The position numbers were made by a program, and so were the translations under genes. A model generated the notes under the pieces. It saw only the letters and a program-made list of their open reading frames with translations, was not told where the DNA came from and made no database searches. Shown here one piece after another: positions 1 to 64,000 of a stretch of DNA of 64,000 nucleotides (position 1 is the first letter of the stretch; each line of letters opens with the position of its first letter). The DNA comes from Candidatus Saccharimonadales bacterium (GTDB lineage Bacteria; Patescibacteriota; Saccharimonadia; Saccharimonadales; EFPC-124): the NCBI GenBank assembly GCA_035710125.1, contig DASTDY010000039.1, positions 6,848-70,847 of the forward strand, given 5' to 3'.

Positions 1-2208
1 GTAACTGATTGGGAACGTTAATATAAGCGGGCTACTTTCGTAATAAACGTAGAGCCGTTGGGTAATTTTTTGGGCGCGGTCTGCGTACACAAAATGTTGG
101 GGGCCGGTTTGCAGCGGCAAAATTCCGGCTGAACTAAATGGGTAGGCCGGGTCGTGCATAAACGCGCGGTTAAAGTTGGCTGCGCGGACATTACTGTGGC
201 CTGTTATATTATTTTTGAGCCAGGTAAAGCTGCGTTGGTCGGCGGCATCAGAATAATACAGCCCGTAATATAACCCTTTGTTGTTGAGGCTGAGTGACGG
301 TGACGATCCGCCTAGCGCTTGTGCGATTACCCCAGTAAATAGCAAAAACAAAAAAACTATTCCGCCTGTTGCCAAGCCTGTGCGAAGCCTGGGCTTGAGT
401 GCTTTTGTAGCAAAGACAAGCAGCATGGTAATAGGCAAGAGCAAAAATATTAGTACCTGCTGGAATGCCCGCAACACACCATAATTAACAGATAGAACCG
501 GCATAACTACAATAAGCGCAATTATGCTAAGCCCTGCCAGGCTTAAGCAGATAAAGTCGAGCGGCAGCGTGTGGCTGTGCCGTCTAATAAGTCTGTAAGC
601 AACAAAAGCCACGCCGGCAATTGCCAGCACCTGCAAAACCCTGGCGAATGATTGACGCAAGCTGTTAACGATTGACAGGTTGACACCAAGCGATTCAAGC
701 TGCTTGCCAAGGGCAGTAACGGGCAGGGTATCGTCGGTTAAGATTGGCATAAACTGCGGGTCGCGCGCAGTTTGGGGCACATTGCCCTGGCCAGAATTTT
801 GAAGGTATGATTCGTACAGGTCTACCTGCGATTTCGCATTCGCAAAAAAGAGGGCGGTCGATGTATCTGAGGACCGGTTATCGTCGCCTGTAAATAGTGA
901 TGGAATGTTAGTAACTGCCCTATATACGGTACTAGACAACCCACCGGAGGTTTCTGTAATTTGCGCATACCAGACAAACGTCATTAAGAATAACAATGCT
1001 GCAAATAATGGCGAGAGCACTGTTGGTTTTGGTTTTGGCCGCTGCCCCAAGTGCTTGCGGCTATGCCACCATCTAAATAAGAGCTTGCATACAACCGCAA
1101 CGCCAAACAACGCCACAAACATGTAGGCTGTAGAGTAATGCGACAATATTGCCCCTGCGCTCAACAGTAAAAAGAGGGTCCTGTGCCGCCACTGCTGTGT
1201 TGTTTTAGAAAGCACCAAAATCGCAAGTGCAAAAAACAGGTATGCAATGCCCTGGCGGGTAAGCATGGCAGAGTCGTTAATAAACGTAGGGTAGCAAATA
1301 AACAACAGCGAACCAACGAGCGCCGCCAGCCGTGGGGCATGGCGTCTTAACAGTATAAATACCACAACCCCACACGCTGCAAACATAATTTGGAACACAA
1401 GTTTAAAAACTAATACTCCAGAGATATTGAGCAGGGCGCTCAACATAACAGGCAAAATAGTTATACTTAGGCAGGCATTGTAGGGGTCACGGTCTAGGGC
1501 GATATCCCACCGTTCGTGCTGTACCGCAAGCGTGAATACGCGGAATTCACGCTGGATATCGTGCCCAACGATATCCCAGCCGCGCATAGATGTCATAAGC
1601 AGCACGCCTAGCCCCAAACAAAAAATAAACCATGCCATCACCCCATTTGGCAGTCGCCGCCGCCACAAAAAGATAATCGCAATTAAGAGTGCGGCATATA
1701 CGAGCGCAGCCACGGCCACCACCGGCTCTCCCCCGTTGTTCACTTGCCAGGCCCCAAAAACAGCGCCAATCGGTAGTAACGCGCTGGCTGCGATAACACT
1801 AATGTGCAGGCGGTTTCTTACCCACTTTTTAAACTGTACAGGTTGGCGGTTGGTGTAGATTGCAACCCCAATTAATCCACCGACCATGCCGTTCCATACG
1901 CCCAAGATACCGCTGAGTGTAAGCGGGTTGTTGAACCCAAAAAGTGGCAGCACCACGTTAATCGCCAAGCCCGCCAGCATGAGCACTAAAATGCTCAGCC
2001 CAAAACTATACAGCGCCCCTGCCCACCAGTCTTGGTGTGTGGTTTTAAGAATGCGTAGCAGTGCAAGGCCAGGCAAAAATAATAGGCCGCAAAACGATAC
2101 CAAATTAAATGGCCACGGTTCGGCAATATACGACAAAATAACCGCAGCGTTGGTGGCTAAAAAACCGCCTATTAAAATAAGGGCAATGCGGGCCGGAGAG
2201 AGCGTCAT
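1..2208 (-). CDS. Large polytopic membrane protein; C-terminal end lies beyond the left edge (DUF2206-like, putative glycan polymerase / membrane glycosyl-transfer component)
   Basis: Absent from the ORF track because it runs off the window edge. Hand translation from the ATG at 2208-2206 (TAATG overlap with the stop of the upstream GT4 gene) gives MTLSPARIALILIGGFLATNAAVILSYIAEPWPFNLVSFCGLLFLPGLALLRILKTTHQDWW... No stop was found in the segments I spot-checked (1-60, 481-540, 901-960, 1501-1560, 1999-2208). It has many hydrophobic helices and a GWDIVGHDIQREF-type segment. The + strand ORFs at 278-2308 look like antisense shadows. Confidence 0.75.
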   Translation of the reverse strand, partial: MTLSPARIALILIGGFLATNAAVILSYIAEPWPFNLVSFCGLLFLPGLALLRILKTTHQDWWAGALYSFGLSILVLMLAGLAINVVLPLFGFNNPLTLSGILGVWNGMVGGLIGVAIYTNRQPVQFKKWVRNRLHISVIAASALLPIGAVFGAWQVNNGGEPVVAVAALVYAALLIAIIFLWRRRLPNGVMAWFIFCLGLGVLLMTSMRGWDIVGHDIQREFRVFTLAVQHERWDIALDRDPYNACLSITILPVMLSALLNISGVLVFKLVFQIMFAACGVVVFILLRRHAPRLAALVGSLLFICYPTFINDSAMLTRQGIAYLFFALAILVLSKTTQQWRHRTLFLLLSAGAILSHYSTAYMFVALFGVAVVCKLLFRWWHSRKHLGQRPKPKPTVLSPLFAALLFLMTFVWYAQITETSGGLSSTVYRAVTNIPSLFTGDDNRSSDTSTALFFANAKSQVDLYESYLQNSGQGNVPQTARDPQFMPILTDDTLPVTALGKQLESLGVNLSIVNSLRQSFARVLQVLAIAGVAFVAYRLIRRHSHTLPLDFICLSLAGLSIIALIVVMPVLSVNYGVLRAFQQVLIFLLLPITMLLVFATKALKPRLRTGLATGGIVFLFLLFTGVIAQALGGSSPSLSLNNKGLYYGLYYSDAADQRSFTWLKNNITGHSNVRAANFNRAFMHDPAYPFSSAGILPLQTGPQHFVYADRAQKITQRLYVYYESSPLILTFPISY

Positions 2209-3317
2209 TATGCTGCAACCTCGTCGTAAAGTGCCTGGTAGCGCAAAATGGTGTGCGGCCAGTCCATGCGCAAGGCGGCATCGTAGCCTTGCTGTACGTT
2301 GCTCTTAAGTGATTGGTATTGTGTGAAGAACTGGTCAATGCCATCCTTCAGGCCGTTTATGGTAGGCTCTACAATAATTGCGGCATTTTGCAGGTGCTCT
2401 GCGACGCCAACTACATTGGTGCCAATAATCGGGATGCGTGCAGCCATTGCCTCGAGCAACACCAGGGGCTGGGCTTCGTACAACGACGGCATTATAAGCG
2501 CATCGTGCGATTCGTAAAACGGCAGCACGTCTTTTCTGTCTAGCCGGCCGTGCAGTGTGACGTTTTTTAGTTTTAGCGTTTTTATAAGTTTTTTTATGGT
2601 GGGCAACTCTTCCCCGTCGCCAATGATGTCGAGCTGTACTTTTCGATTAGTCCCTTCAATTGCATGAAGTAACGTTGGCAAGTTTTTTTGCTTACTCAGC
2701 CGGCCAACGTACAGCAGCTTAAGTGTGTCGGGTGGCGTTTTTGGCAAGTCGGCACGTGTAACCCCAAAATATGCATTGTCTATGCCGTTGGGCAAGATGC
2801 GCAGTGGCCCCTTGTAGCCGTAAAATTTACGGACCATGTCGGCGTTTTTTTGGTTTAGCACCACTACGGCGCTTGCCCCGCGCAGCACCGGTTTTAATAC
2901 GAAGCGTTTATATAGTGGGAGTAAAAATCCGGCCGCGCCAGATGGTTCAAAGTCTATGTGTAGTTGTGCTATATAGCGGTATCTACGCAATTTAGATGCC
3001 AGCCAGACCATTTCTGGCGTAAATGCCTGGCCAATGTGCAAATGCACGATAGAGCCAGGCCGTGCGCGTTTAAAAAGCGTTGGTAAAAAATGTGGCATAA
3101 TTGGCGCGTGTCCGAACACAAATCCGCCCAAGCGGTGTACTTTTACGTTGCGTTCTGCGGTGGTGCCTTGTGTGCCACCGCCTTCGGCAGAGGTAATAAC
3201 ATCAACGGTGTGGCCAGCCTGCGCTAACTGGTTGGCTAGGCTTTGTACGGCGTACTCTTGCCCGCCTAGGTGGGGTGGATAATAGGCGCTAATTTGTAAA
3301 ACATGTCGCTTGCTCAT
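2208..3317 (-). CDS. Glycosyltransferase family 4 (GT-B fold)
   Basis: 369 aa. N-terminal ISAYYPPHLGGQEY and C-terminal MPSLYEAQPLVLLEAMAARIPIIGT are typical of GT4. 4-bp overlap with the upstream gene. Confidence 0.85.
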   Translation of the reverse strand: MSKRHVLQISAYYPPHLGGQEYAVQSLANQLAQAGHTVDVITSAEGGGTQGTTAERNVKVHRLGGFVFGHAPIMPHFLPTLFKRARPGSIVHLHIGQAFTPEMVWLASKLRRYRYIAQLHIDFEPSGAAGFLLPLYKRFVLKPVLRGASAVVVLNQKNADMVRKFYGYKGPLRILPNGIDNAYFGVTRADLPKTPPDTLKLLYVGRLSKQKNLPTLLHAIEGTNRKVQLDIIGDGEELPTIKKLIKTLKLKNVTLHGRLDRKDVLPFYESHDALIMPSLYEAQPLVLLEAMAARIPIIGTNVVGVAEHLQNAAIIVEPTINGLKDGIDQFFTQYQSLKSNVQQGYDAALRMDWPHTILRYQALYDEVAA

Positions 3318-4426
3318 ACAACAACACTCCTGTAAACCTTGTCTGCTTGCAATGCAATATGTGGCCAGGCATACTGTGCAACTTGCTGTTTGCCGCTATC
3401 AGCAATAAGCCGGCGCAACGCGTGGTTCGTCATGAGCTCGGCCATGGCGTCGGCTAGCGCTGATTCATTTTTTAGAGGTACAATATGCACAGCCTTAAAA
3501 TCTTCGGGTGCGTCGCGCACAATACCGACAGGCGTAGAAATAACAGGAACGCCCATAGACCAGGCTTCTAGCAGCGTGAGTGGCGTGGTTTCGTATAACG
3601 ATGCAAACACAGCTGCGTCTGCTGTGGCCAAAATATGGCGCGTTTCTTCGGGCGTGCGGTTGCCAACAAATTGTACAAAATCACTCACGCCAAGGTCTTT
3701 TACGAGCCTTTGTAAAGAGGCTAGCCGCGATCCCTTGCCCACAATGGTAATGCGGAACGGCGCAACGCCCCGGTCGCGCAACGTTGCCGCTGCACAAATA
3801 AGGTAATTCAACCCTTTTTGTTGCTCTAACCTGCCAACAGATACAAAGTGGAATGACTGGTCTTGCCGCGGGATTGGCTCTGCTCTCCAAAAAATATCGT
3901 CGATGCCATTGGGCAGTAACAGCGTTTGTTCCAGGCCACCATGTTTAAGCTTTGACACGTCATAATTATTAGGGGCAGTCACTCGTGCTGGGCGAGTTTG
4001 CTTGGCCAGCCACAGTTCAGTCATTCGCCTAAGCTTTGACTGGTTCGTGTCGTAAAAGGTCACAATATGGAACGTGTGCACAATTGGCACCTTATAAAAC
4101 CTTGCTGCAAAAGATGCAAAAAACGCCATATCTACCGAATGGGTATGGATAACCTGTGGCCGCTCCTTGCGGATAATGGCAAACATAGAAAAAAGCAGCC
4201 CTAACAGCGAAAGTATACGCTTAGGCGTAATAGCGTCTAACCGCGACGACGAATCCCTTAAGCCGAATTTATAAATATTCGGCGCCTGGATAATCTCTTG
4301 GCAATTAGAGGTGACGATTGCCACTTGATGGCCAGCGGCTTCTTGTTGGCGATGCAAATTATGCACCACAATCGCGTCGCCCCCGAGGGCACGCGGGTAT
4401 TTTTTGGTAACGTGCAGGATTTTCAA
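3314..4426 (-). CDS. Glycosyltransferase family 4
   Basis: 370 aa. KKYPRALGGDAIVV near the N-terminus and FASLYETTPLTLLEAWSMGVPVIST near the C-terminus. 4-bp overlaps on both sides. Confidence 0.85.
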   Translation of the reverse strand: MKILHVTKKYPRALGGDAIVVHNLHRQQEAAGHQVAIVTSNCQEIIQAPNIYKFGLRDSSSRLDAITPKRILSLLGLLFSMFAIIRKERPQVIHTHSVDMAFFASFAARFYKVPIVHTFHIVTFYDTNQSKLRRMTELWLAKQTRPARVTAPNNYDVSKLKHGGLEQTLLLPNGIDDIFWRAEPIPRQDQSFHFVSVGRLEQQKGLNYLICAAATLRDRGVAPFRITIVGKGSRLASLQRLVKDLGVSDFVQFVGNRTPEETRHILATADAAVFASLYETTPLTLLEAWSMGVPVISTPVGIVRDAPEDFKAVHIVPLKNESALADAMAELMTNHALRRLIADSGKQQVAQYAWPHIALQADKVYRSVVV

Positions 4427-6285
4427 GAGGTATATACCTCGGCTAATTGGCGCGCCAAATTCTGCCAGTCATGGGCGGGCATGTGCGAAGCTATATTTGG
4501 TTTTTGCTCTGCCGCCGTCCATTTTAGGATTGCATTGGCAATCATTACAGAGTCTACAGAGGTAATGGTGCCATTTTGCCCATCTTTAATTAAGTGCCGG
4601 GCGGCGTTGCCTGGACTGTCAGACGTTATGACCGGCGTTCCGCAGCCGAGCGCCTCGAGCACTGCGATCCCAAAACCTTCACGCACAGATGGGGTACAAA
4701 ATACTTTGGCTGCTTTCATATATGAGTACACTTCCATAGCGGTTGGCAATGGATCCATAAACGTTATGTTTTGGTCAACAGCAAGGTTTGCCGCCTTGCG
4801 TTCCAACGCCTCACGCTCTGGGCCTTGGCCAATTATAATACACTCAAACATCGGATGGTCTTTGGCGATAATCGCCACAGCATCAACCAATGCGTCTACA
4901 TTTTTGTCTTTAACGAGGCGGCCAATGTAAATAACATCGCAGGTTACTGGTGCGGGTTTTACTTTTTGCAGCATAGATAAATCTATGCCAGAGGCTACAA
5001 CTTGCACCTGGTTTTCGCGGCCATGGATTGTAGCCAACGACTCCTTTGTTTGGGCTGAGGCCGCTATGATGTTGTTTGGCAACTTGGTGCTCAGGCGTTC
5101 TATTGCCGATGCAATGACCCCAGCTTGTTGCATGTAGTTGACCCATTCTTTGCGGGACAGCGCCTCGTGCCAGGTGGCAAAGAACCGGCGGCGGCGCAAA
5201 CGGCAGACAACCCAGGTGGTAAAGACTGGGAAAAACGGCATGTGGTCTACATCTAAGATGTCAAATTGCACACGGATAAGCTTAAAGCAGGCCAAGCTAA
5301 ACATAATCGCTTCTTTTATTGTTCGCTTGTCGCCCTTGTACATAGGGTAATATTTACTGATTGCGTGCAAAGTAACGCCGTTTTCTGTTTTTGTTTTGCG
5401 CGGATCGTCCCACCAGTGCATGGTGTAAATGTGTACATCATGGCCCATAGCGGCCAAGTGTTTGGTAATTTCGTATAGGCGCTTTTCTTTGCCGCCCTTC
5501 ATGTAAGGGTAGATTGCGTCGCTAACAAACACAATTTTGCGCGGTTGTTGCGGTGTTTCTGTACCTTTTGGCCGCCAGAACAGGTTGCCCAGCAACACTA
5601 AAAGAATTTTAAAGCCGTCTCTAAACGGGTGGAGGTTAGACTGTGTGTCGCGCCGGTTGTAGCTAATCGGCACCGATGCAATATATTGGCCGAGCCGGGC
5701 CATTTTGGTGACCATTTCCATTTCTATGGCGAAACCAGGACTTTTTATGTGCGGCGCGAGCTGGTCGAGCGAGGACTTTTTCCAGGCAAAGTAACCAGTT
5801 AGAATATCGGTGGTTTTGGTGCCGTACAGTATACGCACTGCGAGGGTAAAAAGTTGGTTGCCAAACCGGTTTAGGCGGCTCATGGCGGCTTTGTGGATTT
5901 TGCCTCCAAGCCGCGACCCAATAACTACATCGCAAAAATTACTTTTTAGTGGTTCGAGCAAACGAAGCATTTCTGCCGCGTTGTAAGTGTCGTCGCCATC
6001 GAGCATTACCACGTAGTCCGTGTCTGGCGGCACGCTTTTAAAACCGGTGCGAAGCGCGTTGCCCTTGCCTTTTTGTGGCTCGTGCACCACTACTGCCCCT
6101 GCTTTTTTGGCGATAGTTGCGGTGTTGTCTGTGGAGTTGTTGTCTATAACTAAAATGGTCGTTTCTACACCTTGCTTGTGCAGCTTGTCTTTTGGAATTC
6201 TTTTAATGACCTTCGCAATGCTTTCGGCTTCGTTGTAACACGGGATCACTACTGCGACCTTCTCTGTTCTGTGGCTAGGCTGCAT
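4423..6285 (-). CDS. Fusion glycosyltransferase: N-terminal GT2 (polyprenyl-phosphate sugar synthase-like) plus C-terminal GT4
   Basis: 620 aa. VAVVIPCYNEAESI and VMLDGDDTY (GT2 DxD) in the first ~230 aa, then KIVFVSDAIYPYMKGGKEKR ... TPSVREGFGIAVLEALGCGTPVITS (GT4). Confidence 0.8.
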   Translation of the reverse strand: MQPSHRTEKVAVVIPCYNEAESIAKVIKRIPKDKLHKQGVETTILVIDNNSTDNTATIAKKAGAVVVHEPQKGKGNALRTGFKSVPPDTDYVVMLDGDDTYNAAEMLRLLEPLKSNFCDVVIGSRLGGKIHKAAMSRLNRFGNQLFTLAVRILYGTKTTDILTGYFAWKKSSLDQLAPHIKSPGFAIEMEMVTKMARLGQYIASVPISYNRRDTQSNLHPFRDGFKILLVLLGNLFWRPKGTETPQQPRKIVFVSDAIYPYMKGGKEKRLYEITKHLAAMGHDVHIYTMHWWDDPRKTKTENGVTLHAISKYYPMYKGDKRTIKEAIMFSLACFKLIRVQFDILDVDHMPFFPVFTTWVVCRLRRRRFFATWHEALSRKEWVNYMQQAGVIASAIERLSTKLPNNIIAASAQTKESLATIHGRENQVQVVASGIDLSMLQKVKPAPVTCDVIYIGRLVKDKNVDALVDAVAIIAKDHPMFECIIIGQGPEREALERKAANLAVDQNITFMDPLPTAMEVYSYMKAAKVFCTPSVREGFGIAVLEALGCGTPVITSDSPGNAARHLIKDGQNGTITSVDSVMIANAILKWTAAEQKPNIASHMPAHDWQNLARQLAEVYTS

Positions 6286-6823
6286 GCAAGGCCTCCTTTA
6301 TGTGTGCAACTGTAATCCAGTAATGGATAGTTTGAGTTTGGGGTGTAGGCTGCGCGCGGGCAGGTTCCGAGCCATGCTCTAGCTCCACCCGTACCTGCAT
6401 TCTGCCTTTTGTGTGAGGCAGGGTGACCTGCTCGGTTAAGATTTGTGTATTGGTGTGGGCTAGCGTAATATTGCCAGTTTTAAGCACGTAGTCATTGTTT
6501 TGGGCGGTGGCTACAATTTTAAAGCGGTAGCCTACTGTCCGGTGTTCTAGGTTACGGACCAAAAACACCAAGGTTTGCACGCCACCTGCTTGCGCTGTGT
6601 GTTGTACGCCCTGCGTAAAGTAGAGTTCGGTGAGTGGTTCGGGTTGGGGTAGGAGTTTCCAGTCGTTCAGTTGCGCGGCTATGTCGTCTCGACACCAAAA
6701 CAGCACGCCAACAATGACGCAAGCACTCGCGATACACAACCATGTTTCAAGTGGTTTAATGGCTAGCTCCTGTAAGTGACTTTCAGTAATACGGGGTACA
6801 CCGTTGTAGGCCACTACCTGCAA
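6275..6823 (-). CDS. Hypothetical membrane-anchored protein of the glycan locus
   Basis: 182 aa ORF with a TTG start and one TM helix (WLCIASACVIVGVLFWC) followed by a beta-rich domain. 11-bp overlap with the downstream GT2-GT4 gene. The start codon is uncertain. Confidence 0.55.
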   Translation of the reverse strand: MQVVAYNGVPRITESHLQELAIKPLETWLCIASACVIVGVLFWCRDDIAAQLNDWKLLPQPEPLTELYFTQGVQHTAQAGGVQTLVFLVRNLEHRTVGYRFKIVATAQNNDYVLKTGNITLAHTNTQILTEQVTLPHTKGRMQVRVELEHGSEPARAQPTPQTQTIHYWITVAHIKEALHAA

Positions 6824-6905
6824 TGTAGCTAAAAGATATTATCTAAAAATTAAATGAGTTCATTTTTCATATAAGTTTAATATTAAGTTTATATACTTTT
6901 TAACA

Positions 6906-7133
6906 ATGAAGCGAATTATTAGTGCGCTTAGCTTTACTGTGTTTGTATTTGGGTTCGCAGGATGGGTTTACATTGCCAACAATGCAGTCCATCATCCCGA
7001 AACATTAGCATTGCCACTAACCCACATGCTGCCGTTTCCGCGCGAAGACCAGTTTGCAATAGCGTGTTATGCACTTTCTTTTATAGCACTATTTACTTAT
7101 ATGTATTTGCGAGATGATAAAACAAAGAGTTAA
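6906..7133 (+). CDS. Small two-TM membrane protein
   Basis: 75 aa with two hydrophobic helices. Lies downstream of an AT-rich divergent promoter region (6824-6905) and overlaps the next gene by 20 bp. Confidence 0.45.
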   Translation: MKRIISALSFTVFVFGFAGWVYIANNAVHHPETLALPLTHMLPFPREDQFAIACYALSFIALFTYMYLRDDKTKS

Positions 7134-8274
7134 TTGCTGGTTGGCTGCCCTTGCGCTGTGTCTTGTGTGCGTGCCTGTTATGCCTGTTTCGGCTGCTACG
7201 CGTCACGAGACGGGTATTTCGACTAGTGGTAGCCTGGTCGGCCTGCCGCATGACCAGCTAGATCAGCGTTTAGCCGATATTAAAGAACTTGGTGCAGTGT
7301 GGATACGGGTAGATTTTAGCTGGCCAGTCATACAGCCCGATAACGCCCAAGGGTACGAGTGGAGCCCATACGACTACCTTATACGGCGCGCCGACGCCCA
7401 CGGTCTAAAGATTTTAGCAGTGCTCGCCTACACGCCAGGTTGGGCACAAGACCAACAATGTGCCCAAGTTACGAAGTCTGCCGCGAGGGCCCAAAAATGC
7501 CCACCTCAGACTGTTGATTCGTTTGCACGGTTTGCGCGAGCTGCATCAATGAGATACGCAGGCACTAATGTCCGCGCCTGGGAGATCTGGAACGAGCCAA
7601 ATTCTACAGTGTATTTCCGTACCCCGCAGCAAGGCTCAGTGCTGGCTGTGAACCCCCGAAAATACGCGCAGCTGGCAAATGCGGCGGCGCTCGAAATCCG
7701 CAACCATTATAAAGATTCGGTAATTATTACGGGTGGACTGTCGCCAATGTTTGAACCTCATCCAAGCCGTGCTATGCGCCAAAGCGATTACCTTGACCAG
7801 CTACTCCCCCATTTACGGCCTGATCTATACGACGCTGTGGGGATCCATCCTTACAGTTGGCCCGTGCGGCCAAGCAAAGTAGCCGACTATAACGCGTTTT
7901 ACACCGTAGATAACGGTAAGCCCGAATACAACCTGCGGACAATCATGGGCAAGCATGGGTGGGGTGGCAAAGAAATTTGGGCAACAGAGTACGGTGCAAG
8001 CACCAAAGGGTTAATCAGTACGCCGCGGCCAAGCAAAGCACTTCGCCCCGACCACGTAAGCGAGCCAGCACAAGCAAGTTTGATCGGCGAAGGTGTTAAA
8101 GAGTGGTATAAAAAGCAAAATGTCGGGCCTTTGTTTGTGCATTCAGACAGCGACCGTTGGCTTAAAAATAACAAAAATGAGCACGGATTTGGGCTCCGCA
8201 GGGTAGACGACACTAAAAAACCAGCTTATTTTGAATTTCAAGAGGCGGCGCAAGGTTTGCGCACTAGCCTATAA
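7114..8274 (+). CDS. Secreted glycoside hydrolase, clan GH-A TIM barrel (GH5/GH39-like)
   Basis: 386 aa. Signal peptide (LAALALCLVCVPVMPVSAAT), WEIWNEPN acid/base motif and WATEYG nucleophile motif. Confidence 0.75.
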   Translation: MIKQRVNCWLAALALCLVCVPVMPVSAATRHETGISTSGSLVGLPHDQLDQRLADIKELGAVWIRVDFSWPVIQPDNAQGYEWSPYDYLIRRADAHGLKILAVLAYTPGWAQDQQCAQVTKSAARAQKCPPQTVDSFARFARAASMRYAGTNVRAWEIWNEPNSTVYFRTPQQGSVLAVNPRKYAQLANAAALEIRNHYKDSVIITGGLSPMFEPHPSRAMRQSDYLDQLLPHLRPDLYDAVGIHPYSWPVRPSKVADYNAFYTVDNGKPEYNLRTIMGKHGWGGKEIWATEYGASTKGLISTPRPSKALRPDHVSEPAQASLIGEGVKEWYKKQNVGPLFVHSDSDRWLKNNKNEHGFGLRRVDDTKKPAYFEFQEAAQGLRTSL

Positions 8275-8319
8275 AGTTGTAGAATAAGCACGAACCTACA
8301 GTCAGCCGTAAGGGGTAGC

Positions 8320-8691
8320 GTGGACAACCAAACGGGCAACGAGCTGCAGCGGACGCTGTTCAAGGCCGTGCTGTCGGAGTCCGACCCATCGCTTTCGTTC
8401 GACGACCTCGAGTCGTTGTGCAACGAGCGAGTCGCCGATTGGCTCGTTGTCAACACACCACAATTAAAGGCAATGGCGGCGGTGGCCGAGGCTGGCCTAC
8501 TGCTCAAGCGCCATAGCCTTGTGCTCATGAGAGTGAGCATATTGCAAGAGCTAGATAAGCTGCTGCCAGCATGGAAGCGGTGGTTCGAAGACTACCCATG
8601 CGTTGGTGATCTAACCAGCAACAGGGGCATTTTGCGAGCGGAGTTTATCGTCCGGCTCCAAAGGCTCGCCACGCTGGCCGAGGGTTTGTGA
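8320..8691 (+). CDS. Hypothetical protein (GC-rich cassette)
   Basis: 123 aa with a GTG start preceded by TAAGGGG. GC-rich, no motif recognised. Confidence 0.5.
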   Translation: MDNQTGNELQRTLFKAVLSESDPSLSFDDLESLCNERVADWLVVNTPQLKAMAAVAEAGLLLKRHSLVLMRVSILQELDKLLPAWKRWFEDYPCVGDLTSNRGILRAEFIVRLQRLATLAEGL

Positions 8692-8748
8692 CGGGGCCCG
8701 GGCAATCGCTCGGGCTCCAACCCTTTTTTATAATTGTAAACATGGAAC

Positions 8749-8784
8749 AGCCCAGACCCCTCAAGAAGGAGCCTGGGCTTTTTG
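8749..8784 (+). terminator. Hairpin plus T-run between the convergent 8320-8691 ORF and the P450 gene
   Basis: AGCCCAG (8749-8755) pairs with CTGGGCT (8773-8779), followed by TTTTT. Confidence 0.4.
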
Positions 8785-8799
8785 GAGAGCGGGTTATGT

Positions 8800-10083
8800 T
8801 CACGTCGCCCCTGAACTCGCCGGTTGCAGGCGCACCAGTGTGTTGAAATGACGGAAAGTCATGGCGTACACCATGCGGTTGTCGTTTGGATGCACTCGTT
8901 CCCAACTTTCGAACTGTTGCAGCATCTGCACCATGACCAGCGCGGTGAACACCCTGGCCATGTCTTCGCCGATGCACTTGCGCGCTCCCATGCCGAACGG
9001 CGCGTCCGACAGGCGGTCTTTACCGTGGAACGGTTCCCTGCGGTGCATCCCCAGAAGCGACACGAAGATATACGCGCCCTTTGGGATCAGCTGGCCGTCC
9101 AACTCAAACCATGGGTCGGCCTCTACGAACCTAAAGTACTGCGAGAACGACGGGTTGTCGTGCAGCACCTCTTGCAGGAACTCCTGGAGCAAAGGGAGAT
9201 GTGCAAGGTCTTCAAGGGTTGGCTGCCGGTTACCGATACGTTGTGCGATTTCGGCGCGTAGTTCGGCAAACCGGTAATCGGCGGCTGCGACCGCAATGCA
9301 GGCTTCCGACAGCCAGATTGCACTGCTGTCGAACCCCGCCATGACCGCGGTAGAAACTTGATTGTGCACTTGCGACCGTGTCAGCTTTTTAGACGCAATC
9401 AGTTTGCCGAGCAGGTCTTGTGGTTCAGAAGTATCGCCCGCAATGTGACGCTCGGCAATCTCTGCGGTGCGGGTGTCGATAATTTGGTACACCGCGCGGT
9501 CGAAGGCGGCTATTGCCCTCGCGTATTTGCGGGCACCAGGCACCCAGGCTGGCAGAAAAATGCGTTGCGCCATGCCCTCGAACACAGGGTTCACCAGGCG
9601 TACCAGCCCGCGCACTTGGCCGCCAGATGCGTGCGAACCAAACAGATGCTTGAGCAGAATCTCTAATCCGAGCTGCTTGAACTGCTCGAACAGATCGACT
9701 GTCTCTGGCCACTCGCGCAGCCGCTGGGCTGTGGTGCGGGTGGTCTCTTGTGCTACGGCTTGCATGGCCGCATGCGCGAACGCGGGGTTCATGAGCGTCC
9801 GCAGGGTTTTCCAGAGCGACCGGTCGGCGGTGGTGAATAGGCCATCTGGGCCTAGTGCCCGCGCGATCAGTCGGTAAATCCATCCACCCTTTGTGAGTTG
9901 GTTGGGTTGGTTGGTGACGGTGCGGACCAGATCTGGCCGCGTGACTACCCAGAACCGGCGGCCAAACGGCCACGGGAACGGAGCAAGGCCACCTGCACGG
10001 TTGCCAAGCCGTGCAATCTTGACCGGAACCTTTGCGAGCACCACTTCAAGCGGGCTACGACGGGGACGTTTGGTGTTGCGCAT
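8800..10083 (-). CDS. Cytochrome P450 (atypical; GC-rich cassette)
   Basis: Heme-thiolate loop FGMGARKCIG and I-helix-like MAGFDSSAIW. ATG at 10083 is preceded by CGAGGAGGGCAC (strong RBS), so I trim the 453-aa track ORF to 427 aa. Clearly more GC-rich than the adjacent MFS gene. Confidence 0.85.
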   Translation of the reverse strand: MRNTKRPRRSPLEVVLAKVPVKIARLGNRAGGLAPFPWPFGRRFWVVTRPDLVRTVTNQPNQLTKGGWIYRLIARALGPDGLFTTADRSLWKTLRTLMNPAFAHAAMQAVAQETTRTTAQRLREWPETVDLFEQFKQLGLEILLKHLFGSHASGGQVRGLVRLVNPVFEGMAQRIFLPAWVPGARKYARAIAAFDRAVYQIIDTRTAEIAERHIAGDTSEPQDLLGKLIASKKLTRSQVHNQVSTAVMAGFDSSAIWLSEACIAVAAADYRFAELRAEIAQRIGNRQPTLEDLAHLPLLQEFLQEVLHDNPSFSQYFRFVEADPWFELDGQLIPKGAYIFVSLLGMHRREPFHGKDRLSDAPFGMGARKCIGEDMARVFTALVMVQMLQQFESWERVHPNDNRMVYAMTFRHFNTLVRLQPASSGAT

Positions 10084-10164
10084 GTGCCCTCCTCGCTCTT
10101 CAGAAGAACGGCTGCGGCAAAAACCGCTGCGTGTCACAATAATACTGCCGATTGCAGCCAAAAA

Positions 10165-11466
10165 CTAGCTAGAAAGATAGTGGTGTGAAAGTTGGCGGTA
10201 ATATTTAGTGGCCATGGCACCAAAGGTTACCACCAATCCAATTAAGCCGGTGATCGTAAAGACTAAGGCAATACCTCTGTCTGCCCCAGTGCCGAACCAA
10301 CCGCCAATTAGTTCTACGCCAGCGCCGGTAGCCATAAAAGGGATAAACACAAATTGCGTAATAGGCCCGATTAAAAATGCGGTAAGAGGTGAAGCCGCTT
10401 GTTCTATACTTTGGGCAAAGCCAAACACCCTACCTTGGCGTTCGCGCGGCACCACCTTTTGAAGGATTGTTTGCTCTGACGCCTCAATAAACGGTGCGAG
10501 GCACAAATATGCGAACATACCAATCATTAGCAGTACAATAGATGACTGTAACGTAAACACCGAACTAACCGCCCAACAGATGATATTCGCCACAAATAAT
10601 GTTCGGAGCGGGTTTTTACCCAGGCCTTTTTTACTAATAATCAGACCGCCCACAATAAATCCAAGACTTAGCACGCCCCAGATTAAACCCCACGCCTCTA
10701 CAGATACCAGCGATAGGCCGTAGGCATCCATGAGCGCCATAAATACTCCGCCCAAAAAATTGTTGAACGTAGTGAATAAAATAAGCGCAAGTAGACCAGG
10801 AACGCTTTTTACTACTAAGAACGTGCCTTTTAGGTCTATCTTTTTATGGTCTTCACCGGTATGAACGATACCCTTTTCTGGGATTGCTATCCACCAGATG
10901 TGGGCTATGGCCGCTGCAGTAACCACCAGGGCTAGAATAAGCACGTACCATAGTCCGGCCAGCCCTACCAAGAATCCGCTAATAACAGAGGTGACTAAGA
11001 ACGATACGCCAGAGGACGCGCCGATCAGTCCGTTAGCTTTGTCTCGCTTTTGCTCAGGGATAAGTATAGTAACGGTGGTAGGGAGCGCAATCATGCGTAT
11101 GTTGCCAGCCATTACTCCAGTCATTAGGCACAACACTAGTGCCCACAAGGTTACACTAGACGGCTCTTTAAACGTGTCGGGCGCTGCGGTAGAGTATATT
11201 GCTAAACTTATGGCGTAAAATACTAAAGATACTACGCTCGACCACATCATGACTGGTTTCTTTTTATAGTGGTCAACAATGCTGCCGAACCAAATGCCAG
11301 ATAGAGCAGTGGCGACTAAATACACGCCCGAAATCATTCCTGTTGCAAACACCGACTGCGTTTCAAGGTATACATAAAAGGTGATTGCAAACCACACTGT
11401 AAAGTTAATAACAGATACCGTTAAGGTATTGGCTAAAATATGGTAGAACGCGGCTAGATGAGTCAT
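10165..11466 (-). CDS. MFS transporter
   Basis: 433 aa, about 12 predicted TM helices, typical MFS layout. Confidence 0.8.
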   Translation of the reverse strand: MTHLAAFYHILANTLTVSVINFTVWFAITFYVYLETQSVFATGMISGVYLVATALSGIWFGSIVDHYKKKPVMMWSSVVSLVFYAISLAIYSTAAPDTFKEPSSVTLWALVLCLMTGVMAGNIRMIALPTTVTILIPEQKRDKANGLIGASSGVSFLVTSVISGFLVGLAGLWYVLILALVVTAAAIAHIWWIAIPEKGIVHTGEDHKKIDLKGTFLVVKSVPGLLALILFTTFNNFLGGVFMALMDAYGLSLVSVEAWGLIWGVLSLGFIVGGLIISKKGLGKNPLRTLFVANIICWAVSSVFTLQSSIVLLMIGMFAYLCLAPFIEASEQTILQKVVPRERQGRVFGFAQSIEQAASPLTAFLIGPITQFVFIPFMATGAGVELIGGWFGTGADRGIALVFTITGLIGLVVTFGAMATKYYRQLSHHYLSS

Positions 11467-11469
11467 GTA

Positions 11470-12186
11470 TTAAAATCGGCCAATGTCTATCCGTACAAAA
11501 ATTTCGGCGTACGTACAGCCACAGATCTCTCCACCCTGCGTGGCGAACTTTGTAGCCACAGATGTATCTAGGTTTTGGCTAGTGTGCGCCCGCAGTGCTT
11601 GTAACTTAGTGTCGAACATATCTGTAATATCTACGCCAAAGTTGTGCTGTGTAATATTTACCAGCAATACTGTGCTTACGTTATGGGGTTGCAGACCCTT
11701 TTTTAGTTGGTCTGGGAACGCCAAGTGGTCGCGAGCTAAAGGGTATACGGCATCTAATACCGCTTGTCCGGCAGCGCGGTGGTCGGGGTGGTTGATAAGC
11801 CCAAGCTCGGCCACGTATATGACTGTAGGGTCTAACGAAACTACTGTATCTGGTTTGAGATGTCGGATAAAGGCAACTATATCGTGCTTTAGGCGGGTGT
11901 TGTTTTCTAGCTCGCCATCTGGATAGGTCATAAAAAAGACTTTTTTAACACCTAAGATTTTAGCTGCTTCACGCTGTTCTTGCTGACGGGTTTTTATAAG
12001 TTCGTCCACATTGGTATGGGGGTCGTTACTGCCCTTGCTGCCATCTGTAAGTACTAGGTAATACACCTCACAGCCGGCTTTCGCCCATTGTGCAGCTGTG
12101 CCGCCAGCAAAAAAGTCCATGTCGTCGGCGTGCGCACCTATAAATAGGGCAGTTTTGGGGGAAAGTTCATGTGTATCTTGATCCAT
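11470..12186 (-). CDS. PIG-L / LmbE family deacetylase
   Basis: 238 aa. IGAHADDMDFFAGG and INHPDHRAAG zinc-binding motifs. Confidence 0.8.
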   Translation of the reverse strand: MDQDTHELSPKTALFIGAHADDMDFFAGGTAAQWAKAGCEVYYLVLTDGSKGSNDPHTNVDELIKTRQQEQREAAKILGVKKVFFMTYPDGELENNTRLKHDIVAFIRHLKPDTVVSLDPTVIYVAELGLINHPDHRAAGQAVLDAVYPLARDHLAFPDQLKKGLQPHNVSTVLLVNITQHNFGVDITDMFDTKLQALRAHTSQNLDTSVATKFATQGGEICGCTYAEIFVRIDIGRF

Positions 12187-12320
12187 TGATTCTATTCTAC
12201 TACTGTTTTGGGGTGTAATAAACTATTGATCTTTTTATAGTTTTAGTATATAATATATTTCAGCGTCAAGGTTTGAGATACAACCTCCCGCATGAACCTA
12301 CTACCCCGAGGGGATCGAAG

Positions 12321-12944
12321 ATGTCGATCAAGAAGGTTACTGCTCTGCTCGCACTGCTCGCCGGCCTCACCGCTTGCAGCAAGGTGAGCGGCATGGCCAC
12401 GCCGGCCTCGTCGTCTGCGGAAGCGCCCATGGTCACCACGACCACCAGCGCTCCGGCCACGTCGTCGTCGGTGCCGACCTCGACACCCAGCTCCACTCCG
12501 TCCACCACGGCGTCGTCGGTGAACCCGATGTACGACCTGGCAGACCCCAAGATCGTGCTGCCGGCTGCGATCATCGCTGAGCACACCCGCAACAACTCGA
12601 TCGGGCTGCTGGAGCCGACGTGCACCACCGAGGCCAAGGAGTACGACGAGCGGTCCTGCACGCACATGGGTCACACCGTGACCGTGGTGGTCACGACCTA
12701 CGTCGACCCCACGGGCGTGAAGTTCAACGATCTGATCCTGGAGGCCAAGAAGACCGGCGACTACATTCCGTTCGTGAACTTCATGGACGGCGCGGCGCAG
12801 GCATTCTTCTCCAAGGGGCAGAACCCCGAGTCGATCACGCTGTTCACCAAGAACGTGGTCGTCAAGATCGAGCTCAAGGGCTTCAAGATCACCATGGCCG
12901 CGCTCCAGGAACTGGCGCGCAACGTGGTGGCCAGACTGGCCTGA
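12321..12944 (+). CDS. Lipoprotein with Ser/Thr/Pro-rich linker (GC-rich cassette)
   Basis: ATG at 12321 is preceded by GAGGGGA. Lipobox LLAGLTAC, then a TTTSAPATSSSVPTSTPSSTPSTT linker. A sampled 60-nt stretch is 73 % GC. The 286-aa antisense ORF is an Arg/Gly-rich shadow. Confidence 0.7.
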   Translation: MSIKKVTALLALLAGLTACSKVSGMATPASSSAEAPMVTTTTSAPATSSSVPTSTPSSTPSTTASSVNPMYDLADPKIVLPAAIIAEHTRNNSIGLLEPTCTTEAKEYDERSCTHMGHTVTVVVTTYVDPTGVKFNDLILEAKKTGDYIPFVNFMDGAAQAFFSKGQNPESITLFTKNVVVKIELKGFKITMAALQELARNVVARLA

Positions 12945-12993
12945 GCACGTACAAGTAGTAGGCGAATCGTGTGGACACCGTAAGGTGAACGCC

Positions 12994-13022
12994 GGCCCCT
13001 TCCGCATTCCGCGGTCGGGGCC
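12994..13022 (+). terminator. GC-rich hairpin 3' of the lipoprotein cassette
   Basis: GGCCCC (12994-12999) pairs with GGGGCC (13017-13022), with an inner CCGC/GCGG pairing. Followed by ATTTGCTTTT. Confidence 0.4.
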
Positions 13023-13067
13023 ATTTGCTTTTATAGGGATATTTTTGGCTTGTATGTTGTGCTGTGC

Positions 13068-13101
13068 GGCCGTGTACCCAGGTTCTACTAGGTACACGGC
13101 C
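13068..13101 (-). terminator. Perfect 11-bp hairpin 3' of the 13112-13696 cassette
   Basis: GGCCGTGTACC (13068-13078) pairs with GGTACACGGCC (13091-13101). No U tract. Confidence 0.45.
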
Positions 13102-13111
13102 ATGCAGCGCG

Positions 13112-13696
13112 CTAAGCGCGCACGCGGCTCTGGCGCTGCATTTGCACAGGGCTTGGCAGGATGGCCAACATGTCGGTATGGCCGTGGGATTCAGAAACGT
13201 GGCCGCTGATCGACCCGTACACCTGCAGGCCGATCGCCGCGATGTCGTCGCCAGGACAACAAACGAGCGAGCCCGCCCTTAGCAGCAACGCGGCAATTCT
13301 GTTGATGTTGCTGCGGCGGAGCTTGCCCTGCACGGTCGTCTCAGCTTGAGTTAATAGCCAGCGTAGAGGGCCGTGCCTTTTGCAACAGCGGCCGTGCGCG
13401 TGGGTTTGGATGTACTGCGGGTTTGGTTTGGTGCGTTGGGTTGCAATGTGCCGGGAAAACTCGCAGGCGAACAACGTGTACGTCAACTTCAACTGGCTGC
13501 GAGTTAGGTTGGGTAGCACCGGCCCAAGCCTCTTGCGCGCTTTCCGCGCATACAAAATGCTCTCTGCGTGGTGTGGACTTGTGGCCGGAGCGGGTTGGAA
13601 GTTGGTGCGCTTCACAGTTGTTCGCGCGACATCAAGGAGCAACGTTTCTGCCAGGGCAGCCAACTGAGTCGGCACAGGCCCTTTACGGTTAGACAT
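13112..13696 (-). CDS. Hypothetical basic protein (GC-rich cassette)
   Basis: Internal ATG at 13696 (MSNRKGPVPTQLAAL...) chosen over the upstream start of the track ORF. The frame shows mostly G/C third positions, for example GDDIAAIGLQVYGSISGH. No domain recognised. Confidence 0.45.
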   Translation of the reverse strand: MSNRKGPVPTQLAALAETLLLDVARTTVKRTNFQPAPATSPHHAESILYARKARKRLGPVLPNLTRSQLKLTYTLFACEFSRHIATQRTKPNPQYIQTHAHGRCCKRHGPLRWLLTQAETTVQGKLRRSNINRIAALLLRAGSLVCCPGDDIAAIGLQVYGSISGHVSESHGHTDMLAILPSPVQMQRQSRVRA

Positions 13697-13810
13697 GGTA
13701 CCTACATTAAATCTAAAAATGGCAGGACTATGCAAATATATTGCAAAAAGAGTGTTTTTTGCACCAGCAATGTAGGCCATAAAAACAAAAATATATGAGA
13801 CAATACGTGC

Positions 13811-15283
13811 ATGAGTTTTTTTAACAGACTTTCAAAGTTTATTGGCGAATACGAAGCGGTCGCCTTTATCTCGGGCTTTGCCCTTATGGCGTATGAGTTA
13901 GTTGCGTCGCGCATTTTAGCGCCGGCAATCGGTAGTTCCATTTACGTGTGGACTAGTGTTATTGGGATTATGATTGCCGCACTTGCTATAGGTTATGCCG
14001 CGGGCGGCTGGCTGGCCGATAAGCGTGTTGCCACCCAAGACATTGCCTGGCTGCTCATTGCGAGCGCAGTTGCCATGGCAGGAACGTTGTTATTTTATGA
14101 ACCAATTCTTTTTATAATCGGCAGCTTCATACAAGACCAACGCCTCCAAGGGATTGTGGCGGCGATCACGCTGTTTATGCCGGCAAGTTTTTTGCTGGGT
14201 ATGATCAGTCCGTATTTAGCGCGGCTGCGAGTAAAATCGGTTACTACTACCGGTAGGTCGGTTGCGGGTTTGAGCGCGCTTAATTCGATCGGTGGCATTG
14301 CAGGTACATTTTGTGCAGGATTTATATTTTTTAGCCTGATTGGCTCGCGTGAGACGCTCATTTTATTGGTTGTGCTCTTGCTGTGTGCCAGCTGGCTGGT
14401 GGCGCCAGGCCACAGGGTGCAGTGGCGCGCGGCGGTTACCGCAAGCTTAGCTATAACGATTGTGCTGCAGTTTGCATCGCAGGCACATGCGCGGACAATC
14501 GCTACAATTGATACCCCTACTGCGCACTACAATGTGCAAGAAACACGGTACAACGGCCGGCCAGTGCGTGTGCTCACGACCGACCCTTATTCGTACCAAT
14601 CTGGTATTTATACTGATGGCTCTAAAGATATTGTGTTCGATTACGCCAAACGTATTGCCGAACTTACTAATGCCGCGCCGCGAAAAGATAAAATTGCAAT
14701 TTTAGGCGGTGGTGCGTTCACATTGCCAGAGGCGCTCGGCAAAGCATATCCGCAATCACAGATAGACGTGGTAGAGATTGACCCTCAGTTGCCTGAAATC
14801 TCTAAGAAGTATTTTAATTATGACCAACCGCCCAATGTCCGCGCTATTGGCCAAGATGCCCGGGTATTTTTACGCGAAGCCGCCGCAAACCAGTACGACC
14901 TCATTATTGTTGACGCTTACGGCTCTGATACGTCAATCCCATTTGCCCTCACGACACGCCAGTATGCAGCCGAGCTAAAGCGTGTTGCTAAGCCAGACGC
15001 AACAATGGTCATTAATATTGCCGCTGGCACGGCAAAATCGTGTGAGCCATTTTTAACCAGCGTCATGGGCTCGTATGCGGCAGCATTTGCAAACCTGCAG
15101 TTGTTTCCTGCTAACCATGAGTATAAGGGAGAGCGCCAAAACTTGATCGCAGTCGCCTCTAATGAGCGCCTTGATTGGGTGCAGCCATTCGGGCTGTTTA
15201 TGTCTATAGACCTTGCCAAGGCAGTTCCTTTAACAGACAATCACGCTCCCACCGAACCTTTAGCCCAACAGTGCCGCAAATAG
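13811..15283 (+). CDS. Membrane-fused spermidine/spermine synthase-like aminopropyl/methyltransferase
   Basis: 490 aa. About 7 N-terminal TM helices, then a Rossmann-type domain with ILGGGAFTLP, VVEIDPQL and DLIIVDAYGSD. Confidence 0.65.
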   Translation: MSFFNRLSKFIGEYEAVAFISGFALMAYELVASRILAPAIGSSIYVWTSVIGIMIAALAIGYAAGGWLADKRVATQDIAWLLIASAVAMAGTLLFYEPILFIIGSFIQDQRLQGIVAAITLFMPASFLLGMISPYLARLRVKSVTTTGRSVAGLSALNSIGGIAGTFCAGFIFFSLIGSRETLILLVVLLLCASWLVAPGHRVQWRAAVTASLAITIVLQFASQAHARTIATIDTPTAHYNVQETRYNGRPVRVLTTDPYSYQSGIYTDGSKDIVFDYAKRIAELTNAAPRKDKIAILGGGAFTLPEALGKAYPQSQIDVVEIDPQLPEISKKYFNYDQPPNVRAIGQDARVFLREAAANQYDLIIVDAYGSDTSIPFALTTRQYAAELKRVAKPDATMVINIAAGTAKSCEPFLTSVMGSYAAAFANLQLFPANHEYKGERQNLIAVASNERLDWVQPFGLFMSIDLAKAVPLTDNHAPTEPLAQQCRK

Positions 15284-15382
15284 CTTTACAAGTTACCGTA
15301 TTGCGCGGTTTAATAGAGCTAATGCCTAAAAAATATCGCCCTTTAAAGGTGGCGATTACTAACAATGGAGCGCAAAACCTGA

Positions 15383-16378
15383 ATGGAACCCCAAGCAGCC
15401 GTACCCACAGAGCCGACAGTGAAGCCACAACAAGAAGACACTGATATTTTTGCTTGGGCGAATAATTTGTTTTTATATAAAGAGCAGTTGCAGGTAGAAC
15501 TGTTCTTGCTGAACAAAAACAATATTATGTACAGAACGCGTTACGCTGAAGGCTTGCAGCGCCAGCTCCACGCCCTTTTTATAGATAGCATTTTAGAGTT
15601 TGTAATAACCGGCGCCGGCCAAGGCCTTGTGGTGCGCGGTTTTGAAGACGCCGAAAGTGAAGAAAACGTCTTGCAATACACCCAAGTAAAAAATGTAGAA
15701 AAGCTGGTAGATGCCATGAGCTGGCTTGGCGCCCAAGAACGCGAAATGGAGACATTTGTAGAAGAAGACCACGATCTTAAGCGTATTAAAGCTGTGGTCG
15801 CCCGTTGTGCCCACAAAGATTTGCCCCAGCCGTTTTATGTAATTAAGGCATTGTCGCAGGCGACGGTTTTAAAGTCGGTGGGTGCGTGGTCTATAACCGG
15901 CAGCAAGTTTGAGCCGCTCGACAACGGCGCAGCACTGCGGATCCCTGCCGATAACCAATTGCTTATTGTCAACGACGAGCTATTTGTATTTAACCAATCT
16001 AAGCTTGAGCGCCTATTTGGGTACAACGCCAAAAAGAACGCTATCGCCGAAAAGAAAGTACGGCAAATAGAAGCCAATTTTCAGCTCAGCTTTGCCGACG
16101 ACCAAACCTTGCAGTCTATGGTAAAAGAAAGTAAGACAACTATAAACAAACTGCAAAAATTAGATCCCAGCGCTGTAAAACAAGAAGACCTATTGAACCA
16201 TGCAGAAGAACTCGGCATAGAACTTATGCAAGACGAAGCCGGTGCCATAATTATTATGAATCCAGCCGACCTCAGTAAATTTGTAAACTTGTTGAACGAC
16301 GACTATGTGGAATCTAGCCTTACTGGTTTGCGCTATGAAATAAAAAGTAAAAAACTTCTAAAGCCGGTTGAAGAATAG
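15383..16378 (+). CDS. DUF4868 / KwaB-like protein (Kiwa defence component-like), solo
   Basis: 331 aa and soluble. Size and segments such as LLIVNDELFVFNQSKLERLFGY and the C-terminal NLLNDDYVESSLTGLRYEIKSKK match my memory of the DUF4868 family. Not verified by search. Confidence 0.45.
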   Translation: MEPQAAVPTEPTVKPQQEDTDIFAWANNLFLYKEQLQVELFLLNKNNIMYRTRYAEGLQRQLHALFIDSILEFVITGAGQGLVVRGFEDAESEENVLQYTQVKNVEKLVDAMSWLGAQEREMETFVEEDHDLKRIKAVVARCAHKDLPQPFYVIKALSQATVLKSVGAWSITGSKFEPLDNGAALRIPADNQLLIVNDELFVFNQSKLERLFGYNAKKNAIAEKKVRQIEANFQLSFADDQTLQSMVKESKTTINKLQKLDPSAVKQEDLLNHAEELGIELMQDEAGAIIIMNPADLSKFVNLLNDDYVESSLTGLRYEIKSKKLLKPVEE

Positions 16379-16430
16379 TTTTATAATAGGGCTACCTACG
16401 TAACAGTTTATATGGGTAAATGGAGGCGCG

Positions 16431-17171
16431 ATGACGCAGCTTGTTGGCATTCTAAACATTACACCCGATAGTTTTAGCGATGGCGGACAATTTTTTGCGC
16501 CAGCCGCCGCGATTGAACAGGCTAAAAAGCTGTTCAACGATGGTGCGGCGCTGGTAGATGTAGGCGCAGAAAGTACTCGCCCAGGGGCAACCGCTGTGTC
16601 GCCGCAAGAGGAATGGAGCCGTTTAAAAACGGTGCTTCCAGAGCTGGTCCGGTTGTTCCCAGGTAAAATATCGCTCGATACGCACCATCCCGAAACAGCC
16701 GAGAAGGCACTCCAACTGGGCGACGTAATCATTAACGACGTTACTGGCATGAATAACCCCGCCATGGTAGATGTGGTTGCGCGCCACAAGGCCCGCTGTA
16801 TTGTTAGCCATCTGCCAGGAGCAGACGTACAGGCTGCGCATGCCCAAAACCCAGTTGATTCGCAGCAGACTATAATCGATGACCTTACAAAAAAAGTAGA
16901 CCAGCTTACAAATAAAGGTGTTCCGGCAAGCAATATAATTGTAGATCCAGGTATTGGTTTTGGCAAAACACCCGAGCTTAACCAAAAATTGTTGCATTTT
17001 GCGGCGGCGATGCCAGGGTATAAAGTGATGGTCGGCTACTCGCGCAAGCGTTTTTTGGGCGAGCACCGTATGGATTTACAGCCAAACTTGGCCGCTGGCA
17101 AAATCGCAATCACATCTGGTGCGGCGTACATTCGCGTTCACGATGTGGCGGGCCACGCGCATTTGGTGTGA
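16431..17171 (+). CDS. folP: Dihydropteroate synthase
   Basis: 246 aa. GILNITPDSFSDGG and VDVGAESTRPGA motifs. Confidence 0.9.
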   Translation: MTQLVGILNITPDSFSDGGQFFAPAAAIEQAKKLFNDGAALVDVGAESTRPGATAVSPQEEWSRLKTVLPELVRLFPGKISLDTHHPETAEKALQLGDVIINDVTGMNNPAMVDVVARHKARCIVSHLPGADVQAAHAQNPVDSQQTIIDDLTKKVDQLTNKGVPASNIIVDPGIGFGKTPELNQKLLHFAAAMPGYKVMVGYSRKRFLGEHRMDLQPNLAAGKIAITSGAAYIRVHDVAGHAHLV

Positions 17172-17175
17172 GTAA

Positions 17176-17214
17176 CAAAAAACGGCTAGGTTAGTTGCCC
17201 TAGCCGGTTTTTTT
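17176..17214. terminator. Bidirectional intrinsic terminator between folP and the pilin gene
   Basis: CGGCTAGG (17183-17190) pairs with CCTAGCCG (17199-17206). An A-run lies upstream and TTTTTTT (17208-17214) downstream. Confidence 0.75.
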
Positions 17215-17224
17215 GGAGTTCAAG

Positions 17225-17692
17225 CTATTTAGTTACAGAGATAGTCTTGCCTTGCTCTGCCGAAGGTGCAGAAACAGTTACGCGGCCATTCGATGATTTA
17301 ATAATTCGGTACCCTGTGCCGTTGGTCGCACAACCGGTTGGGCACTGAGGGTCTTTAGGAATTGCAGTGATGTACTTTTCGTTGGTTGTGAGCGCAGAGA
17401 GGTCGGTCAGTCCAGTGCACGAGGCAGCGCCAGTTGCACAAATCTCGGTCGCAGTGGTGGTTGCCCCTGGAATTGCGCCATTGTTATCGAGTGAGTACTG
17501 GTACACAGCGTTCAAAATAGTAGAGACATCTGCTGAGCGCTGTGAGTTACGCGTGTCGCCGAGCTGCTTGCCCGGGTTGATGGCGATAATCACAATGCCT
17601 GCCAAAATGGCAATGACTGCCACAACCAGCAACACTTCCAGCAAAGTAAAACCTTTGTCTCCCTTAAGCTGCTTCTTAAATGCAAAACCCAT
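17225..17692 (-). CDS. Type IV pilin / pseudopilin
   Basis: ATG at 17692 after AAAGGGGA. Class III signal: [35 protein letters not shown] (prepilin cleavage and N-methylation motif). Confidence 0.85.
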
Positions 17693-17960
17693 ACTGTCCC
17701 CTTTTACTTTTATGAAGCATCGGCCACTTCTTGCCACGACATGACGCTTATGCTTGATGCGCTTATTGTAACATAAACCTTTACCTTCCTAACAATATGC
17801 AACGACCGAATAAACGCCTGCTGAGACCGACCTAGTCTAGTCGGACTGGTCGACACGGCAATGCTGGGAAAGTTAGAGGTAATAATTGGGTTGCGTGATA
17901 AAATAACAAACTTAATAAAAACACCTGGTTGCTTTGGCGGCTGTGGGATATACTTTTTTT

Positions 17961-18656
17961 ATGGAACCAATAAATTTACGCCATCGTTCGCCAGTACCTT
18001 TTATTATTTTAGGTCTAGTCATAGTAGGGCTTATAATTTGGTGCTTTGTGTTCAGGTATCCTTCGGGAGGATCTGGCTCCCCTGTTGCCACGGGCCCATG
18101 CATAGGCGGCGCCGCAAATACAGCGCCTGAGGGTTTTACTTTTTACGAGAACCCTGGGTTAGGATTTAAGTTTGCCTATCCGTCTAGCTGGGGCACGGTA
18201 AGTGTTGCAACTACACCTATGGGAGGGGTTGGTGGGCACTATTTAATGGGGATGTTCTCGGCTAACAGTAATGTTATATTCGGCGGTAACGCCACAGATT
18301 ACGTGGTGGCCGGCCGCGATGGAATCCCTACCGATAACCCAGGCTTTTTGCAGGCCAACAGCCTGTTTTATGCAGTGCAGTTATGGACTTTCCATCCTGG
18401 AACAGGCCCCGACGAGCCGCAAGAAGACCTCTACCCAATCAGTGAACCATCTACCCTTAAAAATGGCTGCAACACAAAAGCTTTAGTTACGTCTTACCCG
18501 TCGTCTGAGCTTATAGATTATTCGTACGACCTCGCCCGTATAAATTTACAGCCAACAAATTTGTATTACGGGGTAAACTTTGTGTTTAAAAACCCCGATG
18601 CCGCGCTGCGCACAGACGCAGACAAGCTCATTGGTACGTTCCAGCTAATTCCGTAA
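17961..18656 (+). CDS. Hypothetical N-terminally anchored / secreted protein
   Basis: MEPINLRHRSPVPFIILGLVIVGLIIWCFVF TM anchor followed by a beta-rich domain. The start is uncertain; the track ORF starts at a TTG at 17934. Confidence 0.55.
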   Translation: MEPINLRHRSPVPFIILGLVIVGLIIWCFVFRYPSGGSGSPVATGPCIGGAANTAPEGFTFYENPGLGFKFAYPSSWGTVSVATTPMGGVGGHYLMGMFSANSNVIFGGNATDYVVAGRDGIPTDNPGFLQANSLFYAVQLWTFHPGTGPDEPQEDLYPISEPSTLKNGCNTKALVTSYPSSELIDYSYDLARINLQPTNLYYGVNFVFKNPDAALRTDADKLIGTFQLIP

Positions 18657-18660
18657 ATAT

Positions 18661-18685
18661 GCAGAGCCCCCGGTTGGGGCTCTGC
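18661..18685. terminator. Perfect 10-bp GC hairpin between convergent genes
   Basis: GCAGAGCCCC (18661-18670) pairs with GGGGCTCTGC (18676-18685). No U tract. Confidence 0.5.
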
Positions 18686-18713
18686 GCGGGGCAAAGCTCC
18701 CTTCCGGGGGTGG

Positions 18714-19508
18714 TTACAACATGCCGTGCTCGGCAAGCTGGGCAACGACTGTTCTGTGGTAGTACTGCACGTCGTGGGTCACGCCTTCCAGGATGATGGC
18801 GTTTTCCATGTTGCGCGGGCGCTTGCGCAGTTCGGGGAACAGCTCGTCGCGCTCGGCGTACGCCGTGCGGACAGGCACCTTCTGGCGTGCGAGTTCGTCG
18901 GTCAGCGCGAGGTACACGTCGGTGCGGGTCAGCATCCAGCCTTCTGCGAGTGTCCGCGGCAGGTTTGATGCGTATTCGCGCAAACCAGGTCCGCGCAGGG
19001 CCATCACTGCCCGCACGTCTGTGTTGGGGTGGAACCTGGCCATGCGGAGGTCGTTGACCGCCTTGAACAGCACGCGTCCCACCAGCCGCAGACCCTCCTT
19101 GCGGAAACACGCCGGTGCGAGTGGGAACAGACTGCGTGGCACGTTAGGCAGGTACGCAGCTGCAGCGAGCATGCTTGCCGCAGCTCCGAACGAGTGGCCG
19201 TAAATGCGTACGTTGTACCCCTGCAACGACTGCCCCTCGACATCCTTTGGCGATGGGCGGGCGGCGCGGAAGGTCTGCACAGCCTTGCTGATCTCAGACG
19301 CGACGTGCCTCGCCTGCAGGTCCAGCGCCAACGGGAACGGTGAGGTGCGGCGGAGTGTTATGCAGTCGCCTCGCCGCAGCGACCCGATGTAGAACGTGGG
19401 GTTGCCGCTGACGTGCTCCATCAATTTGCAAAGCGGCTGGTGCGTGGCCTCGCCAGCACCGAAACCGCCAACTACAAAGTCAAGCGTGTTACCAGACAAC
19501 TGGTCCAC
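18714..19508 (-). CDS. Alpha/beta hydrolase (GC-rich cassette)
   Basis: 264 aa with a GTG start. Nucleophile elbow GHSFGAA. GC-rich with Arg-rich antisense shadows. Confidence 0.7.
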   Translation of the reverse strand: MDQLSGNTLDFVVGGFGAGEATHQPLCKLMEHVSGNPTFYIGSLRRGDCITLRRTSPFPLALDLQARHVASEISKAVQTFRAARPSPKDVEGQSLQGYNVRIYGHSFGAAASMLAAAAYLPNVPRSLFPLAPACFRKEGLRLVGRVLFKAVNDLRMARFHPNTDVRAVMALRGPGLREYASNLPRTLAEGWMLTRTDVYLALTDELARQKVPVRTAYAERDELFPELRKRPRNMENAIILEGVTHDVQYYHRTVVAQLAEHGML

Positions 19509-19616
19509 TCCCTTTCAGGTGCTATCTACGGATGTAGTCGATAATAATTTATACCATCTTTTATGTAAAAATAAAATAACCCGCTCAATAGAGGGGGTTA
19601 TTTTACAAGTAGCATG

Positions 19617-19880
19617 CTAGGCGTGGTCTGTAATCGCCAAAAGCGTCCAGCTACTTTGTGCGTCGTCGCACTTTAGGCGGTAATGTGCACCTTTACCATC
19701 GGTCATATCGAAGATGCGCGTGATTTCCCCGCCTTTTTTAATAAGGTACTGCAAACCGTTTAAGAAGGTGTATGCCTGGCCGTTGTATTCCATGCGCCGC
19801 GGGTAGGTTGTAAAGTCCCGTGTGCTACGAAAACTAAGCGAGGTTATGTTGACGCCTTCGTTGATAGTTTGTTTGTTCAT
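19617..19880 (-). CDS. Hypothetical small protein
   Basis: 87 aa, backbone-like composition. AGGAAG lies upstream of the ATG. A hairpin plus T-run (AACCCGCTCAATAGAGGGGGTTATTTT on the + strand) lies nearby. Confidence 0.5.
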   Translation of the reverse strand: MNKQTINEGVNITSLSFRSTRDFTTYPRRMEYNGQAYTFLNGLQYLIKKGGEITRIFDMTDGKGAHYRLKCDDAQSSWTLLAITDHA

Positions 19881-20196
19881 TGCTTTCTTCCTGTTCGAGA
19901 TTTATCGCTGTTATATAGGCGAACGGGTTTTAAAACAGGAGCTTACTTGGCAGTGGTTTTGTTCAACCGCTCTAAAACAAAACTGGCCCAGGTAAACCAA
20001 TGTAGCTTTTAGGGCGCGTTTGCTAACCCTTAAAGCGCGAAAGCGCCGCCACGTGGCGGCCTGAAACTTTTTATAAAAGTTGTTAAAGCCTGTATGTAAG
20101 AAGGTGCTTGCACCAGCACACACATGACTGTTCATATTATAACAAGTTGGGTATGAGTGAATAGACTTGATAATACTTATGTTTATTGTGAGGCTC

Positions 20197-20233
20197 ACGT
20201 ACAAGCACGGCAGTGGCGCTCGTGCTTGTACGT
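20197..20233 (-). terminator. Perfect 13-bp hairpin 3' of the 20249-21031 cassette
   Basis: ACGTACAAGCACG (20197-20209) pairs with CGTGCTTGTACGT (20221-20233). No U tract on either strand. Confidence 0.5.
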
Positions 20234-20248
20234 ACGCCGAAAAGCAAG

Positions 20249-21031
20249 CTACTCAATGAACGTGACGCCCTCTGCGGCCCAGTAGGCACGCATGGCCGAA
20301 GGCAGGTACGCCACACGTTCAGAAGGCAGGGGCGATTTCGAAACCGGCCCGAGTTTGCATTTTTCACAGTGCATGTCAGACAATGCTAGCCCACAGTGCG
20401 CACACAGGGAAAAGACGATTTTGTAGTCGCCGGCCATCTCTTCCCGTTCGATGGGTGCAATGCTGCACCGCTTGAACGTATCTTCGAGCAGTTTTGGTCG
20501 TTTCACGGGTGGGGTGCTGTAAAGTTCCCTGCTGGTTGTCGTGAACCATGCCACTCCTGCGTGAACCGTTGTGATCGTGTTGTTGTATGCATGAGGCCTT
20601 GAGGGGTCAGATAGAACCACCCACGGCGAGATGCCTGATGTATCTGCGCTCAAGAATACTGGCCAGTTTCGCATGCCGAAACCGGTTGCGGTGTTCTTGT
20701 GTACCACGCGTGGACTTCTTTGGTCCACCTCGCGGACGTAGCTGTTCCGAAAATCTTTTGCACTGTAAGCAGTGGGGGCGCGGCGGGCCTGTACACGGAG
20801 CAGTCCCTCTTGGTCCTTAGATAGCGCCCAGTATGCGCCACGAATGTATAGCCCTGGCAGGGCCAACTGGCAGGTTTGGCCTGGGAACTCTTGGTCTTCG
20901 ATCGTTAGTACATCTTTGGCGGTTGCGAGACTCAGGTGTGGCGTCAGGCGATCAAGCAGGTGGTTGGTCATCTGCTGTGGCCGGGAGTACACAGACAACA
21001 GTGTCTGCTCGTACACATCCCTGCTAGGCAT
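20249..21031 (-). CDS. Hypothetical protein with C-terminal CxxC...CxxC zinc ribbon (GC-rich cassette)
   Basis: ATG at 21031 after AAGGAGCACCTA. C-terminal LCAHCGLALSDMHCEKCK. Confidence 0.55.
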   Translation of the reverse strand: MPSRDVYEQTLLSVYSRPQQMTNHLLDRLTPHLSLATAKDVLTIEDQEFPGQTCQLALPGLYIRGAYWALSKDQEGLLRVQARRAPTAYSAKDFRNSYVREVDQRSPRVVHKNTATGFGMRNWPVFLSADTSGISPWVVLSDPSRPHAYNNTITTVHAGVAWFTTTSRELYSTPPVKRPKLLEDTFKRCSIAPIEREEMAGDYKIVFSLCAHCGLALSDMHCEKCKLGPVSKSPLPSERVAYLPSAMRAYWAAEGVTFIE

Positions 21032-21082
21032 TAGGTGCTCCTTTGCAAATCGGCACACTTAGTATGACACAATTGGTTTGAT

Positions 21083-21111
21083 TTACAACAAACTACATTA
21101 TCTGCTATACT
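21083..21111 (+). promoter_or_regulatory. Candidate sigma70-type promoter of typA
   Basis: TTACAA (21083-21088), 17-nt spacer, TATACT (21106-21111), about 45 nt upstream of the typA ATG. Confidence 0.4.
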
Positions 21112-21154
21112 GTAAAACAATAAGGGCGCTTCTTTTAAGATAGGCGCATTTTTT

Positions 21155-22987
21155 ATGACTAAGCAAGACCAAACAAAGATCCGCAATATCGCAATCATCG
21201 CCCACGTTGACCATGGTAAAACCACCCTGGTAGATGGGTTACTTAAGCAATCCAACACTTTCCGCGATAACCAAGCCGAAATGTCGCAAGAACTCATTAT
21301 GGACAGCGGCGCCCAAGAGCGGGAGCGCGGCATTACTATTACAGCCAAAGTGACCGCTGTGCAGCACAATGATTATCGCATTAATATTATCGACACTCCA
21401 GGCCACGCCGACTTTAGCGGCGAAGTAGAGCGTACGCTTAATATGGCCGATGGCTGTATTTTAATTGTTGACGCCCAAGAAGGCCCTATGCCGCAGACTA
21501 AGTTTGTACTGGGCAAGGCGCTGGCTGCTAATCTAAAACCTATTGTCATTATTAACAAGATAGACAAAACCGGCAGCCGTATCAAAGAAGTAGAAGACGA
21601 ACTCGCCGACCTATTTTTAGAGCTCGCCGTACACGAAGACCAACTGCACTACCCTATTTACTACGCCATTGGCCGCGCCGGCAAGGCCTGGGCTTCGGCT
21701 CCTGAAAACCCCGAAGCCGAGGCAACGCTCGACCCAATTTTTGACGCCATCATTAACCATATTCCTGCACCAAAAGTAGAGGCTGACAAGCCGTTCCAAA
21801 TGCTCGTAACCGCGCTTGCCTGGGACAACTTTAAAGGCAAATACGCCATTGGCCGTATAAGTCGAGGGCAAGTTAAAAGCGGCGACCAAGTTGCAGTCTG
21901 CAAAAAAGATGGCTCAACCACCAAAGGTAAGATAGAGCTCGTCTTTATGAGCCATGGCCTTAGTAAATTCGAGGTACCAGAGGGAATCGCCGGTGACATC
22001 GTACAGCTTACTGGCCTCGCCGATGTCCAAATTGGCGAGACAGTTGCCGACGTAAACAACCCAGAGGCCCTGCCGATCATAGAGGTAGAAGCTCCGACGC
22101 TCGAAGTATTCTTAGGTCCTAACACTAGTCCGTTCAAGGGTCAAGAAGGCGAATTTAACACCGGCCGCCAAATTGGCGAACGTCTTAAAAAAGAGCTCGA
22201 GACCAACGTAGGCCTTCGCGTGCAAGACGACGGCATAGGCTTTAAAGTAGCTGGCCGCGGCGAACTGCACGTGAGCGTGTTGATCGAAACTATGCGCCGC
22301 GAGGGCTACGAGTTCGAGGTTGGCCGGCCCCAAGTAGTTACTAAACAACAAGATGGCCAAACCATGGAGCCACTCGAAGAAGTTAGTATAGAAGTGCCCG
22401 CCGAACACGTAGGTACCGTACAAATGGAGCTTGGGCAGCGCCGCGCCGCCCTAAAAGAGCAGTTCTCTACTAGCAAAGGTGTTACAAAATTAGTGTACGA
22501 GCTTCCAACCCGTGCATTGTTGGGGTTACGCAATATTTTGCTTACCCAAACCAAAGGCACTGTAGTTATAAATAGCTTGCTGGTGGGCTACCAGCCTTTG
22601 GGCGCGCCTTTGCAACAACTGCGTAATGGAGTGCTAATTTCGTTTGAAACAGGCGTGACCACGCCATACTCGCTCGAAACTGCCGAACAACGCGGCGTGT
22701 GCTTTGTGGGTCCGGGCGAAAAGGTATATGCAGGCCAGATTATCGGCCTTAACCGTCGCGGCGAAGACCTAGAAATCAACGTATGTAAAACAAAGCACCT
22801 CACAAACATTCGCAGCTCGTCGAGTGATGGCATTGTACAGCTTACCCCGCCAACTATTTTAAGCCTCGAACAGTGTCTCGATTTTATTGAGAACGACGAG
22901 TTGCTTGAGGTAACCCCTAAGAACCTACGTCTCCGTAAACGCGAACTTAACCCAACGCTGCGCAAGCGCCAAAACCAAAACCGCTAA
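21155..22987 (+). CDS. typA: Translational GTPase TypA/BipA
   Basis: 610 aa. IRNIAIIAHVDHGKTTLVD G1 motif, DTPGHADF, NKID. Full EF-G-like domain order. Confidence 0.95.
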   Translation: MTKQDQTKIRNIAIIAHVDHGKTTLVDGLLKQSNTFRDNQAEMSQELIMDSGAQERERGITITAKVTAVQHNDYRINIIDTPGHADFSGEVERTLNMADGCILIVDAQEGPMPQTKFVLGKALAANLKPIVIINKIDKTGSRIKEVEDELADLFLELAVHEDQLHYPIYYAIGRAGKAWASAPENPEAEATLDPIFDAIINHIPAPKVEADKPFQMLVTALAWDNFKGKYAIGRISRGQVKSGDQVAVCKKDGSTTKGKIELVFMSHGLSKFEVPEGIAGDIVQLTGLADVQIGETVADVNNPEALPIIEVEAPTLEVFLGPNTSPFKGQEGEFNTGRQIGERLKKELETNVGLRVQDDGIGFKVAGRGELHVSVLIETMRREGYEFEVGRPQVVTKQQDGQTMEPLEEVSIEVPAEHVGTVQMELGQRRAALKEQFSTSKGVTKLVYELPTRALLGLRNILLTQTKGTVVINSLLVGYQPLGAPLQQLRNGVLISFETGVTTPYSLETAEQRGVCFVGPGEKVYAGQIIGLNRRGEDLEINVCKTKHLTNIRSSSSDGIVQLTPPTILSLEQCLDFIENDELLEVTPKNLRLRKRELNPTLRKRQNQNR

Positions 22988-23052
22988 AAACAAGCGGACT
23001 AGCAAAACGGCGGAGCAGCGCAAAAGCTTCGCCTTTTAAAGAGGATACATCC

Positions 23053-23388
23053 GTGGAACAGTCCAATAGATATGACCATGAAGAGCGCTATAAAGACAGC
23101 GCGGACGTACTCGCCCACGAGGCAGAGATTGCCGAGATCGATGCCCAAATTATGCGCCTATGGCAGCGCCGCAACGAGCTTGCCCGCCTTGTGGCAGCTA
23201 TCCGCCGCAAGTCAGGCAGGCCGGCCAACCCTTATAGCGAAGAGCTTAGTGACCGCAGTCGGTTTGTGCATCGCGCCCAGGAGCTGGGGGTGTCCCGTGC
23301 CTTAGGTGGTGAGGTGATAGACCTGCTCACAAAAGCGGCCCATAAACCTTTGCCGCCCACTAATCCAGAGACTCAGGCCGGCCAGTAA
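23053..23388 (+). CDS. Small chorismate mutase (AroQ)-like helical protein, possibly degenerate (GC-rich)
   Basis: 111 aa with a GTG start. AEIAEIDAQIMRLWQRRNELARLVAAIRRKSG resembles the AroQ N-terminal helices, but the first catalytic Arg position reads Glu. By-eye alignment only. Confidence 0.3.
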   Translation: MEQSNRYDHEERYKDSADVLAHEAEIAEIDAQIMRLWQRRNELARLVAAIRRKSGRPANPYSEELSDRSRFVHRAQELGVSRALGGEVIDLLTKAAHKPLPPTNPETQAGQ

Positions 23389-24022
23389 ACCAATCACGTA
23401 CCAACTGCTGTTGTGGTAGGCCGGCTTGCAGCAGTGAACCGCCAATTTCATCGACCATAGCGCTCGGCCCCGATACATATACTACGCGCTGCAGTGCATT
23501 TGGTAACGCTAAAATCTGGCCAAGCGTTGGCCTGCTGGATTGTTGCTGTACAGAAAATCCAGCGTGCGCACGTGCAAGCTGCCGTAGCTCGTGCCCAAAA
23601 ACTGCATCAGAACGTGAGCTATATATAAGGTGGGCGTTTAGCGGCAGCCGCTTATGGCTACGGTCCGTTGCCATTGCGTAAAAAGGAGTAATGCCAATGC
23701 CGGCAGCCACCCAGATGTGGGGTAAGGTCGATTCACGCCATGTAAAATCGCCATCAACCGCAAAGGCGCGCACCTCTGTACCTGGTTTGAGCGAAAAGAG
23801 CTTTTGCTTATAGGAGCTTTCGCTATTACGAGTGGTTATCTCTATAACACCTTTGTGCGGATGGGCAGAAATAGTAAAGCGATGCTCTAGCGGCCCATAG
23901 GTGCCAGGCACTTCGATTTTAATTGACTGCCCTGCTATCCAGCTTGTTTTTTGTAGGGGCGCAAAACTAAGCGTCGCAACATTATGTGAACGCCATGCTA
24001 TGCTTTTATACAGAAGTTGCAT
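23360..24022 (-). CDS. FNR-type FAD/NAD(P)-binding oxidoreductase
   Basis: Trimmed to the ATG at 24022 (MQLLYKSIAW...). HRFTIS (RxYS-like FAD motif) and AAGIGITPF (NAD(P) motif). The upstream 217 aa of the 438-aa track ORF are antisense to the tail-fibre-like gene. Confidence 0.65.
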   Translation of the reverse strand: MQLLYKSIAWRSHNVATLSFAPLQKTSWIAGQSIKIEVPGTYGPLEHRFTISAHPHKGVIEITTRNSESSYKQKLFSLKPGTEVRAFAVDGDFTWRESTLPHIWVAAGIGITPFYAMATDRSHKRLPLNAHLIYSSRSDAVFGHELRQLARAHAGFSVQQQSSRPTLGQILALPNALQRVVYVSGPSAMVDEIGGSLLQAGLPQQQLVRDWFTGRPESLD

Positions 24023-24113
24023 ACATAATATTGTACGTTTTAATTGCGTTTCTGTATGCAAAAGCTTACTATGTAACCAAGGTAAACATAAACAATATAA
24101 TTTATATACATAT

Positions 24114-24860
24114 ATGAGTAGATTGCCAATACCAGGGTCAGACGACGGTACATGGGGAGATGTTCTAAATGACTTTTTGTCGATAGAACATAACAGCGAC
24201 GGAACGCTTAAAGCTGGCGGATCGCTCGCTGCAAAAGCAAGCTCATCAATAACAATATCAGCCGGCACCGGTTTGACAGGCGGCGGTGACCTTTCTGCTA
24301 ACCGTACGCTCACTGCAAACTTTGGCACTTCCGCCGGAACGATTGCCCAGGGTAACGATTCCCGCATAACAGGCGCAGAGCAAGCCGCCAATAAAGGTGC
24401 GGCCAACGGATACGCGAGCCTAGACTCTGGCAGCAAGCTCCCAACCTCGCAGTTGCCACTGCATGGCTCTACCCATGCCTCTGGCGGGAGCGACCCCGTT
24501 ACCCTACGCCTAATGTTGCCAACTTTTACTAAAAATGGCGTGTTGTTTACAGATACTGGCACATTACGGCTACCCATGGATGCCTCGTATACTGTTATTG
24601 GCGTCCGCCTTATGGTGGGAACTGCACCGACTGGCGCGAGCGTTATTGTAGACGTCAACAAAAACGGTACTACCATCTTTACTACACAAGCTAACCGCCC
24701 TACTATTGCTGCTGGCGCTAACGCTGGCGGCCCAGGCGCAGCCCCTGATGTAACCTCACTTGTGGCTGGCGACTATATTACTGTAGATATCGACCAAGTT
24801 GGATCAACCGTAGCCGGCGCAGACCTAACAGTCTCTATCATTGTAGACAGAACCTCTTAA
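24114..24860 (+). CDS. Phage tail-fibre-like surface protein
   Basis: ATG at 24114. MSRLPIPGSDDGTWGDVLNDFLSIEHNSDGTLK N-terminus, GGGDLSANRTL and GYASLDSGSKLPTSQLP motifs, as I recall from phage tail-fibre / minor tail proteins. Confidence 0.6.
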   Translation: MSRLPIPGSDDGTWGDVLNDFLSIEHNSDGTLKAGGSLAAKASSSITISAGTGLTGGGDLSANRTLTANFGTSAGTIAQGNDSRITGAEQAANKGAANGYASLDSGSKLPTSQLPLHGSTHASGGSDPVTLRLMLPTFTKNGVLFTDTGTLRLPMDASYTVIGVRLMVGTAPTGASVIVDVNKNGTTIFTTQANRPTIAAGANAGGPGAAPDVTSLVAGDYITVDIDQVGSTVAGADLTVSIIVDRTS

Positions 24861-24862
24861 GC

Positions 24863-27148
24863 ATGGCCCAGTTAAACAATTCAACCCAGTTCACTGCCCC
24901 TGGCAACTCTGCGAGCTTTAACGTGACAGTTCCGTCTGTTGCAGCTGGCGCCAAGCTGGTGTGCGTTACGTATGGTGGCGCGATCGTCACGGCGTCTATT
25001 AGCGGAAATGATTTTACAAAACGTACCCAATCGCTTAGCTCACTAGAGGTTGTGTGCCAGGACATCGTAGCGGCAGGTGGAGAGACTACCGTCGCTATAT
25101 CGCTTAATGGCGCCGAAAACGTAAGTGGTGTCATTTTTGAGTTCGCCTCTGGATCGCTTGGCGCATTCATAAATGGCGCAGCAAACAGTGGGACGCTCGA
25201 CTCGCAACAGCAAGGCTCTGCGGGTTCAATTGTTACCACTGGATCAGCTGTTATTTTTAGCGCATACGCTGTTATAGATACTACCACCGCTGCGGCGCGG
25301 CGCTGGTGGGGATTAGAGCCAGTAGGCAAGGTTGTGCTTAACGCGCATAATAATAATGTTGGGGCAAACAAGTTTTGGGGGCAGGTTGGCGTATCTGATG
25401 TGTCTGGCGCAGGTACCTATACTTCTGTAAGTGGTCGGGCCTTGGGTAGTAACTACCAGGCAGCCGCTTGGGCATATGCTGATTCGTCGGGAATCCCAAC
25501 GTATGCTAATGTGTACCCGAACGCAATTGCCGCCGAAAACTCCTTGCCTGGATCAGTGTCGACAAGCTGGTATGGGGCGTTTGCAAATGCTAACATCGCT
25601 GGATACACAGATAAGATTTCTTATGCGCCGGGCGATACAGTTAACTTTAAAGTAAACTCAAATAATATAGGCTTCGGAGTAGAAATTACCCGTGTTGGTT
25701 TTTACAATTACGTAAACTTTGGCGGCAAGCGCAAGGCATCTGTTACAGGGACTCCAGCGGTGCAGGCTGCCCCCACAATAGACTCATACGGCGGCACGGT
25801 TTGTGCTTGGTCTACAACTGCAACATGGACGATTCCTTCTGATGCTACGCCTGGGGTATATGTTGCAAATGCCCGTCGGACCGATAACTCGGCGTTTGTA
25901 TCGCAAATGGTATTCTTGGTGCGCAGCCCTGTTCCTTCCTCTAAGAGCAATAAGATCATGTTAAAAATATCTGATTTTACCTGGAACGCATATAACTTGT
26001 GGGGCGCCTTTGGCGAGGCTGGTGGTATCGGCAGCTATACTGGCCGCAACCTATATAGGCAGGCACCGGCAGGCACTGTAGCGAGCCGAGCATTCGCTGT
26101 GTCGCTCGACAGGCCGCTCACTGTGGTTGATACCCAATCGCAAACTGCTTTTGAAGACTCCGAAATTAGCCTAATAAACTTTTTAGAGGGAAACGGTTAT
26201 GACGTGGCGTACTTTTCTTGCGCCGACATAGACAAAGACCCCACTATTCCGTCTAAATTTAAAATTGCTATCTCTTCTGGACACGACGAGTACTGGTCTT
26301 TAAACATGTACAACGCCTTTGCGAATGCCCGTGACGCTGGCACTCATCTTGCCTTCTTTTCTTCTAACACGGCACTGTGGCGCGTGCGGTTTGACGGAGC
26401 AGACACTGAGCGTCGCAAGATGATCTGCTATAAGGATTCGCATGACACTACCGGATACGACAACACCACAAAGTACGACCCTGTAGAATATACTGGCACA
26501 TGGCGCGATTCTCGCACAACCGTAGGCGGCGTGAATAACCCTCTGCGCTTGCCTGAATCCGGCTTGCAGGGACAGTGGTTCATTGCTAATGGCCCACAAA
26601 ACCAAACTATTGTTGTGCCCGATACGTATAAAGACATGCCGATTTGGCGCAATACCACAGTCGCATCGCTTGGCTCGGGCGCCTCGGAATCTCTGTACAC
26701 TGGCTCACTGGGATATGAGCTTGACTATGTTAAAAGAAATGAGTCCACAACGCCTAAGAATCTAGTCCTACTTAACGAGCAAGATTTAACACTCACCGGC
26801 CAAGCAGCCAACGATAACGGCGATACGTATACGGGCAACGGTACCTTTACTTTTGGAATGTCACTATATATGGCTCCGTCAGGGGCGCTGGTATTTTGCG
26901 CTGGTACATGGCGCTGGGGCTGGGGTATTAGCCGCTTTAGGGGCGCGAACGCCGATGTAAACGGAAGCGTAAACATAACAATGCAGCAGGCTACCATTAA
27001 TTTGTTCGGCGATATGGGCGTTCCGCCTCCAGCCTTGCTGTCTACGTTGTCTAACAATGATGCTACTGCCCTGGTTGATCCAGGCGCTGAGCGCACCCCC
27101 CAGGACTATGGCTTATCGGTTCCTATGTGGGGCCAACAAATGTTCTAG
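24863..27148 (+). CDS. N,N-dimethylformamidase beta-subunit-like family protein with an extra N-terminal domain
   Basis: 761 aa, starting 2 nt after the stop of the previous gene. AENSLPGS...W, FTWNAYNLWG, SSGHDEYWS, FFSSNTALWRV, GYELDYV and FCAGTWRWGWGIS line up with segments of the Methylobacterium DMFase large subunit as I recall it. Confidence 0.65.
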   Translation: MAQLNNSTQFTAPGNSASFNVTVPSVAAGAKLVCVTYGGAIVTASISGNDFTKRTQSLSSLEVVCQDIVAAGGETTVAISLNGAENVSGVIFEFASGSLGAFINGAANSGTLDSQQQGSAGSIVTTGSAVIFSAYAVIDTTTAAARRWWGLEPVGKVVLNAHNNNVGANKFWGQVGVSDVSGAGTYTSVSGRALGSNYQAAAWAYADSSGIPTYANVYPNAIAAENSLPGSVSTSWYGAFANANIAGYTDKISYAPGDTVNFKVNSNNIGFGVEITRVGFYNYVNFGGKRKASVTGTPAVQAAPTIDSYGGTVCAWSTTATWTIPSDATPGVYVANARRTDNSAFVSQMVFLVRSPVPSSKSNKIMLKISDFTWNAYNLWGAFGEAGGIGSYTGRNLYRQAPAGTVASRAFAVSLDRPLTVVDTQSQTAFEDSEISLINFLEGNGYDVAYFSCADIDKDPTIPSKFKIAISSGHDEYWSLNMYNAFANARDAGTHLAFFSSNTALWRVRFDGADTERRKMICYKDSHDTTGYDNTTKYDPVEYTGTWRDSRTTVGGVNNPLRLPESGLQGQWFIANGPQNQTIVVPDTYKDMPIWRNTTVASLGSGASESLYTGSLGYELDYVKRNESTTPKNLVLLNEQDLTLTGQAANDNGDTYTGNGTFTFGMSLYMAPSGALVFCAGTWRWGWGISRFRGANADVNGSVNITMQQATINLFGDMGVPPPALLSTLSNNDATALVDPGAERTPQDYGLSVPMWGQQMF

Positions 27149-27185
27149 GAACGTCGTCCCTGGCTCGCTAAAGCCAGGGACGTTC
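27149..27185. terminator. GC hairpin between convergent genes
   Basis: GTCCCTGGCT (27156-27165) pairs with AGCCAGGGAC (27172-27181). Extended by GAAC/GTTC with a 3-nt bulge. Confidence 0.5.
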
Positions 27186-27207
27186 GGTGTTCCGCTGGAG
27201 CGACCTG

Positions 27208-27579
27208 CTATGACACCTCGCCCTTTTCAGGGAGATGTTTGGTCATGAGGTCGTTGGGAAACTGCACCACCTTGTTGCCGTTCTTGGCGAGGATGCGGTT
27301 CCAGGCAGAAACCGTAGCCACGTGCCGGCGGACCAACGACTGGTCTGTGTCGCGCTCGATGACCCACCCGGTCAGGTGCAGCTTGCCGTTGTCGAACTCG
27401 TTGGACGAGTGGACCAGCCAGCCTTCGTAGTGGTCCAGGTCTTCAGACCACGGGTCGGCTGGCCGGAAGTCGTGCACGCCCTCGCGGGCTTCGCCCGTGT
27501 AGAAGTACAAAAACAAGCCCGCAACGACCAGAATCAGCGCTCCCACGCCAGAAAAGATGAGAATTCTTTTCTTGTTCAA
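27208..27579 (-). CDS. Hypothetical N-terminally anchored protein (GC-rich cassette)
   Basis: 123 aa with a TTG start 7 nt after GGAGG. TM anchor ILIFSGVGALILVVAGLFLYFY. Confidence 0.55.
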   Translation of the reverse strand: MNKKRILIFSGVGALILVVAGLFLYFYTGEAREGVHDFRPADPWSEDLDHYEGWLVHSSNEFDNGKLHLTGWVIERDTDQSLVRRHVATVSAWNRILAKNGNKVVQFPNDLMTKHLPEKGEVS

Positions 27580-27815
27580 GCGAAAACCTCCGTTGCTTCC
27601 TCGACAGAGTAGCTGCTATATTGTAGCAATTTTCTGCTGCAGTTCATACGAACTTTTGCATATAAACAAATGCCGGACTATAGACAAAACATAGGGCTTA
27701 TGTTAGTATATATGTAACCTATAGATGAATACGAGTGTTTGTAACTGAGTTCTCGCCCATTCATCTGCGTGAGAATAGGTTTTATAACACTACTGTTAAA
27801 CAGGAACGTATTTTA

Positions 27816-29036
27816 ATGCAAAATTCTAACCATCGGCCGCGCCGTTCGCGGCCTAGTCAAGGTGGCCGTTTTAGCCGTCCGGTCCGCCATGTTGGCGGGC
27901 AGCGCCGAGGCCCAAAAAACCAAGCCAAGTTCATCCACCCAGATAAATTTATTAACAAGGCCAAACCTGTCCAAGAACAGGTTCCTTACGAGCCGACACA
28001 TACGTTTGCCGATTTTGGTTTTCCTCAGCCTTTGCAAAAAAATGTTGACGCCCACGGCTACGTACACCCAACGCCAATTCAAGACGGTGCAATCAAGCCT
28101 GTGCTTGAAGGCCGCGATTTAATTGGCCTTGCCAACACCGGTACTGGCAAAACTGCCGCTTTCTTGCTGCCTATTTTGTCGCGCCTTGTTGTTGACCAAA
28201 ACAGCATACGCGCCTTAATTGTTGCGCCTACACGTGAGCTTGCAGTACAGATAGACGAAGAGTTTCGTGCATTCTCACGAGGCTTGCAGCTTTACAGTGC
28301 ATTGTGTGTGGGAGGTGTTAACATTGGGCCGCAAATTCGCCAAATCCAGCGCGGTCCGCATATTATTATTGGTACGCCTGGCCGCCTAAAGGACCTGGTA
28401 CAGCAAAAAGCGCTGCGCCTTGGTGGAGCAAACATGCTGGTACTCGATGAGGCCGACCGTATGCTCGACATGGGTTTTATCCGTGACATCCAGTTTTTGA
28501 TTAACCAGCTGTCGGCTGAGCGCCAATCACTCTGCTTTAGCGCTACAATTACACCCGAAATCCGCACGTTGCTCGATAACATGCTAAAAGATCCTGTGAC
28601 CGTATCTGTGCGCACCGGAGAAACAAGCGACCACGTTGAGCAAGACGTAGTCCACGCAATATCTAAAGAGCACAAAATCGAACTGCTCGAAGACATGCTG
28701 CGCCAGCCAGATTTCGAAAAGGTCATTGTGTTCGGCCAAACGAAACATGGCGTGCAACGGCTCGCAGAAAAGCTTTCTAAGGCTGGTATTCCTTCCGAGG
28801 CAATCCATGGCAACAAGAGCCAAGGCCAGCGCCAGCGTGCGCTCGATGCTTTTAAAAAGAACAACGTCCGCGTGCTAGTGGCAACAGATGTTGCAGCCCG
28901 AGGGTTGGACATCCCGAACGTGAGCCATGTGATCAACTTTGACCAACCTAACACCTACGAAGAATACGTACACCGCATTGGCCGTACTGGCCGTGCAGGC
29001 AAACAAGGCAAAGCCTTGACCTTTGTAGCTAAATAG
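27816..29036 (+). CDS. DEAD-box ATP-dependent RNA helicase
   Basis: Start at the ATG at 27816 (MQNSNHRPRR...). GTGKTAAF, PTRELA, TPGR, DEAD, SAT and HRIGRTGRAG motifs. Long 5' untranslated region. Confidence 0.9.
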   Translation: MQNSNHRPRRSRPSQGGRFSRPVRHVGGQRRGPKNQAKFIHPDKFINKAKPVQEQVPYEPTHTFADFGFPQPLQKNVDAHGYVHPTPIQDGAIKPVLEGRDLIGLANTGTGKTAAFLLPILSRLVVDQNSIRALIVAPTRELAVQIDEEFRAFSRGLQLYSALCVGGVNIGPQIRQIQRGPHIIIGTPGRLKDLVQQKALRLGGANMLVLDEADRMLDMGFIRDIQFLINQLSAERQSLCFSATITPEIRTLLDNMLKDPVTVSVRTGETSDHVEQDVVHAISKEHKIELLEDMLRQPDFEKVIVFGQTKHGVQRLAEKLSKAGIPSEAIHGNKSQGQRQRALDAFKKNNVRVLVATDVAARGLDIPNVSHVINFDQPNTYEEYVHRIGRTGRAGKQGKALTFVAK

Positions 29037-29039
29037 TTG

Positions 29040-29942
29040 CTACAAACTCTTAAGCACGGCCGATGGTATAAACGCCTCGGCCTGCTTTTTTGTAGCGATT
29101 TGTGTTGGCGCATGGTTGGCGTTTGTTAGTTCTGCAACCAAGTGGTATTCGGTAAAGATTTTCCTAAAACCAGCTTCTACACGGGCGTTGTCTAAAAACC
29201 TATCGTGAGCGACCGAAATATGGAACACGGGCAGGGGTATTTTTACCAAAGTGTTATCAAGTGTCAGAATTTCGTTGCCTGTTTTCATGTAGGTTTGTGT
29301 GTCGTCATCTTGCCACAACTTGATCTCGAACGCCATATTTTGCAGGATTTCTTGCTGGCTTAACCCCTTAAACTTTTCTTTTGCATTAGGAGTTTTGTGG
29401 TAGGTGCTTCCAAGTACGTACGAATTTAAAAACACGCTTCGGTACAGCTTTGCAAGCACCGGCAGCGAAAATACACGCGAAGATACCGAGTACAGCGCCA
29501 AACGTTTTGGGGGCATGGTAAAATCCTTGCCGCTCGCAAAACCGAACAGGCTTACAAGTTTGTCTACCCTTTTTGTTAGGTCTGGGTGGCGTTGCAGCAT
29601 GCGCGTAATAATCGCAAAACCAAGGCTCATGCCAACAATAGTAATTTTTTTAGTTGGCGGATAGTGCTGGCGTATAAATTCGGCCAAGTAGTCAGCCAGG
29701 GTGTCGATCGTGGCTGATTTACCAATGGTATACACGCTGTCCATGCCGCCAAAGCCTGGCAAATCAGGCATAGTAACAGCGTAGTCATGGGCAAGGAGTT
29801 CCATCATGCCCCGCCACCGCTCTAAGCTAGAGTGGTGCCCGTATACAAAAAGCAGCTCTCTTGCTGTTGGTTTGGGTGGTGGAGTACGCAGCATTCTTCC
29901 GTGTAGGCCCCATAGCGTAAGCGGCGAAATATACTGTTCCAT
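29040..29942 (-). CDS. Alpha/beta hydrolase
   Basis: 300 aa. VGMSLGFAI nucleophile elbow. Backbone composition. Confidence 0.7.
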   Translation of the reverse strand: MEQYISPLTLWGLHGRMLRTPPPKPTARELLFVYGHHSSLERWRGMMELLAHDYAVTMPDLPGFGGMDSVYTIGKSATIDTLADYLAEFIRQHYPPTKKITIVGMSLGFAIITRMLQRHPDLTKRVDKLVSLFGFASGKDFTMPPKRLALYSVSSRVFSLPVLAKLYRSVFLNSYVLGSTYHKTPNAKEKFKGLSQQEILQNMAFEIKLWQDDDTQTYMKTGNEILTLDNTLVKIPLPVFHISVAHDRFLDNARVEAGFRKIFTEYHLVAELTNANHAPTQIATKKQAEAFIPSAVLKSL

Positions 29943-30017
29943 AGTTCAACTGTATGTCATAGCTGCAACAATGGCAATTTTTTACATGTTGCTCACGCTT
30001 TTTGTTATTATTACTAC

Positions 30018-30551
30018 ATGGCTCAAACCCAACCTAACGATCCGGCGCCAGTTTTTAGTAGGCGTCGCCGCATTATAAAAAGCTTAAAGGCGCAGGCCGA
30101 CTCACACCGCACCCCTGCAGAACGCTTTGCAGATTGGTTGACGAATTTTTTTGGATCTGTTGGCTTTTTGGTCATTAACGCATTGTGGTTCTTTTTGTGG
30201 ATTATCATAAACCTAGGGTTCTTGCCTGGCGTTGAGCCGTTCGATCCGTTCCCATTTGGCCTGCTTACCATGGTGGTATCGCTTGAGGCGATATTTTTAG
30301 CGATTATTGTGTTGATTTCGCAGAACCGAGCTGCGCGGATAGCCGACCTACGCGAAGAAATAGACCTTCAAATAAACACGATCGCCGAAGAAGAAGTAAC
30401 AAAGATGATCCAGCTGCAACTTAAATTGCTAGAAAAAAACGGGGTGATCCTAGAGCACGACCCAGATTTAGAGCGTATGCTGCGCCCACTGCAAAGTGCA
30501 GAAATAGAACGCGTAATCCAAAGCCAAATAAATAGTAAAAAGCATTTTTAA
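30018..30551 (+). CDS. DUF1003 family membrane protein
   Basis: 177 aa. ERFADWLTNFFGSVGFLVINALWFFLWIIIN and PFPFGLLTMVVSLEAIFLAIIVLISQNR. Confidence 0.7.
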   Translation: MAQTQPNDPAPVFSRRRRIIKSLKAQADSHRTPAERFADWLTNFFGSVGFLVINALWFFLWIIINLGFLPGVEPFDPFPFGLLTMVVSLEAIFLAIIVLISQNRAARIADLREEIDLQINTIAEEEVTKMIQLQLKLLEKNGVILEHDPDLERMLRPLQSAEIERVIQSQINSKKHF

Positions 30552-30584
30552 CTATTGTGCCCTTAAGGTAATGTTGTCATAATT

Positions 30585-31733
30585 ATGAGCATAATGAGAG
30601 TAAAAGTAGACATCGACACCAGAACTTTTGTTCGCCTATTGTTAGTGGTCACAGGGTTTAGCCTTGCTATTTTTATGGTCTGGAAGCTCTCTACCGCGCT
30701 TACTATCCTTGGTATATCGGCATTCTTGGCGCTGGCGCTCAACCCGCCTGTGAGCGCAATCGCCAATCGCCTACCTGGCCACAGCCGTGTCTTGGCGACA
30801 GCGCTCTCTTATCTGTTTGTGTTGGCGATAGTTGGAGTGTTTATTTATATTGCTTTGCCGCCAATAGTAAACGAAACCAGCAAATTTATTAGTGCGCTGC
30901 CGCAGCATGTAGAACAACTTAGTTCGCGTCAGGGCGTGGTCGCTGACTTAGTTAACCGGTATAATCTGCAAGACCAGCTTAGCAGGCTTGTGGAGGGTGC
31001 GCAGCAGCAAGCGTCTGGATTAGCCCAAGGAGTCGGCAGTTCTGTTGTAAACGGTGTGTCATCTATCCTAACCGGTTTTGTCACGCTTATTACAGTGCTT
31101 GTACTTACATTTTTGATGCTTATAGAAGGCCCTCGCTGGATTGAACGCCTGTGGAGTCTCTACCGTGACCCAAAGAAACTCCTGCGCCACCAAAAACTGT
31201 CAATTAAAATGTACCGCGTTGTTACCAGTTATGTGAACGGCCAGGTGCTTGTCGCGAGCATTGCTGCCGCGGCTGGCTTGGCTACCCTACTCGTTTTGGT
31301 CTTTTTGTTCCCGAATATTGGCATGGGAGTGGTTATTCCGCTCACCGGAATCATCTTTATAACAGACCTTATCCCTATGGTAGGTGCAACAATTGGCGCT
31401 GTTATGGTTATTTTGGCGCTGGCTTTAAGTGACCTTGGCGCAGCGCTAGCCTTTACTGTGTACTTTATTGTTTACCAGCAGGTAGAGAACAACTTTATTC
31501 AACCACTTGTGCAGTCACGAACAGTGGCGCTGAGCGCACTGTCTATCTTTGTGGCCATTATTGTGGGCATTAGCTTGCTTGGCATTATTGGCGGTATTGT
31601 TGCTATTCCGATTGCTGGTTGTCTGCGTGTATTTTTAATTGACCACATGGAACATCGACGGATGCCAAAAGAACCAACCGAAAAGCTTGGTACTTGGCGC
31701 AAGCTAGTGGCTAAGGCTACCGCCAACGATTAG
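30585..31733 (+). CDS. AI-2E family transporter (PerM/YhhT-like)
   Basis: 382 aa, about 8 TM helices. IPMVGATIGAVMV and FIQPLVQSR segments. Confidence 0.75.
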   Translation: MSIMRVKVDIDTRTFVRLLLVVTGFSLAIFMVWKLSTALTILGISAFLALALNPPVSAIANRLPGHSRVLATALSYLFVLAIVGVFIYIALPPIVNETSKFISALPQHVEQLSSRQGVVADLVNRYNLQDQLSRLVEGAQQQASGLAQGVGSSVVNGVSSILTGFVTLITVLVLTFLMLIEGPRWIERLWSLYRDPKKLLRHQKLSIKMYRVVTSYVNGQVLVASIAAAAGLATLLVLVFLFPNIGMGVVIPLTGIIFITDLIPMVGATIGAVMVILALALSDLGAALAFTVYFIVYQQVENNFIQPLVQSRTVALSALSIFVAIIVGISLLGIIGGIVAIPIAGCLRVFLIDHMEHRRMPKEPTEKLGTWRKLVAKATAND

Positions 31734-33130
31734 CGCCGTTGCCAAATACTGCCTAGCGGCGTGTCGCGTAGCTCTATATTTTGGGCGGCTAATTCTTGGC
31801 GGTATGTGTCGGCATGTTCAAAATCTTTTGCGCCGCGGGCTTGTTCGCGCTTTGCAATGAGTTCTTTTTGCTCGGCTGTTATATCGGTGCTGCCTGCGAG
31901 CTGCAAGCCAAAAATGCGGTCTAAAAATGCAAGGAAACCGTCGAACGCCTGTTTTGCATCTGGGGCAACCAGATATGTTTCTGCCGAATCCACAAGGCCA
32001 CTGAGTGCGGCAAAAGCCTCTGGCGTGCGTAGGTCATTTTGTAATTCAGTTAACATAGCGGCTTGCACATCTGAAAAGTCATTAGCAGCAAGCTGGGCAC
32101 CTTCTTTTAATTGGAACCTAAGGTCGGCAAAGGCTTGTAGTGCGAGTCTGCGCTTATGTGCCGCCTGGAGTGCGTCCCGCGAGAAATTGGCGCTTGAGCG
32201 GTAGTGGCTTTGCAAAAAGAGCAGCCTAAGGTCGAGTGGTGAGAATCCTTGTTTTGAAAGGTCGTGCGGCGTAATGCCATTACCGTCGCTTTTGGCAATT
32301 TTAGCGCCATCAATCATAATGTGGTTGCTATGCAGCCAATAGTTAGCAAATGGCACTCCTGTTGCGGCTTCTGATTGTGCAATTTCGTTTACGTGGTGGA
32401 CGGGCAGGTGGTCTATGCCGCCGGCGTGGATATCGAGCGTACTGCCCAAATATTCCATGCTCATTGCTGAGCATTCAATATGCCAACCTGGGAATCCTTT
32501 ACCCCAGGGACTGTCCCATTCCATATCGCGTTTCTGGCCCTTTGGTGTGAATTTCCATAACGCAAAATCCCACGGGCTGCGCTTTTGTGGGTTCACCCCT
32601 ACCCTTGCGCCAGCTTGCAGTGAGTCTAGCTTGAGCTTAGCTAGTTCACCGTACGCTGGGAATGTGGCGGTGTCAAAATATACTCCGTCATCAATAATAT
32701 ATGTGTGTCCTCTTTTTTCTAGGGCTTGGACCAGTTTTATTTGCTGTGGAATATGCTGCGTTGCTCGAGGCGTGTGCGTTGGCTGTTGTACATGCAAGTC
32801 ATGTAAGTTGCGGAAAAAATCTTTTGTGTAAAACTCGGCAATATCCCAGGCTGTTTTGCCTTCGCGGTTTGCGCCCTTTTGTAGTTTGTCTTCGCCTTCG
32901 TCGACATCGCCGGTAAGGTGGCCGACATCTGTTATATTCATTACCCAGTCTACTGTGTAGCCACTCTCTTTAAGCACCCTAACCAAAAGGTCCCAGCGAA
33001 TGTAGGTAGCGTAGTTGCCAATGTGTTGGTAGTCGTACACTGTTGGGCCACACGTATACAAACCAACCCTATTCTCGTCTTGCGGGGTAAAATGCTCCAA
33101 CCTGCGGGTTTTGGTGTTGTACAGCTGCAT
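31730..33130 (-). CDS. cysS: Cysteine--tRNA ligase
   Basis: Start at the ATG at 33130 (MQLYNTKTRRLEHF). HIGN (HIGH) and KIAKS (KMSKS) motifs. 4-bp convergent overlap with the transporter gene. Confidence 0.9.
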   Translation of the reverse strand: MQLYNTKTRRLEHFTPQDENRVGLYTCGPTVYDYQHIGNYATYIRWDLLVRVLKESGYTVDWVMNITDVGHLTGDVDEGEDKLQKGANREGKTAWDIAEFYTKDFFRNLHDLHVQQPTHTPRATQHIPQQIKLVQALEKRGHTYIIDDGVYFDTATFPAYGELAKLKLDSLQAGARVGVNPQKRSPWDFALWKFTPKGQKRDMEWDSPWGKGFPGWHIECSAMSMEYLGSTLDIHAGGIDHLPVHHVNEIAQSEAATGVPFANYWLHSNHIMIDGAKIAKSDGNGITPHDLSKQGFSPLDLRLLFLQSHYRSSANFSRDALQAAHKRRLALQAFADLRFQLKEGAQLAANDFSDVQAAMLTELQNDLRTPEAFAALSGLVDSAETYLVAPDAKQAFDGFLAFLDRIFGLQLAGSTDITAEQKELIAKREQARGAKDFEHADTYRQELAAQNIELRDTPLGSIWQRR

Positions 33131-33143
33131 GGCTCCAGGTCCT

Positions 33144-34166
33144 TTATGGTTTTTTTGATTGGGTAGCGTCGTAATCTTGCAGCGCTTTGCTAACGGCGCC
33201 AACGAGCTCGACTTTAACATGTTCTAGGGTGTCGCCAAAAATTTTAAATCCGGCTGCGTATGGGTGACCGCCGCCGCCAAAATAGGCAGCCACGGTTTCG
33301 GCAATTTTAGCATCGGGGTTGGCGCGGAGTTTACCAGTTATTTTGCCATCGGGATAGGTTTTGATTGCAATTGCCAGGCGCACGCCCTCTACCAAGCGCA
33401 TTTCGTCGAGCACCAAGACAGACGGGTTGTACTGGTTGCTAAAATCATGGATTTCGTCCCATGGAATATGCACCAAAGCCAATGCGCCATCTGCATAATA
33501 TTCGATCCGCTGTAGTAGCCGGCCTTTGTAAGCTAGGATCTCGGCTGACTTTTTCATGAATTCGCGGCGGCGGTTTTCTATGTCGCTTAGCTTTGCGCCG
33601 CCTTCTATTAATCCAGCGACCGCGCGGACGCTCTGTGCTGACGTTGCTTCGGTAATAAGCCCAAGCGAATCGGCTAAAATAGATAGGGCTAGGTTTTCGC
33701 AGGCATCAGCCGGAAGTGGCCAGTCGAGCTCTTTCGCCATGTAATAAATGAGCTCACCCGTGGCAACAGCTTTTGGGTTGTTAATGCTAACGTGGTCGAA
33801 CTGCAAGTCGCCGACCGTGGCGTGGTGGTCGAGCACTATAACAGGGTTCGCGGTGATACGCGCGAGGTTCTCGGGCGCGAGCGCTCGCTCTAGTAGGGCA
33901 GAGCTTGCGGTGTCAACAATAACGGTAAGGTCTGCGTCTTTAGGGAATTCATCTTGTACTCGGTCCCAGCCGCGGGCATAACGTAAATATTTTGGGATCT
34001 CGATTGCGCAGTAAAGCGTTACTTTTTTACCAAGTTCAGAAAAGACCGCCTCAAGCGCTAGCGAGCTGCCTAGGCTATCGCCATCTGGATTTTCGGCCTG
34101 CACAACCACTATGTGTGAGGCCGCCTGAATATGTGTGTTGGCCTCTTTATATAATTTTGTTAGCAT
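33144..34166 (-). CDS. DHH/DHHA1 phosphoesterase (NrnA-like oligoribonuclease/pAp phosphatase)
   Basis: 340 aa. NPDGDSLGSSLAL, VLDHH and GGGGHPYAAG motifs. Confidence 0.8.
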   Translation of the reverse strand: MLTKLYKEANTHIQAASHIVVVQAENPDGDSLGSSLALEAVFSELGKKVTLYCAIEIPKYLRYARGWDRVQDEFPKDADLTVIVDTASSALLERALAPENLARITANPVIVLDHHATVGDLQFDHVSINNPKAVATGELIYYMAKELDWPLPADACENLALSILADSLGLITEATSAQSVRAVAGLIEGGAKLSDIENRRREFMKKSAEILAYKGRLLQRIEYYADGALALVHIPWDEIHDFSNQYNPSVLVLDEMRLVEGVRLAIAIKTYPDGKITGKLRANPDAKIAETVAAYFGGGGHPYAAGFKIFGDTLEHVKVELVGAVSKALQDYDATQSKKP

Positions 34167-34200
34167 ATGGCTCCTATTTTAACAGATTTTGCAGTACATG

Positions 34201-34239
34201 TCCGTCAGATGCACCAGGCGGCGTGGTGCATCTGACGGA
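34201..34239 (-). terminator. Perfect 16-bp hairpin 3' of the lipoprotein cassette
   Basis: TCCGTCAGATGCACCA (34201-34216) pairs with TGGTGCATCTGACGGA (34224-34239). It starts about 10 nt after the stop at 34250. No U tract after it on the - strand. Confidence 0.55.
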
Positions 34240-34249
34240 ACAAAAAGAG

Positions 34250-34963
34250 TTACGAGCTTGGCTGCTTGCAAGCTCCTGGAAGGCTCGCATCGGCCGGGCG
34301 TGAACAGACCCAGCTCGATTGGCCGGCGCTACGCGGTACTTCAGCGTCCCACGACTCGCCACCCTTGACGCAGATCACCTTGGCCGTGTAGGGCACTGCC
34401 GTGCTGAACAGTGAAAACACGTAGGTGTTGGCCGCATCTGCCGACTTCTCTGCCGAGCCCGCCTGGTTCACCTCTGGCTGCACGAACACTTGGTCTACCT
34501 GCGCGCCGTCGTCGCAGACGGCGACGATCTTGAGCTTCTTGTCGCCCTGCTTGCAGGAGCCACGGTCACCGGTGACGGCCGGGGGTTCGCACACAAGGTC
34601 TGCGTTGTCACCCCAGGCCTTAGCCTCCGAGCGGTTGGTCGTCAGCCAGTTGGAAGATTCGGTAGAGTCCGAATCTTTGTCTTTCGCGCCACAGCCAACG
34701 TTCACTTCGAACGATGTCTGCGGTGACGGCAGCTCAACAGCAAAGAAGCCGGCGTTCTTGACCTGTGCTTCACGGGGCTGTGTGCGCCGCGCCTCCTTGT
34801 CGGCGTCTCCGGCCTTGACTTGCGCTCCGACCACATCCGACCCATCAGCACACAGCACGCTGAAATTCAGCGTTTCGCCGGGGTGTGGCTGCTGTTCGGG
34901 GGAGGCTGTGCCGGAGCATGCTGCAACCAACAGCACGGCTGCCGCTGCAATGCCAATCTTCAA
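34250..34963 (-). CDS. Cys-rich lipoprotein with internal tandem duplication (GC-rich cassette)
   Basis: 237 aa with a TTG start 6 nt after AAGGAG. Lipobox LLVAAC. Two repeat units are visible by eye: LNFSVLCADG...LVCEPPAVTGDRGSCKQ and LKIVAVCDDG...WVCSRPADASLPGACKQ. Confidence 0.7.
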   Translation of the reverse strand: MKIGIAAAAVLLVAACSGTASPEQQPHPGETLNFSVLCADGSDVVGAQVKAGDADKEARRTQPREAQVKNAGFFAVELPSPQTSFEVNVGCGAKDKDSDSTESSNWLTTNRSEAKAWGDNADLVCEPPAVTGDRGSCKQGDKKLKIVAVCDDGAQVDQVFVQPEVNQAGSAEKSADAANTYVFSLFSTAVPYTAKVICVKGGESWDAEVPRSAGQSSWVCSRPADASLPGACKQPSS

Positions 34964-35032
34964 GAGATTCTCCTTACCCTTTGCTCCAGATGAAGCACTT
35001 TATAGCATAGGCTAATAAACGACGTAAAGCAA

Positions 35033-35641
35033 TTATATTTTTTGGCGGCCTTCGAGCGCGTGGCTTAGGGTGATTTGGTCGGCGTATTCAAGGTCTACCC
35101 CTACCGGTAAGCCGCGGGCAAGGCGTGTTATACGTACATCTTCAAACTGGCTGGTCTGTTTTTGTAGGTACAGCGCGGTGGATTCGCCCTCTACGCTTGC
35201 ATTTGTTGCAAGGATTATTTCTTTTACGCTATCGCGCGGGATTCGTTCTAGTAATTCGGCTATGTGAAGTTGGTCGGGGCTTATGCCGTCTATGGGCGAA
35301 ATAACGCCGCCTAGCACATGATATGTGCCTTTAAATTGGTTGGTTCGCTCTAGGGCAACGACATCGAGAGGTTCTTCTACGACTGCGACTACTGTTTTGT
35401 CGCGGGCAGGGTCGCTGTATAGTGGCGATACTTCTTGGTCTGGTTCGATCAGCGCAAATGTCACCGGACAATGCTTAACGCCAGCGTGTAATTTTGCAAG
35501 CGCATCGGCAATCCTGCCTGCGACACCAGGGTCGCGGCGAAGGAGGTCGTAGGCGTAGCGTTCGGCGGTGCGGGGGCCAACTCCAGGCAGTGTGCCAAGT
35601 TCGTCTATGACATGTAGTAATGCTTTTGGCAGAATAGACAC
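35033..35641 (-). CDS. recR: Recombination protein RecR
   Basis: 202 aa. HhH N-terminus (LGTLPGVGPRTAERYA), Toprim region, C-terminal DLEYADQ. The zinc-finger region has only one Cys. Confidence 0.9.
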   Translation of the reverse strand: MSILPKALLHVIDELGTLPGVGPRTAERYAYDLLRRDPGVAGRIADALAKLHAGVKHCPVTFALIEPDQEVSPLYSDPARDKTVVAVVEEPLDVVALERTNQFKGTYHVLGGVISPIDGISPDQLHIAELLERIPRDSVKEIILATNASVEGESTALYLQKQTSQFEDVRITRLARGLPVGVDLEYADQITLSHALEGRQKI

Positions 35642-35648
35642 GGGCTTG

Positions 35649-35936
35649 CTACAGGCCTAAGTTGCCAAGGCCGCCCATGAGTGGCTTCATTTTTTCGGCG
35701 GCGACTTGCTGCGACCTAGCGATGGCTTCTTTTACAGCCGTTTCGATCCAGCGCTCGAGTTCGCGGATGTCGTCTAGGTCTACCTGCTCTGGATTAATGC
35801 TGATATTCTTTATTTTTTGCTCGCCGGTTATTTTTACCACAACAGCGCCATCGCCGGCTTCTACTTCTATAATTTCATTTGCAAGCTCTTTTTGAGCTTT
35901 TTTAATCTTCATAATCATTTTGGCTTGGTTAAACAT
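35649..35936 (-). CDS. ybaB: YbaB/EbfC nucleoid-associated protein
   Basis: 95 aa. Typical MMKIKKAQKEL...GGLGNLGL layout. Immediately upstream of recR. Confidence 0.85.
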   Translation of the reverse strand: MFNQAKMIMKIKKAQKELANEIIEVEAGDGAVVVKITGEQKIKNISINPEQVDLDDIRELERWIETAVKEAIARSQQVAAEKMKPLMGGLGNLGL

Positions 35937-35974
35937 GAGAAATCCTTATTTTTTACTATTATAACAGATTGAAT

Positions 35975-37441
35975 CTACCGTTGGTAGACGGCAAAACGTA
36001 GTGCGCTGTCTTTTCTGTCCGAAACTAACAGGCTCGATGGCGGCATTTTTTGCAATTGGGGTACGCTGCCAATGTGCGGGGCTTGTACATACCACGTCCC
36101 AACACGATCGGTAGCGTTGCTAGCTGTAGCAACGACTGTTTGGGGTCTGCGCGACGCCATTACTGTGTATAGTGGTACATCGGACTCGCCTACCACAATG
36201 GTGGCTGGCCCTGGCGGGAGCTCGCTTATCTTTTTCTGCACAATAAAGGCATCAGGCACAAACACTGCGCCAGCCTGAGGGCTGTACGCCATGCCAAAAA
36301 CATAGCGCTGGTAGTTGACCTGCACAATTCCCAGCACCAATACTGCCAGTGGCAGCAATCCAAAAAGCCTGGCATAAGGGTTGCGAGGGAACAGACGGTA
36401 CCAGTAACGGATAATTTGGTTCAGGCCGATGGTTACTACGAGTGTTGCTGGTACTAACATAACTGCAAGGTGGCCAGGGTTGAGACCAACAACTGGCAGC
36501 AATAACGCCGCCCAAATAAGCAGCAGGTGTGCACGGACGGAGTGAAAGTCGCGTAGTAACCGCGCTCCGCCCATTAATAAAAGTGCAACGCTCACAACGC
36601 TAAGAGCTGGTGTGATGGTTTCTGTGGTACCTATGTTATATGGGTTTAGGAGTGCGCTAGCGGCCTTAAAGAAATCGTGCAAAAACTGAAGCGGATCTGG
36701 CAGCGTTGCCGGTACGGCAAGAAGCTCACGTATAAGTGATGGATTGTTATACACTCCCCAGCCGAGCGGCACCAAAAGCAGTATAAAGAAAAATCCGCCA
36801 ATAAAAAGGTTAATTTGGTTATTATCGCGTAATAAAAACCGCAAATGTGGCTGCGAGAGGCTGGCGAGCGCAGCCGCAGCAAACAAGTATGCCATATATG
36901 GGGTGTAGAGCGAAAGCGCCGCAGCCATTGCAAACACCACCCGCCACCATTTCCAGTTTTTTGTCTGTTGCGATACGTACGTTGCAGTCAGGAGTAGTAC
37001 GCTCGTCCAAAAAGGGATCATAACTGCAACGCTTCCTAGCCTTGCGGTGCCCAAGAACCAACTCGATGTGACAAAAATAATACTACCAAGCAATGCCACG
37101 CTAGGCGTAAACCACCGACGCAACAGGAGGGCTATGCAAAGCGCGGTAAGTATGCCGAAAATAATAGACGGCAACCGTACTCCAAGGGGCGTTACGCCAA
37201 ACCACTCGACACTTAGTTTTTGCAAGGCGTGATACGGGAGGTCGATGCTGTCTTTGGGCAGCTGGGTAAAGCTGACTGAGCTAGATGCAACAACTGTTTG
37301 TTGCTCGCTTGGGCCTAATCCTGGCGGCAGTGATTCATTAAAGAGTAGTAGCAGCGCACCCGCAAGTACAGCTAGCACAGCATACGCAATAACGAAACGC
37401 AGGCGATATAAAGACCACTCTGTAATTGGACGTATATTCAT
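35975..37441 (-). CDS. GT-C fold membrane glycosyltransferase (GT39/ArnT/PMT-like)
   Basis: Start at the ATG at 37441 (MNIRPITEW...). About 11-12 TM helices followed by a soluble C-terminal domain. Confidence 0.5.
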   Translation of the reverse strand: MNIRPITEWSLYRLRFVIAYAVLAVLAGALLLLFNESLPPGLGPSEQQTVVASSSVSFTQLPKDSIDLPYHALQKLSVEWFGVTPLGVRLPSIIFGILTALCIALLLRRWFTPSVALLGSIIFVTSSWFLGTARLGSVAVMIPFWTSVLLLTATYVSQQTKNWKWWRVVFAMAAALSLYTPYMAYLFAAAALASLSQPHLRFLLRDNNQINLFIGGFFFILLLVPLGWGVYNNPSLIRELLAVPATLPDPLQFLHDFFKAASALLNPYNIGTTETITPALSVVSVALLLMGGARLLRDFHSVRAHLLLIWAALLLPVVGLNPGHLAVMLVPATLVVTIGLNQIIRYWYRLFPRNPYARLFGLLPLAVLVLGIVQVNYQRYVFGMAYSPQAGAVFVPDAFIVQKKISELPPGPATIVVGESDVPLYTVMASRRPQTVVATASNATDRVGTWYVQAPHIGSVPQLQKMPPSSLLVSDRKDSALRFAVYQR

Positions 37442-37500
37442 GATAATTCTTATGTAAAGTATACAGCAGTTTGACAAAAATGGCGCAAAAAAGCGGGTGC

Positions 37501-37530
37501 TCCGCAACGCCTGAACGCAGGCGTTGCGGA
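37501..37530 (-). terminator. Perfect 13-bp hairpin 3' of the 37539-38150 cassette
   Basis: TCCGCAACGCCTG (37501-37513) pairs with CAGGCGTTGCGGA (37518-37530), 4-nt loop, no U tract. Confidence 0.55.
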
Positions 37531-37538
37531 GCGCGCGA

Positions 37539-38150
37539 CTAGCCGACCTCGGTTTCAGCGGAAAGCTTGCGGTCCAGCCAGCTCACAAAGACCTCCCAAG
37601 GTGCCGACTGCCACACCTCTGGACCGATGTGTGCCCTTGCCAGCTTGGCCGTCAGGCCGGTGGGCTCAGGCGAAACCAACCTCTCCAGGTGAACCAGTCC
37701 CTCCTGAAGCGCCCCATGCAGCTCATGGGTGAGTGGCTGCTCGGTTTCCGTCAGTTGGCGCGTTGCGCGCAGGACGCGCAGCAGAAGAATCGCCCCGGTA
37801 CCGTCAACGGGCATCTCGATACCTGCCTGGTCGCAAAGCTTGTTCAGCAGGTCCTGGGCTTCAACGATCGCCCGCTGGAACGCCCAGCTCCGGAGGTTGT
37901 GGAGATGGGTCTGCCGGCGCTTGGCCTCGTAGACAGCCGGCAAAGGGATGGTGGCGGCCATGTGGTCGACTACCTGCACGACCATGTCGTAGTACTTCAT
38001 CGAGAACCGCGGCCGCAGTGGGAGTGAGGGGCCCTCATAGGAGAGCATGAGCTCCACAGCCCCATGCAACATAGTGTCGTCGGGCATCTCTTGGCACCCA
38101 TCGAGCACCTCGTACGGCCACTGGTCCAAAAACAGTCCGTCCAAAACCAA
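37539..38150 (-). CDS. Hypothetical protein (GC-rich cassette)
   Basis: 203 aa with a TTG start after AGAAGG. No motif recognised. Wedged between dnaB and the GT-C gene. Confidence 0.5.
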   Translation of the reverse strand: MVLDGLFLDQWPYEVLDGCQEMPDDTMLHGAVELMLSYEGPSLPLRPRFSMKYYDMVVQVVDHMAATIPLPAVYEAKRRQTHLHNLRSWAFQRAIVEAQDLLNKLCDQAGIEMPVDGTGAILLLRVLRATRQLTETEQPLTHELHGALQEGLVHLERLVSPEPTGLTAKLARAHIGPEVWQSAPWEVFVSWLDRKLSAETEVG

Positions 38151-38195
38151 ACACCTTCTTGTCTCGGTTGGTGTTGCCTAAAAATTATATCACTT

Positions 38196-39575
38196 TTATT
38201 CGTGGTGCTTGTCGAGCGACATGAACTTGAGCCGCTCAGGGTGGAAATAAAGCTCAACCGTACCGACTGGCCCGTTACGATGTTTTTTAATCATTAGTTC
38301 GGTCACATGCTGACGGTCTGTCTCTTGGTTGTAGTAATCTTCGCGATATAAAAACATTACAATGTCGGCGTCTTGCTCAATTGATCCAGATTCGCGCAGG
38401 TCAGACAGCTGAGGGTGAGGCGGCGTGCGGCTTTCTACCGAGCGGCTCAGCTGGGACAGTGCAATGACTGGCACGTTAAGTTCACGGGCGACCAATTTGA
38501 GGCCTCGTGAGATCTCAGAAATTTCTTGCACGCGGTTATCGTTGCCACTACGGCTGCTGCCGCTCATAAGCTGTAAGTAGTCGATTACAATCAGCCCCAA
38601 CGGACGTTCATGGGCAGCACGGCGGGCTTTGGTTCGGAGCTCAAGCACGCTTAAACCTGGCGTGTCATCTATAAAAATGGGGGCTTCGGCCAAAGTGCCC
38701 ATGGCGTGGCTGAGTTTTTCAAAGTCGTCGTCGCTTAGGTTGCCGGTGCGGATGTTCCAGGCATCTACTCCTGCTTCGTCGGCTAACATGCGGTCTACGA
38801 GCTGTTCTTTGCTCATCTCTAGGCTAAACACTAGTACTGCGTGGTTTTGCTGCACTGCAACGTTGTGAGCTAAGTTTAAGGCAAAAGTTGACTTACCCAT
38901 AGCGGGGCGGGCGGCTAAAATTATAAGGTCGCTGCGCTGCAGGCCGGCCATCATGTTGTCCATGTCGCGGTAGCCGGTGGGGATGCCACGCATTTTAGAT
39001 TTGTCGCGGTGGAGTTCTTCCATGCGGTCGAACGTTTCGGTGAGCACTTGCTCTAGACTGGTTAACTCTTGGCGTAGGGCGTCGTCGGACACGGCAAAAA
39101 GTTCGGCCTCGGCATCGGCAAGAAGTTCATCGGAGCTTTTAGCCTCGTCGAATCCAAGCTCGGCAATGTTGCCCGATGCTTTAATAAGCCGGCGGCGCAT
39201 TGCGTTTTGGGCAATAATTTCGGCGTAACTTTCGGCGTGCGCAGCAGTAGGCACCTGGTTTGTGAGTTCGGCAAGGTACCCGGAGCCACCAGCGTCTTCT
39301 AGAAGGTCTTTCTTTTTGAGCTCGTCGGAGAGTGTTAGTAGGTCTACCGGTTTGTGGCGTTCGTATAATGTTACCATGCCGGCAAAAATGAGTGAGTGGC
39401 GAGGGTCGTAAAAGTCATCGGCTTTTAGCTTGTCGCCTACGCGGGTAAGGACGTCTTCGTCTATTAGTACGGCGCCTAAAATGCTCACCTCGGCGTCTAG
39501 GTTTTGTGGCGGCAGCTTGCCATCTTGCAGGTTACTAGTTTTTGCCTTGTTGTCAGGTTTGCTACGCTGGGGCAT
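38196..39575 (-). CDS. dnaB: Replicative DNA helicase DnaB
   Basis: 459 aa. LPPQNLDAEVSILGA N-terminus, Walker A ARPAMGKSTF, LSQLSR. Confidence 0.95.
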   Translation of the reverse strand: MPQRSKPDNKAKTSNLQDGKLPPQNLDAEVSILGAVLIDEDVLTRVGDKLKADDFYDPRHSLIFAGMVTLYERHKPVDLLTLSDELKKKDLLEDAGGSGYLAELTNQVPTAAHAESYAEIIAQNAMRRRLIKASGNIAELGFDEAKSSDELLADAEAELFAVSDDALRQELTSLEQVLTETFDRMEELHRDKSKMRGIPTGYRDMDNMMAGLQRSDLIILAARPAMGKSTFALNLAHNVAVQQNHAVLVFSLEMSKEQLVDRMLADEAGVDAWNIRTGNLSDDDFEKLSHAMGTLAEAPIFIDDTPGLSVLELRTKARRAAHERPLGLIVIDYLQLMSGSSRSGNDNRVQEISEISRGLKLVARELNVPVIALSQLSRSVESRTPPHPQLSDLRESGSIEQDADIVMFLYREDYYNQETDRQHVTELMIKKHRNGPVGTVELYFHPERLKFMSLDKHHE

Positions 39576-41007
39576 TTACAGTTTCTCCTCCGCCCATTAT
39601 TGCAGCAACCGATGCGACCACAGGGTCGGCGGGTGGTGGCGGTGGGGGTACGGCGTTAGGGTTTGTATCTGTCGTGATAAGTAAGGTAGAACCAAGGGTA
39701 GAAGAAATTATATTGGATAACACTGACTTAAGCTTGGCGTCATCTATTTTTTTACGATGGAGCGGATATTTAAACACCAGCAGTAGGCTTTGGTCTTTGG
39801 CGTTAAATTCTGGCTGGGCTTGCTTGACCACGCTATAGAGCGGTGGGTTAGACTTTTTTATGGCCGCAAGTAACATGTGCCAGGCAGTGTTGTCTAGATT
39901 TTTTAGTGGCTTAGTTGGTGCGGTTGGCTGTTCAGAGGTGTCTGTGTGTGTGCCCTTGTGCTGGGCGGGCGCTTTCTTAACAACCGGCGCTTCGGCGATT
40001 GCAGTCGCCTGCGGATGTGCCACTGTAGTTGGTATGCTTTTTGGTTCGGCCTTGGGAGGCGGTGCAGCAGGGGTAGGTTGTTTCATGAGCACCGTTAATA
40101 ACTTTAGGTCTGGGTTGTAGGCACGGGGCACCTCAAGCAGACCATCTATTATGGTGTATAGTTGCGGATTTGCAGGAGCCTCGGCCACGAGCGCCTTGCT
40201 CAGCTGCGAGGCCACAGTGCTCGCATTTGTTCCGCCTTGCAAAAGCTGGGCTAGCAGCTTGGTGACATCGGTAGAGCTGCTAGTTGTAATGGCCGCTACC
40301 AAGGCATTTAGCTGTTTTTTTGGTACCAGCCCCAGTACCTCGGCAACATCAGCAGCGGTTACTTCGCCCGTAGCCGCATGGGCAAGCTGGTCAAGTAAAC
40401 TTACGCTGTCTCTAAAACTGCCTTCGCCATGTTCGGCTATAAGGTTAAGTGCGTCATCGGTGATTTGAATGGATTCTTTATCTGCTACATTTCGTAAATG
40501 CGCAGCCACAACCTGGGCTGCCCCTGGCCTAAACGTAAACCGCTGCGTGCGGCTGATTATAGTTGCCGGAAGCTTTTGTACTTCTGTTGTCGCCAGAATG
40601 AACACTACATGCTCGGGCGGCTCTTCGAGTGTTTTTAGTAGCGCGTTAAAGCTCTCGCCGGTGAGCATGTGTACTTCGTCTATAATGTATACTTTGTATT
40701 TTGCGCTAACCGGTGCAATAAATACTTTGTCACGTAGGTCGCGGATGTCGTCTATGCGGCGGTTGCTGGCGGCGTCGATCTCTATAATATCTAAATGCGT
40801 TTTGTCACTGTAGGGCAAGCCATTAATTTGGTGCGCCAAAATGCGCGCTACGCTAGTTTTGCCAGTGCCACGTGGGCCGGTAAATAAATAGGCATGGCTA
40901 ATACGGCCAGCTTTAACTGCTCTGGCCAAAGTGTCGGTCACGTGTTCTTGCCCCACCAGTTCTTCAAGCGACCTCGAACGGTATTTTCGGTATAACGCCT
41001 GCCCCAT
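39562..41007 (-). CDS. dnaX: DNA polymerase III subunit gamma/tau
   Basis: 481 aa. GPRGTGKTS Walker A, IIDEVHML. Pro-rich C-terminus. 14-bp overlap with the dnaB start. Confidence 0.9.
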   Translation of the reverse strand: MGQALYRKYRSRSLEELVGQEHVTDTLARAVKAGRISHAYLFTGPRGTGKTSVARILAHQINGLPYSDKTHLDIIEIDAASNRRIDDIRDLRDKVFIAPVSAKYKVYIIDEVHMLTGESFNALLKTLEEPPEHVVFILATTEVQKLPATIISRTQRFTFRPGAAQVVAAHLRNVADKESIQITDDALNLIAEHGEGSFRDSVSLLDQLAHAATGEVTAADVAEVLGLVPKKQLNALVAAITTSSSTDVTKLLAQLLQGGTNASTVASQLSKALVAEAPANPQLYTIIDGLLEVPRAYNPDLKLLTVLMKQPTPAAPPPKAEPKSIPTTVAHPQATAIAEAPVVKKAPAQHKGTHTDTSEQPTAPTKPLKNLDNTAWHMLLAAIKKSNPPLYSVVKQAQPEFNAKDQSLLLVFKYPLHRKKIDDAKLKSVLSNIISSTLGSTLLITTDTNPNAVPPPPPPADPVVASVAAIMGGGETVNAPA

Positions 41008-41190
41008 ACTTGGTTTAAGTATACGCTACGTGGCGGGTTTTGGGCATTGTAGTATTTACGGAACAATTAGTCTGGGTGTGCCGGCAACCGACCCACCAGA
41101 CAGCCTGTATGCAAAATCATGACGCCAGCTGCCTCACTGCGGATATTAGGCCGTAGCCGACTCGCAGTTAAACCTATTTGCTACAAAATT

Positions 41191-41523
41191 TTAGAAGCAG
41201 CAGTGCGATACTTCCCAACTGATCGAGGGAAGGAACGCACCGAGGTCCTTGATGTGCTCTCTGTACGCACTAGACAGCGTTGCGAGCAGAGCGTTTTGCT
41301 CTTTTTCGCCACCATCTGGGTCAAGAATGAAGTCACGCAAGGGCACGCGCTGCAAACGATTCATGAGCCGAACATGGAACACCTCCTTGTCTTGTGGCTC
41401 AAAACCTGGCACAAACTCGCACCGCGCCTCTATCCAGTTGTGCTGTCCTGTCGCGCATTTAAGCACCTCTACATGGAAATCTGCAAAGGACACCTCAAGC
41501 CGTGGCCTGAAGCATTCCTTCAT
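41191..41523 (-). CDS. Hypothetical protein, second ORF of a GC-rich pair (or 3' part of a frameshifted gene)
   Basis: ATG at 41523 (MKECFRPRLEVSF...). The track ORF extends to a GTG at 41613 and overlaps the upstream ORF by 85 nt in another frame. Confidence 0.4.
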   Translation of the reverse strand: MKECFRPRLEVSFADFHVEVLKCATGQHNWIEARCEFVPGFEPQDKEVFHVRLMNRLQRVPLRDFILDPDGGEKEQNALLATLSSAYREHIKDLGAFLPSISWEVSHCCF

Positions 41524-41528
41524 ACGCC

Positions 41529-41744
41529 TTACGACTGTGGGCAGGTCTGAGTGATGGTCAAAAGAATGTACGCCGCCCAAGAACCGTCGGGCGCCAAGAC
41601 GGGTGGTTGCCACCCCACCTTAAGCCCACGCATCGCAGTAGGGAATTGTGCGAATGCTTCCTCACTTCCCTCATCAAAAACAACAGCAAAACCAAGCCGG
41701 TCATCAGACAATTGGACGTGACTAGCCTGCGGAAAGGTCTCCAC
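41529..41744 (-). CDS. Hypothetical protein, first ORF of a GC-rich pair (or 5' part of a frameshifted gene)
   Basis: 71 aa with a GTG start 5 nt after GAAGGAG. Confidence 0.4.
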   Translation of the reverse strand: METFPQASHVQLSDDRLGFAVVFDEGSEEAFAQFPTAMRGLKVGWQPPVLAPDGSWAAYILLTITQTCPQS

Positions 41745-41783
41745 CTGGCTCCTTCGTGTGTAGCTGTAGGCCGTTCAATTATA

Positions 41784-42293
41784 CTACAATGCTGCTTCTA
41801 CGGCCGCCCATTCGGCGTCGCGGTTGTCTTCGGGGATAATAATGCTAACTTGGTCGCCAATTTTGCACTTAAAGTAGGTAACGCTCGCCATAAGCACGCG
41901 GTACTCTTTGCCGGCGGCCTCTACAAAAAATGTGCCGTCATGCTGCCTAAGCACGCCGATAATTTGCCTGCGTGCCACAGGGCCGATCTGCTTGTAAATA
42001 AATGTGCCGTCATCTGCGATCGTAAGCTTAAGAATATCGCCTTCTACCAGTTTAGATTTGCTGGCGTAGTTTGCGGGCACAGGGTATGTTTTGCCGTCTG
42101 GGCCAATCATGGTTTGGCCATCGAACACCCCTTCTATAACTTTGCCTGCGACTTCTTCTTTGGCGCCGGTTACTACGGCTTCGTCGTCGCCCACTAAGCT
42201 AATCAATAATTCTTTTGCGGCCGAAAGGTTGGTCTCGGCATCTTGAATAAGCGACCGTAGCCGTTTGATTTGCTTCTCGGGTAATTCTGCCAC
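41784..42293 (-). CDS. Conserved hypothetical protein
   Basis: Probable GTG start at 42293 after AAGGAA (MAELPEKQIKRLR...). An N-terminal helix followed by two beta-rich repeats. Backbone composition. Confidence 0.55.
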   Translation of the reverse strand: MAELPEKQIKRLRSLIQDAETNLSAAKELLISLVGDDEAVVTGAKEEVAGKVIEGVFDGQTMIGPDGKTYPVPANYASKSKLVEGDILKLTIADDGTFIYKQIGPVARRQIIGVLRQHDGTFFVEAAGKEYRVLMASVTYFKCKIGDQVSIIIPEDNRDAEWAAVEAAL

Positions 42294-42432
42294 TATTGTA
42301 AATTCCTTATCTGTTTGTTTCCAGGCGACTGCCCGACTACTTGCTGACAGCATACCACCTGCTCACTACATGGTCAATAAAGTTTTCCACAGACACCCTA
42401 GATTTAGCGTAGGCGAATTTTTTTTGGCTCTA

Positions 42433-43656
42433 TTACAGTTTATTTTGTACTTTTTTAACGATGCTGGCGACGGCTTCTTTATACTTTGCAAGCCGTCCAA
42501 TGCTGCCTAAGCTTAGGTTTTGCGCATTAAACGCGTTCCGTTGTAGATACGTTGCGAGCAGGTTGTAAAATGTGCTCAAATCACCGCGCCTTAACCATTC
42601 GTTTGCCCCATGCATGTCCCCACCTTCGGGGTAGATGATTGCGGTCGGAATGTTGAGCGCAGCAAAATAGCGGGCATCGCTCGCACCTAATGCCTGCGTG
42701 AACTCAACTGGCTTTTGCCGTACATCGCTAAGCGCGGTTAAAAATTCCTGCACTAACGGACTCTCTTCTAAAAGGTGTACGGGCGAATCATGGAGGCTTA
42801 CTTGCACTCGCAGCCCATGCTGCGCTGCGACCTGCTCAATAAACCGGAGCGCGGTTTCTAGTTGGTGGTTTTCGAAGGCACGGACGCTAATCCCGGCTTT
42901 TACCCACGCAGGTGTTTGGGTAGAATTTATGGCACCGCTGTTTGTAGATTGCAGGGTATTTATGCTTACGACTGTCCCGTTAGGGTCGTCATTCGGAAAA
43001 TGGTCTATGATTTTTTGGAGCGCTGGCAAGAACTGAGGCAGCGGGTTTTTACCTTCCCAAGTCCTTGAGCTGTGCGCACTGAGCCCTTCGGCCTTTAGGT
43101 ACACGTATAATAAGCCCTTGGCCCGTTGCTCAACCTTCCAGTCGCGCCCACCATCGGGCACAATGGCTAGGTCGCAGCGCCAACCTTTTTGTAAAAAATC
43201 TAGGGCGCCATCGCGGCCGCCACGTTCTTCGTCGGATGTAATAAGAATGCCAAAATCGTACGCTGCGAGCGTGTCTTCGGCGGCTAAATCCTTTACTAGC
43301 TCGTGCGCGACTGCTGCGGCGAACTTCATATCTATGACACCGCGGCCAAAGATTTTATCGTCGGCTATTCTTATAGTAAAGTGCGCGTCGTCGGCTGGCG
43401 ACACAACGTCGAAATGAATAACTAGCAATATTTTTACCCGTTTTGTGGATTGCGCCTTTGGGTTTGCAGTTGCGATAAGCCAAGGGTGCGCGTTTTCTTC
43501 TACGTGCACCGCCATGCCCAGGCTTACGAATTCACTGGCCAGTGCCTTAATTGCATCGCTATTAGCAATAAGGTCGTTAGAATCTGTTGGCATGGCAACA
43601 AAGCGCCCCAATGTGGCTTCTAACCGAGATTGCAATGCTTTGTTTTGGCTGACCAT
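42433..43656 (-). CDS. M20 family metallopeptidase (ArgE/DapE-like deacylase)
   Basis: 407 aa. LLVIHFDVV and ITSDEERGG metal-binding motifs. Confidence 0.75.
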   Translation of the reverse strand: MVSQNKALQSRLEATLGRFVAMPTDSNDLIANSDAIKALASEFVSLGMAVHVEENAHPWLIATANPKAQSTKRVKILLVIHFDVVSPADDAHFTIRIADDKIFGRGVIDMKFAAAVAHELVKDLAAEDTLAAYDFGILITSDEERGGRDGALDFLQKGWRCDLAIVPDGGRDWKVEQRAKGLLYVYLKAEGLSAHSSRTWEGKNPLPQFLPALQKIIDHFPNDDPNGTVVSINTLQSTNSGAINSTQTPAWVKAGISVRAFENHQLETALRFIEQVAAQHGLRVQVSLHDSPVHLLEESPLVQEFLTALSDVRQKPVEFTQALGASDARYFAALNIPTAIIYPEGGDMHGANEWLRRGDLSTFYNLLATYLQRNAFNAQNLSLGSIGRLAKYKEAVASIVKKVQNKL

Positions 43657-43704
43657 TGCCGCACAGTATAACTAAAGTTGGGGCGTGGCGCAATTGGCTA
43701 CATA

Positions 43705-43728
43705 ACAAAAACACCCCTGTAAGGGGTG
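43705..43728 (-). terminator. Intrinsic terminator of rplL
   Basis: On the - strand, CACCCCT/AGGGGTG hairpin (43712-43728) followed by TTTTTGT (complement of 43705-43711). Confidence 0.75.
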
Positions 43729-43768
43729 CCTTTGCAACAGTTGGCCAAACGATTTGTAGGTTTTATGC

Positions 43769-44182
43769 TTACGCGACTTCGACAGATGCGCCAGCTTCTT
43801 CCAAAGCTTTTTTGGCGGCTTCGGCGTCTTCTTTGCTGACTTTTTCTTTGATTGGGCTTGGGACGTTGTCTACAAGGCCCTTAGCTTCGCCTAAACCAAG
43901 GCCGGTAAGCTCTTTAACAGCCTTAATAACGGCTACTTTTTGGGCGCCAGCGTCTTTTAGGGTAACGGTGAACTCAGTCTTTTCGTCTGCAGCAGCGGCA
44001 GCGCCATCTGCGGCTGGGGCAGCGGCAACAGCTACAGCTGGAGCAGCAGCGCTTACACCCCAGTATTCTTCTAGGAATTTAACGAATTTACTGATTTCTA
44101 GTGCGCTCATTTTGTCTAGTTCGTCAACGAGTTTTTTGAACTCGGCTGGAACTTCGACAGTTTTCTTCTCTTCTTCTGCCAT
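43769..44182 (-). CDS. rplL: 50S ribosomal protein L7/L12
   Basis: 137 aa. Ala-rich hinge and [19 protein letters not shown]-terminal domain. Confidence 0.95.
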
Positions 44183-44207
44183 AATGGTCTCCTTTAAATT
44201 GCGAAAA

Positions 44208-44741
44208 TTAGTTTTCCAAAGCCTCGGCGCGGGCGTTCAAGACGTTTAATACGCCACGGACGTTGCCGGCCAGTACATTGACGAAACCAGATAGCGGTGC
44301 AGCAATAGTGCCAACCAACATACCACGGAGCTGGTCCTTGGTGGGAAGGCTTGCAAGTGCTTTTACGTCTGCCTGTTCCATTAATGTGCCTGCTGCGTCT
44401 ACGGCGCCAATTAGCTGTAGGGCGTCATGCGTTTTAGCAAATGTTGCCAGAACTTGCGCTGGGGCGACTTCGTCGTCGGCGCTCATGGCGTACAGCAACT
44501 GGCCCTTCATTAGGCTAGTGTCGACGTCTTTTAGCTGCTCTGTTTGCGACATTGCAACGCGAACCAGGCGGTTTTTAACCACTTTAATGGTCACACCTGA
44601 TTCACGGGCAGCACGGCGTAAGCTTTGGAGTTCTTTTACAGTCAACCCTTGGTACTGTGCAAATACCGTAAGCTTAGCGGCGCTAAGCAGTCCGGCAAAT
44701 TCAGCAACCTGGGCTTCTTTTGTCTGGCGTGAAATTGCCAT
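44208..44741 (-). CDS. rplJ: 50S ribosomal protein L10
   Basis: Start at the ATG at 44741 ([12 protein letters not shown]...), 177 aa. Immediately upstream of rplL. Confidence 0.9.
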
Positions 44742-44924
44742 AAAGACTCCTTTTTTACTAGTGTTTGGCCAGATTGTTAAGGTGATCCGAGTTTGCAAAG
44801 GCTACAAAAAAGAGTCTTTGATTCTCGCATTACCAAAGACTCTTGCAGTGAGATAACAAATTTTTATGTCATTCCTCGGTAGCGGATTAAGCCCTTAGGC
44901 GGCTACTGTCTGTGGTAATGTTCG
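44742..44924 (-). promoter_or_regulatory. rplJ 5' leader with attenuator hairpin (L10-leader-like)
   Basis: On the - strand, AAGAGTCTTTG (complement of 44834-44844) pairs with CAAAGACTCTT (complement of 44810-44820), followed by TTTTTTG. This sits inside a ~180-nt leader between the predicted promoter and the rplJ RBS. Confidence 0.5.
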
Positions 44925-44930
44925 CTTTGA

Positions 44931-44959
44931 AGTATATATAAGTATTGTCTTTGTGTCAA
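44931..44959 (-). promoter_or_regulatory. Near-consensus sigma70-type promoter for rplJL
   Basis: On the - strand, TTGACA (44959-44954), 17-nt spacer, TATACT (44936-44931). Confidence 0.55.
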
Positions 44960-44972
44960 CGGTTGGGCTTTG

Positions 44973-45104
44973 GCTCGATGAAATAGCTATGTGAATAAAG
45001 TATGCGTTTCGCGCCAGGCCTGGGATCTGCCAAACAGGCAGATCCATTGGCTCGGGCTGCACTACGCTGAACCCACTTTATTCACATAGCTATTTCATAC
45101 GAGC
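44973..45104. repeat. Nested inverted-repeat element (24-bp perfect arms, GC-rich core with an inner 9-bp hairpin)
   Basis: ATGAAATAGCTATGTGAATAAAGT (44978-45001) is the exact reverse complement of 45075-45098. The arms extend to GCTCG/CGAGC with a 1-nt bulge. The core holds GGATCTGCC (45023-45031) paired with GGCAGATCC (45037-45045), and the palindrome CCAGGCCTGG. Confidence 0.85.
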
Positions 45105-45256
45105 AATGTTGACAACAGCCAGTCGAATATGAGTAAATGATAATCGTGAACACTCTTACCCACAGCGCCAACTACATGCAAGCTCTCAAAGGCTTTATTA
45201 TTGTGCGCAAAATTACGGGTTGAGTTCATAGCATCGCATTAACACCAGCAAACACA

Positions 45257-45293
45257 CCGAGCTCAACCCACCAGTTGAGCTCGGTTTTCGTTT
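45257..45293 (+). terminator. Intrinsic terminator on the + strand
   Basis: CCGAGCTCAAC (45257-45267) pairs with GTTGAGCTCGG (45274-45284), followed by TTTTCGTTT. It overlaps the TTG start proposed for the 45275 track ORF. Confidence 0.65.
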
Positions 45294-45412
45294 CTGGCAA
45301 GTCTTTACCAGCTTGTGACGCTAGCCGCATGCTGGTATGGGCTTACCAGCCCAATGTTGCCGAATCCCTTGAACCGGCTACAAAAAACGCGCATCGACGT
45401 CTGGAGGGCATG

Positions 45413-45658
45413 ATGGGCAATGGTCGAGCAAAAGTGTGTGTTTACGGACGGGCACGAAAGTTGTTAAGGGACATAGAAGCCCTTAACAACATGAAGCTCG
45501 ACGTCCACACTATGTCGCGACGTGAATGGGGCCGTAACATGGCCGAGCTCGTTCGCAAAGTTGCAGATTCTGGCCTAAGCCCGATTGCCGTGCGCCAGTG
45601 GCTCCCACCTTGGCTTGCCGAGGCGGTTGAGCGCGAACGCGTTCGGTCTGCGGCCTAG
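45413..45658 (+). CDS. Small hypothetical protein, possible HTH (GC-rich cassette)
   Basis: Trimmed to the ATG at 45413, 5 nt after GGAGG (MGNGRAKVCVYGRARKLL...). The upstream part of the track ORF contains the terminator. SGLSPIAVRQWL resembles a recognition helix. Confidence 0.45.
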   Translation: MGNGRAKVCVYGRARKLLRDIEALNNMKLDVHTMSRREWGRNMAELVRKVADSGLSPIAVRQWLPPWLAEAVERERVRSAA

Positions 45659-45723
45659 GCACACACATTCTTTCTCCAATGACGCATCACTCGGCCGCAG
45701 AACACGCGGGCGACAGATGTGCA

Positions 45724-45767
45724 GCCGTCAGGCAGGATAGGGTCACAAGCCCTATCCGCCTGACGGC
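45724..45767 (+). terminator. Long ~18-bp GC hairpin 3' of the 45413-45658 cassette
   Basis: GCCGTCAGGC-A-GGATAGGG (45724-45742) pairs with CCCTATCC-GCCTGACGGC (45750-45767). No U tract. Confidence 0.55.
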
Positions 45768-45849
45768 AATACTCCCAGATTCTGCCTTTACAAAAAGTGC
45801 TGATAATCATAATCTGAAAGCATTAATTAAGATAACTTGAGGGATATGC

Positions 45850-45957
45850 ATGACAAACGTTGCCGACACACAGGCTGATGCCTACTACGACGAAGACCAC
45901 GTAGAAGACGAAGAACTCGACCTTAGCTTTTTAGACGACGAAGAAACAAAAAAATAG
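45850..45957 (+). CDS. Candidate 35-aa highly acidic micro-ORF
   Basis: Below the ORF-track cutoff. GAGGGA lies 6 nt upstream of the ATG. MTNVADTQADAYYDEDHVEDEELDLSFLDDEETKK. It ends 20 nt before the GT4 gene start. Confidence 0.3.
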   Translation: MTNVADTQADAYYDEDHVEDEELDLSFLDDEETKK

Positions 45958-45976
45958 CCTCTTGGCTTCATGTAGC

Positions 45977-47122
45977 ATGAGGATTGGTCTTGTTGTCCCT
46001 CATATTTTTATGCATAGGCAGATTTTGCCGCATGTTATTTTTTCGCCAGGGCAGCTTGCGCTTACTTTGGCAGACGGGCTCCAGGGACTTGGTGCCCAGG
46101 TAACATTATTTACGCCTGGTCCAGTCGATACAAACGCAACAAACGTAACTGCTGACCTTACTTATTTCGAGCAAGAACTCGCCGCCCGTGGCGACACCTA
46201 CACCGACCTTCTAAAAAAACACCCTCTCACATTTATTACACTCGCCCGTCAGGTCCAAAGCGAACTTATTGCCAAAGCCTATAGCCTTGCTAACGACAAC
46301 CAGTTGGATATTGTACATATTTACACCAACGAAGAAGATATAGCCCTGCCCTTTGCAGCCCTTTGCAACAAACCTGTTGTGTTTACCCACCATGACCCTT
46401 TTAACTTTCTTGTGAAGTATAAAAATGTGTTTCCAAAATATTCATCTGTACCGTGGCTTTCGGTTTCTTACGCCCAACGCACGGGCATGCCGCCAAAAAC
46501 CAACTGGGTTGCCAACATTTATCACGGGATAGAAGGCAACCTATTGCAGCCTGTTAAAAACCCTTCGTCTGATTACGTTGTGTATATTGGCAGAATAATC
46601 CAGCAAAAGGGTGTGCATCTTGCAATAGAAGCCGCAAAACGGGCGGGGGTGCCGCTAAAAATCGCTGGCCGTCATTATGCGGGTAAAAAAGATGCGTATT
46701 GGCGCGAATATATTGAGCCTCGGCTTGGTGACGGCGTTGAATATTTGGGGTTTATAAAAGACAGCCACCAAAAACGGCAGTTGCTTGGGAACGCGCGCGC
46801 CCTTATTATGCCATCGCTTTTTGACGAGCCTTTTGGCATGGTGGCGATTGAATCCCTCGCCTGTGGTACGCCCGTGGTGGGATTAAATTCTGGAGCTATC
46901 CCAGAGGTCGTAAAAGACAAGCTTACTGGTTTTATTGTTGCCAATGCGCAAAATGAAGCATCTACCGTTGCTTCAATCGCCCAAGCTATTAAAAACGTCA
47001 CCTCTTTAGACCGAAACACCTGTCGGCGCGACTTTGAACAGCGCTTTACTGCCCAGCGCATGTGCCAAGAGCATCTCTCTGCCTACAAAACGCTCACTAC
47101 AACACTACCAGAGGCGCTTTAA
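45977..47122 (+). CDS. Glycosyltransferase family 4
   Basis: Start at the ATG at 45977 (MRIGLVVPHIF...). MPSLFDEPFGMVAIESLACGTPVVG C-terminal GT4 signature. Confidence 0.8.
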   Translation: MRIGLVVPHIFMHRQILPHVIFSPGQLALTLADGLQGLGAQVTLFTPGPVDTNATNVTADLTYFEQELAARGDTYTDLLKKHPLTFITLARQVQSELIAKAYSLANDNQLDIVHIYTNEEDIALPFAALCNKPVVFTHHDPFNFLVKYKNVFPKYSSVPWLSVSYAQRTGMPPKTNWVANIYHGIEGNLLQPVKNPSSDYVVYIGRIIQQKGVHLAIEAAKRAGVPLKIAGRHYAGKKDAYWREYIEPRLGDGVEYLGFIKDSHQKRQLLGNARALIMPSLFDEPFGMVAIESLACGTPVVGLNSGAIPEVVKDKLTGFIVANAQNEASTVASIAQAIKNVTSLDRNTCRRDFEQRFTAQRMCQEHLSAYKTLTTTLPEAL

Positions 47123-47906
47123 TATGAGGATGTGATTGGTAATTCTCTAATACAAAATTGTCTTGCTTAAAGTCGTCTATACCACTCGCCTCGCCCACAA
47201 TTTTTAATTGCGGGAACGCAAATGGCTTGCGCCTTACCTGCTCTTTTGCTTGTTCTAAATGGTTATTGTAAAGGTGTGCGTTCCCAATTGTCACAATTAA
47301 CTCACGAGCCTCCAAACCTGTTACATGGGCGACCATGTACAGCAGCAGCGAATACTGTGCAATGTTAAATGGCAAACCTAAAAATACATCAGAAGACCGC
47401 TGGTATAGCTGCATTCGCAACTTGCCTTTTGTGGCGTCAAATTGGAACATTGTGTGGCAGGGTGGCAGCCGCATTTCGCTAAGCTCACCGGCGTTCCAGG
47501 CACTTACCAAGATTGCTTTGGAGTCTGGATTATTCTTGAGCTGGTCAATTGCCCATTGCAATTGGTCGAATTCCGTGCCATCTGGCCGTTGCCAATGGCG
47601 CCACTGGACGCCGTATACGCGACCGAGCTCTAAATTTTCATCGGCAAAGTCGTCCCAGTAATGGATTCCGTGGTCCTGCAAGTACTTGATGTTAGAGCTG
47701 CCAGAAACAAACCAAAGCTGCTCGTGCATTAAAATTTTGAACGGCATTTTTTTAGTGGTAAGCAAAGGAAACCCTTGGCGCAAATCAAACCGAAGTTGGT
47801 ATCCAAAGATCGACTTTATACCATGGACACCTCTGGTAGGCTTACTTTTGCCGTTTTTGAGGATCTCGGCCATCAGTTTTAAATATTGGTATTCGGAGTG
47901 ACTCAT
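47097..47906 (-). CDS. thyA: Thymidylate synthase (ThyA type)
   Basis: 269 aa. LPPCHTMFQF catalytic Cys motif, YQRSSDVFLGLPFNIAQY. 26-bp convergent overlap with the GT4 gene. Confidence 0.95.
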   Translation of the reverse strand: MSHSEYQYLKLMAEILKNGKSKPTRGVHGIKSIFGYQLRFDLRQGFPLLTTKKMPFKILMHEQLWFVSGSSNIKYLQDHGIHYWDDFADENLELGRVYGVQWRHWQRPDGTEFDQLQWAIDQLKNNPDSKAILVSAWNAGELSEMRLPPCHTMFQFDATKGKLRMQLYQRSSDVFLGLPFNIAQYSLLLYMVAHVTGLEARELIVTIGNAHLYNNHLEQAKEQVRRKPFAFPQLKIVGEASGIDDFKQDNFVLENYQSHPHIKAPLVVL

Positions 47907-49402
47907 ATAATCCGCCTTATCTTTTTACCTGCTTTTTGTAACAGTTTTATCGCATAACCGTCGGAGTGGTCTGTGTTGTATACAATTTCGGCAATTGCCG
48001 TTTGGGAAAGCATTCGGGCACAGGTAGGGCAAGGCAGCAAATTTATAAATAAGGTTGTCCCCTTTAAACCAATTTTTTGCTCGGCTGCGTTTAGCAGCAA
48101 TGCTGTTTCTGCGTGGATTGTGTCGTAAAAGTTAAGGTCGTTTGGGGGCGAAAAGTGCTCTTCGCGCGTGGATCCATAATGCATGGCGTAGGTCTTAAAC
48201 GGCACCACCTGGTTGCAGGAGGTAGCGAGTAATTTGTATCCGTTTTTAGACGGCTTTACCAGGGCGGCGCCGGTCTGGAAATCGTGCGCAAACGAAAGCG
48301 AGGCGCTACGCGCAACAACCTGCATTATGCGGTCTTCGCTCAAATCCGAATCTTTTGGCATGGGCTGGGCACTTTGCATTTGGGCTTCGTAGGCACGCGC
48401 CTCTTGCTCGTCGCTAAAAGGAGATATGAGTGCATAGGGGATGCGTCTTTTTACAAGAGTGTAGTACTCTGGCCGGACATGAAATATCTTATGCCACGAC
48501 CCGTTTATAAATATCGCGTGCTTAAAATCAATTTTTTCTAGTATAAACGGAAGCTCGCGCTGGAAATACACAAGGGTGTATATGTTATGCTTTTTGCTTG
48601 CTTTGTTAACCCTATCTACCAAAGGTTGGATCTCTGCGGCTTGCAAGGTCTTAAATTGCGGCTGGCCCTCGAAACCGTCTATGTAGGGCTCTTTTGCCAG
48701 GCCAATAACTAGATTGCCTTTGGGTAAGTATGCCTTTACAAGCTCAGTGAGCCGCCGCGTGCTTAACTGGCGCGGCGCGGCAATAAACGTTGCGGCAAGT
48801 TTGCTTACCTGCTTCTTGTTGCCGAATGCAAGGTCTGACCAGTCTAAACTATATGTGCTGGCTGCCTGATCCGCTAAAGTCTCTTGGTATTTTTGGTCAA
48901 ACCGCGTTGCTAAGGCTTCTACTTTTTTAGCGATTTTTTTGTACTTTGCTGCGTTTTCGAGCGGCGTATTGGCGAGCCTGCGGTAATTCCATGTACTTAA
49001 ATCGGGCGCATCAAAGGGTATGGCGTGGTAATGGATATGGCCAACGGTGCTTTGGGCGCTTGCGCCTTCTTTCTGCACAAACTGCACCCCTTTTATGTTG
49101 TGCGCCTCTTTTATCATTTTTTTTGCAAGATACATAAACTTGCGGATTGTCTCCCATTCTTGGGGCATAAAATCTTTAGGCGATTCAATGTGGCGGCGCG
49201 GTACAATCATCATGTGGCCGTCTATGTATGCAAAGAGCGTTATTGTAAGTACAATACCGTTTTCTTCGCGAAGAATGTACTTGTCGCGCAGGTCGCAAAA
49301 CACGCATTTGCCGACGTTTTTCCATATAGAATCGTAGTTATTAGTAAACCTGGCGTCGCGGTAGAGCTCTTGTTTTTTACGATCTTCGGTGGGCGTGTTC
49401 AT
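47903..49402 (-). CDS. Three-part fusion: HIT-family (GalT-like) domain, unknown central domain, dCMP/CMP deaminase domain
   Basis: 499 aa. GHMMIVPRRH and GHIHYHAIP (HIT histidine triad) at the N-terminus. HAETALL and PCPTCARM (zinc-dependent cytidine/dCMP deaminase) at the C-terminus. 4-bp overlaps with thyA and the upstream gene. Confidence 0.75.
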   Translation of the reverse strand: MNTPTEDRKKQELYRDARFTNNYDSIWKNVGKCVFCDLRDKYILREENGIVLTITLFAYIDGHMMIVPRRHIESPKDFMPQEWETIRKFMYLAKKMIKEAHNIKGVQFVQKEGASAQSTVGHIHYHAIPFDAPDLSTWNYRRLANTPLENAAKYKKIAKKVEALATRFDQKYQETLADQAASTYSLDWSDLAFGNKKQVSKLAATFIAAPRQLSTRRLTELVKAYLPKGNLVIGLAKEPYIDGFEGQPQFKTLQAAEIQPLVDRVNKASKKHNIYTLVYFQRELPFILEKIDFKHAIFINGSWHKIFHVRPEYYTLVKRRIPYALISPFSDEQEARAYEAQMQSAQPMPKDSDLSEDRIMQVVARSASLSFAHDFQTGAALVKPSKNGYKLLATSCNQVVPFKTYAMHYGSTREEHFSPPNDLNFYDTIHAETALLLNAAEQKIGLKGTTLFINLLPCPTCARMLSQTAIAEIVYNTDHSDGYAIKLLQKAGKKIRRII

Positions 49403-49965
49403 GGGCGTTCTTTAAGAGGGTCTTTGCGTAACTCCATAAAATCTTTAAATACGTCACCTAAGTGGCCGCCGATGGCGCGCTGGATAATCCTTGTCGTAGA
49501 TATTGCGGTGGATTGCCGGTCTATGATTTTTACTTCGCCGCCGTATTTTGTGACCGTTTTGTACTCTTTAGAATTCATGTAGTCGTCGTTCCAGTCTTCT
49601 TTAACGGTTACGTACACATCTGGTTTGAGCAGGCCGAGCGACGGAGCGCAACTTGGCTCGGGCAAAATAGTGACAAAATCGACCGAACGCAAAAAGGTAA
49701 GCATTTCGGCCCTAATCTTTTCGTCTAGCACTGGCTTGGTGGCTCCTTTAACTTTACGGATGGCCTCGTTGCTACTGACGCCCACAACCAGTATGTCGCC
49801 CTCTTGCTTTGCCCTTTCTAGGTAGCGGCATTGGCCAGCGTGGATAAGATCCCACGAGCCTGCTGTAAAGACTATTTTTTTGCCACGCGCCTTAAGTTGT
49901 TCGTGTAGCGCCATTAGGTCGCTTTGCGAAATAAACCGTTTTTTCCAGCCAGTACTTGCAGCCAT
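49399..49965 (-). CDS. Cytidylyl/adenylyltransferase family protein (RfaE domain II / TagD-like)
   Basis: Start at the ATG at 49965 after GAGAGGGG. IVFTAGSWDLIHAGQCRYLERAKQEGDILVVGVSSNEAIRKVKG matches the HxGH nucleotidyltransferase region, but reads HAGQ. Confidence 0.7.
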   Translation of the reverse strand: MAASTGWKKRFISQSDLMALHEQLKARGKKIVFTAGSWDLIHAGQCRYLERAKQEGDILVVGVSSNEAIRKVKGATKPVLDEKIRAEMLTFLRSVDFVTILPEPSCAPSLGLLKPDVYVTVKEDWNDDYMNSKEYKTVTKYGGEVKIIDRQSTAISTTRIIQRAIGGHLGDVFKDFMELRKDPLKERP

Positions 49966-49990
49966 ATTCCCCTCTCTTGTTTGTTTTATT

Positions 49991-50959
49991 TTACCTTGCA
50001 AGCCCTCTTTTGAGTAGTAAGTCTTTAGTCCGCATAAAATGTTCATTTGCTAAAAGCGATTCGTAGGGGTTGTGGCGTAAAAATTTATAAAAATCGTACA
50101 CCAGGTAAAAATCGACTAGTTTTTCTAAAAGGTCAAAATCGTGTGTTTGACTCAGCGGCTGGCGCCCACGTTTTTTGTAGCCGGAAAACAAAAAATACTT
50201 ACGGATTTTGTGCTCGGGCTTATATTTGCAGTCTACTAATAAAAAGCTTAGTGTCCGGGCGATGTCTAATAGGCGATGGCCTCTGGCTGTTTTTTCGAGA
50301 TCTATGATACCGCTCACCTGCGTACCTATAAATAAGATATTGCCCCGCACAAAATCGAGGTGCAGCGCTTGTTGGTTAGGGAGTGCCGCGCACTGCATAT
50401 GTAATGTCTTAAACTGAGTGTCGACACTCGTTACGCCAAGCTTTTTGCGCATAGATTGCTGCACGCCACGATCTGAAAAATAGCGCTCCATACGCTTACT
50501 AAGCTGCATATTTTGCTGCGCAGCGTCCGGCAGCAAATGCGCAGCAAAAGGTTGAAGTGCCCGATGTATATCGCCCATTGCCCCGCCAAGTGCCTTAATG
50601 TGATCTTTAGTGTAAGCCTCCCATGGGATTGTGTTGCCTGGCAAATAGTTATGCACGGCAGCATGCCGCACTGCCCCTTGGCGATTTTTTATAACCAAAA
50701 TACGCGGGTCGGTGGCATGGCGTACGGGCAATCCCTGGCTAGCCAAAAAACGGCCCACAGCATGGGCATTTGCAATATGTGTAAGCGCGCCAGGCTCGGA
50801 TTTAAAAATAATTAGGTTTTGTTGCGTTCCGTCTGGCAACCTTAACAGATGTGATTGGTTACGGTAGCCTTTTTGTACCGACACTAGTTGGGCGTCCGGC
50901 ATATTAAAATGATCTATGATTTTCTGAAATCCGGCAGAACTCACCTTAGATTGTGGCAT
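49991..50959 (-). CDS. APH/choline-kinase family phosphotransferase
   Basis: 322 aa. Brenner motif HLDFVRGN and IIDLEKTARG. Confidence 0.7.
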   Translation of the reverse strand: MPQSKVSSAGFQKIIDHFNMPDAQLVSVQKGYRNQSHLLRLPDGTQQNLIIFKSEPGALTHIANAHAVGRFLASQGLPVRHATDPRILVIKNRQGAVRHAAVHNYLPGNTIPWEAYTKDHIKALGGAMGDIHRALQPFAAHLLPDAAQQNMQLSKRMERYFSDRGVQQSMRKKLGVTSVDTQFKTLHMQCAALPNQQALHLDFVRGNILFIGTQVSGIIDLEKTARGHRLLDIARTLSFLLVDCKYKPEHKIRKYFLFSGYKKRGRQPLSQTHDFDLLEKLVDFYLVYDFYKFLRHNPYESLLANEHFMRTKDLLLKRGLAR

Positions 50960-50998
50960 AGTTAGAGTATAGGCTATTTAGCAACAAGGATATAACAA

Positions 50999-51499
50999 AT
51001 GAAAACATTTATAATTGCCGCCACAACAGCCGACGGCTTTATTGGCCAAAGCTCCCATCACCTTTCTACGCGCTGGACAAGCCACGCCGACAAAGTGTTT
51101 TTTACTGAAACTACAAAAAAAGCCGGCGTAGTGGTTATGGGGCGCAGTACGTTTGATACTATTGGCCGCGCATTGCCAGGACGGCGCACAATTGTACTCA
51201 CTACCCGCCCGATCGACATTGAAGGTATTGAAACTACACAAGAAACACCGCAGACACTTGTTGAGCGCCTATCAAAAGAAGGCTGCGCTGAACTTGCCGT
51301 ATGCGGCGGCGCAAGCGTTTACAGCCAATTCATAGATGCAGGTGTAGTTGATGAGCTGTATCTAACAGCCCATCCTATTTTATTTGGCGCAGGCGTGCCG
51401 CTGCTGAGCAAACCCGTCACCAAACAACTTCAGCTCTTAGATTCAAAAAATATTGGCGATGATACCGTACTACTCCACTACTCAGTGGTAGCGGAATAA
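50999..51499 (+). CDS. Dihydrofolate reductase family protein (RibD C-terminal domain type)
   Basis: 166 aa. [24 protein letters not shown] resembles the DHFR MGRxTxESIGxPLPGRxNIVLS segment. Confidence 0.7.
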
Positions 51500-51551
51500 T
51501 CTATAACAAAAACCGCCCAGATGGACGGTTCTTTGTTGATGCTTTTGTAGA

Positions 51552-52520
51552 TTACAGACTGCTGATATCGACTTTGATGCCAGGGCCCATAGTAGTAGTT
51601 ACAGTAACGCCTTTTACAAGGGCGCCCTTTACACTTGCAGGCTTGCTGGCGGTTAGGCTATCTAGAAATGCTTTGGCGTTTACTAGTAGTTTGTCGCCAC
51701 CGAAGCTTACCTTACCGACACCTTGGTGTACGATAGCTTGCTTGTCTACGCGGTATTCAACGCGGCCAGCTTTGGCTTCTTCTACAGCTTTGGCAACGTT
51801 GGCGGTTACGGTGCCGCTCTTAGGGTTGGGCATTAAGCCGCGTGGCCCTAATAGGCGGGCGTACTTACCAAGCTTTGGCATGTTTTGTGGGGTGCTAATA
51901 AGCACGTCGAAGTCAAGCTGCTCTTTGTCGAGCTTAGCGATGACTTCTTCTTCGCCTACAAGGTCGGCGCCAGCTTTTTTAGCTTTTTCGGCGTCGGCTG
52001 CGGCAGCGAATACGGCAATACGCACCGTTTTACCAGTACCGTGTGGCAGGCTTACGGTGCCGCGTAGGTTTTGGTCGGCTTGGCGTGGGTCCACGTTTAG
52101 GTTAACGTGTAGTTCAACAGTGCCGTCAAATTTGCCTACGCTGGTTTTGGTTGCGAGCTCTAAAGCGTCTTTAAGGCTGTAGGCCTTGTTCTTTTCGATC
52201 TGCTCGGCTACCTTGCGGTAATTTTTGCCGCGGCGCTCCAAGCGGCTACGAGTTGGGTTTTGCTTTTGCTTTACCTTGTTTTCAGCGCCTTCTTGAGGAG
52301 TGGTGTCGCCAGCGGCTTTGCGCTCTTCTTTAGCGACCTTTTCTGCGGTCTCTTTTTGGGCTTTTTCGCTGCGCTTGCCGGCTTTGGCGGCTGCTTTTTC
52401 GATCTTTTCTTCTTTTACGGCTTGCTCTGGCTTCTCGGTAGCGGTTTGGTCAGCGGCTACAGCTGCGGTTGTAGGCTCTTCAGCCTGAACTTCTTTTTTG
52501 GTGGCTTTGGTCTCTGCCAT
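51552..52520 (-). CDS. rplA: 50S ribosomal protein L1 with a ~95-aa charged N-terminal extension
   Basis: 322 aa. The L1 core starts near [23 protein letters not shown] and includes [11 protein letters not shown]. It is preceded by a Lys/Glu/Ala-rich low-complexity region. Confidence 0.9.
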
Positions 52521-52533
52521 AATTAATCTCCAT

Positions 52534-52567
52534 GTGGTGCAAACGGCCTAGCTTGTAGGCCTCCCAC
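52534..52567 (-). promoter_or_regulatory. Putative L1-binding leader structure upstream of rplA
   Basis: RNA reads GUGGGAGGCCUACAAGCUAGGCCGUUUGCACCAC, 13 nt upstream of the rplA AUG. Outer GUGG/CCAC and inner GGCCUA/UAGGCC helices. Confidence 0.45.
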
Positions 52568-52574
52568 AAATAGG

Positions 52575-53000
52575 TTATTTTTCTACTTCTACACCCATGC
52601 TGCGGGCGGTACCGGCAATTGTTTTCATGGCGGCGTCTATGTCGTTAGCGTTTAACACGCCAACTTTCTTTTCGGCGATTTCGCGGAGCTGTGCCTGGCT
52701 AAGTTTGCCTACTTTTTCTGCATGCGGCTTGCCAGAGCCCTTTTTAATGTTTAGGGCTTCGCGGATCATGTCGTCGACTGGCTGGCCAATGACTTCAAAG
52801 CTAAAGGTACGGTCTTCGAACACTTTTACGTGCGCAATGACATCTTTACCCATAAGGTCTTTAGTTTTGTCGTTAAAGGCTTGTACGAATTCCATTAGGT
52901 TTACACCTTGCTGACCCAAAATAGAACCAACAGGCGGGCCTGCGCTGGCGCGGCCAGCAGGAAGACGCATTTTAAGATTTGCTTTTACGGCCTTTGCCAT
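52575..53000 (-). CDS. rplK: 50S ribosomal protein L11
   Basis: 141 aa. PAGRASAGPPVGSILGQQGVN motif. Confidence 0.95.
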   Translation of the reverse strand: MAKAVKANLKMRLPAGRASAGPPVGSILGQQGVNLMEFVQAFNDKTKDLMGKDVIAHVKVFEDRTFSFEVIGQPVDDMIREALNIKKGSGKPHAEKVGKLSQAQLREIAEKKVGVLNANDIDAAMKTIAGTARSMGVEVEK

Positions 53001-53015
53001 AATTATTGCTCCTTT

Positions 53016-53047
53016 GTGGTACCAACGGCTTTTTAAAAGCCTCCCAC
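53016..53047 (-). promoter_or_regulatory. Putative L1-binding leader structure upstream of rplK
   Basis: RNA reads GUGGGAGGCUUUUAAAAAGCCGUUGGUACCAC, 15 nt upstream of the rplK AUG. Same architecture as the element at 52534-52567. Confidence 0.45.
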
Positions 53048-53127
53048 GTTTAGTTGATAGGAGTGCGTAACAGATAGATTATATAAGATAATGACTAAAA
53101 ATACCAGCCCTTTTACAAAATGGGCCA

Positions 53128-53167
53128 GTGGTTCTGGCAGGCAGACGATGCCGCCCGCCAGAACCAC
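53128..53167 (-). terminator. Perfect 11-bp hairpin 3' of the 53175-53717 cassette
   Basis: GTGGTTCTGGC (53128-53138) pairs with GCCAGAACCAC (53157-53167), 18-nt loop, no U tract. Confidence 0.5.
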
Positions 53168-53174
53168 CTGTTGT

Positions 53175-53717
53175 TCAGCCGCGGACCCTCACGACCGGCG
53201 CCGGTCTGGCGGGCAGCTTCCTGCCGCCGTTGTTGATGACCTGCCGCTTGTAGGTAGCGCCCCAGCTGGCCAGCTGGCTGGCGGACTCCAGCATGTTCGC
53301 CTTGATCTGAAGGAGCGCTGCCAAGGCCTCGCTGGCAACCGTGGGCTCAACGCTCATGCCGGCGTACCAAGCCAGTGTCTCGTGGATCGGCTTGGTGCGC
53401 GCGTCGATGGCGAACTTCATCCGCTGCCCGGCTGAGGCGTCGGCGTACTCGATGGACGCCTTCGGCACGCCCTTCAGCTGGGCGGAGATGCCATTGGCGT
53501 GGGCGATCAGCAGCCCGAAGTCGGTCTTGCCGTCGATGACGGGCAAGCCCCTGAGCTGCTGCGCCGCGGGCCTGGTTGTCCTGGTCAGCGTGTGTGACGC
53601 TTCGCTGTCCAGGTACCGCGGCCAGACCTCGCGCACCAGCGTGTCGAGACCGCTGATCGCGTCCAACACATCTTGCGCGATGGGCGTTTCGGTCAATGAA
53701 CCAGTTTCCGTGGTCAT
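53175..53717 (-). CDS. Hypothetical protein (GC-rich cassette)
   Basis: 180 aa. ATG after GAAAGG. No motif recognised. Confidence 0.55.
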   Translation of the reverse strand: MTTETGSLTETPIAQDVLDAISGLDTLVREVWPRYLDSEASHTLTRTTRPAAQQLRGLPVIDGKTDFGLLIAHANGISAQLKGVPKASIEYADASAGQRMKFAIDARTKPIHETLAWYAGMSVEPTVASEALAALLQIKANMLESASQLASWGATYKRQVINNGGRKLPARPAPVVRVRG

Positions 53718-53871
53718 CGGTTTTGCCTTTCGTGTCGGCTGTTTGAACAGTAACTATTGGATCATAAATTATAAATTAAGTCAATGTATTAAAAATAAAT
53801 GGCTGTTTCAGATAACATGGTGCGGAGACAGAGCGGCCCGCAAGCCGCCCTGTCCGCATCTACTTGCCTAA

Positions 53872-55053
53872 CTACTCGTCACACAAGCGGCGCGCTTGCC
53901 GCACTACCTTGTGTGCCTCGTCTTCAGTGCAACGCGCCAAGCCGCACGTCGGCCCGAACCCATCAAAGTTGTAGCCAATGATGTGTTCGATCAACCTGCG
54001 CACTTGTTGGACTTCCTGGAACGACTGACCGACCCTGCAGATCCCTGCAATGTACTCCACACCATGCCAGAGAACCAGCCACCGCAAGCCAAAATATGCA
54101 CTCGATTTTTGGCTGAGCGGCGCAGAGCCTGCAGCGATGTTGAGCAACACCTCCTTGAGTCTCGTACCGGCTACCCGCTGCAACGGGTTCACAAACGTGG
54201 CAATGGCCTTGGTTGATTGGATTTTTGCAGCCAGCTTCATTGCCCTGGCGCACCACTTTGCCTTCATACGTGGCGCTCGCCGGCCGAACACGAGATCGAC
54301 CAGCCACAGCAGCAACCCTTCAATCATGCTGGCGCTTTGGTAGTCGCCCCAGCACGGGTGAAGGCTCAGGTGGATATTGGGCGGCAACTCAGCCAAAACC
54401 TTCTGGAGGATGCCAGCCGAGTAGTGGGCGAACTTGTGGCCCAACCCCACCAGTCGGGCAAGAGCAGTCACGATCTGCCCAAACGGTGACTCGTACGACA
54501 AAATGATGTCGTTCGGGTCAACGAATTCCAAGATCTCCTTGACTTCGTTCACCCATGCCTGCACGAATCCGTCCAGGCCAACTACGTAGTTGTTAACCAG
54601 CGCGCCCCAGTCAAAAGGCGACGCCATGCCCACACGCAGCCGCAGGTGGGCGCCCTCTTCGCCAAGCTCGCGGCGAAACCCAAGGAACACCTCGTAGGCA
54701 ATGCGCGTGAGCCGCACATAGCCCAGCGGACCGATGTCTTTGGCGGTGATGTGCGCCGCAGACCGCAGGCGGCGCAGCATGTCTGCGTAGCCCTCTACCA
54801 CCAGGGGTTGCATGCCGAGCGACGTGCGTACGGTGTAGAGCGCCTGCATGCGAATCCAGTCGCGCCACATAGCAGGGTCGCCAGCCGACAGGTAGTTAAC
54901 CCGCCCACCTGTTGCGTGCCACTGCGCTCGCATGTTCTGGTGGATCATCTCGCGCAGCTGGTCGTCTGTGAGCGCCAACAGCTCGAGGTCGGGCAGATCG
55001 TTGACCTCATTGGGCCAACTACCTGGCCAACTAAACACCTTGCACTTTGCCAT
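53872..55053 (-). CDS. MetE-like / UROD-fold TIM-barrel protein (cobalamin-independent methyltransferase-like; GC-rich cassette)
   Basis: Start at the ATG at 55053 (MAKCKVFSWPG...). HLSLHPCWGDY and GFGPTCGLARCTEDEA resemble the His/Cys zinc ligands and the C-terminal PDCGL motif of the MetE family. By-eye comparison only. Confidence 0.45.
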   Translation of the reverse strand: MAKCKVFSWPGSWPNEVNDLPDLELLALTDDQLREMIHQNMRAQWHATGGRVNYLSAGDPAMWRDWIRMQALYTVRTSLGMQPLVVEGYADMLRRLRSAAHITAKDIGPLGYVRLTRIAYEVFLGFRRELGEEGAHLRLRVGMASPFDWGALVNNYVVGLDGFVQAWVNEVKEILEFVDPNDIILSYESPFGQIVTALARLVGLGHKFAHYSAGILQKVLAELPPNIHLSLHPCWGDYQSASMIEGLLLWLVDLVFGRRAPRMKAKWCARAMKLAAKIQSTKAIATFVNPLQRVAGTRLKEVLLNIAAGSAPLSQKSSAYFGLRWLVLWHGVEYIAGICRVGQSFQEVQQVRRLIEHIIGYNFDGFGPTCGLARCTEDEAHKVVRQARRLCDE

Positions 55054-55078
55054 GTCATACCGCCCTTTTGGCCAGCAC

Positions 55079-55114
55079 AAATAGATGCACCCCATGGTCG
55101 GGGTGCATCTATTT
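55079..55114 (-). terminator. Perfect 15-bp hairpin just downstream of nusG
   Basis: AAATAGATGCACCCC (55079-55093) pairs with GGGGTGCATCTATTT (55100-55114). Confidence 0.5.
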
Positions 55115-55140
55115 AAGAACAAATTGTTTTAAGGAGTCAA

Positions 55141-55686
55141 TTAAACTTTTTTCACCTGCAAGGCGTCTAGCTCAACAGGTGTGTCGCGGCCAAACATACT
55201 TACTAACACTTTGATTTTGCCTTTTTGGGTATCGATTTCGTTAATTGCGCCATCGAAGCCCTTAAATGGCCCATCAATAATATTTACAACTTCGCCAGGG
55301 GCAAAATCAATACGGTGCTTGGGCTCGTCCACGCCCATGCGTTTTTTGATTTTGGTCATTTCTTCGTCGGACACAGGGCTTGGGGTAACGCCGCTACCAA
55401 CAAAACCTGTCACGCCAGGTGTGTTGCGAATAATATACCAAGCGTCTTCTGTCATTTTCATTTCTACAAGCACGTAGCCTTGGAAAATCTTTTTTTCTAC
55501 GATCTTGCGTTTGCCATTTTTGATCTCTATTTGCTTTTCTTTTGGCACCATGACATCAAAAATTTTGTCGGCCATGTCAACAGATTCCACGCGCTGGCGG
55601 ATGCTCTCTGCTACCTTTTCTTCATAGCCGCTGTAGGTGTGGATTGCGTACCACTGCCTGGCTGAGTCGTAACGATGGGTTGTCAT
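55141..55686 (-). CDS. nusG: Transcription termination/antitermination factor NusG
   Basis: 181 aa. WYAIHTYSGYEEKV NGN start and a KOW region (GEVVNIIDGPFKGFDGAI). Confidence 0.95.
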   Translation of the reverse strand: MTTHRYDSARQWYAIHTYSGYEEKVAESIRQRVESVDMADKIFDVMVPKEKQIEIKNGKRKIVEKKIFQGYVLVEMKMTEDAWYIIRNTPGVTGFVGSGVTPSPVSDEEMTKIKKRMGVDEPKHRIDFAPGEVVNIIDGPFKGFDGAINEIDTQKGKIKVLVSMFGRDTPVELDALQVKKV

Positions 55687-55991
55687 TATAAAATTACCTG
55701 CTTAAATAGTTGTTCAAATGCATAATCCAGCCCTAAAATAAAGCCAGTCATAGCCAAAGTAAATACGATTACCGCAAGCGTGAAACCCCACGTTGCACGG
55801 CGGGTTGGCCAGCGCACTTGGCGCAGCTCTTGCCACGAACCTGTAAAATAGCCACCAATAGCGCGGATCCACTTAGGCGCGCGAACCTCGCGGCTTAGCG
55901 TTTCGTTGCCTTTGGCAAGGTCTACCCTTTTGCGTAGCACGCGTTGCACTCGCGACGGCTTCTTGTCTTGTTCGGTCGGTTTTTTAGCCAC
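55686..55991 (-). CDS. secE: Preprotein translocase subunit SecE
   Basis: 101 aa. Basic N-terminus, ELRQVRWPTRRATW, and a single C-terminal TM helix. 1-nt overlap with nusG. Confidence 0.85.
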   Translation of the reverse strand: MAKKPTEQDKKPSRVQRVLRKRVDLAKGNETLSREVRAPKWIRAIGGYFTGSWQELRQVRWPTRRATWGFTLAVIVFTLAMTGFILGLDYAFEQLFKQVIL

Positions 55992-56115
55992 GTATCACTC
56001 CTATACAAAAAACCTACCATTAGTTGGTAGGTGTCTGTTGTCAATAGTATATGATGATTTTACAACCGTCAAGCCAAAGTAGACACCGCTATATTTTTAT
56101 TGGTACGATGAAAGC

Positions 56116-57618
56116 ATGAGTATTATGATGGGAATATGGCTATCCGGCATTCTGCTAGCCGTTGGAATTTTACTGACATTTACTAGGTTTGAGCGATTAA
56201 AAAATATAGCGAGTGAGCTTGCTGCCGGCGTGCTGCTTGCAACGTTGCCGTTTTTGGTGGCGTTTACCCACCAACCCTTGCTCGTTTTTGCCGCCGCAAC
56301 GCATGTGTGGCTTATTTTGTTGCCAGCACGGCTCATTTTTGGGCGCCTTGAGCCAGAGTTTTTACTTAAAAGTACCTGGCGAAATAGTATTTTAGGCGCA
56401 CTTATTGCTGCGTTTCTTTGCACGCTGCAAATTGGCCAGCCCGAAGGCTACCGGCCGCTGGTTATTATTACCTGCCTTACCCTTAGTATTGCGCTTGGTG
56501 TGTATTTTTTTGGGCAGATCTGGAAGAACACCCGCCGTTACAAAATTACCCCTAGTTCCAAAATGCCCGCATTAAGAGATTTGCCGACGGTCAGTGTATG
56601 TATTCCTGCCCGTAACGAAGACCATGCACTGACAGAATGTTTACAAAGCGTTATTGCGTCTGACTATCCTAAACTAGAGGTCATTGTGCTAGACGATTGC
56701 TCGCAAGATGCTACATCTGACATAGTCCGCTCGTTTGCGCAAGATGGCGTTCGGTTTATCCAGGGCGACGTACCCGCCACGGGGTGGCTTGGTAAAAACC
56801 AAGCACGGCAAACACTAGCCGAGCATGCGACTGGCCAGTATATTATATTTTTAGACGTCGATACCCACATTGGCCCCTACACTGTGTCGCATGTGGTTGA
56901 ATATGCCATGGCCCAGCGCTTGGCCATGGTAAGCGTTTTGCCGCAAAACCGGCTGACGCCAGGTGTGGCAACAGCGTGTGCGACACTTGATTACTTTTGG
57001 CGGCTCGTGCTGCCGATTTCGCCTTCGCAAACTCCGGTTTCGAGCTCGTTTTGGCTAATCTCTGCAGACAAACTGCGAAGTTTGGGCAGTTTCGCCTCAG
57101 CAAGCCGCAAGATCATGCCAGAAGAATCGTTTGCGGTCCGCCTGCGTCAAACCAACGCCTATCGCTTTTTGGTGAACGATCCTTCGCTCGCAATTACTAC
57201 TGCCAAGCGTTGGAGCAGCCAAATAGAGAGCGCAATCCGTTATAACTATCCGCGGGCGCGGCGCCAGCCCTACGTGACATTTGCAATTTGCACTGGGCTT
57301 GCCGTACTTGGGGTTGCGCCATTCCTAGGGCTTGCGGCATGCCTTATTCTTGGATTGACCGGACCTGTTATGTGGTTAAGCCTCGCTGCGAGCAGCTTGC
57401 TGCTCATAGATTATTTCGTGGTGGTGCGGCGTGTCCGGCCCAAAAGCTGGTTTGTTGACGGTTGGTTTTTGCCACTTGTGTTGTTGCAAGAAATTACTGC
57501 CCAAGTATCAAGCATGTTGCAGTACGAATTTGCTGAGGTCACATGGAAAGGCCGGAACGTGTGCTATCCAGTTGTGGCGCCTAAGCCAGATGATCGCCAG
57601 CCTTTGCGCCTTTTGTAG
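56116..57618 (+). CDS. Membrane-embedded GT2 glycosyltransferase
   Basis: 500 aa. N-terminal TM helices, VSVCIPARNEDHAL and VIVLDDCSQD (GT2 DxD), then C-terminal TM helices. Confidence 0.75.
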   Translation: MSIMMGIWLSGILLAVGILLTFTRFERLKNIASELAAGVLLATLPFLVAFTHQPLLVFAAATHVWLILLPARLIFGRLEPEFLLKSTWRNSILGALIAAFLCTLQIGQPEGYRPLVIITCLTLSIALGVYFFGQIWKNTRRYKITPSSKMPALRDLPTVSVCIPARNEDHALTECLQSVIASDYPKLEVIVLDDCSQDATSDIVRSFAQDGVRFIQGDVPATGWLGKNQARQTLAEHATGQYIIFLDVDTHIGPYTVSHVVEYAMAQRLAMVSVLPQNRLTPGVATACATLDYFWRLVLPISPSQTPVSSSFWLISADKLRSLGSFASASRKIMPEESFAVRLRQTNAYRFLVNDPSLAITTAKRWSSQIESAIRYNYPRARRQPYVTFAICTGLAVLGVAPFLGLAACLILGLTGPVMWLSLAASSLLLIDYFVVVRRVRPKSWFVDGWFLPLVLLQEITAQVSSMLQYEFAEVTWKGRNVCYPVVAPKPDDRQPLRLL

Positions 57619-59257
57619 CAAATTGCTTTGGCGGTACAGTCACCGTAAACGTAGAGCCATGGTTGAGCCGGCTCCCAAACGTGAGCGACAGGCCGATTTT
57701 TTCTGCCAGCTTTTTACATACATATAGCCCAAGTCCAGTGCCGCTCGATTCGCGCGTGCGATAGTCTTCTGACCGGTAAAACTTTTCAAAAATATGCTTT
57801 TGGTCGGATTTACTAATGCCGATGCCCGTGTCTTCTACTTCTATAATTAGACCTGCTTTAGTTTGTTTTGCGCGAATGGTTATGCCACCTTCTTTTGTGT
57901 ATTTAAGGGCATTGGTTACAAGGTTCTGTACGATTTCTTCTATGTACAATTTGCTCGACACAACATGCGGCAGGCGCGAACTTATATCTAGGTCGAGCTT
58001 TAGGTTTTTAGCTTGGGCCTGGGCCAAGTTGTTATTATAGATAGCTTGCAGGCTTTTTGTGACATCCACTACCTCTATATTGGCGCCGAGACCCCGCTCA
58101 GCCCTCGATAACGCGCTAAGGTCGTTGATGAGCTTAGACAAATACAAAATCTGGTCATGAGCCGCCACAGCCGCCTTTTTAAGCATATCTGGCGAAGCGC
58201 CCCTCTCTTGCAGCATCACAATATTAGATAACCCGCCCTCGGCTATAGCGACCGGCGTGCGAAGCTCGTGGCTGACAACAGAGATAAATTCGTCACGTTC
58301 TTCTTCTAGCGATTTTTCTTTGGTAATATCGCGCAGAATAAAGATAAACCCGCTTTCTTCGTGGCTGCGGTACGCAGGATGGATTGGCGCAACGTTTATA
58401 TACAACTTAATGACCTCTCCATCGGCAAAGGTGTACGAAAGGTCTGTGCGGCTGAACACTGCTTTTCGGTTGCGGGCTTCGTCTACCAAACGAACGCGAC
58501 GACCGGTGCTGTCTACCAACTTTAAAACAACATCGACTGATTTGCCTGTGAGGTTTAAGTTGGTGTCGAGCAGGCTCAGTAGGGTCGAGTTATACACCTT
58601 TATACTGCCGAACTCATCGGTTGCCACAACGGCGTCACCCATGCTGTTTACCAACGCGAGAAGGCGCTCACGCTGGTAAGCTTCTTGCTCGCGGGTTTTA
58701 GCCAGAGCCACACGTTCGCGGTCGGTTATGCCACGAATCTTGGCTATAGTGAACCCAATCGCCCCAATAATAAGGATACCTTGAATAATTTCTATCTGTT
58801 CTTTAACGGACAAATCTTGGTGCAATAAAATGCTTAGCAGTCCGGTAATACACAGCGCGGCAAAGCTTGCGATAAATCCGTGCATTTTAAAGCGCATGTC
58901 GGCAGCAATAAGAAGCACAACCCAGACAAACAAAAAGGCACTCAAAAAACCGCTCACAAATAGTACAAATAAGGTGGTAAGCATGTGGAACAGCGCCGTA
59001 AATACTACGTCGGCAGCTTTAGTTTGCGGAATCTTGTTCAAATATAAAAACCATAGCGCAGACACTGCCACATAGGTGGCAACGAGCACTAAGAATACTC
59101 CGTCGTTTATGTAAAAACGGCTATCAACAAACCCATTGCGGGCGAGTAATCCAAAAGGCACCATAATAAACGGCGTAAAAGCCGCTGCGTTCTTTAATAC
59201 AAAAAGAAGCGGCGAGTAGTATGCAGTTTTTGCCTTCTGGTGCGCCATGCTAACCAC
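57581..59257 (-). CDS. Sensor histidine kinase (no adjacent response regulator)
   Basis: 558 aa. Multi-TM N-terminus, PAS-like region, H-box SHELRTP, N-box NALKYT, DTGIGI, GTGLGL. The start is either a GTG at 59257 or an ATG at 59248. Confidence 0.85.
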   Translation of the reverse strand: MVSMAHQKAKTAYYSPLLFVLKNAAAFTPFIMVPFGLLARNGFVDSRFYINDGVFLVLVATYVAVSALWFLYLNKIPQTKAADVVFTALFHMLTTLFVLFVSGFLSAFLFVWVVLLIAADMRFKMHGFIASFAALCITGLLSILLHQDLSVKEQIEIIQGILIIGAIGFTIAKIRGITDRERVALAKTREQEAYQRERLLALVNSMGDAVVATDEFGSIKVYNSTLLSLLDTNLNLTGKSVDVVLKLVDSTGRRVRLVDEARNRKAVFSRTDLSYTFADGEVIKLYINVAPIHPAYRSHEESGFIFILRDITKEKSLEEERDEFISVVSHELRTPVAIAEGGLSNIVMLQERGASPDMLKKAAVAAHDQILYLSKLINDLSALSRAERGLGANIEVVDVTKSLQAIYNNNLAQAQAKNLKLDLDISSRLPHVVSSKLYIEEIVQNLVTNALKYTKEGGITIRAKQTKAGLIIEVEDTGIGISKSDQKHIFEKFYRSEDYRTRESSGTGLGLYVCKKLAEKIGLSLTFGSRLNHGSTFTVTVPPKQFATKGAKAGDHLA

Positions 59258-59278
59258 TATTATGGCATACCATAAGCA

Positions 59279-59974
59279 TTAAAGGTATGGGCGTTGGTCT
59301 TTTAGCGCACGGCGACGCAGGCGGTAATCTGGCAAGATTTGCTCCACCTGCTGCCAAAAAGCGGCCGAATGGTCCATGTGGCGGGTATGGCAGAGTTCGT
59401 GGATTATTACGTAATCTATAAGCTCGAATGGCAATTGCATGAGCCAAATATTAAGGCTAATTGTACCCGAAGTAGAACAACTGCCCCAACGGGTTCCGGC
59501 ATTACTAAACCGCACAGATTCGAACGCAAACCCATGGGTGTTGGCTAAGTTTGCGAGCTGCCGGCTTAAATACGCCCTGGCTTGTGTGCGCAGGGCCTTT
59601 AAGGCGAACTCTTTTATATACGACTGAACCTCGTGGGAATCGTGGGCGGCAAGCGGCGGCACCGAAATTTCTATAAACGTGCCAAGTATGCGCCCGTGCA
59701 GGGCCTCGCCTTGCCGAATAACTAGCCGGTGTGACTTACCTATCAGGTCGCCGTGCCGCAAAATAGTTAGTTCGTTTTTAGTCTGCTTAAGCCCGCGGCG
59801 GACTTGGTCGCGCGCCTGGTTAATGAGTTGTTTTGCCAAATAGAGTGGCGCACGTTTAGGCATAGATACAACGAGCGCGCCCTGATGGTTAATTTTGAGC
59901 CGCAAGCTTTGCGCCAGCGCCGAGCGTTTTATGGTAATGGTGCCAAATTCGCTGTCGTTAATGGTTTGGGCCAT
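59279..59974 (-). CDS. YgjP-like (DUF45) metal-dependent hydrolase
   Basis: 231 aa. VIIHELCHTRHMDHSAAFW zinc-binding HExxH motif. Confidence 0.75.
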   Translation of the reverse strand: MAQTINDSEFGTITIKRSALAQSLRLKINHQGALVVSMPKRAPLYLAKQLINQARDQVRRGLKQTKNELTILRHGDLIGKSHRLVIRQGEALHGRILGTFIEISVPPLAAHDSHEVQSYIKEFALKALRTQARAYLSRQLANLANTHGFAFESVRFSNAGTRWGSCSTSGTISLNIWLMQLPFELIDYVIIHELCHTRHMDHSAAFWQQVEQILPDYRLRRRALKDQRPYL

Positions 59975-59977
59975 ATT

Positions 59978-60652
59978 TTATGAGATTACAACACTCCGCC
60001 GTGGCGGCGCAGCTACTGGCCGCTCTGGCACAGGGCGTTCTTGGCTACGGTTTGGTGTATTGGTCGGGCGCTGCTGGGACTTTTGCTGGTGGGCGTTTTG
60101 CACAGCCTCTACATGGGGCGACGTAAGCTTGCGTAACACCATCTTTGCCTGCGTGCTAAAGGCATGCTTGCCGCTAATTACCATGTGACGTTCCCGCACG
60201 GGCTGGACAAACCGCTTAGCCTGCTCAATCCACTGCGCATCTGTTAGGTTTGGGGACTGCACATCTGCGCCCTTGGGGCTACGTTGCAAAGCGCGTTTTC
60301 GGCATGTTGCGTCGTCTGTCTGCACCCAAATTAAAAATGTATCGTAGCCGTGCGCGGTGGCAAGCTTGTGGAGTTTTTGCCGTTCGGCCAGCGTGTTACC
60401 GCCGCCGTCTATAATAAAGCTACGTTTGGTCTTAACTAGTTCTGACATTTGGTAATCTGCCAGGCGGCTGATGATTTCTGATTCGCTACTGTTAAATTGC
60501 GGTTTTGTAAAAAGTTCGTAACGGATGCGGTCGTGGCTAACGAGCGGCGCCCCGAACATGTCAGAAAATTGCCCCGCAAAAAAACTTTTGCCCGACCCTG
60601 GCAGGCCAGAAAGAATTATTATAAGCGGTTTAGCGAGTGACAGTGTTTTCAT
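59978..60652 (-). CDS. P-loop kinase (AAA_33 / zeta-toxin-like fold) with a Pro/Gln/Arg-rich tail
   Basis: 224 aa. Walker A SGLPGSGKSF. Confidence 0.65.
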   Translation of the reverse strand: MKTLSLAKPLIIILSGLPGSGKSFFAGQFSDMFGAPLVSHDRIRYELFTKPQFNSSESEIISRLADYQMSELVKTKRSFIIDGGGNTLAERQKLHKLATAHGYDTFLIWVQTDDATCRKRALQRSPKGADVQSPNLTDAQWIEQAKRFVQPVRERHMVISGKHAFSTQAKMVLRKLTSPHVEAVQNAHQQKSQQRPTNTPNRSQERPVPERPVAAPPRRSVVIS

Positions 60653-60732
60653 TACCCTACCAGTTCAGCCATTGGACGGCTTGCAAAATGTGTGTGAACC
60701 TATTGTAGCACGTCCTTTACCATTTGCGCACA

Positions 60733-60778
60733 GGTTCGGCCCCAAGTCCGAAAGACAAGAGGCTCAAGGGGCCGAACC
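60733..60778 (-). terminator. Perfect 11-bp hairpin 3' of the 60784-61401 cassette
   Basis: GGTTCGGCCCC (60733-60743) pairs with GGGGCCGAACC (60768-60778), 24-nt loop. Confidence 0.45.
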
Positions 60779-60783
60779 ATAGG

Positions 60784-61401
60784 TCAACGCAGCCAGAACG
60801 CCACTACCACAAACGCTACCGACACAATAAGGGCCGGCACAATGATCCTGTGCATTGTCTTGTAACGCTCAATGGGCTGGATCATGCGGTCGGCGCGCAT
60901 CAGATCCAACGCGAACATGTCGAAATCTGACTCAATGACGGAGGCCCAATCCGCTGCTTTATGGAAGCTCTTGCCTGCTCCCTTAAAAGGCGGCGCATAG
61001 GTTATGAGCGACAGGCCAATACTCAGCCCAGTCATACCCACGCCAATTTTGGCCACCGTTGCCGAAGCCAAGTTGGCGCTCACTAGCAGGCCGTACGCAG
61101 CAAGGGTTGCGACTGCAACCGTAATGAACACCACGGTGCGCTGGGTCAGATCCCGCAAGCTGCCTGCGCGGTATTCGAATTCACCTTTGGCGTACTTGAG
61201 TGCGATTTCCTTGTTGGGGTGTTTGTTCCAGCGGCGCTTGTACTTTTTACGTTGGGTAGGCCACCATTCTTCTAGGGGTTTTGAGGGCTGTGGCTTAAAG
61301 AACCTTACAACGGCTTCCTGCCACTTCTTGCGCTTCTCCTTGAAGGACTCCTGTGGTTTTTGGGGCTTTGGCTTAAAAAAACGAGCAATAGCTCGCAACA
61401 T
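60784..61401 (-). CDS. Hypothetical membrane protein (basic N-terminus, TM hairpin, C-terminal TM; GC-rich cassette)
   Basis: ATG at 61401 after GGAG (MLRAIARFFKPKPQKPQ...). TM helices at VVFITVAVATLAAYGLLV, IGVGMTGLSIGLSLI and IIVPALIVSVAFVVVAF. Confidence 0.5.
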   Translation of the reverse strand: MLRAIARFFKPKPQKPQESFKEKRKKWQEAVVRFFKPQPSKPLEEWWPTQRKKYKRRWNKHPNKEIALKYAKGEFEYRAGSLRDLTQRTVVFITVAVATLAAYGLLVSANLASATVAKIGVGMTGLSIGLSLITYAPPFKGAGKSFHKAADWASVIESDFDMFALDLMRADRMIQPIERYKTMHRIIVPALIVSVAFVVVAFWLR

Positions 61402-61509
61402 AGCTGCTCCGTCTGTCGTTGCCTGCACATTATTATAAACTAAATTGAGTATCACCAGGCCACAAAGTGTATACTGTAAAGCGCCAACGACAGCACGGTA
61501 AGGAGACGC

Positions 61510-62073
61510 ATGGCTCTGCCCGAATGGTGTAACAAGGAATACCTACAGCGATTCGTAGGCGGCTTCTTGTGGGTGATCAACCAAACCGACAACTACACGT
61601 ACTGCGGAGAAATCGCCGGTCTGGACATACGCGACGGCCACCTAGAGGTAACTCCTACATGGTGGGCAGTGGGTGTAGACGGCCATAACCGCCGGTCAAT
61701 GAGGCACAACGGGGGCTGGGTGCGCTCAGCCTTTAAAGAACATACGGTTGCCCTGTACGCACCTGCAAACCCCGACAAACCCAATGACTACGACATGCCT
61801 TTGTATGTCGCAATGCCAGGTATCACCGACGGCAGGCTCATTCTGGATGGCGGCAAAATCCAAGACGAAATGCTCGCCTTCTACCCGCCAGGTAAGTCGC
61901 TGATGCAAGAAAACCAAGTGCGGCCTGCCAACCCGGCAAATCCGGTAGATGAAAGCCGAAAACCACTTGGCGACAGGGTTGTGGTTGAGATGTACCAAGT
62001 TGACCCAGATGGCAAACAGCGTCTGATGCACAGGATCGAGCCGCCCTCAGATGCGGATAACGACGCTCCGTAA
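61510..62073 (+). CDS. Hypothetical protein (GC-rich cassette)
   Basis: 187 aa. ATG 6 nt after AAGGAG. No motif recognised. Confidence 0.55.
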   Translation: MALPEWCNKEYLQRFVGGFLWVINQTDNYTYCGEIAGLDIRDGHLEVTPTWWAVGVDGHNRRSMRHNGGWVRSAFKEHTVALYAPANPDKPNDYDMPLYVAMPGITDGRLILDGGKIQDEMLAFYPPGKSLMQENQVRPANPANPVDESRKPLGDRVVVEMYQVDPDGKQRLMHRIEPPSDADNDAP

Positions 62074-62099
62074 CTAGCAGCTGGCCGTGAATTTGGCGA

Positions 62100-62155
62100 T
62101 AGCAGATGAGAGCATACTAAGGACGCAAGACCCCAATGTGTGCCTCATCTGCTAC
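62100..62155 (+). terminator. 11-bp stem with a large loop 3' of the 61510-62073 cassette
   Basis: TAGCAGATGAG (62100-62110) pairs with CTCATCTGCTA (62145-62155). Confidence 0.35.
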
Positions 62156-62265
62156 TCAGCAAAAAATAATTTGTAAAAAATCTTACATATCATCAATACT
62201 TAACAAACATTTTATACGCTAAATAAGGCGCAGGAGCGCCAAAAAGTCTACGCCCAGGGAGAATC

Positions 62266-62664
62266 ATGCCCGCTCGCGATATCAGCCAGCTGCCAAGAGA
62301 CGCTGGCGACTTCACCAGCGAAGGCCTCACCCGAGCACTGCAAGTGTCGCTCCGGAAGCGGCAATTGCTGAAGGCCGGGTTGGCTGAGCAGCCACGTGAA
62401 GTCATTCAGCATGTCCTGAGCCTCACGCCGGCCCAGACCGACCAGCTCAGCAAGCTGTCTGAAGAAGAAGTGAAGGAGCTGGCCGCTCCCGTGCTGGAAG
62501 CGCTGGAGAGGTCCGACGCCTCACGGTTCAAGGTGAAGCTGGTGCCGCTCCCTGCTGCGACCGAAGCACGCACCCAGCAGCAGGGCGGACAGCAGCCACC
62601 ACAGCCACCTCAGCCGCCCAGGCGTAGGTGCCGGGTGAAGATCGAGGTAGAGATCGAGGCGTAA
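62266..62664 (+). CDS. Hypothetical protein with a Gln/Pro-rich tract and charged C-terminal tail (GC-rich cassette)
   Basis: 132 aa. ATG after GGGAGA. Ends in QQQGGQQPPQPPQPPRRRCRVKIEVEIEA. Confidence 0.5.
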   Translation: MPARDISQLPRDAGDFTSEGLTRALQVSLRKRQLLKAGLAEQPREVIQHVLSLTPAQTDQLSKLSEEEVKELAAPVLEALERSDASRFKVKLVPLPAATEARTQQQGGQQPPQPPQPPRRRCRVKIEVEIEA

Positions 62665-62669
62665 CCCCG

Positions 62670-62704
62670 TGCCACCCGCAGGCAGCAATGCTCTGCGGGT
62701 GGCA
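62670..62704 (+). terminator. Perfect 12-bp hairpin 3' of the 62266-62664 cassette
   Basis: TGCCACCCGCAG (62670-62681) pairs with CTGCGGGTGGCA (62693-62704). No U tract. Confidence 0.5.
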
Positions 62705-62718
62705 TCCCTTTAAACGTA

Positions 62719-63303
62719 CTATCTGGCCGTGTTTTTTTTGTGTACGTAAAAAGAGATCCAGATAGTCCAGAGCTGTAGCATAAGCCAAGACCCTGCCTCG
62801 AAGGCAAAGATTAAATGGCTTTCTTTGGGAGATAGCAAAAACAACATTGTCAAAGCAAAGCTAAGCAATATTGCCGCATATGTTACTGTTTGCACCTGCC
62901 TGTCTTGGGATTTTTTTGCAAGCACAAACATACCCACTAAAAATAACAAACCACTCGATAATGCCACACTAACGTGCGCAACCACGCTTGCAGTGTCGTC
63001 GGGATTGTACGGCAGCAGGCCAGTAGCCGCAAATAAGGTAAGCGAGACTGCAAAAATTTTAAGCGGCACAGTAAAATACTTCGCCAAATGGTGTTTTGTG
63101 AAGATCCAAAAGCAGATAGCCGCCAATGTGTAACACGCACTAAATGCCCAACGTGTTTCAGGCAGTGTTGCAAAAAAACTAATCGGATATTTCCAACCAA
63201 AATAAAGCGGCATCTGTAAATAATAAATGAGTAACGCCGACCACTCCACAGCCACAGTCGCAAGGCCTGCATACTTTGCAAAAGATTCAACATTGCGGTT
63301 CAC
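62719..63303 (-). CDS. DUF998-like polytopic membrane protein
   Basis: 194 aa, about 6 TM helices. Backbone-like composition. Confidence 0.55.
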   Translation of the reverse strand: MNRNVESFAKYAGLATVAVEWSALLIYYLQMPLYFGWKYPISFFATLPETRWAFSACYTLAAICFWIFTKHHLAKYFTVPLKIFAVSLTLFAATGLLPYNPDDTASVVAHVSVALSSGLLFLVGMFVLAKKSQDRQVQTVTYAAILLSFALTMLFLLSPKESHLIFAFEAGSWLMLQLWTIWISFYVHKKNTAR

Positions 63304-63333
63304 CCTACAAGCATAACAGACATACTAATTGAA

Positions 63334-63365
63334 ATACCCGAAGGCTGCAGGGAGCCTTCGGGTAT
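63334..63365 (-). terminator. Perfect 13-bp hairpin 3' of the 63381-63995 cassette
   Basis: ATACCCGAAGGCT (63334-63346) pairs with AGCCTTCGGGTAT (63353-63365). Confidence 0.5.
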
Positions 63366-63380
63366 AGGGTGCCGAGTAGC

Positions 63381-63995
63381 TTACTCGGCGTCGGGTCCAC
63401 AGACCAGCTGGAACTCGACCGTGCAGTGCGCGGTGAATGTAGCGCGTAGCGTTGACAGCTCGTGCACTGTGCCGACGGGCACAGAGTTCGCGGGCTGCCA
63501 CTTGCCGTCTGCATTCAAGCTGATCTCGACTGACTCGCCAGGCTTGTGCGTCCTGACGCGCACCATGTCGGTCAGGTACACCCACTGATCGTCGAGGCGA
63601 CGGGTAGCAACCGGCCCCCACCTCACTGGCTGAACCGGCGGCTCGTAGGTGCCGCGTTGCACACGGAGCGTTCCGGCCACGATATCCATCCGCAGGTCTG
63701 GCGCGATCTTGACCCACTGGTCCGTGACGGCCACCGTGTACGTGGCCCCGCGGGGGTTAGTGACCCGTATGTCCCGGCGGGAGATCCCGTTTTCGCCGCG
63801 ATGCGGGATCACTTCTAGCTCGTAGCCACGGAGGGTGTGCCTGCCGCGGCAAGGCAGAAGTGCTATCTCGCCCCAATGAGGCTCCACCAACAAGACCGGC
63901 TGCCGCCCTGTCTTTTGGCGTACGGCAACCATGCTGCCGCTCACCTCGCGCTCCCAGAACCGTACTTCCAGATCGGCTCCGGGCACAGCGGACAC
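63381..63995 (-). CDS. Hypothetical beta-rich protein (GC-rich cassette); 5' end may lie beyond the window
   Basis: 204 aa from a GTG at 63995. The frame stays open to the window edge, so the true start is unknown. Confidence 0.5.
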   Translation of the reverse strand: MSAVPGADLEVRFWEREVSGSMVAVRQKTGRQPVLLVEPHWGEIALLPCRGRHTLRGYELEVIPHRGENGISRRDIRVTNPRGATYTVAVTDQWVKIAPDLRMDIVAGTLRVQRGTYEPPVQPVRWGPVATRRLDDQWVYLTDMVRVRTHKPGESVEISLNADGKWQPANSVPVGTVHELSTLRATFTAHCTVEFQLVCGPDAE

Positions 63996-64000
63996 CCATT

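Follow-up and report, generated by a model that had tools for sequence, protein, structure and literature searches.

Some 14–18 single-gene inserts with a GC content far above that of the remaining genome are present in a soil Saccharimonadales bacterium, within the window analysed here (the whole stretch of 64,000 nucleotides). We favour, with a probability of about 0.6, the reading that these are accessory genes occupying inter-operon slots, acquired by horizontal transfer from high-GC bacteria and spread by transformation and homologous recombination. Gene gain at recombination hot spots is a known kind of event.

Results

Composition of the GC-rich ORFs

The GC content of the window is 0.508. 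A preliminary description of this DNA had claimed about 18 GC-rich ORFs in a housekeeping backbone, possibly of Saccharibacteria type, and both points held: the backbone belongs to the Saccharimonadales, and the 18 ORFs, with coordinates taken over from that description, have a mean GC3 of 0.719 (range 0.585–0.904) against 0.501 (sd 0.042, maximum 0.602, n = 49 ORFs) for the backbone. They total 11,067 nt (17.3% of the window), are also higher in GC1, GC2, R/(R+K) and GARP content, and carry the Arg/Gly/Pro-rich antisense shadow ORFs reported earlier. Comparison of GC3 with the backbone, ORF by ORF, gave 14 clear outliers (z ≥ 3) and four marginal ones (z 2.0–2.9).

Table 1. Cassette ORFs, their 3′ hairpins and the edges of the nusG–rplK slot. 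The z values in the GC3 column refer to GC3, those in the last column to folding.
ORF or element (strand)	Class	Product or context	GC3	3′ hairpin	Hairpin remarks
8320–8691 (+)	clear	123 aa, orphan; annotated CDS HET9411578.1	0.726	8693–8718	then T run, classical terminator; z = −3.7
8800–10083 (−)	clear	cytochrome P450 (Pfam p450, E = 3.5e-35)	0.689	8749–8779	
12321–12944 (+)	clear	predicted lipoprotein; LLAGLTAC lipobox, Ser/Thr/Pro linker; annotated CDS	0.904	12994–13022	z = −3.75
13112–13696 (−)	clear	orphan; annotated CDS; sole long open frame of region	0.708	13067–13102	no U tract; z = −6.1
18714–19508 (−)	clear	alpha/beta hydrolase (Pfam Abhydrolase_6)	0.781	18667–18710	common to convergent backbone gene 17934–18656
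20249–21031 (−)	clear	orphan; C-terminal Cys-rich motif	0.628	20192–20238	no U tract; z = −5.3
23053–23388 (+)	marginal	chorismate-mutase-like; downstream of typA	0.616 (z 2.8)		
27208–27579 (−)	clear	orphan; N-terminal transmembrane helix	0.806	27155–27182	common to convergent gene 24863–27148; z = −5.0
34250–34963 (−)	clear	Cys-rich predicted lipoprotein; recR/DHH gap	0.714	34201–34239	16-bp perfect stem, no U tract
37539–38150 (−)	clear	orphan; dnaB/PMT_2 glycosyltransferase gap	0.779	37494–37537	
41191–41613 (−)	marginal	candidate; strand and frame ambiguous	0.60 (z 2.4)		
45413–45658 (+)	marginal	candidate	0.585 (z 2.0)	45735–45757	
53175–53717 (−)	clear	orphan; second of the two cassettes in the nusG/rplK gap	0.878	53128–53167	z = −6.3
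53872–55053 (−)	clear	predicted MetE/UroD-like TIM barrel; directly after nusG terminator	0.741	53821–53858	
60784–61401 (−)	clear	membrane protein, orphan	0.641 (z 3.4)	60733–60778	z = −3.5
61510–62073 (+)	marginal	orphan	0.622 (z 2.9)	62100–62154	z = −4.9
62266–62664 (+)	clear	orphan	0.737	62669–62705	common to convergent DUF998 gene; z = −6.4
63381–63995 (−)	clear	orphan; R/(R+K) 0.84	0.776	63334–63365	z = −4.4
55079–55114 (−)		nusG intrinsic terminator; 15-bp stem between A/T runs; conserved left slot edge			
53001–53095 (−)		rplK promoter/leader; TATAAT, then GTTACGCACTCCTA; conserved right slot edge			

The coding frame itself is doubtful for 41191, where ORFs of about 140 aa lie on both strands and a family search gave no match, and for 45413, a longer version of which (45275–45658) has a weak match (41% over 44 aa) to a GC-rich ORF in the same slot of the relative L086. 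Among the strong outliers 13112 is the least certain in coding status; 63381 may continue past the end of the window. The match of 23053 to CM_2 (E = 9e-6) falls short of the Pfam cutoff.

Because the 18 ORFs had been picked by their GC content, a test of GC on them is circular. We therefore compared gene presence with GC3 in the blocks collinear with the relatives L004 and L086, where GC3 exceeded 0.6 in 6 of the 8 window genes missing from the relative and in none of the 25 present (Fisher p = 2.5e-5).

Presence, absence and replacement at the slots

The cassettes lie in gaps running from an upstream terminator to the next native promoter, and the inserts start and stop at gene boundaries. 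Upstream of them are AT-rich sequences with TATAAT-like boxes, a promoter and RBS arrangement of native style. At orthologous loci, whose alignment had been proposed as a check, cassettes were missing or replaced at the same junctions; in collinear relatives the slots were empty, or held unrelated genes or very divergent alleles. In L004 the core genes abut at the sites of 23053, 27208, 34250 and 37539, only 33 nt separating recR from DHH, and L001, L002 and L003 carry different, non-homologous ORFs of high GC3 at the same junctions as window cassettes. The slot downstream of typA measures 373 nt in the window, 1709 in L001, 670 in L002, 545 in L003 and about 0 in L004, its contents not being homologous between the window and these relatives, and the 20249 slot of L003 holds an ORF of 23% identity. 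The GC-rich ORFs are genuine lineage-restricted accessory genes, absent from collinear relatives or replaced in them. Variable slots are widespread in the Saccharimonadales, and the inserts of most lineages are not GC-rich. No homologue of 60784 was found in 165 Saccharimonadales loci.

In about 60 Saccharimonadales loci, the length of the nusG–rplK gap varies between 18 nt and 5.6 kb. It is 39 nt in L092, which, like L091, shares the rplK leader motif GTTACGCACTCCTA of the window, and in L095 it contains an unrelated 473-aa ORF of GC3 0.895. L086 has neither cassette of this gap; it carries GC-rich ORFs at other slots, which are unoccupied in the window. The other relatives L081, L082 and L083 carry alleles of the MetE-like cassette (46–51% identity) in the same slot, and L081 also has a partial homologue of 53175 at the same position (42% over 66 aa). 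The nusG terminator is kept in L081 and L083, and the identity between these two breaks at its end: secE–nusG is 93% identical at the nucleotide level (dS 0.21–0.53, dN 0.003–0.009) while the cassette has a dS of 1.6, a dN of 0.49 and 48% amino acid identity. The cassette adjacent to nusG has thus undergone allele replacement between L081 and L083.

The cassettes are real genes, as they are annotated as CDS by PGAP, their junctions with the backbone recur in independent assemblies (L166, L168, L169–171, L081–083), some evolve at a low dN/dS and the AlphaFold model of the MetE-like protein reaches a pLDDT of 90. Purifying selection was evident for three cassettes (dN/dS 0.08–0.30, at dS 0.3–0.5 to relatives): the L166 ortholog of 8320 has 72% amino acid identity, dS 0.51 and dN/dS 0.30; the P450 has dN/dS 0.09, its homologue in the same slot of L166 (P0019) being 95% identical; and 34250 in L169 has 91% identity, dS 0.49 and dN/dS 0.08. 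The MetE-like model is confidently predicted to be a TIM barrel of this type, its best PDB match being MetE 1xpg (E = 2.5e-6, TM 0.55). A single-sequence model of 37539 (pLDDT 44) was unusable.

Hairpins at the 3′ ends

Folding, scored against dinucleotide shuffles, gave stable stem-loops in all 16 cassette 3′ regions folded (z = −2.7 to −6.4). A perfect stem 10 bp or longer lies behind 8 of 18 cassettes and 5 of 47 backbone genes; three of those five are hairpins shared with a convergent cassette. It had been claimed that most cassettes have a hairpin devoid of a U tract; the strong stem-loops stood, and an adjacent U run is missing in about 11–12 of 16, but 8320 has a terminator of the classical type. 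In 37539, 12321 and 53175 a T run lies a few nucleotides off the stem. The hairpin is missing wherever the cassette is missing in the relatives compared at the slots, which fits the earlier suggestion that cassettes arrived with their own hairpins. The native style of promoter and RBS upstream modifies the earlier reading of the cassettes as foreign arrivals. The hairpin of 18714 is kept in L168, and that of 34250 has an identical stem and an altered loop in L169. The hairpins probably function as terminators. They all differ from each other, with no shared core, and no common k-mer core was found at the cassette junctions, in line with the reported lack of an attC-like core. A proposed backbone terminator at 44804–44844 was misidentified, as it falls within an Rfam L10 leader (44797–44933, minus strand).

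Persistence of high GC3

Cassettes common to relatives at a dS from 0.3 to saturation have held their GC3 at 0.71–0.78. The hydrolase 18714 has homologues in the same slot of L168 (47% amino acid identity, GC3 0.75) and L002 (30–34%, GC3 0.75), and its GC3 is 0.75–0.78 in three lineages with a saturated typA dS (2.4); the three MetE-like alleles, at a dS of at least 1.6, have a GC3 of 0.71–0.74. A simple two-state amelioration model would expect at most 0.54–0.59. Since GC3 is kept across saturated divergence, one ancient acquisition with neutral decay thereafter does not account for it. Moreover, GC3 shows no downward trend in cassettes of wider distribution. This undecayed GC-richness over long evolutionary time is one oddity of the cassettes, several of which are old residents with unameliorated GC3, something that a simple model of foreign relics would not predict.

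Mobility genes and outside homologues

Pfam scans of the 64-kb window gave no integrase or transposase, and a repeat search gave no direct repeats flanking cassettes beyond chance and no target-site duplication, confirming what had been noted by eye. The window contains no tRNA and no competence gene, only a pilin.

A tblastn search of 72,556 plasmids and 50,697 phages returned no match for 17 cassettes, and most are orphans for which plasmids, phages, Pfam, NCBIfam and PADLOC yielded no homologue. Family searches gave no match for 12321, and no relative was found in viral contigs (IMG/VR) for three cassettes, 37539 and 63381 among them. A concatenated cassette query against 5.8 billion proteins gave no homologue within a limit of 8000 candidates, a weak negative. 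Only two cassettes, the P450 and the MetE-like one, have detectable homologues outside the Saccharimonadales, at 34–42% identity. A word-indexed search of 5.8 billion proteins yielded only three homologues of the P450, including P0020 (42% identity, on an actinobacterial contig of 70% GC); plasmid-borne Streptomyces P450s reach 26–29% at best. For the MetE-like protein, 1.84 billion representatives contain only six full-length clusters. Contigs of 65–70% GC carry P0020 as well as the MetE-like homologues P0003 and P0004. On contigs L167 and L084 the neighbouring genes match Actinomycetota best (Nonomuraea, Streptomyces, Amycolatopsis), and for the P0004 contig (L172) the evidence is one of composition (69% GC, and a GC3 of 0.89 in a neighbouring ROK-family gene). 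Another member of the MetE-like family, P0006, is on a contig of 56% GC that is mosaic in GC3 and possibly patescibacterial in origin.

The claim that these genes are foreign and Actinobacteria-like thus stands in so far as both cassettes with outside homologues point to contigs of 65–70% GC, while the rest are orphans. Donor identity depends on two families at 34–42% identity, and for this reason a high-GC source, possibly actinobacterial, is plausible but would date far back; a recent arrival from a sampled host is not borne out, given this distance and, for 17 cassettes, the lack of plasmid or phage matches.

Discussion

A slot, as understood here, is the gap that separates the terminator of one core transcription unit from the promoter of the following one. 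Within it, a typical unit would comprise a native-style AT-rich promoter (TATAAT-like), a GGAGG-type RBS, a single GC-rich ORF and, at the end, a long stem-loop rich in GC, which may end or stabilise the transcript and shield the downstream core gene. Entry would have been by horizontal transfer, ultimately from high-GC bacteria, Actinomycetota being the best candidates, with DNA probably taken up through a ComEC/type IV pilus competence system and integrated once by an illegitimate event. Afterwards the genes may have been spread, swapped or lost among related Saccharimonadales through homologous recombination within the conserved core genes on either side; no dedicated mobility enzyme would be involved. 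Natural transformation together with recombination in conserved flanks is the best explanation of the insertion mechanism, for which the preliminary description had offered none. In Saccharibacteria, ComEC-dependent natural transformation has been demonstrated, with flanking homology directing the recombination of a cassette into an intergenic site (PMC10633639), and individually transferred genes have been reported in Patescibacteria (PMC12455944).

It is unlikely that the cassettes are native, fast-evolving genes whose GC-richness was made and kept in place, possibly by GC-biased gene conversion at often-recombining slots or by codon or mRNA selection. Such an origin would suit the GC3 of the hydrolase and MetE-like genes, above the neutral expectation, its constancy in widely distributed cassettes, the native-style promoters, the failure to find an actinobacterial homologue for most, and a C-versus-G preference in GC-ending codons (Val, Arg, Ser) nearer to Saccharimonadales than to two actinobacterial contigs. 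However, the genes are missing from collinear relatives, not merely divergent, and the outside homologues, in both families that have them, point to actinobacterial contigs. Furthermore, unique ORFs are no GC-richer than core ORFs in 61 loci, and only 29 of 138 loci contain an ORF that exceeds the locus median by 0.15 or more; such a force is therefore not order-wide. To our knowledge, reported effects of biased gene conversion in bacteria amount to a few percent of GC3, not +0.25. Somewhat less probable still are donors among other Patescibacteria rather than the actinobacterial host (high-GC Saccharimonadales, or their unsampled mobile elements or phages), from which the same flank-mediated recombination would carry genes across lineages differing in GC. 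Saccharimonadales core GC3 spans 0.35–0.78 in the loci fetched, cassette RSCU correlates with high-GC Saccharimonadales core genes (0.85) about as well as with actinobacterial contigs (0.87), the P0006 contig would fit, and most single-gene transfers in one survey were between Patescibacteria (PMC12455944). Yet no cassette homologue was seen in high-GC Saccharimonadales loci covering the same slots, the searches of 50,697 phage genomes and, for three cassettes, of IMG/VR were negative, and the flanks of high-GC and mid-GC lineages, only about 75% identical in nucleotide sequence, would be poorly suited to homologous recombination.

An integron-like or ssDNA-transposon-like system, with hairpins as attC-like sites and a recombinase encoded elsewhere, is very improbable. 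Single promoter-proximal ORFs, each with a 3′ inverted repeat that disappears with the cassette, would resemble one, but besides the lack of a common core, of mobility genes and of duplications in 64 kb, the cassettes are scattered singly rather than in arrays, several hairpins are used by a convergent core gene as well, and the kept stem with a changed loop in L169 is as expected of an RNA structure. We give even less credence to an assembly or binning artefact, in which GC-rich pieces of Actinobacteria from the same assembly would have been joined into a TM7 contig, even though the source is a MAG from soil rich in high-GC organisms. The L166 and L169–171 junctions are found in Logan assemblies of SRR7186533, SRR7186494 and SRR7186536, others in L081 (ENA), L082 and L168 (both Logan) and L083 (JGI), from other samples and pipelines, and the insert ends coincide with gene boundaries, promoter and RBS being native; for the P450, 8320, 34250, 53872 and 18714 the same junctions in independent assemblies refute it.

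Among known systems, attC sites are bulged and imperfect, whereas the cassette hairpins are near-perfect stems. The logic of the proposed cassette slots is that of the minimal mobile elements of Neisseria (defined in PMC3787668), and phage morons follow the same logic as the Saccharimonadales cassettes.

Results

Relatives of the window's typA among GTDB genomes are all Saccharimonadales MAGs, with a top match of 88–89% amino acid identity. Besides typA, the backbone is made up of a DEAD-box helicase, cysS, a DHH gene, recR, ybaB, dnaB, dnaX, rplJL with an L10 leader, thyA, DHFR, rplKA, nusG, secE, a histidine kinase, a pilin and many glycosyltransferases. Eighteen GC-rich ORFs (here termed cassettes and named by their start coordinates) cover 17.3% of the window, which has an overall GC content of 0.508. 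The GC3 of these ORFs is 0.585–0.904 (mean 0.719), compared with 0.501 ± 0.042 and a maximum of 0.602 for 49 backbone ORFs, and they are also higher in GC1, GC2, Arg/(Arg+Lys) and Gly+Ala+Arg+Pro content. The per-ORF GC3 (0.72 versus 0.50) thus bears out the claim of the preliminary description that the GC-rich class is distinct from the backbone. Fourteen of the 18 are clear GC3 outliers (z of at least 3); the other four (23053, 41191, 45413 and 61510) are marginal, the frame being uncertain in 41191 and 45413.

Since the ORFs had been picked by their GC content, an independent criterion was applied, using blocks collinear with two relatives (window 21–39.6 kb against L004 and 46–60.7 kb against L086). 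GC3 exceeded 0.6 in six of the eight window genes absent from the relative and in none of the 25 shared genes (Fisher p = 2.5e-5). This test was used in place of an earlier comparison of conservation with GC3 over all fetched loci, which was set aside because uneven coverage confounded it. Two genes absent from the relative, the DMFA2_C gene and the ORF at 29040, have backbone composition, indicating that variable genes are not all GC-rich; the DMFA2_C gene is a variable gene outside the GC-rich class. Across the order (61 loci), unique ORFs were not GC-richer than core ORFs, so that only some lineages have the GC-rich class. Of 138 loci, only 29 had an ORF whose GC3 exceeded the locus median by at least 0.15; GC-rich inserts are conspicuous in the window's clade, L002, L070 and L095.

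The cassettes sit in slots bounded by the terminator of a core unit and by the promoter of the core unit that follows. A classical terminator is found at the end of nusG in every relative examined, and rplK has its own TATAAT box with a conserved GTTACGCACTCCTA element directly downstream of it. This element, present in several Saccharimonadales and matched by no Rfam family, may be a leader or operator of the L11/L1 operon. In L092, nusG and rplK are just 39 nt apart. AT-rich sequence with TATAAT-like boxes and GGAGG or AAGGAG sites lies upstream of the cassettes, and the GC-rich stretch runs from near the start codon to the end of the hairpin.

Alignment of relatives over the conserved flanks typA/g23360, recR/DHH, dnaB/PMT_2, nusG/rplK and g19617/g17934 (L001–L004, L081–L083, L086 and L168) revealed presence or absence at the same junctions, a check that the preliminary description had proposed. 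In L004, typA/g23360/DEAD...DHH/recR...PMT_2/dnaB abut directly with no cassettes, and in L001, L002 and L003 other high-GC3 ORFs occupy those same junctions. The slot 3′ of typA measures 373, 1709, 670, 545 and ~0 nt in five equidistant genomes, with non-homologous contents. Both nusG/rplK cassettes are absent from L086, which in turn has GC-rich ORFs at slots where the window has none. In about 60 metagenomic Saccharimonadales loci, nusG and rplK are separated by anything from 18 nt to 5.6 kb. In L095, from a more distant lineage (locus of 48% GC), a 473-aa ORF with a GC3 of 0.895 lies antisense between nusG and rplK; it is unrelated to the window cassettes, with a weak Big_1 Ig-like match, and represents an independent case of the same phenomenon. 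The distance from rplK to rplA also varies by kilobases among Saccharimonadales (L106, L114, L145 and others; ~4.3 kb in L106 and L145), so that there are slots even inside the L11–L1 operon.

The cassette genes are genuine and do not stem from misassembly. Nine of ten cassette proteins looked up are annotated CDS in the source record at exactly the coordinates first assigned to them (tags VFO38_019xx–0216x), and the same backbone–cassette junctions occur in independent assemblies from other samples: L166 for the P450 (8800) and 8320; L169–L171 for 34250; L081, L082 and L083 for the 53872 family; and L168 and L002 for the 18714 family. The substitution rates of three cassettes against relatives at ~90% nucleotide identity are listed in the table; backbone genes in the same comparisons gave dS of 0.3–0.7 and dN/dS of 0.02–0.12.

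The 53872 family is matched by no Pfam or NCBIfam model. Its AlphaFold model (pLDDT 90) shows a TIM barrel whose nearest counterparts are cobalamin-independent methionine synthase and uroporphyrinogen decarboxylase, and His232, Cys234 and Cys370 are invariant in the family alignment (A1), a pattern that suggests a zinc site. Further products are the P450, an alpha/beta hydrolase (18714) and a weak chorismate-mutase-like ORF; by eye, two cassettes encode predicted lipoproteins and two to three predicted membrane proteins. The remaining cassettes had no match in Pfam, NCBIfam or PADLOC, and single-sequence structure prediction for one orphan, 37539, was unusable (pLDDT 44).

Strong stem-loops were present at all 16 cassette 3′ ends that were folded, with z of −2.7 to −6.4 against dinucleotide shuffles, and about 11–12 of the 16 have no adjacent U run, in agreement with the stem-loops, mostly lacking a U tract, reported for the cassettes beforehand. 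The hairpin of 8320 is classical, and T runs lie a few bases off in those of 37539, 12321 and 53175. A perfect stem of at least 10 bp follows 8 of 18 cassettes versus 5 of 47 backbone genes, three of these five being the same hairpins as those of a convergent cassette. Backbone genes do use classical A-tract/stem/T-tract terminators, as had been stated; one segment named as such falls instead within the Rfam L10 leader (see table). In L169, a relative carrying 34250, the 16-bp stem of this cassette is identical and the loop altered. In L004, where the cassette is missing, the GC-rich hairpin is missing too, and the downstream promoter region is still alignable.

Signatures of mobility were sought in the window. 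Pfam scans of its ORFs gave no integrase or transposase, no tRNA was found, and no flanking direct repeats or target-site duplications were longer than chance. No k-mer of at least 8 nt was shared by more than 3 of the 18 junctions, nor are the hairpins related in sequence. The reported lack of an integrase, transposase, attC-like core or target-site duplication was thus confirmed on every count.

Homologues of the cassettes are scarce. When 1.84 billion representatives were searched exhaustively by HMMER, 53872 gave six full-length clusters, two of them Saccharimonadales alleles; its family is very small, with 7 clusters. Two homologues, P0003 and P0004, lie in contigs of 65% and 69% GC, and one neighbour of P0003 has its best matches in Amycolatopsis and Streptomyces. 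A third, P0006, is encoded on a contig of 56% GC whose GC3 is mosaic (L173/L174): ABC/FtsX genes have a GC3 of ~0.50 and three ORFs 0.69–0.80. One of these three is the MetE-like cassette homologue, which adjoins a nitroreductase–YcaO pair; this may be a second organism with the same GC3 mosaic. A search of 5.8 billion proteins gave three homologues of the P450: the L166 ortholog, P0020 (42% identity) and P0021 (38%). P0020 lies in a contig of 70% GC, and the response regulator encoded there shares 76% identity with one from Nonomuraea. The identity of the P450 to plasmid-borne P450s is only 26–29%. For hydrolase 18714, only itself and the L168 protein were found. By tblastn, 17 cassettes had no match in 72,556 plasmids or 50,697 phages, nor in actinobacterial plasmids or linear replicons, and three cassettes had no relative in IMG/VR. 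Seven orphans searched as one concatenated query gave no protein homologue among at most 8000 candidates, a weak negative, since low-complexity words had probably filled these places.

The history of a cassette was compared with that of its flanks. Between L081 and L083, secE–nusG are 93% identical in nucleotides (dS 0.21–0.53, dN 0.003–0.009), and the cassette, which starts ~25 nt past the conserved nusG terminator, is 48% identical in amino acids (dS 1.6, dN 0.49); the 53872 allele of the window is equidistant from both (46–51%). In the hydrolase slot, the cassette is 47% identical to that of L168 (flanks 81–91%) and 30–34% identical to that of L002 (flanks 60–87%), and the shared hairpin is conserved. 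Judged from these sequences, a cassette can apparently have a deeper history than its own flanks, an expected outcome of recombination in conserved flanks. The dS values of cassette and flanks were equal in the L166 and L169 comparisons and discordant in one pair only (L081/L083).

The high GC3 of the cassettes persists over long divergence. Synonymous sites are saturated between the window and L002 (typA dS 2.4). The positionally orthologous hydrolases have GC3 values of 0.78, 0.75 and 0.75 in three lineages, and three MetE-like alleles (dS of at least 1.6) have values of 0.74, 0.73 and 0.71. A two-state amelioration model with an equilibrium of 0.5 leaves at most 9–20% of the initial excess, i.e. 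a GC3 of at most 0.54–0.59.

Other features of the window were also recorded. The rplJL genes are parted from rplK–rplA by a stretch holding a glycosyltransferase, thyA, a HIT–dCMP deaminase fusion, a cytidylyltransferase, an APH-family kinase and DHFR; this nucleotide-metabolism block divides the usual rplKAJL cluster. The window also encodes a KwaB-like protein (Kiwa defence), and the abundance of glycosyltransferases and PMT_2/DUF2206 membrane proteins suggests extensive envelope glycosylation.

Features of the window, and of relatives where indicated
Feature	Location	Strand	Observations
Glycosyltransferases; PMT_2/DUF2206 membrane proteins	1–6285; 45962–47122; 56116–57618		GT1/GT2/GT4 and 'GT4-conflict' Pfam matches; backbone composition
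Cassette 8320	starts 8320		dS 0.51, dN/dS 0.30
P450 cassette	starts 8800		dS 0.33, dN/dS 0.09
KwaB-like protein	15383–16378	+	PF16162, E = 5e-12; backbone composition; 74% identical copy in one relative, L026
Backbone terminators (examples)	17177–17212; 19572–19605; 55079–55114		classical
DMFA2_C gene	24863–27148	+	761 aa; N,N-dimethylformamidase beta-subunit-like; GC3 0.50; missing from all collinear relatives
ORF absent from relative	29040–29942		backbone composition
Hairpin stem of 34250	34201–34239		16 bp
Cassette 34250	starts 34250		dS 0.49, dN/dS 0.08
rplJL to rplK–rplA	43769–53000		~6.7 kb apart
L10 leader (Rfam)	44797–44933	−	before rplJ–rplL
Segment earlier named as terminator	44804–44844		within L10 leader
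Element before rplK	53010–53090	−
Same element, L091	1917–1942
Same element, L092	4950–4975
473-aa ORF, L095	10613–12034	−	between nusG and rplK

Discussion

The cassette slots described here are probably flank-mediated accessory-gene slots in a CPR epibiont, in which transformation followed by homologous recombination in the conserved flanks would move single genes. The pilin (N_methyl) is the only competence-related gene in the window; ComEC-dependent natural transformation has been shown experimentally in another Saccharibacterium, where a cassette recombined into an intergenic site via flanking homology (PMC10633639). Other means of entry were considered and rejected. Integron cassettes were discarded on the lack of attC architecture, core sites and an integrase, the ORFs lying singly or in pairs over 56 kb; a genomic island, IS element or transposon, on the lack of an integrase or transposase, a tRNA target and flanking repeats. 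Mechanisms of an attC-like or IS-like kind thus failed their defining tests. A plasmid, phage or moron reservoir was dropped, as neither the plasmid and phage tblastn searches nor three IMG/VR scans gave a match.

The preliminary description had taken the cassettes for acquired foreign, Actinobacteria-like genes, with an actinobacterial host as the obvious donor if the backbone is that of an epibiont. A recent gain does not hold: the P450, 8320 and 34250 are present in a relative at ~90% nucleotide identity with backbone-like dS, and 18714 and 53872 are shared with relatives as divergent alleles. Taken as a whole, the earlier interpretation has partial support. For two families the nearest outside homologues lie in actinobacterial contigs, and a high-GC, probably actinobacterial, ultimate source is plausible; however, identities are only 34–42%, in families of 3–7 sequences, and most cassettes are orphans, so the transfers are old or the donors unsampled. 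Codon usage (RSCU) did not discriminate between actinobacterial and high-GC Saccharimonadales donors (r = 0.87 versus 0.85), and in their C-versus-G preference among GC-ending codons the cassettes resemble Saccharimonadales more than they do the two actinobacterial contigs, which weakly favours long residence.

Non-ameliorating GC-richness is the one genuinely odd property of the cassettes. With GC3 far above the amelioration expectation, either a GC-rich pool re-supplies alleles or some force keeps the class GC-rich. That the class holds its own stable compositional equilibrium, at a GC3 of ~0.75 in a genome at 0.50 and over saturated synonymous divergence, we consider unlikely. If it does, a force specific to this gene class would have to act in a CPR epibiont with natural competence. 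One candidate is very strong GC-biased gene conversion at slots where transformation drives recombination; another is that imported high-GC DNA (from the host) repeatedly converts resident cassettes, which would then keep a continuing record of contact with the host. The persistence of GC3 gives models of base-composition evolution a concrete anomaly that can be tested.

Turnover of gene content in this ultra-small epibiont genome proceeds gene by gene at many inter-operon gaps and not through a few large islands, one such gap lying inside the otherwise near-universal nusG–rplK arrangement. It needs no mobile-element machinery and fits a genome that exchanges genes mainly via natural transformation. 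The inserts are enzyme-like (P450, hydrolase, MetE-like barrel) or envelope proteins (lipoproteins, membrane proteins). They are candidate host-interaction or detoxification proteins of uncultured soil TM7. The GC-rich signal, if truly tracking actinobacterial donors, could help host prediction, for which it cannot yet serve because there are no close donor homologues.

Several known systems resemble these cassettes. I-shaped intrinsic terminators, which lack a U tract, are known from high-GC Actinobacteria such as Mycobacterium. The cassette hairpins, too, have long, stable GC-rich stems straight after the stop codon with no U run, and are candidate terminators of this kind; they differ in that some have T runs (8320, 37539, 12321) and several are common to native convergent genes. 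Phage morons, described by Hendrix and colleagues, are autonomous single-gene units with a promoter, gene and stem-loop terminator. The cassettes share this unit, its different base composition and its position between conserved syntenic genes, but lie in a cellular chromosome with no phage genes nearby and no match in the phage genomes or IMG/VR. Like integron cassettes, they consist of a single ORF followed by an inverted repeat and include many orphans, but here there is no intI, attI, array, R/L core or imperfect, bulged attC fold.

Studies of horizontal transfer in Saccharibacteria and Patescibacteria offer a further likeness: the parts consulted report single-gene transfer in Patescibacteria (PMC12455944) and the gain of single genes or small islands by reduced-genome epibionts with competence genes (PMC12455944, PMC8764695, PMC7427843). 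Within a limited literature check, the portions of these papers covered describe no slot architecture, GC-rich orphan class, hairpins or non-amelioration, and the portion covered of the 'T. rhizospherense' complete-genome paper (L018, PMC6031116) does not describe the feature.

By analogy, the logic of the minimal mobile elements (MMEs) of Neisseria appears to be the best fit for the slots. MMEs were reportedly described by Saunders and Snyder in 2002 and by Snyder and colleagues in 2007. By definition (PMC3787668), they are variable single genes of deviant composition that lie between specific conserved flanks and move when transforming DNA recombines with its homologous counterpart. As in MMEs and other core-gene-flanked hot spots of horizontal transfer in naturally transformable bacteria, single genes of deviant composition lie here between specific conserved flanks, with differing or no content in relatives; mobility genes and repeats are absent, as from MMEs. 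Unlike MMEs, which are AT-richer than the genome, the cassettes are GC-richer, and their host is a CPR epibiont; strain-level exchange is here deduced from one pair (L081/L083). Each cassette closes with a long GC-rich stem-loop, its GC3 persists over saturated divergence, and the cassettes are unusually dense, taking up ~17% of the sequence at about every third or fourth junction.

Follow-up and report, generated by a model that had tools for sequence, protein, structure and literature searches.

An atypical cytochrome P450 without the ERR triad, with an LmbE-family deacetylase gene as its conserved neighbour, in a Saccharimonadales genome

The ERR triad of cytochromes P450 is generally thought to stabilise the haem pocket, yet a CYP157 protein that departs from it was reportedly found by Rupasinghe and colleagues in 2006 to be a real haemoprotein nevertheless. 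The CYP157 proteins of Streptomyces, as the account in PMC3599690 presents them (citing Rupasinghe et al. 2006), are without the consensus ExxR and read EVLW or EQSLW instead. A single change in the meander can inactivate a P450, the example given in PMC12233900 being human CYP4B1 P427S.

Here we describe a P450 encoded in a window of 64,000 nucleotides (the whole stretch of DNA that was analysed) from Candidatus Saccharimonadales bacterium, whose features are collected in Table 1. The gene's existence is not new, as its GenBank name is already 'cytochrome P450'; what is new are the unusual state of its motifs, the clade it belongs to, the partner conserved with it, and its rarity. The reading we favour, at a probability of roughly 0.55, is that this is a maintained, horizontally acquired P450 from a rare clade in which the ERR triad has eroded, with an LmbE-family deacetylase as its conserved partner, an upstream box of its own and an MFS transporter added in this lineage.

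Table 1. Features of the P450 locus, numbered from the first nucleotide of the window.
Feature	Position	Strand	Remarks
Cytochrome P450 CDS, HET9411579.1	8800..10083	-	427 aa + stop; atypical, without ERR triad; Pfam, Foldseek, dN/dS
Haem-thiolate loop FGMGARKCIG, F363-G372	8968..8997	-	Cys370 codon 8974-8976; Cys invariant in family alignment
Shortened meander M346-A361, MHRREPFHGKDRLSDA	9001..9048	-	PERF-type motif absent; alignment gaps, Glu-to-Cys spacing
K-helix codons E305-V-L-H308 at ExxR position	9160..9171	-	Arg replaced by His; HMMER and family alignments
I-helix oxygen-activation motif AGFDSS, A249-S254	9322..9339	-	Acid-alcohol pair D252-S253
MFS-P450 spacer	10084..10164	-	81 nt; ~95% identical between window and L007, against 89% overall
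Shine-Dalgarno GAGGAGGG	10087..10094	-	Ends 3 nt before ATG; conserved in L007, L013
P450-specific upstream box AGTATTATTGTGACACGC, 18 nt	10129..10146	-	TATTAT -10-like hexamer inside; probable promoter or operator
DHA3-type MFS transporter, HET9411580.1	10165..11466	-	433 aa; Pfam MFS_1 1.6e-28
PIG-L/LmbE-family deacetylase, HET9411581.1	11470..12186	-	238 aa; Pfam PIG-L E=1.8e-32; conserved neighbour of the P450
orf123, hypothetical, HET9411578.1	8320..8691	+	GC3 0.73, dN/dS 0.30; GC-rich, convergent with P450
GC-rich hairpin with flanking A/T run, between convergent P450 and orf123	8749..8783	.	Stem kept in L007, substitutions in both arms; probable bidirectional terminator

Family, fold and signature motifs

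The gene is a genuine P450, both in family and in fold. Its open reading frame spans 8800..10161 on the minus strand, with the start at the ATG at 10083-10081, and NCBI/PGAP calls the same 427-residue product. The Pfam match to PF00067 (E=2.7e-35, 122.5 bits, the cut-off being 22.8) covers profile positions 43-434 of 462, and a Foldseek comparison of the AF2 model (pTM 0.76) with the PDB returned 1519 P450 chains at E<=0.001, the best of them with TM 0.70-0.77 at a probability of 1.00. The model is uninformative at the meander and the Cys loop, where pLDDT is below 50, and the same drop is seen in P0002, a full-length control. At the level of sequence, the best PDB matches reach E=3e-15 with 16-23% identity, identity to P0004-P0007 is 22-24%, and the best NCBIfam and PDB matches are CYP46-, CYP102-, CYP97- and CYP184-like and pentalenene-oxygenase-like P450s, not CYP157. 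The named, structurally characterised families compared were CYP46, 97, 102, 120 and 184; membership of any of these is ruled out, as identity lies far under the rule of at least 40% amino-acid identity for a CYP family, as quoted in PMC3599690.

The initial annotation had recognised a P450 from FGMGARKCIG and AGFDSS, had read EVLH by eye at the ExxR position, and had judged the spacing from there to the Cys ligand to be short, at about 65 residues. Each of these observations was borne out, the first by the Pfam and motif assignments above. EVLH lies opposite ESLR of CYP46A1 and the K-helix of CYP102L1 with HMMER, and opposite the ESLR of Nonomuraea in the family alignment, so the reading no longer depends on the eye; the check for a canonical ExxR elsewhere was run, and neither approach found an alternative at the K-helix position. 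Glu305 and Cys370 are 65 residues apart; in those full-length relatives where LERF or SGRF is retained the figure is 77-81. The HMMER and family alignments place a deletion of ~14-19 residues, including the PERF-type motif, in the meander, and by comparison with full-length relatives M346-A361 is 12-16 residues shorter. Both arginines of the ERR triad are missing. In a 21-sequence alignment of the family G250 and S253 never vary and D252 hardly does. As far as sequence features can indicate, everything associated with holding haem and activating O2 is kept, namely the Cys loop with its Arg, the C-helix WxxxR, the I-helix Asp-Ser pair and the predicted P450 fold.

The clade to which the protein belongs is small: out of 1.84 billion, ~25 clusters at 50% identity rise over the plateau of generic P450s, and the only clusters found among 5.8 billion were P0001, P0003, P0008 and P0002, three besides its own. 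A scan of 185,579 species genomes gave no orthologue outside Nonomuraea, and two metagenome scans gave no match. Orthologues are very rare, in keeping with the scarcity of P450s in genomes of this kind that the initial annotation took as background. All named relatives are Actinomycetota (Nonomuraea and Actinocatenispora); those from four Nonomuraea species align at 37-39% identity over near full length, and identity to any actinobacterial protein is only 37-42%. Across the clade the Cys loop is always intact, while Glu and Cys are spaced anywhere from 49 to 81 aa apart and the K-helix position is taken by H, R, K, Q, A or E. His occupies the Arg position in 11 of the 21 aligned members and Arg in only 5; being the commonest state, ExxH is no private oddity of the present protein. 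To judge from these alignments, the ERR triad (ExxR/PERF) is eroded in the clade and the meander is variable in length.

Gene order and the upstream box

The deacetylase and transporter genes lie 3 nt apart, and all three genes are co-oriented. The distance of 81 nt from the MFS stop to the P450 ATG and the strong GGAGG ribosome-binding site, both given in the initial annotation, were reproduced on measurement. Its central proposal, that the P450 had been appended to an LmbE-MFS operon, was not supported in that form when other loci were compared. Two of these, L013 and L008, encode P450s ~41% identical to that of the window, and in both PIG-L directly precedes the P450 (ending 73 nt upstream in L013 and ~150 nt upstream in L008) with no MFS between. 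The LmbE orthologue of L013 is 66% identical to the window's and L008 shows a matching C-terminus; from this LmbE and from their lower-GC flanks we infer that both loci are Saccharimonadales-type. MFS homologues of ~70% identity, moreover, occur in unrelated neighbourhoods with neither LmbE nor P450. The order in L013 and L008 indicates that the conserved unit is LmbE and P450, with the MFS specific to the present lineage.

The spacer points the same way. The core of the 18-nt box is identical in the sister strain L007, in L008 and in L013, though neither the preceding gene nor the remainder of the spacer is the same; the box is unique within the window and, among 19 loci compared, is found at P450 loci only. 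Conservation whatever gene precedes argues for a P450-specific promoter or operator, which the box probably is, rather than for simple read-through. It is nonetheless conceivable that the P450 joined an existing LmbE-MFS operon at its 3' end, so that one transcript would cover all three genes of a modify-and-export unit. Such an arrangement would fit the co-orientation and short gaps, a spacer with no convincing intrinsic terminator (a weak 5-bp stem only), the gene order kept in the sister strain, and the backbone-like GC of MFS and LmbE beside a GC-rich P450. Read-through from the MFS gene may still occur, but the loci with LmbE and no MFS, the MFS homologues in other contexts and the P450's own box with its -10-like hexamer leave this arrangement rather doubtful.

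The deacetylase gene scores 113 bits against a threshold of 28.2 with the PIG-L profile (PF02585). It shares its PIG-L domain with BshB1/BshB2 and MshB/Mca, and BshB1 and BshB2 are its best NCBIfam matches; assignment as BshB1, BshB2, Mca or MshB was rejected, all being under the NCBIfam equivalog cut-offs (BshB1 104 bits against 182.5, BshB2 81.5 against 195). With scores so far below, the gene cannot be placed in either bacillithiol or mycothiol metabolism. The transporter is named 'DHA3 family multidrug efflux' at source, and in NCBIfam it matches Mef(A) and EntS only distantly. On the other side of the P450, orf123 has no family match in Pfam or NCBIfam, is absent from L013 and is not conserved beside other P450 loci; it was possibly co-acquired with the P450. 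A terminator lies at orf123 (8693-8718), and the hairpin between the two convergent genes probably serves both.

Maintenance and origin

The locus is reproduced outside the window. The sister strain L007 shares 89% nucleotide identity over the aligned region with synteny kept, and PIG-L, MFS, P450, orf123 and GH5 recur in independent sister-strain assemblies (L007 and L018). A GC-rich block at ~8200-10100 with sharp edges, whose nearest named relatives are Actinomycetota, might raise the suspicion of an actinobacterial piece misjoined to a Saccharimonadales contig through assembly or binning. This is scarcely credible, given that both junctions are present at 89% identity in L007, assembled from another sample (MFS 3' end, P450, orf123, GH5 and glycosyltransferase), that the P450 is so distant from actinobacterial proteins, and that backbone genes lie on both sides of it in the window. 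These Saccharimonadales genes are BipA, DnaB, DnaX, RecR, CysS, ThyA, L1/L10/L11 and NusG, and four genes match exactly proteins encoded on a 92-kb contig of a Saccharimonadales MAG; the initial annotation was correct to place the P450 in a genome of the Candidate Phyla Radiation (CPR).

The P450 is under purifying selection and is not decaying. Between the window and L007 its dN/dS is 0.086 at a dS of 0.33, comparable to housekeeping neighbours, and the value for P0003 against P0008 is ~0.19; the reading frame, for which a check for disruption had been proposed, is intact in four independent P450 loci. A decaying, non-functional remnant of horizontal transfer would be expected from the loss of two signature motifs, ExxR and PERF, the shortened meander, the extreme rarity of orthologues and the foreign composition. 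We regard this as very improbable, however, in view of the intact frames and low dN/dS values, the conserved ribosome-binding site and upstream box, and a His at the Arg position that the majority of the clade shares.

In composition the P450 stands apart from its surroundings, as the initial annotation had noticed: its GC content is 59.7%, compared with 46-48% for MFS and PIG-L and 50.8% for the whole window, and its GC3 is ~0.69-0.70, compared with ~0.47 for its neighbours. In all three loci compared, the GC3 of the P450 (0.69-0.72) exceeds that of the flanks (0.44-0.54). The contrast in GC3 fits horizontal acquisition, and an actinobacterial-type donor is the most likely source on present sequence comparisons. 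Saccharibacteria are known as epibionts of Actinobacteria, and such a donor fits this epibiosis. The phylogenetic check on the donor clade gave a divided answer, since the named relatives are all Actinomycetota but a neighbour-joining tree does not make the Saccharimonadales-type subclade sister to Nonomuraea. As a separate observation, high GC3 persists in P450s that are only 41% identical to each other, which a single ancient transfer does not explain.

Haem, electrons and a proposed role

A P450 requires haem and, commonly, a redox partner. No ferredoxin-type or haem c Cys motif was found in any plausible gene of the 64-kb window, in line with the earlier remark that no ferredoxin was visible; the window likewise holds no flavodoxin gene, and its larger ORFs include no haem-biosynthesis, haem-uptake or respiratory-chain family (Pfam). 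The FNR-like gene at 23360-24022, once put forward as the only candidate partner in the window, is real, encoding a 220-aa protein whose FAD/NAD domains resemble those of BenC/Hmp reductases and which has no Fe-S domain, but it lies 13 kb away and nothing ties it to the P450. Many bacterial P450s rely on redox partners encoded elsewhere in the genome. The I-helix D252-S253 pair for O2 activation is kept clade-wide, whereas the CYP152 peroxygenases and CYP74 isomerases are without this acid-alcohol pair. These two points count against a protein that has the P450 fold but is peroxide-driven or isomerase-type, or that binds or buffers haem or acts as a sensor in a haem auxotroph. We consider such a role improbable, although it would accord with the lack of a ferredoxin or dedicated reductase nearby, with the loss of the ERR triad and of the meander (part of the proximal face) in much of the clade, and with an organism presumably unable to make haem, to judge from a related soil Saccharibacterium (PMC6031116). 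Soil Saccharibacteria have a haem-dependent cytochrome bo3 oxidase, and haem scavenging has been proposed for them (PMC6031116, PMC8407418).

For the maintained P450 with LmbE as its conserved partner, a plausible sequence of events can be outlined. LmbE would deacetylate an N-acetylated compound, GlcNAc-type or other, that is partly hydrophobic; a glycolipid of the host or of the envelope, or a metabolite made by actinobacteria, may be guessed, and the P450 would oxidise the same compound or its aglycone. Its haem would be scavenged from the host or the environment and its electrons would come from a non-dedicated donor, while the MFS, in this lineage, would export the product or a toxin; LmbE and P450 might be co-regulated. 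A more ambitious version, which we offer tentatively and at well under even odds, is that the LmbE-P450 cassette is specific to Saccharimonadales and constitutes a working haem-thiolate oxygenase without the ERR triad, loaded with haem from the actinobacterial host and transforming a lipid or antibiotic, N-acetylated or glycosylated, that also comes from the host.

If true, the CPR would gain its first described case of a functional P450 system, and P450 function would be seen, in nature, to require neither arginine of the ERR triad nor a complete meander. For enzymologists, the clade could provide a natural series on the role of the ERR triad, beyond the single precedent of CYP157. For CPR biology, the maintenance, in the ultra-small genome of an epibiont, of a tailoring enzyme dependent on O2 and haem would imply haem scavenging and oxygen exposure, together with a specific small-molecule interaction, probably with the actinobacterial hosts that are also the apparent source of the gene. 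With LmbE and P450 paired and the upstream box conserved, the hypothesis is open to direct testing.

Among described P450s, the nearest in structure are CYP184A1, CYP97A3/C1, CYP102 (BM3) and CYP46A1, which share the overall fold (TM 0.70-0.77) but differ in having a canonical ExxR and a full meander, at 16-23% identity. All of these act on lipids, carotenoids or sterols, a weak hint, by analogy, of a hydrophobic substrate for the present P450. Closer in sequence are the orphan P450s of Nonomuraea and Actinocatenispora (L002-L006 and P0011, of an unnamed CYP family), with which it has NPAF, PVFxGMA, AGFDST, FFRNV, RKCIGE and YAMT in common. The Nonomuraea copy L002, however, still has a canonical ESLR and, in the meander, xxGRF, at a Glu-to-Cys distance of 79 aa; in Actinocatenispora P0011 the motif is AVLH and the distance 78 aa. 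A scan of the neighbours of L002 and L004, both from Nonomuraea, showed transposases and unrelated genes, and no PIG-L lies within 10 kb of the actinobacterial-type loci L001-L006.

The closest parallel in motif state is CYP157, likewise a bacterial P450 of actinobacterial type in which the K-helix Arg is replaced and the Cys ligand loop kept. The replacement there is Trp, as opposed to His here, and the present clade also shortens the meander with its PERF motif, CYP157 being compared by its description rather than its sequence. The genomic settings seem to differ too. A general family scan of the neighbours in the window, L001, L002, L004, L007 and L013, in which the cvn families were not queried by name, gave nothing suggesting a conservon. 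Members of CYP157 are expected to share more than 40% identity and to lie downstream of a conservon (cvnA-D), whereas the conserved neighbour of the present P450 is a PIG-L deacetylase.

The P450 gene and its clade

The window encodes a P450 that lacks the ERR triad (Glu and Arg of the K-helix ExxR, and the Arg of the meander PERF motif), belongs to a rare clade of actinobacterial type, is fixed in a CPR lineage and is coupled to LmbE. It is already annotated as a P450 in GenBank, and loss of ExxR has precedent. The initial annotation had described an atypical protein with EVLH in place of ExxR and a short spacing to the Cys ligand, and this sequence observation was confirmed in every particular: the translated product carries FGMGARKCIG (residues 363-372, ligand Cys370), the I-helix motif AGFDSS (residues 249-254) and the K-helix motif EVLH (residues 305-308), with 65 residues between Glu305 and Cys370. 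HMMER alignments to solved P450s place ESLR of CYP46A1 opposite EVLH and open a gap at the expected position of the meander and PERF motif, and the K-helix position has no canonical ExxR as an alternative. The ORF listing begins at TTG 10161; we adopted the ATG at 10083, 3 nt downstream of the end of GAGGAGGG, and the PGAP start agrees, giving the identical 427-aa product. Pfam likewise upholds the family identities proposed for the P450, MFS and PIG-L genes, which lie co-oriented, three minus-strand genes in a row.

Features of the window, with the upstream box also located in related contigs
Feature	Position	Strand	Remarks
orf123, hypothetical (HET9411578.1)	8320-8691	+	no family match; GC3 0.73, GC-rich like the P450; convergent with the P450
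P450 (HET9411579.1)	8800-10083	-	ATG at 10083; Pfam p450 E=2.7e-35; PGAP product 427 aa
18-nt box AGTATTATTGNNACACGC	10129-10146; L007 94-111; L008 153-170; L013 394-411	-	upstream of subclade P450s (strand refers to the window)
MFS transporter, DHA3	10165-11466	-	Pfam MFS_1 E=1.6e-28
PIG-L/LmbE	11470-12186	-	co-oriented with MFS and P450; Pfam PIG-L E=1.8e-32; HET9411578-81 series
Putative lipoprotein	12273-12944	+	Ser/Thr/Pro-rich
490-aa membrane protein	13811-15283	+	spermidine-synthase domain
KwaB-like protein	15383-16378	+	PF16162, Kiwa defence
FNR-like FAD/NAD oxidoreductase (HET9411594.1)	23360-24022	-	220 aa; BenC/Hmp-reductase-type (flavohaemoprotein) domains; no Fe-S domain
761-aa protein	24863-27148	+	N,N-dimethylformamidase beta-subunit-like C-terminal domain (PF20254, E=2.7e-75)
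M20 peptidase	42433-43656	-	
rplL-sized ORF	43769-44182	-	assigned by size alone
rplJ-sized ORF	44208-44798	-	assigned by size alone
L10 leader (Rfam RF00557)	44797-44933	-	directly 5' of the rplJ- and rplL-sized ORFs

The closest solved structures (CYP184A1, CYP97A3/C1, CYP102 and CYP46A1) share 16-23% identity with the protein at TM 0.70-0.77, and by the 40% rule such identities would make it a member of an unnamed CYP family. AF2 predicts a P450 fold for it (pTM 0.76), with pLDDT below 50 across residues 347-371. We rejected this low confidence as a sign of a malformed truncated meander and Cys loop, because P0002, a full-length relative modelled as a control with its full meander, shows an equal drop. 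The drop is thus an effect of the shallow alignment, uninformative on meander truncation.

When 1.84 billion representatives were searched with a profile, about 25 clusters exceeded 250 bits, against a generic P450 plateau near 200 bits; these make up the clade, and motifs were tabulated for 21 aligned members. At the fourth K-helix position 11 of the 21 have His and five have Arg, the remainder having K, Q, A, A and E, and the first position is Glu in just seven; by contrast, AGxDST, FGxGxRKCIG and, in the C-helix, WxxxR are preserved. These clade-wide counts argue that the whole clade has relaxed the ERR triad, with the residues for haem ligation and O2 activation kept. Twelve of the 21 have a Glu-to-Cys spacing of 77-81 aa; it falls to 65-66 aa in the window subclade (the window protein, P0001, P0003 and P0008) and to 49-57 aa in five members (P0012, P0014, P0017, P0019 and P0020; alignment A2), all five of which retain the Cys loop. 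K-helix Glu and Arg are both absent from four of the five, P0014 retaining Glu. Such shortened members show that meander truncation occurred repeatedly or progressively within the clade.

Named members are Actinomycetota without exception: Actinocatenispora, four species of Nonomuraea (37-39% identity to the window P450) and P0002, whose contig has a GC content of 70%. In L002, the one Nonomuraea copy whose motifs were read, ESLR is canonical and SGRF is present. Nonomuraea sp. NPDC049141 holds two copies of the homologue (L002 and L003). DDE transposases flank the homologue in N. aurantiaca (L004), a hint of mobility within Actinomycetota. Around the actinobacterial relatives lie transposases, PhoD and TPR proteins, and nothing conserved that offers a functional clue. 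Long "fusion" matches (P0015, P0024, P0027 and P0028) were discarded as redox-domain fusions, being merely tandem P450 domains. Orthologues proved extremely rare: from 5.8 billion clusters, two word-indexed searches returned solely P0001, P0003, P0008 and P0002, a scan of species-representative genomes found Nonomuraea as the sole source of relatives, and two scans of metagenome contigs (alignments A6 and A1) yielded none. Our literature search found nothing specific on P450s in CPR or Saccharibacteria, or on LmbE-P450 pairs.

Origin and maintenance of the locus

The P450 gene has a GC content of 59.7% and a GC3 of 0.69, compared with a window GC of 50.8% and a GC3 of 0.46-0.48 in the PIG-L and MFS genes, in keeping with the GC-richness first noted. 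The P450s of L013 and L008 (the contigs of P0008 and P0003) show the same pattern, with GC3 of 0.70-0.72 versus 0.44-0.54 in their flanks, and high GC3 persists across P450s just 41% identical, for which a single ancient transfer does not account. Together, the GC3 contrast and the actinobacterial relatives support horizontal acquisition from a putative actinobacterial-type donor; the window subclade is not sister to Nonomuraea in a distance tree. Members of the Saccharibacteria are known to live as epibionts on Actinobacteria (PMC6031116).

The GC-rich block, at about 8200-10100, takes in orf123, which may have been co-acquired with the P450 and is followed by a strong terminator (8693-8718). 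It is absent from beside the P450 in L013. Between the window and its sister strain it has evolved much faster than its neighbours, with 72% aa identity and a dN/dS of 0.30 where the neighbours are 94-96% identical. A second GC-rich block (12243-13103, 62-67% GC) lies on the other side of LmbE, so that PIG-L and MFS (46-48% GC) are flanked on both sides and the region is compositionally mosaic. This second block probably encodes a lipoprotein with a signal peptide and the lipobox LTAC, the long antisense ORF opposite being spurious.

The sister strain is represented by two contigs of another, independently assembled sample. The first, L007, aligns to window positions 10235-5477 at 89% nucleotide identity in matching gene order (MFS 3' end, P450, orf123, GH5, orf75, orf182, glycosyltransferase); the second, L018, carries PIG-L and MFS and breaks inside MFS. 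The P450 comparison between the window and L007 gives a dN of 0.029, a dS of 0.33 and a dN/dS of 0.086, within the range of its neighbours (0.036-0.10), and the RBS and spacer are conserved; for P0003 against P0008, which are further apart, dN/dS is about 0.19. The P450 is under purifying selection; it is not a relic, and not a chimera either.

The LmbE partner, the MFS gene and the upstream box

The P450 had been read as appended to an LmbE-MFS operon, possibly as a modify-and-export unit. Its linkage to LmbE stands. On the 2.6-kb L013, a PIG-L gene of which the C-terminal 124 residues are present ends 73 nt 5' of the P450; this fragment and the window LmbE (residues 115-238) share 66% identity. 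The upstream flank on the 1.6-kb L008 closes with a matching C-terminus, "...CGTTYAETFVRLDVDRF*". The MFS part of that reading does not extend to these contigs, neither of which has an MFS gene between the two. No PIG-L gene lies within 10 kb of the actinobacterial loci.

The four P450 loci with upstream DNA share a box, AGTATTATTG-NN-ACACGC, 45-55 nt 5' of the ATG (L014 begins too near the P450 to include the box). The box contains a -10-like TATTAT and occurs once in the window; of 19 loci compared, only the P450 loci have it. Around it the upstream genes differ and the remaining spacer is unalignable. Taken together, PIG-L adjacency without MFS and the conserved box indicate that the conserved unit is LmbE, box and P450 in that order, with MFS either gained specifically in the window lineage or lost from the other. 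No convincing target-site duplication marking an MFS insertion was found at the LmbE and MFS 3' ends. Read-through from MFS into the P450 is possible, because the spacer holds no good terminator. A pyrimidine tract complementary to the SD (TTCTTCT or CTCTTTT) lies 3' of the box, its folding without statistical support. Leader structure downstream of the box was not significant (z-scores of -1.1 to +0.6), and the leader consensus, with only eight pairs and one compensatory change, gave no support for a structured riboregulator.

MFS homologues about 70% identical are sited elsewhere, often beside glyoxalase/Ble-like (bleomycin-resistance-like) genes. They occur in Saccharimonadales MAGs and Pseudonocardia (Actinomycetota) at 65-73% identity, those of Pseudonocardia at 65-67%, which suggests a resistance-type efflux gene common to both phyla.

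Genomic context and proposed function

The MFS, PIG-L, P450, orf123 and FNR-like products match HET9411578-81 and HET9411594, on a 92-kb contig of a Candidatus Saccharimonadales MAG (MAG TPA), exactly. Backbone genes in the window include BipA, DnaB, DnaX, RecR, CysS, ThyA, DHFR, DHPS, L1/L10/L11 and NusG. Glycosyltransferases are also numerous, and there is a pilin-type N-terminal methylation motif. The L10 leader is the sole match in a gathering-threshold Rfam scan; the next gene downstream of the ORFs that follow it is the M20 peptidase, not rpoB. The KwaB-like gene follows the 490-aa membrane protein, and the pair recurs in the sister strain (L018). The PF20254 domain is unexpected for a reduced genome.

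Pfam searches of the larger ORFs of the window found no haem-synthesis, haem-uptake or respiratory-chain families, and no plausible gene there carries ferredoxin, rubredoxin or haem c Cys motifs, in line with the earlier remark that no ferredoxin is visible. The FNR-like reductase named as the only candidate redox partner is a real gene, but it lies 13 kb from the P450 with no link to it, and its role as electron donor is without support. A longer reading of 438 aa (23360-24676, minus strand), which would have made a membrane partner of ferric-reductase type, proved to be an over-extension of this gene.

Retention of the Cys loop, WxxxR and the Asp-Ser pair points to a monooxygenase of haem-thiolate type that activates O2. 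Its haem would be scavenged, a route already suggested for soil Saccharibacteria, whose cytochrome bo3 oxidase is haem-dependent (PMC6031116, PMC8407418), and a redox partner encoded at another locus would supply the electrons. The neighbouring PIG-L is nearest to BshB1/2, under their cut-offs, and the conserved P450-PIG-L pairing suggests that both enzymes act on one N-acetylated compound, plausibly of GlcNAc type, which they would tailor or detoxify. The lipid-type nearest structures give a weak hint of a substrate with a hydrophobic moiety. In the window lineage, the efflux-type MFS may export the compound.

Restoration of ExxR in CYP157C1 is said to have impaired that protein (Rupasinghe et al. 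2006). A P450 family lacking ExxR has been published before: CYP157, whose K-helix motif is EVLW or EQSLW (PMC3599690). The window P450, with EVLH, likewise lacks ExxR.
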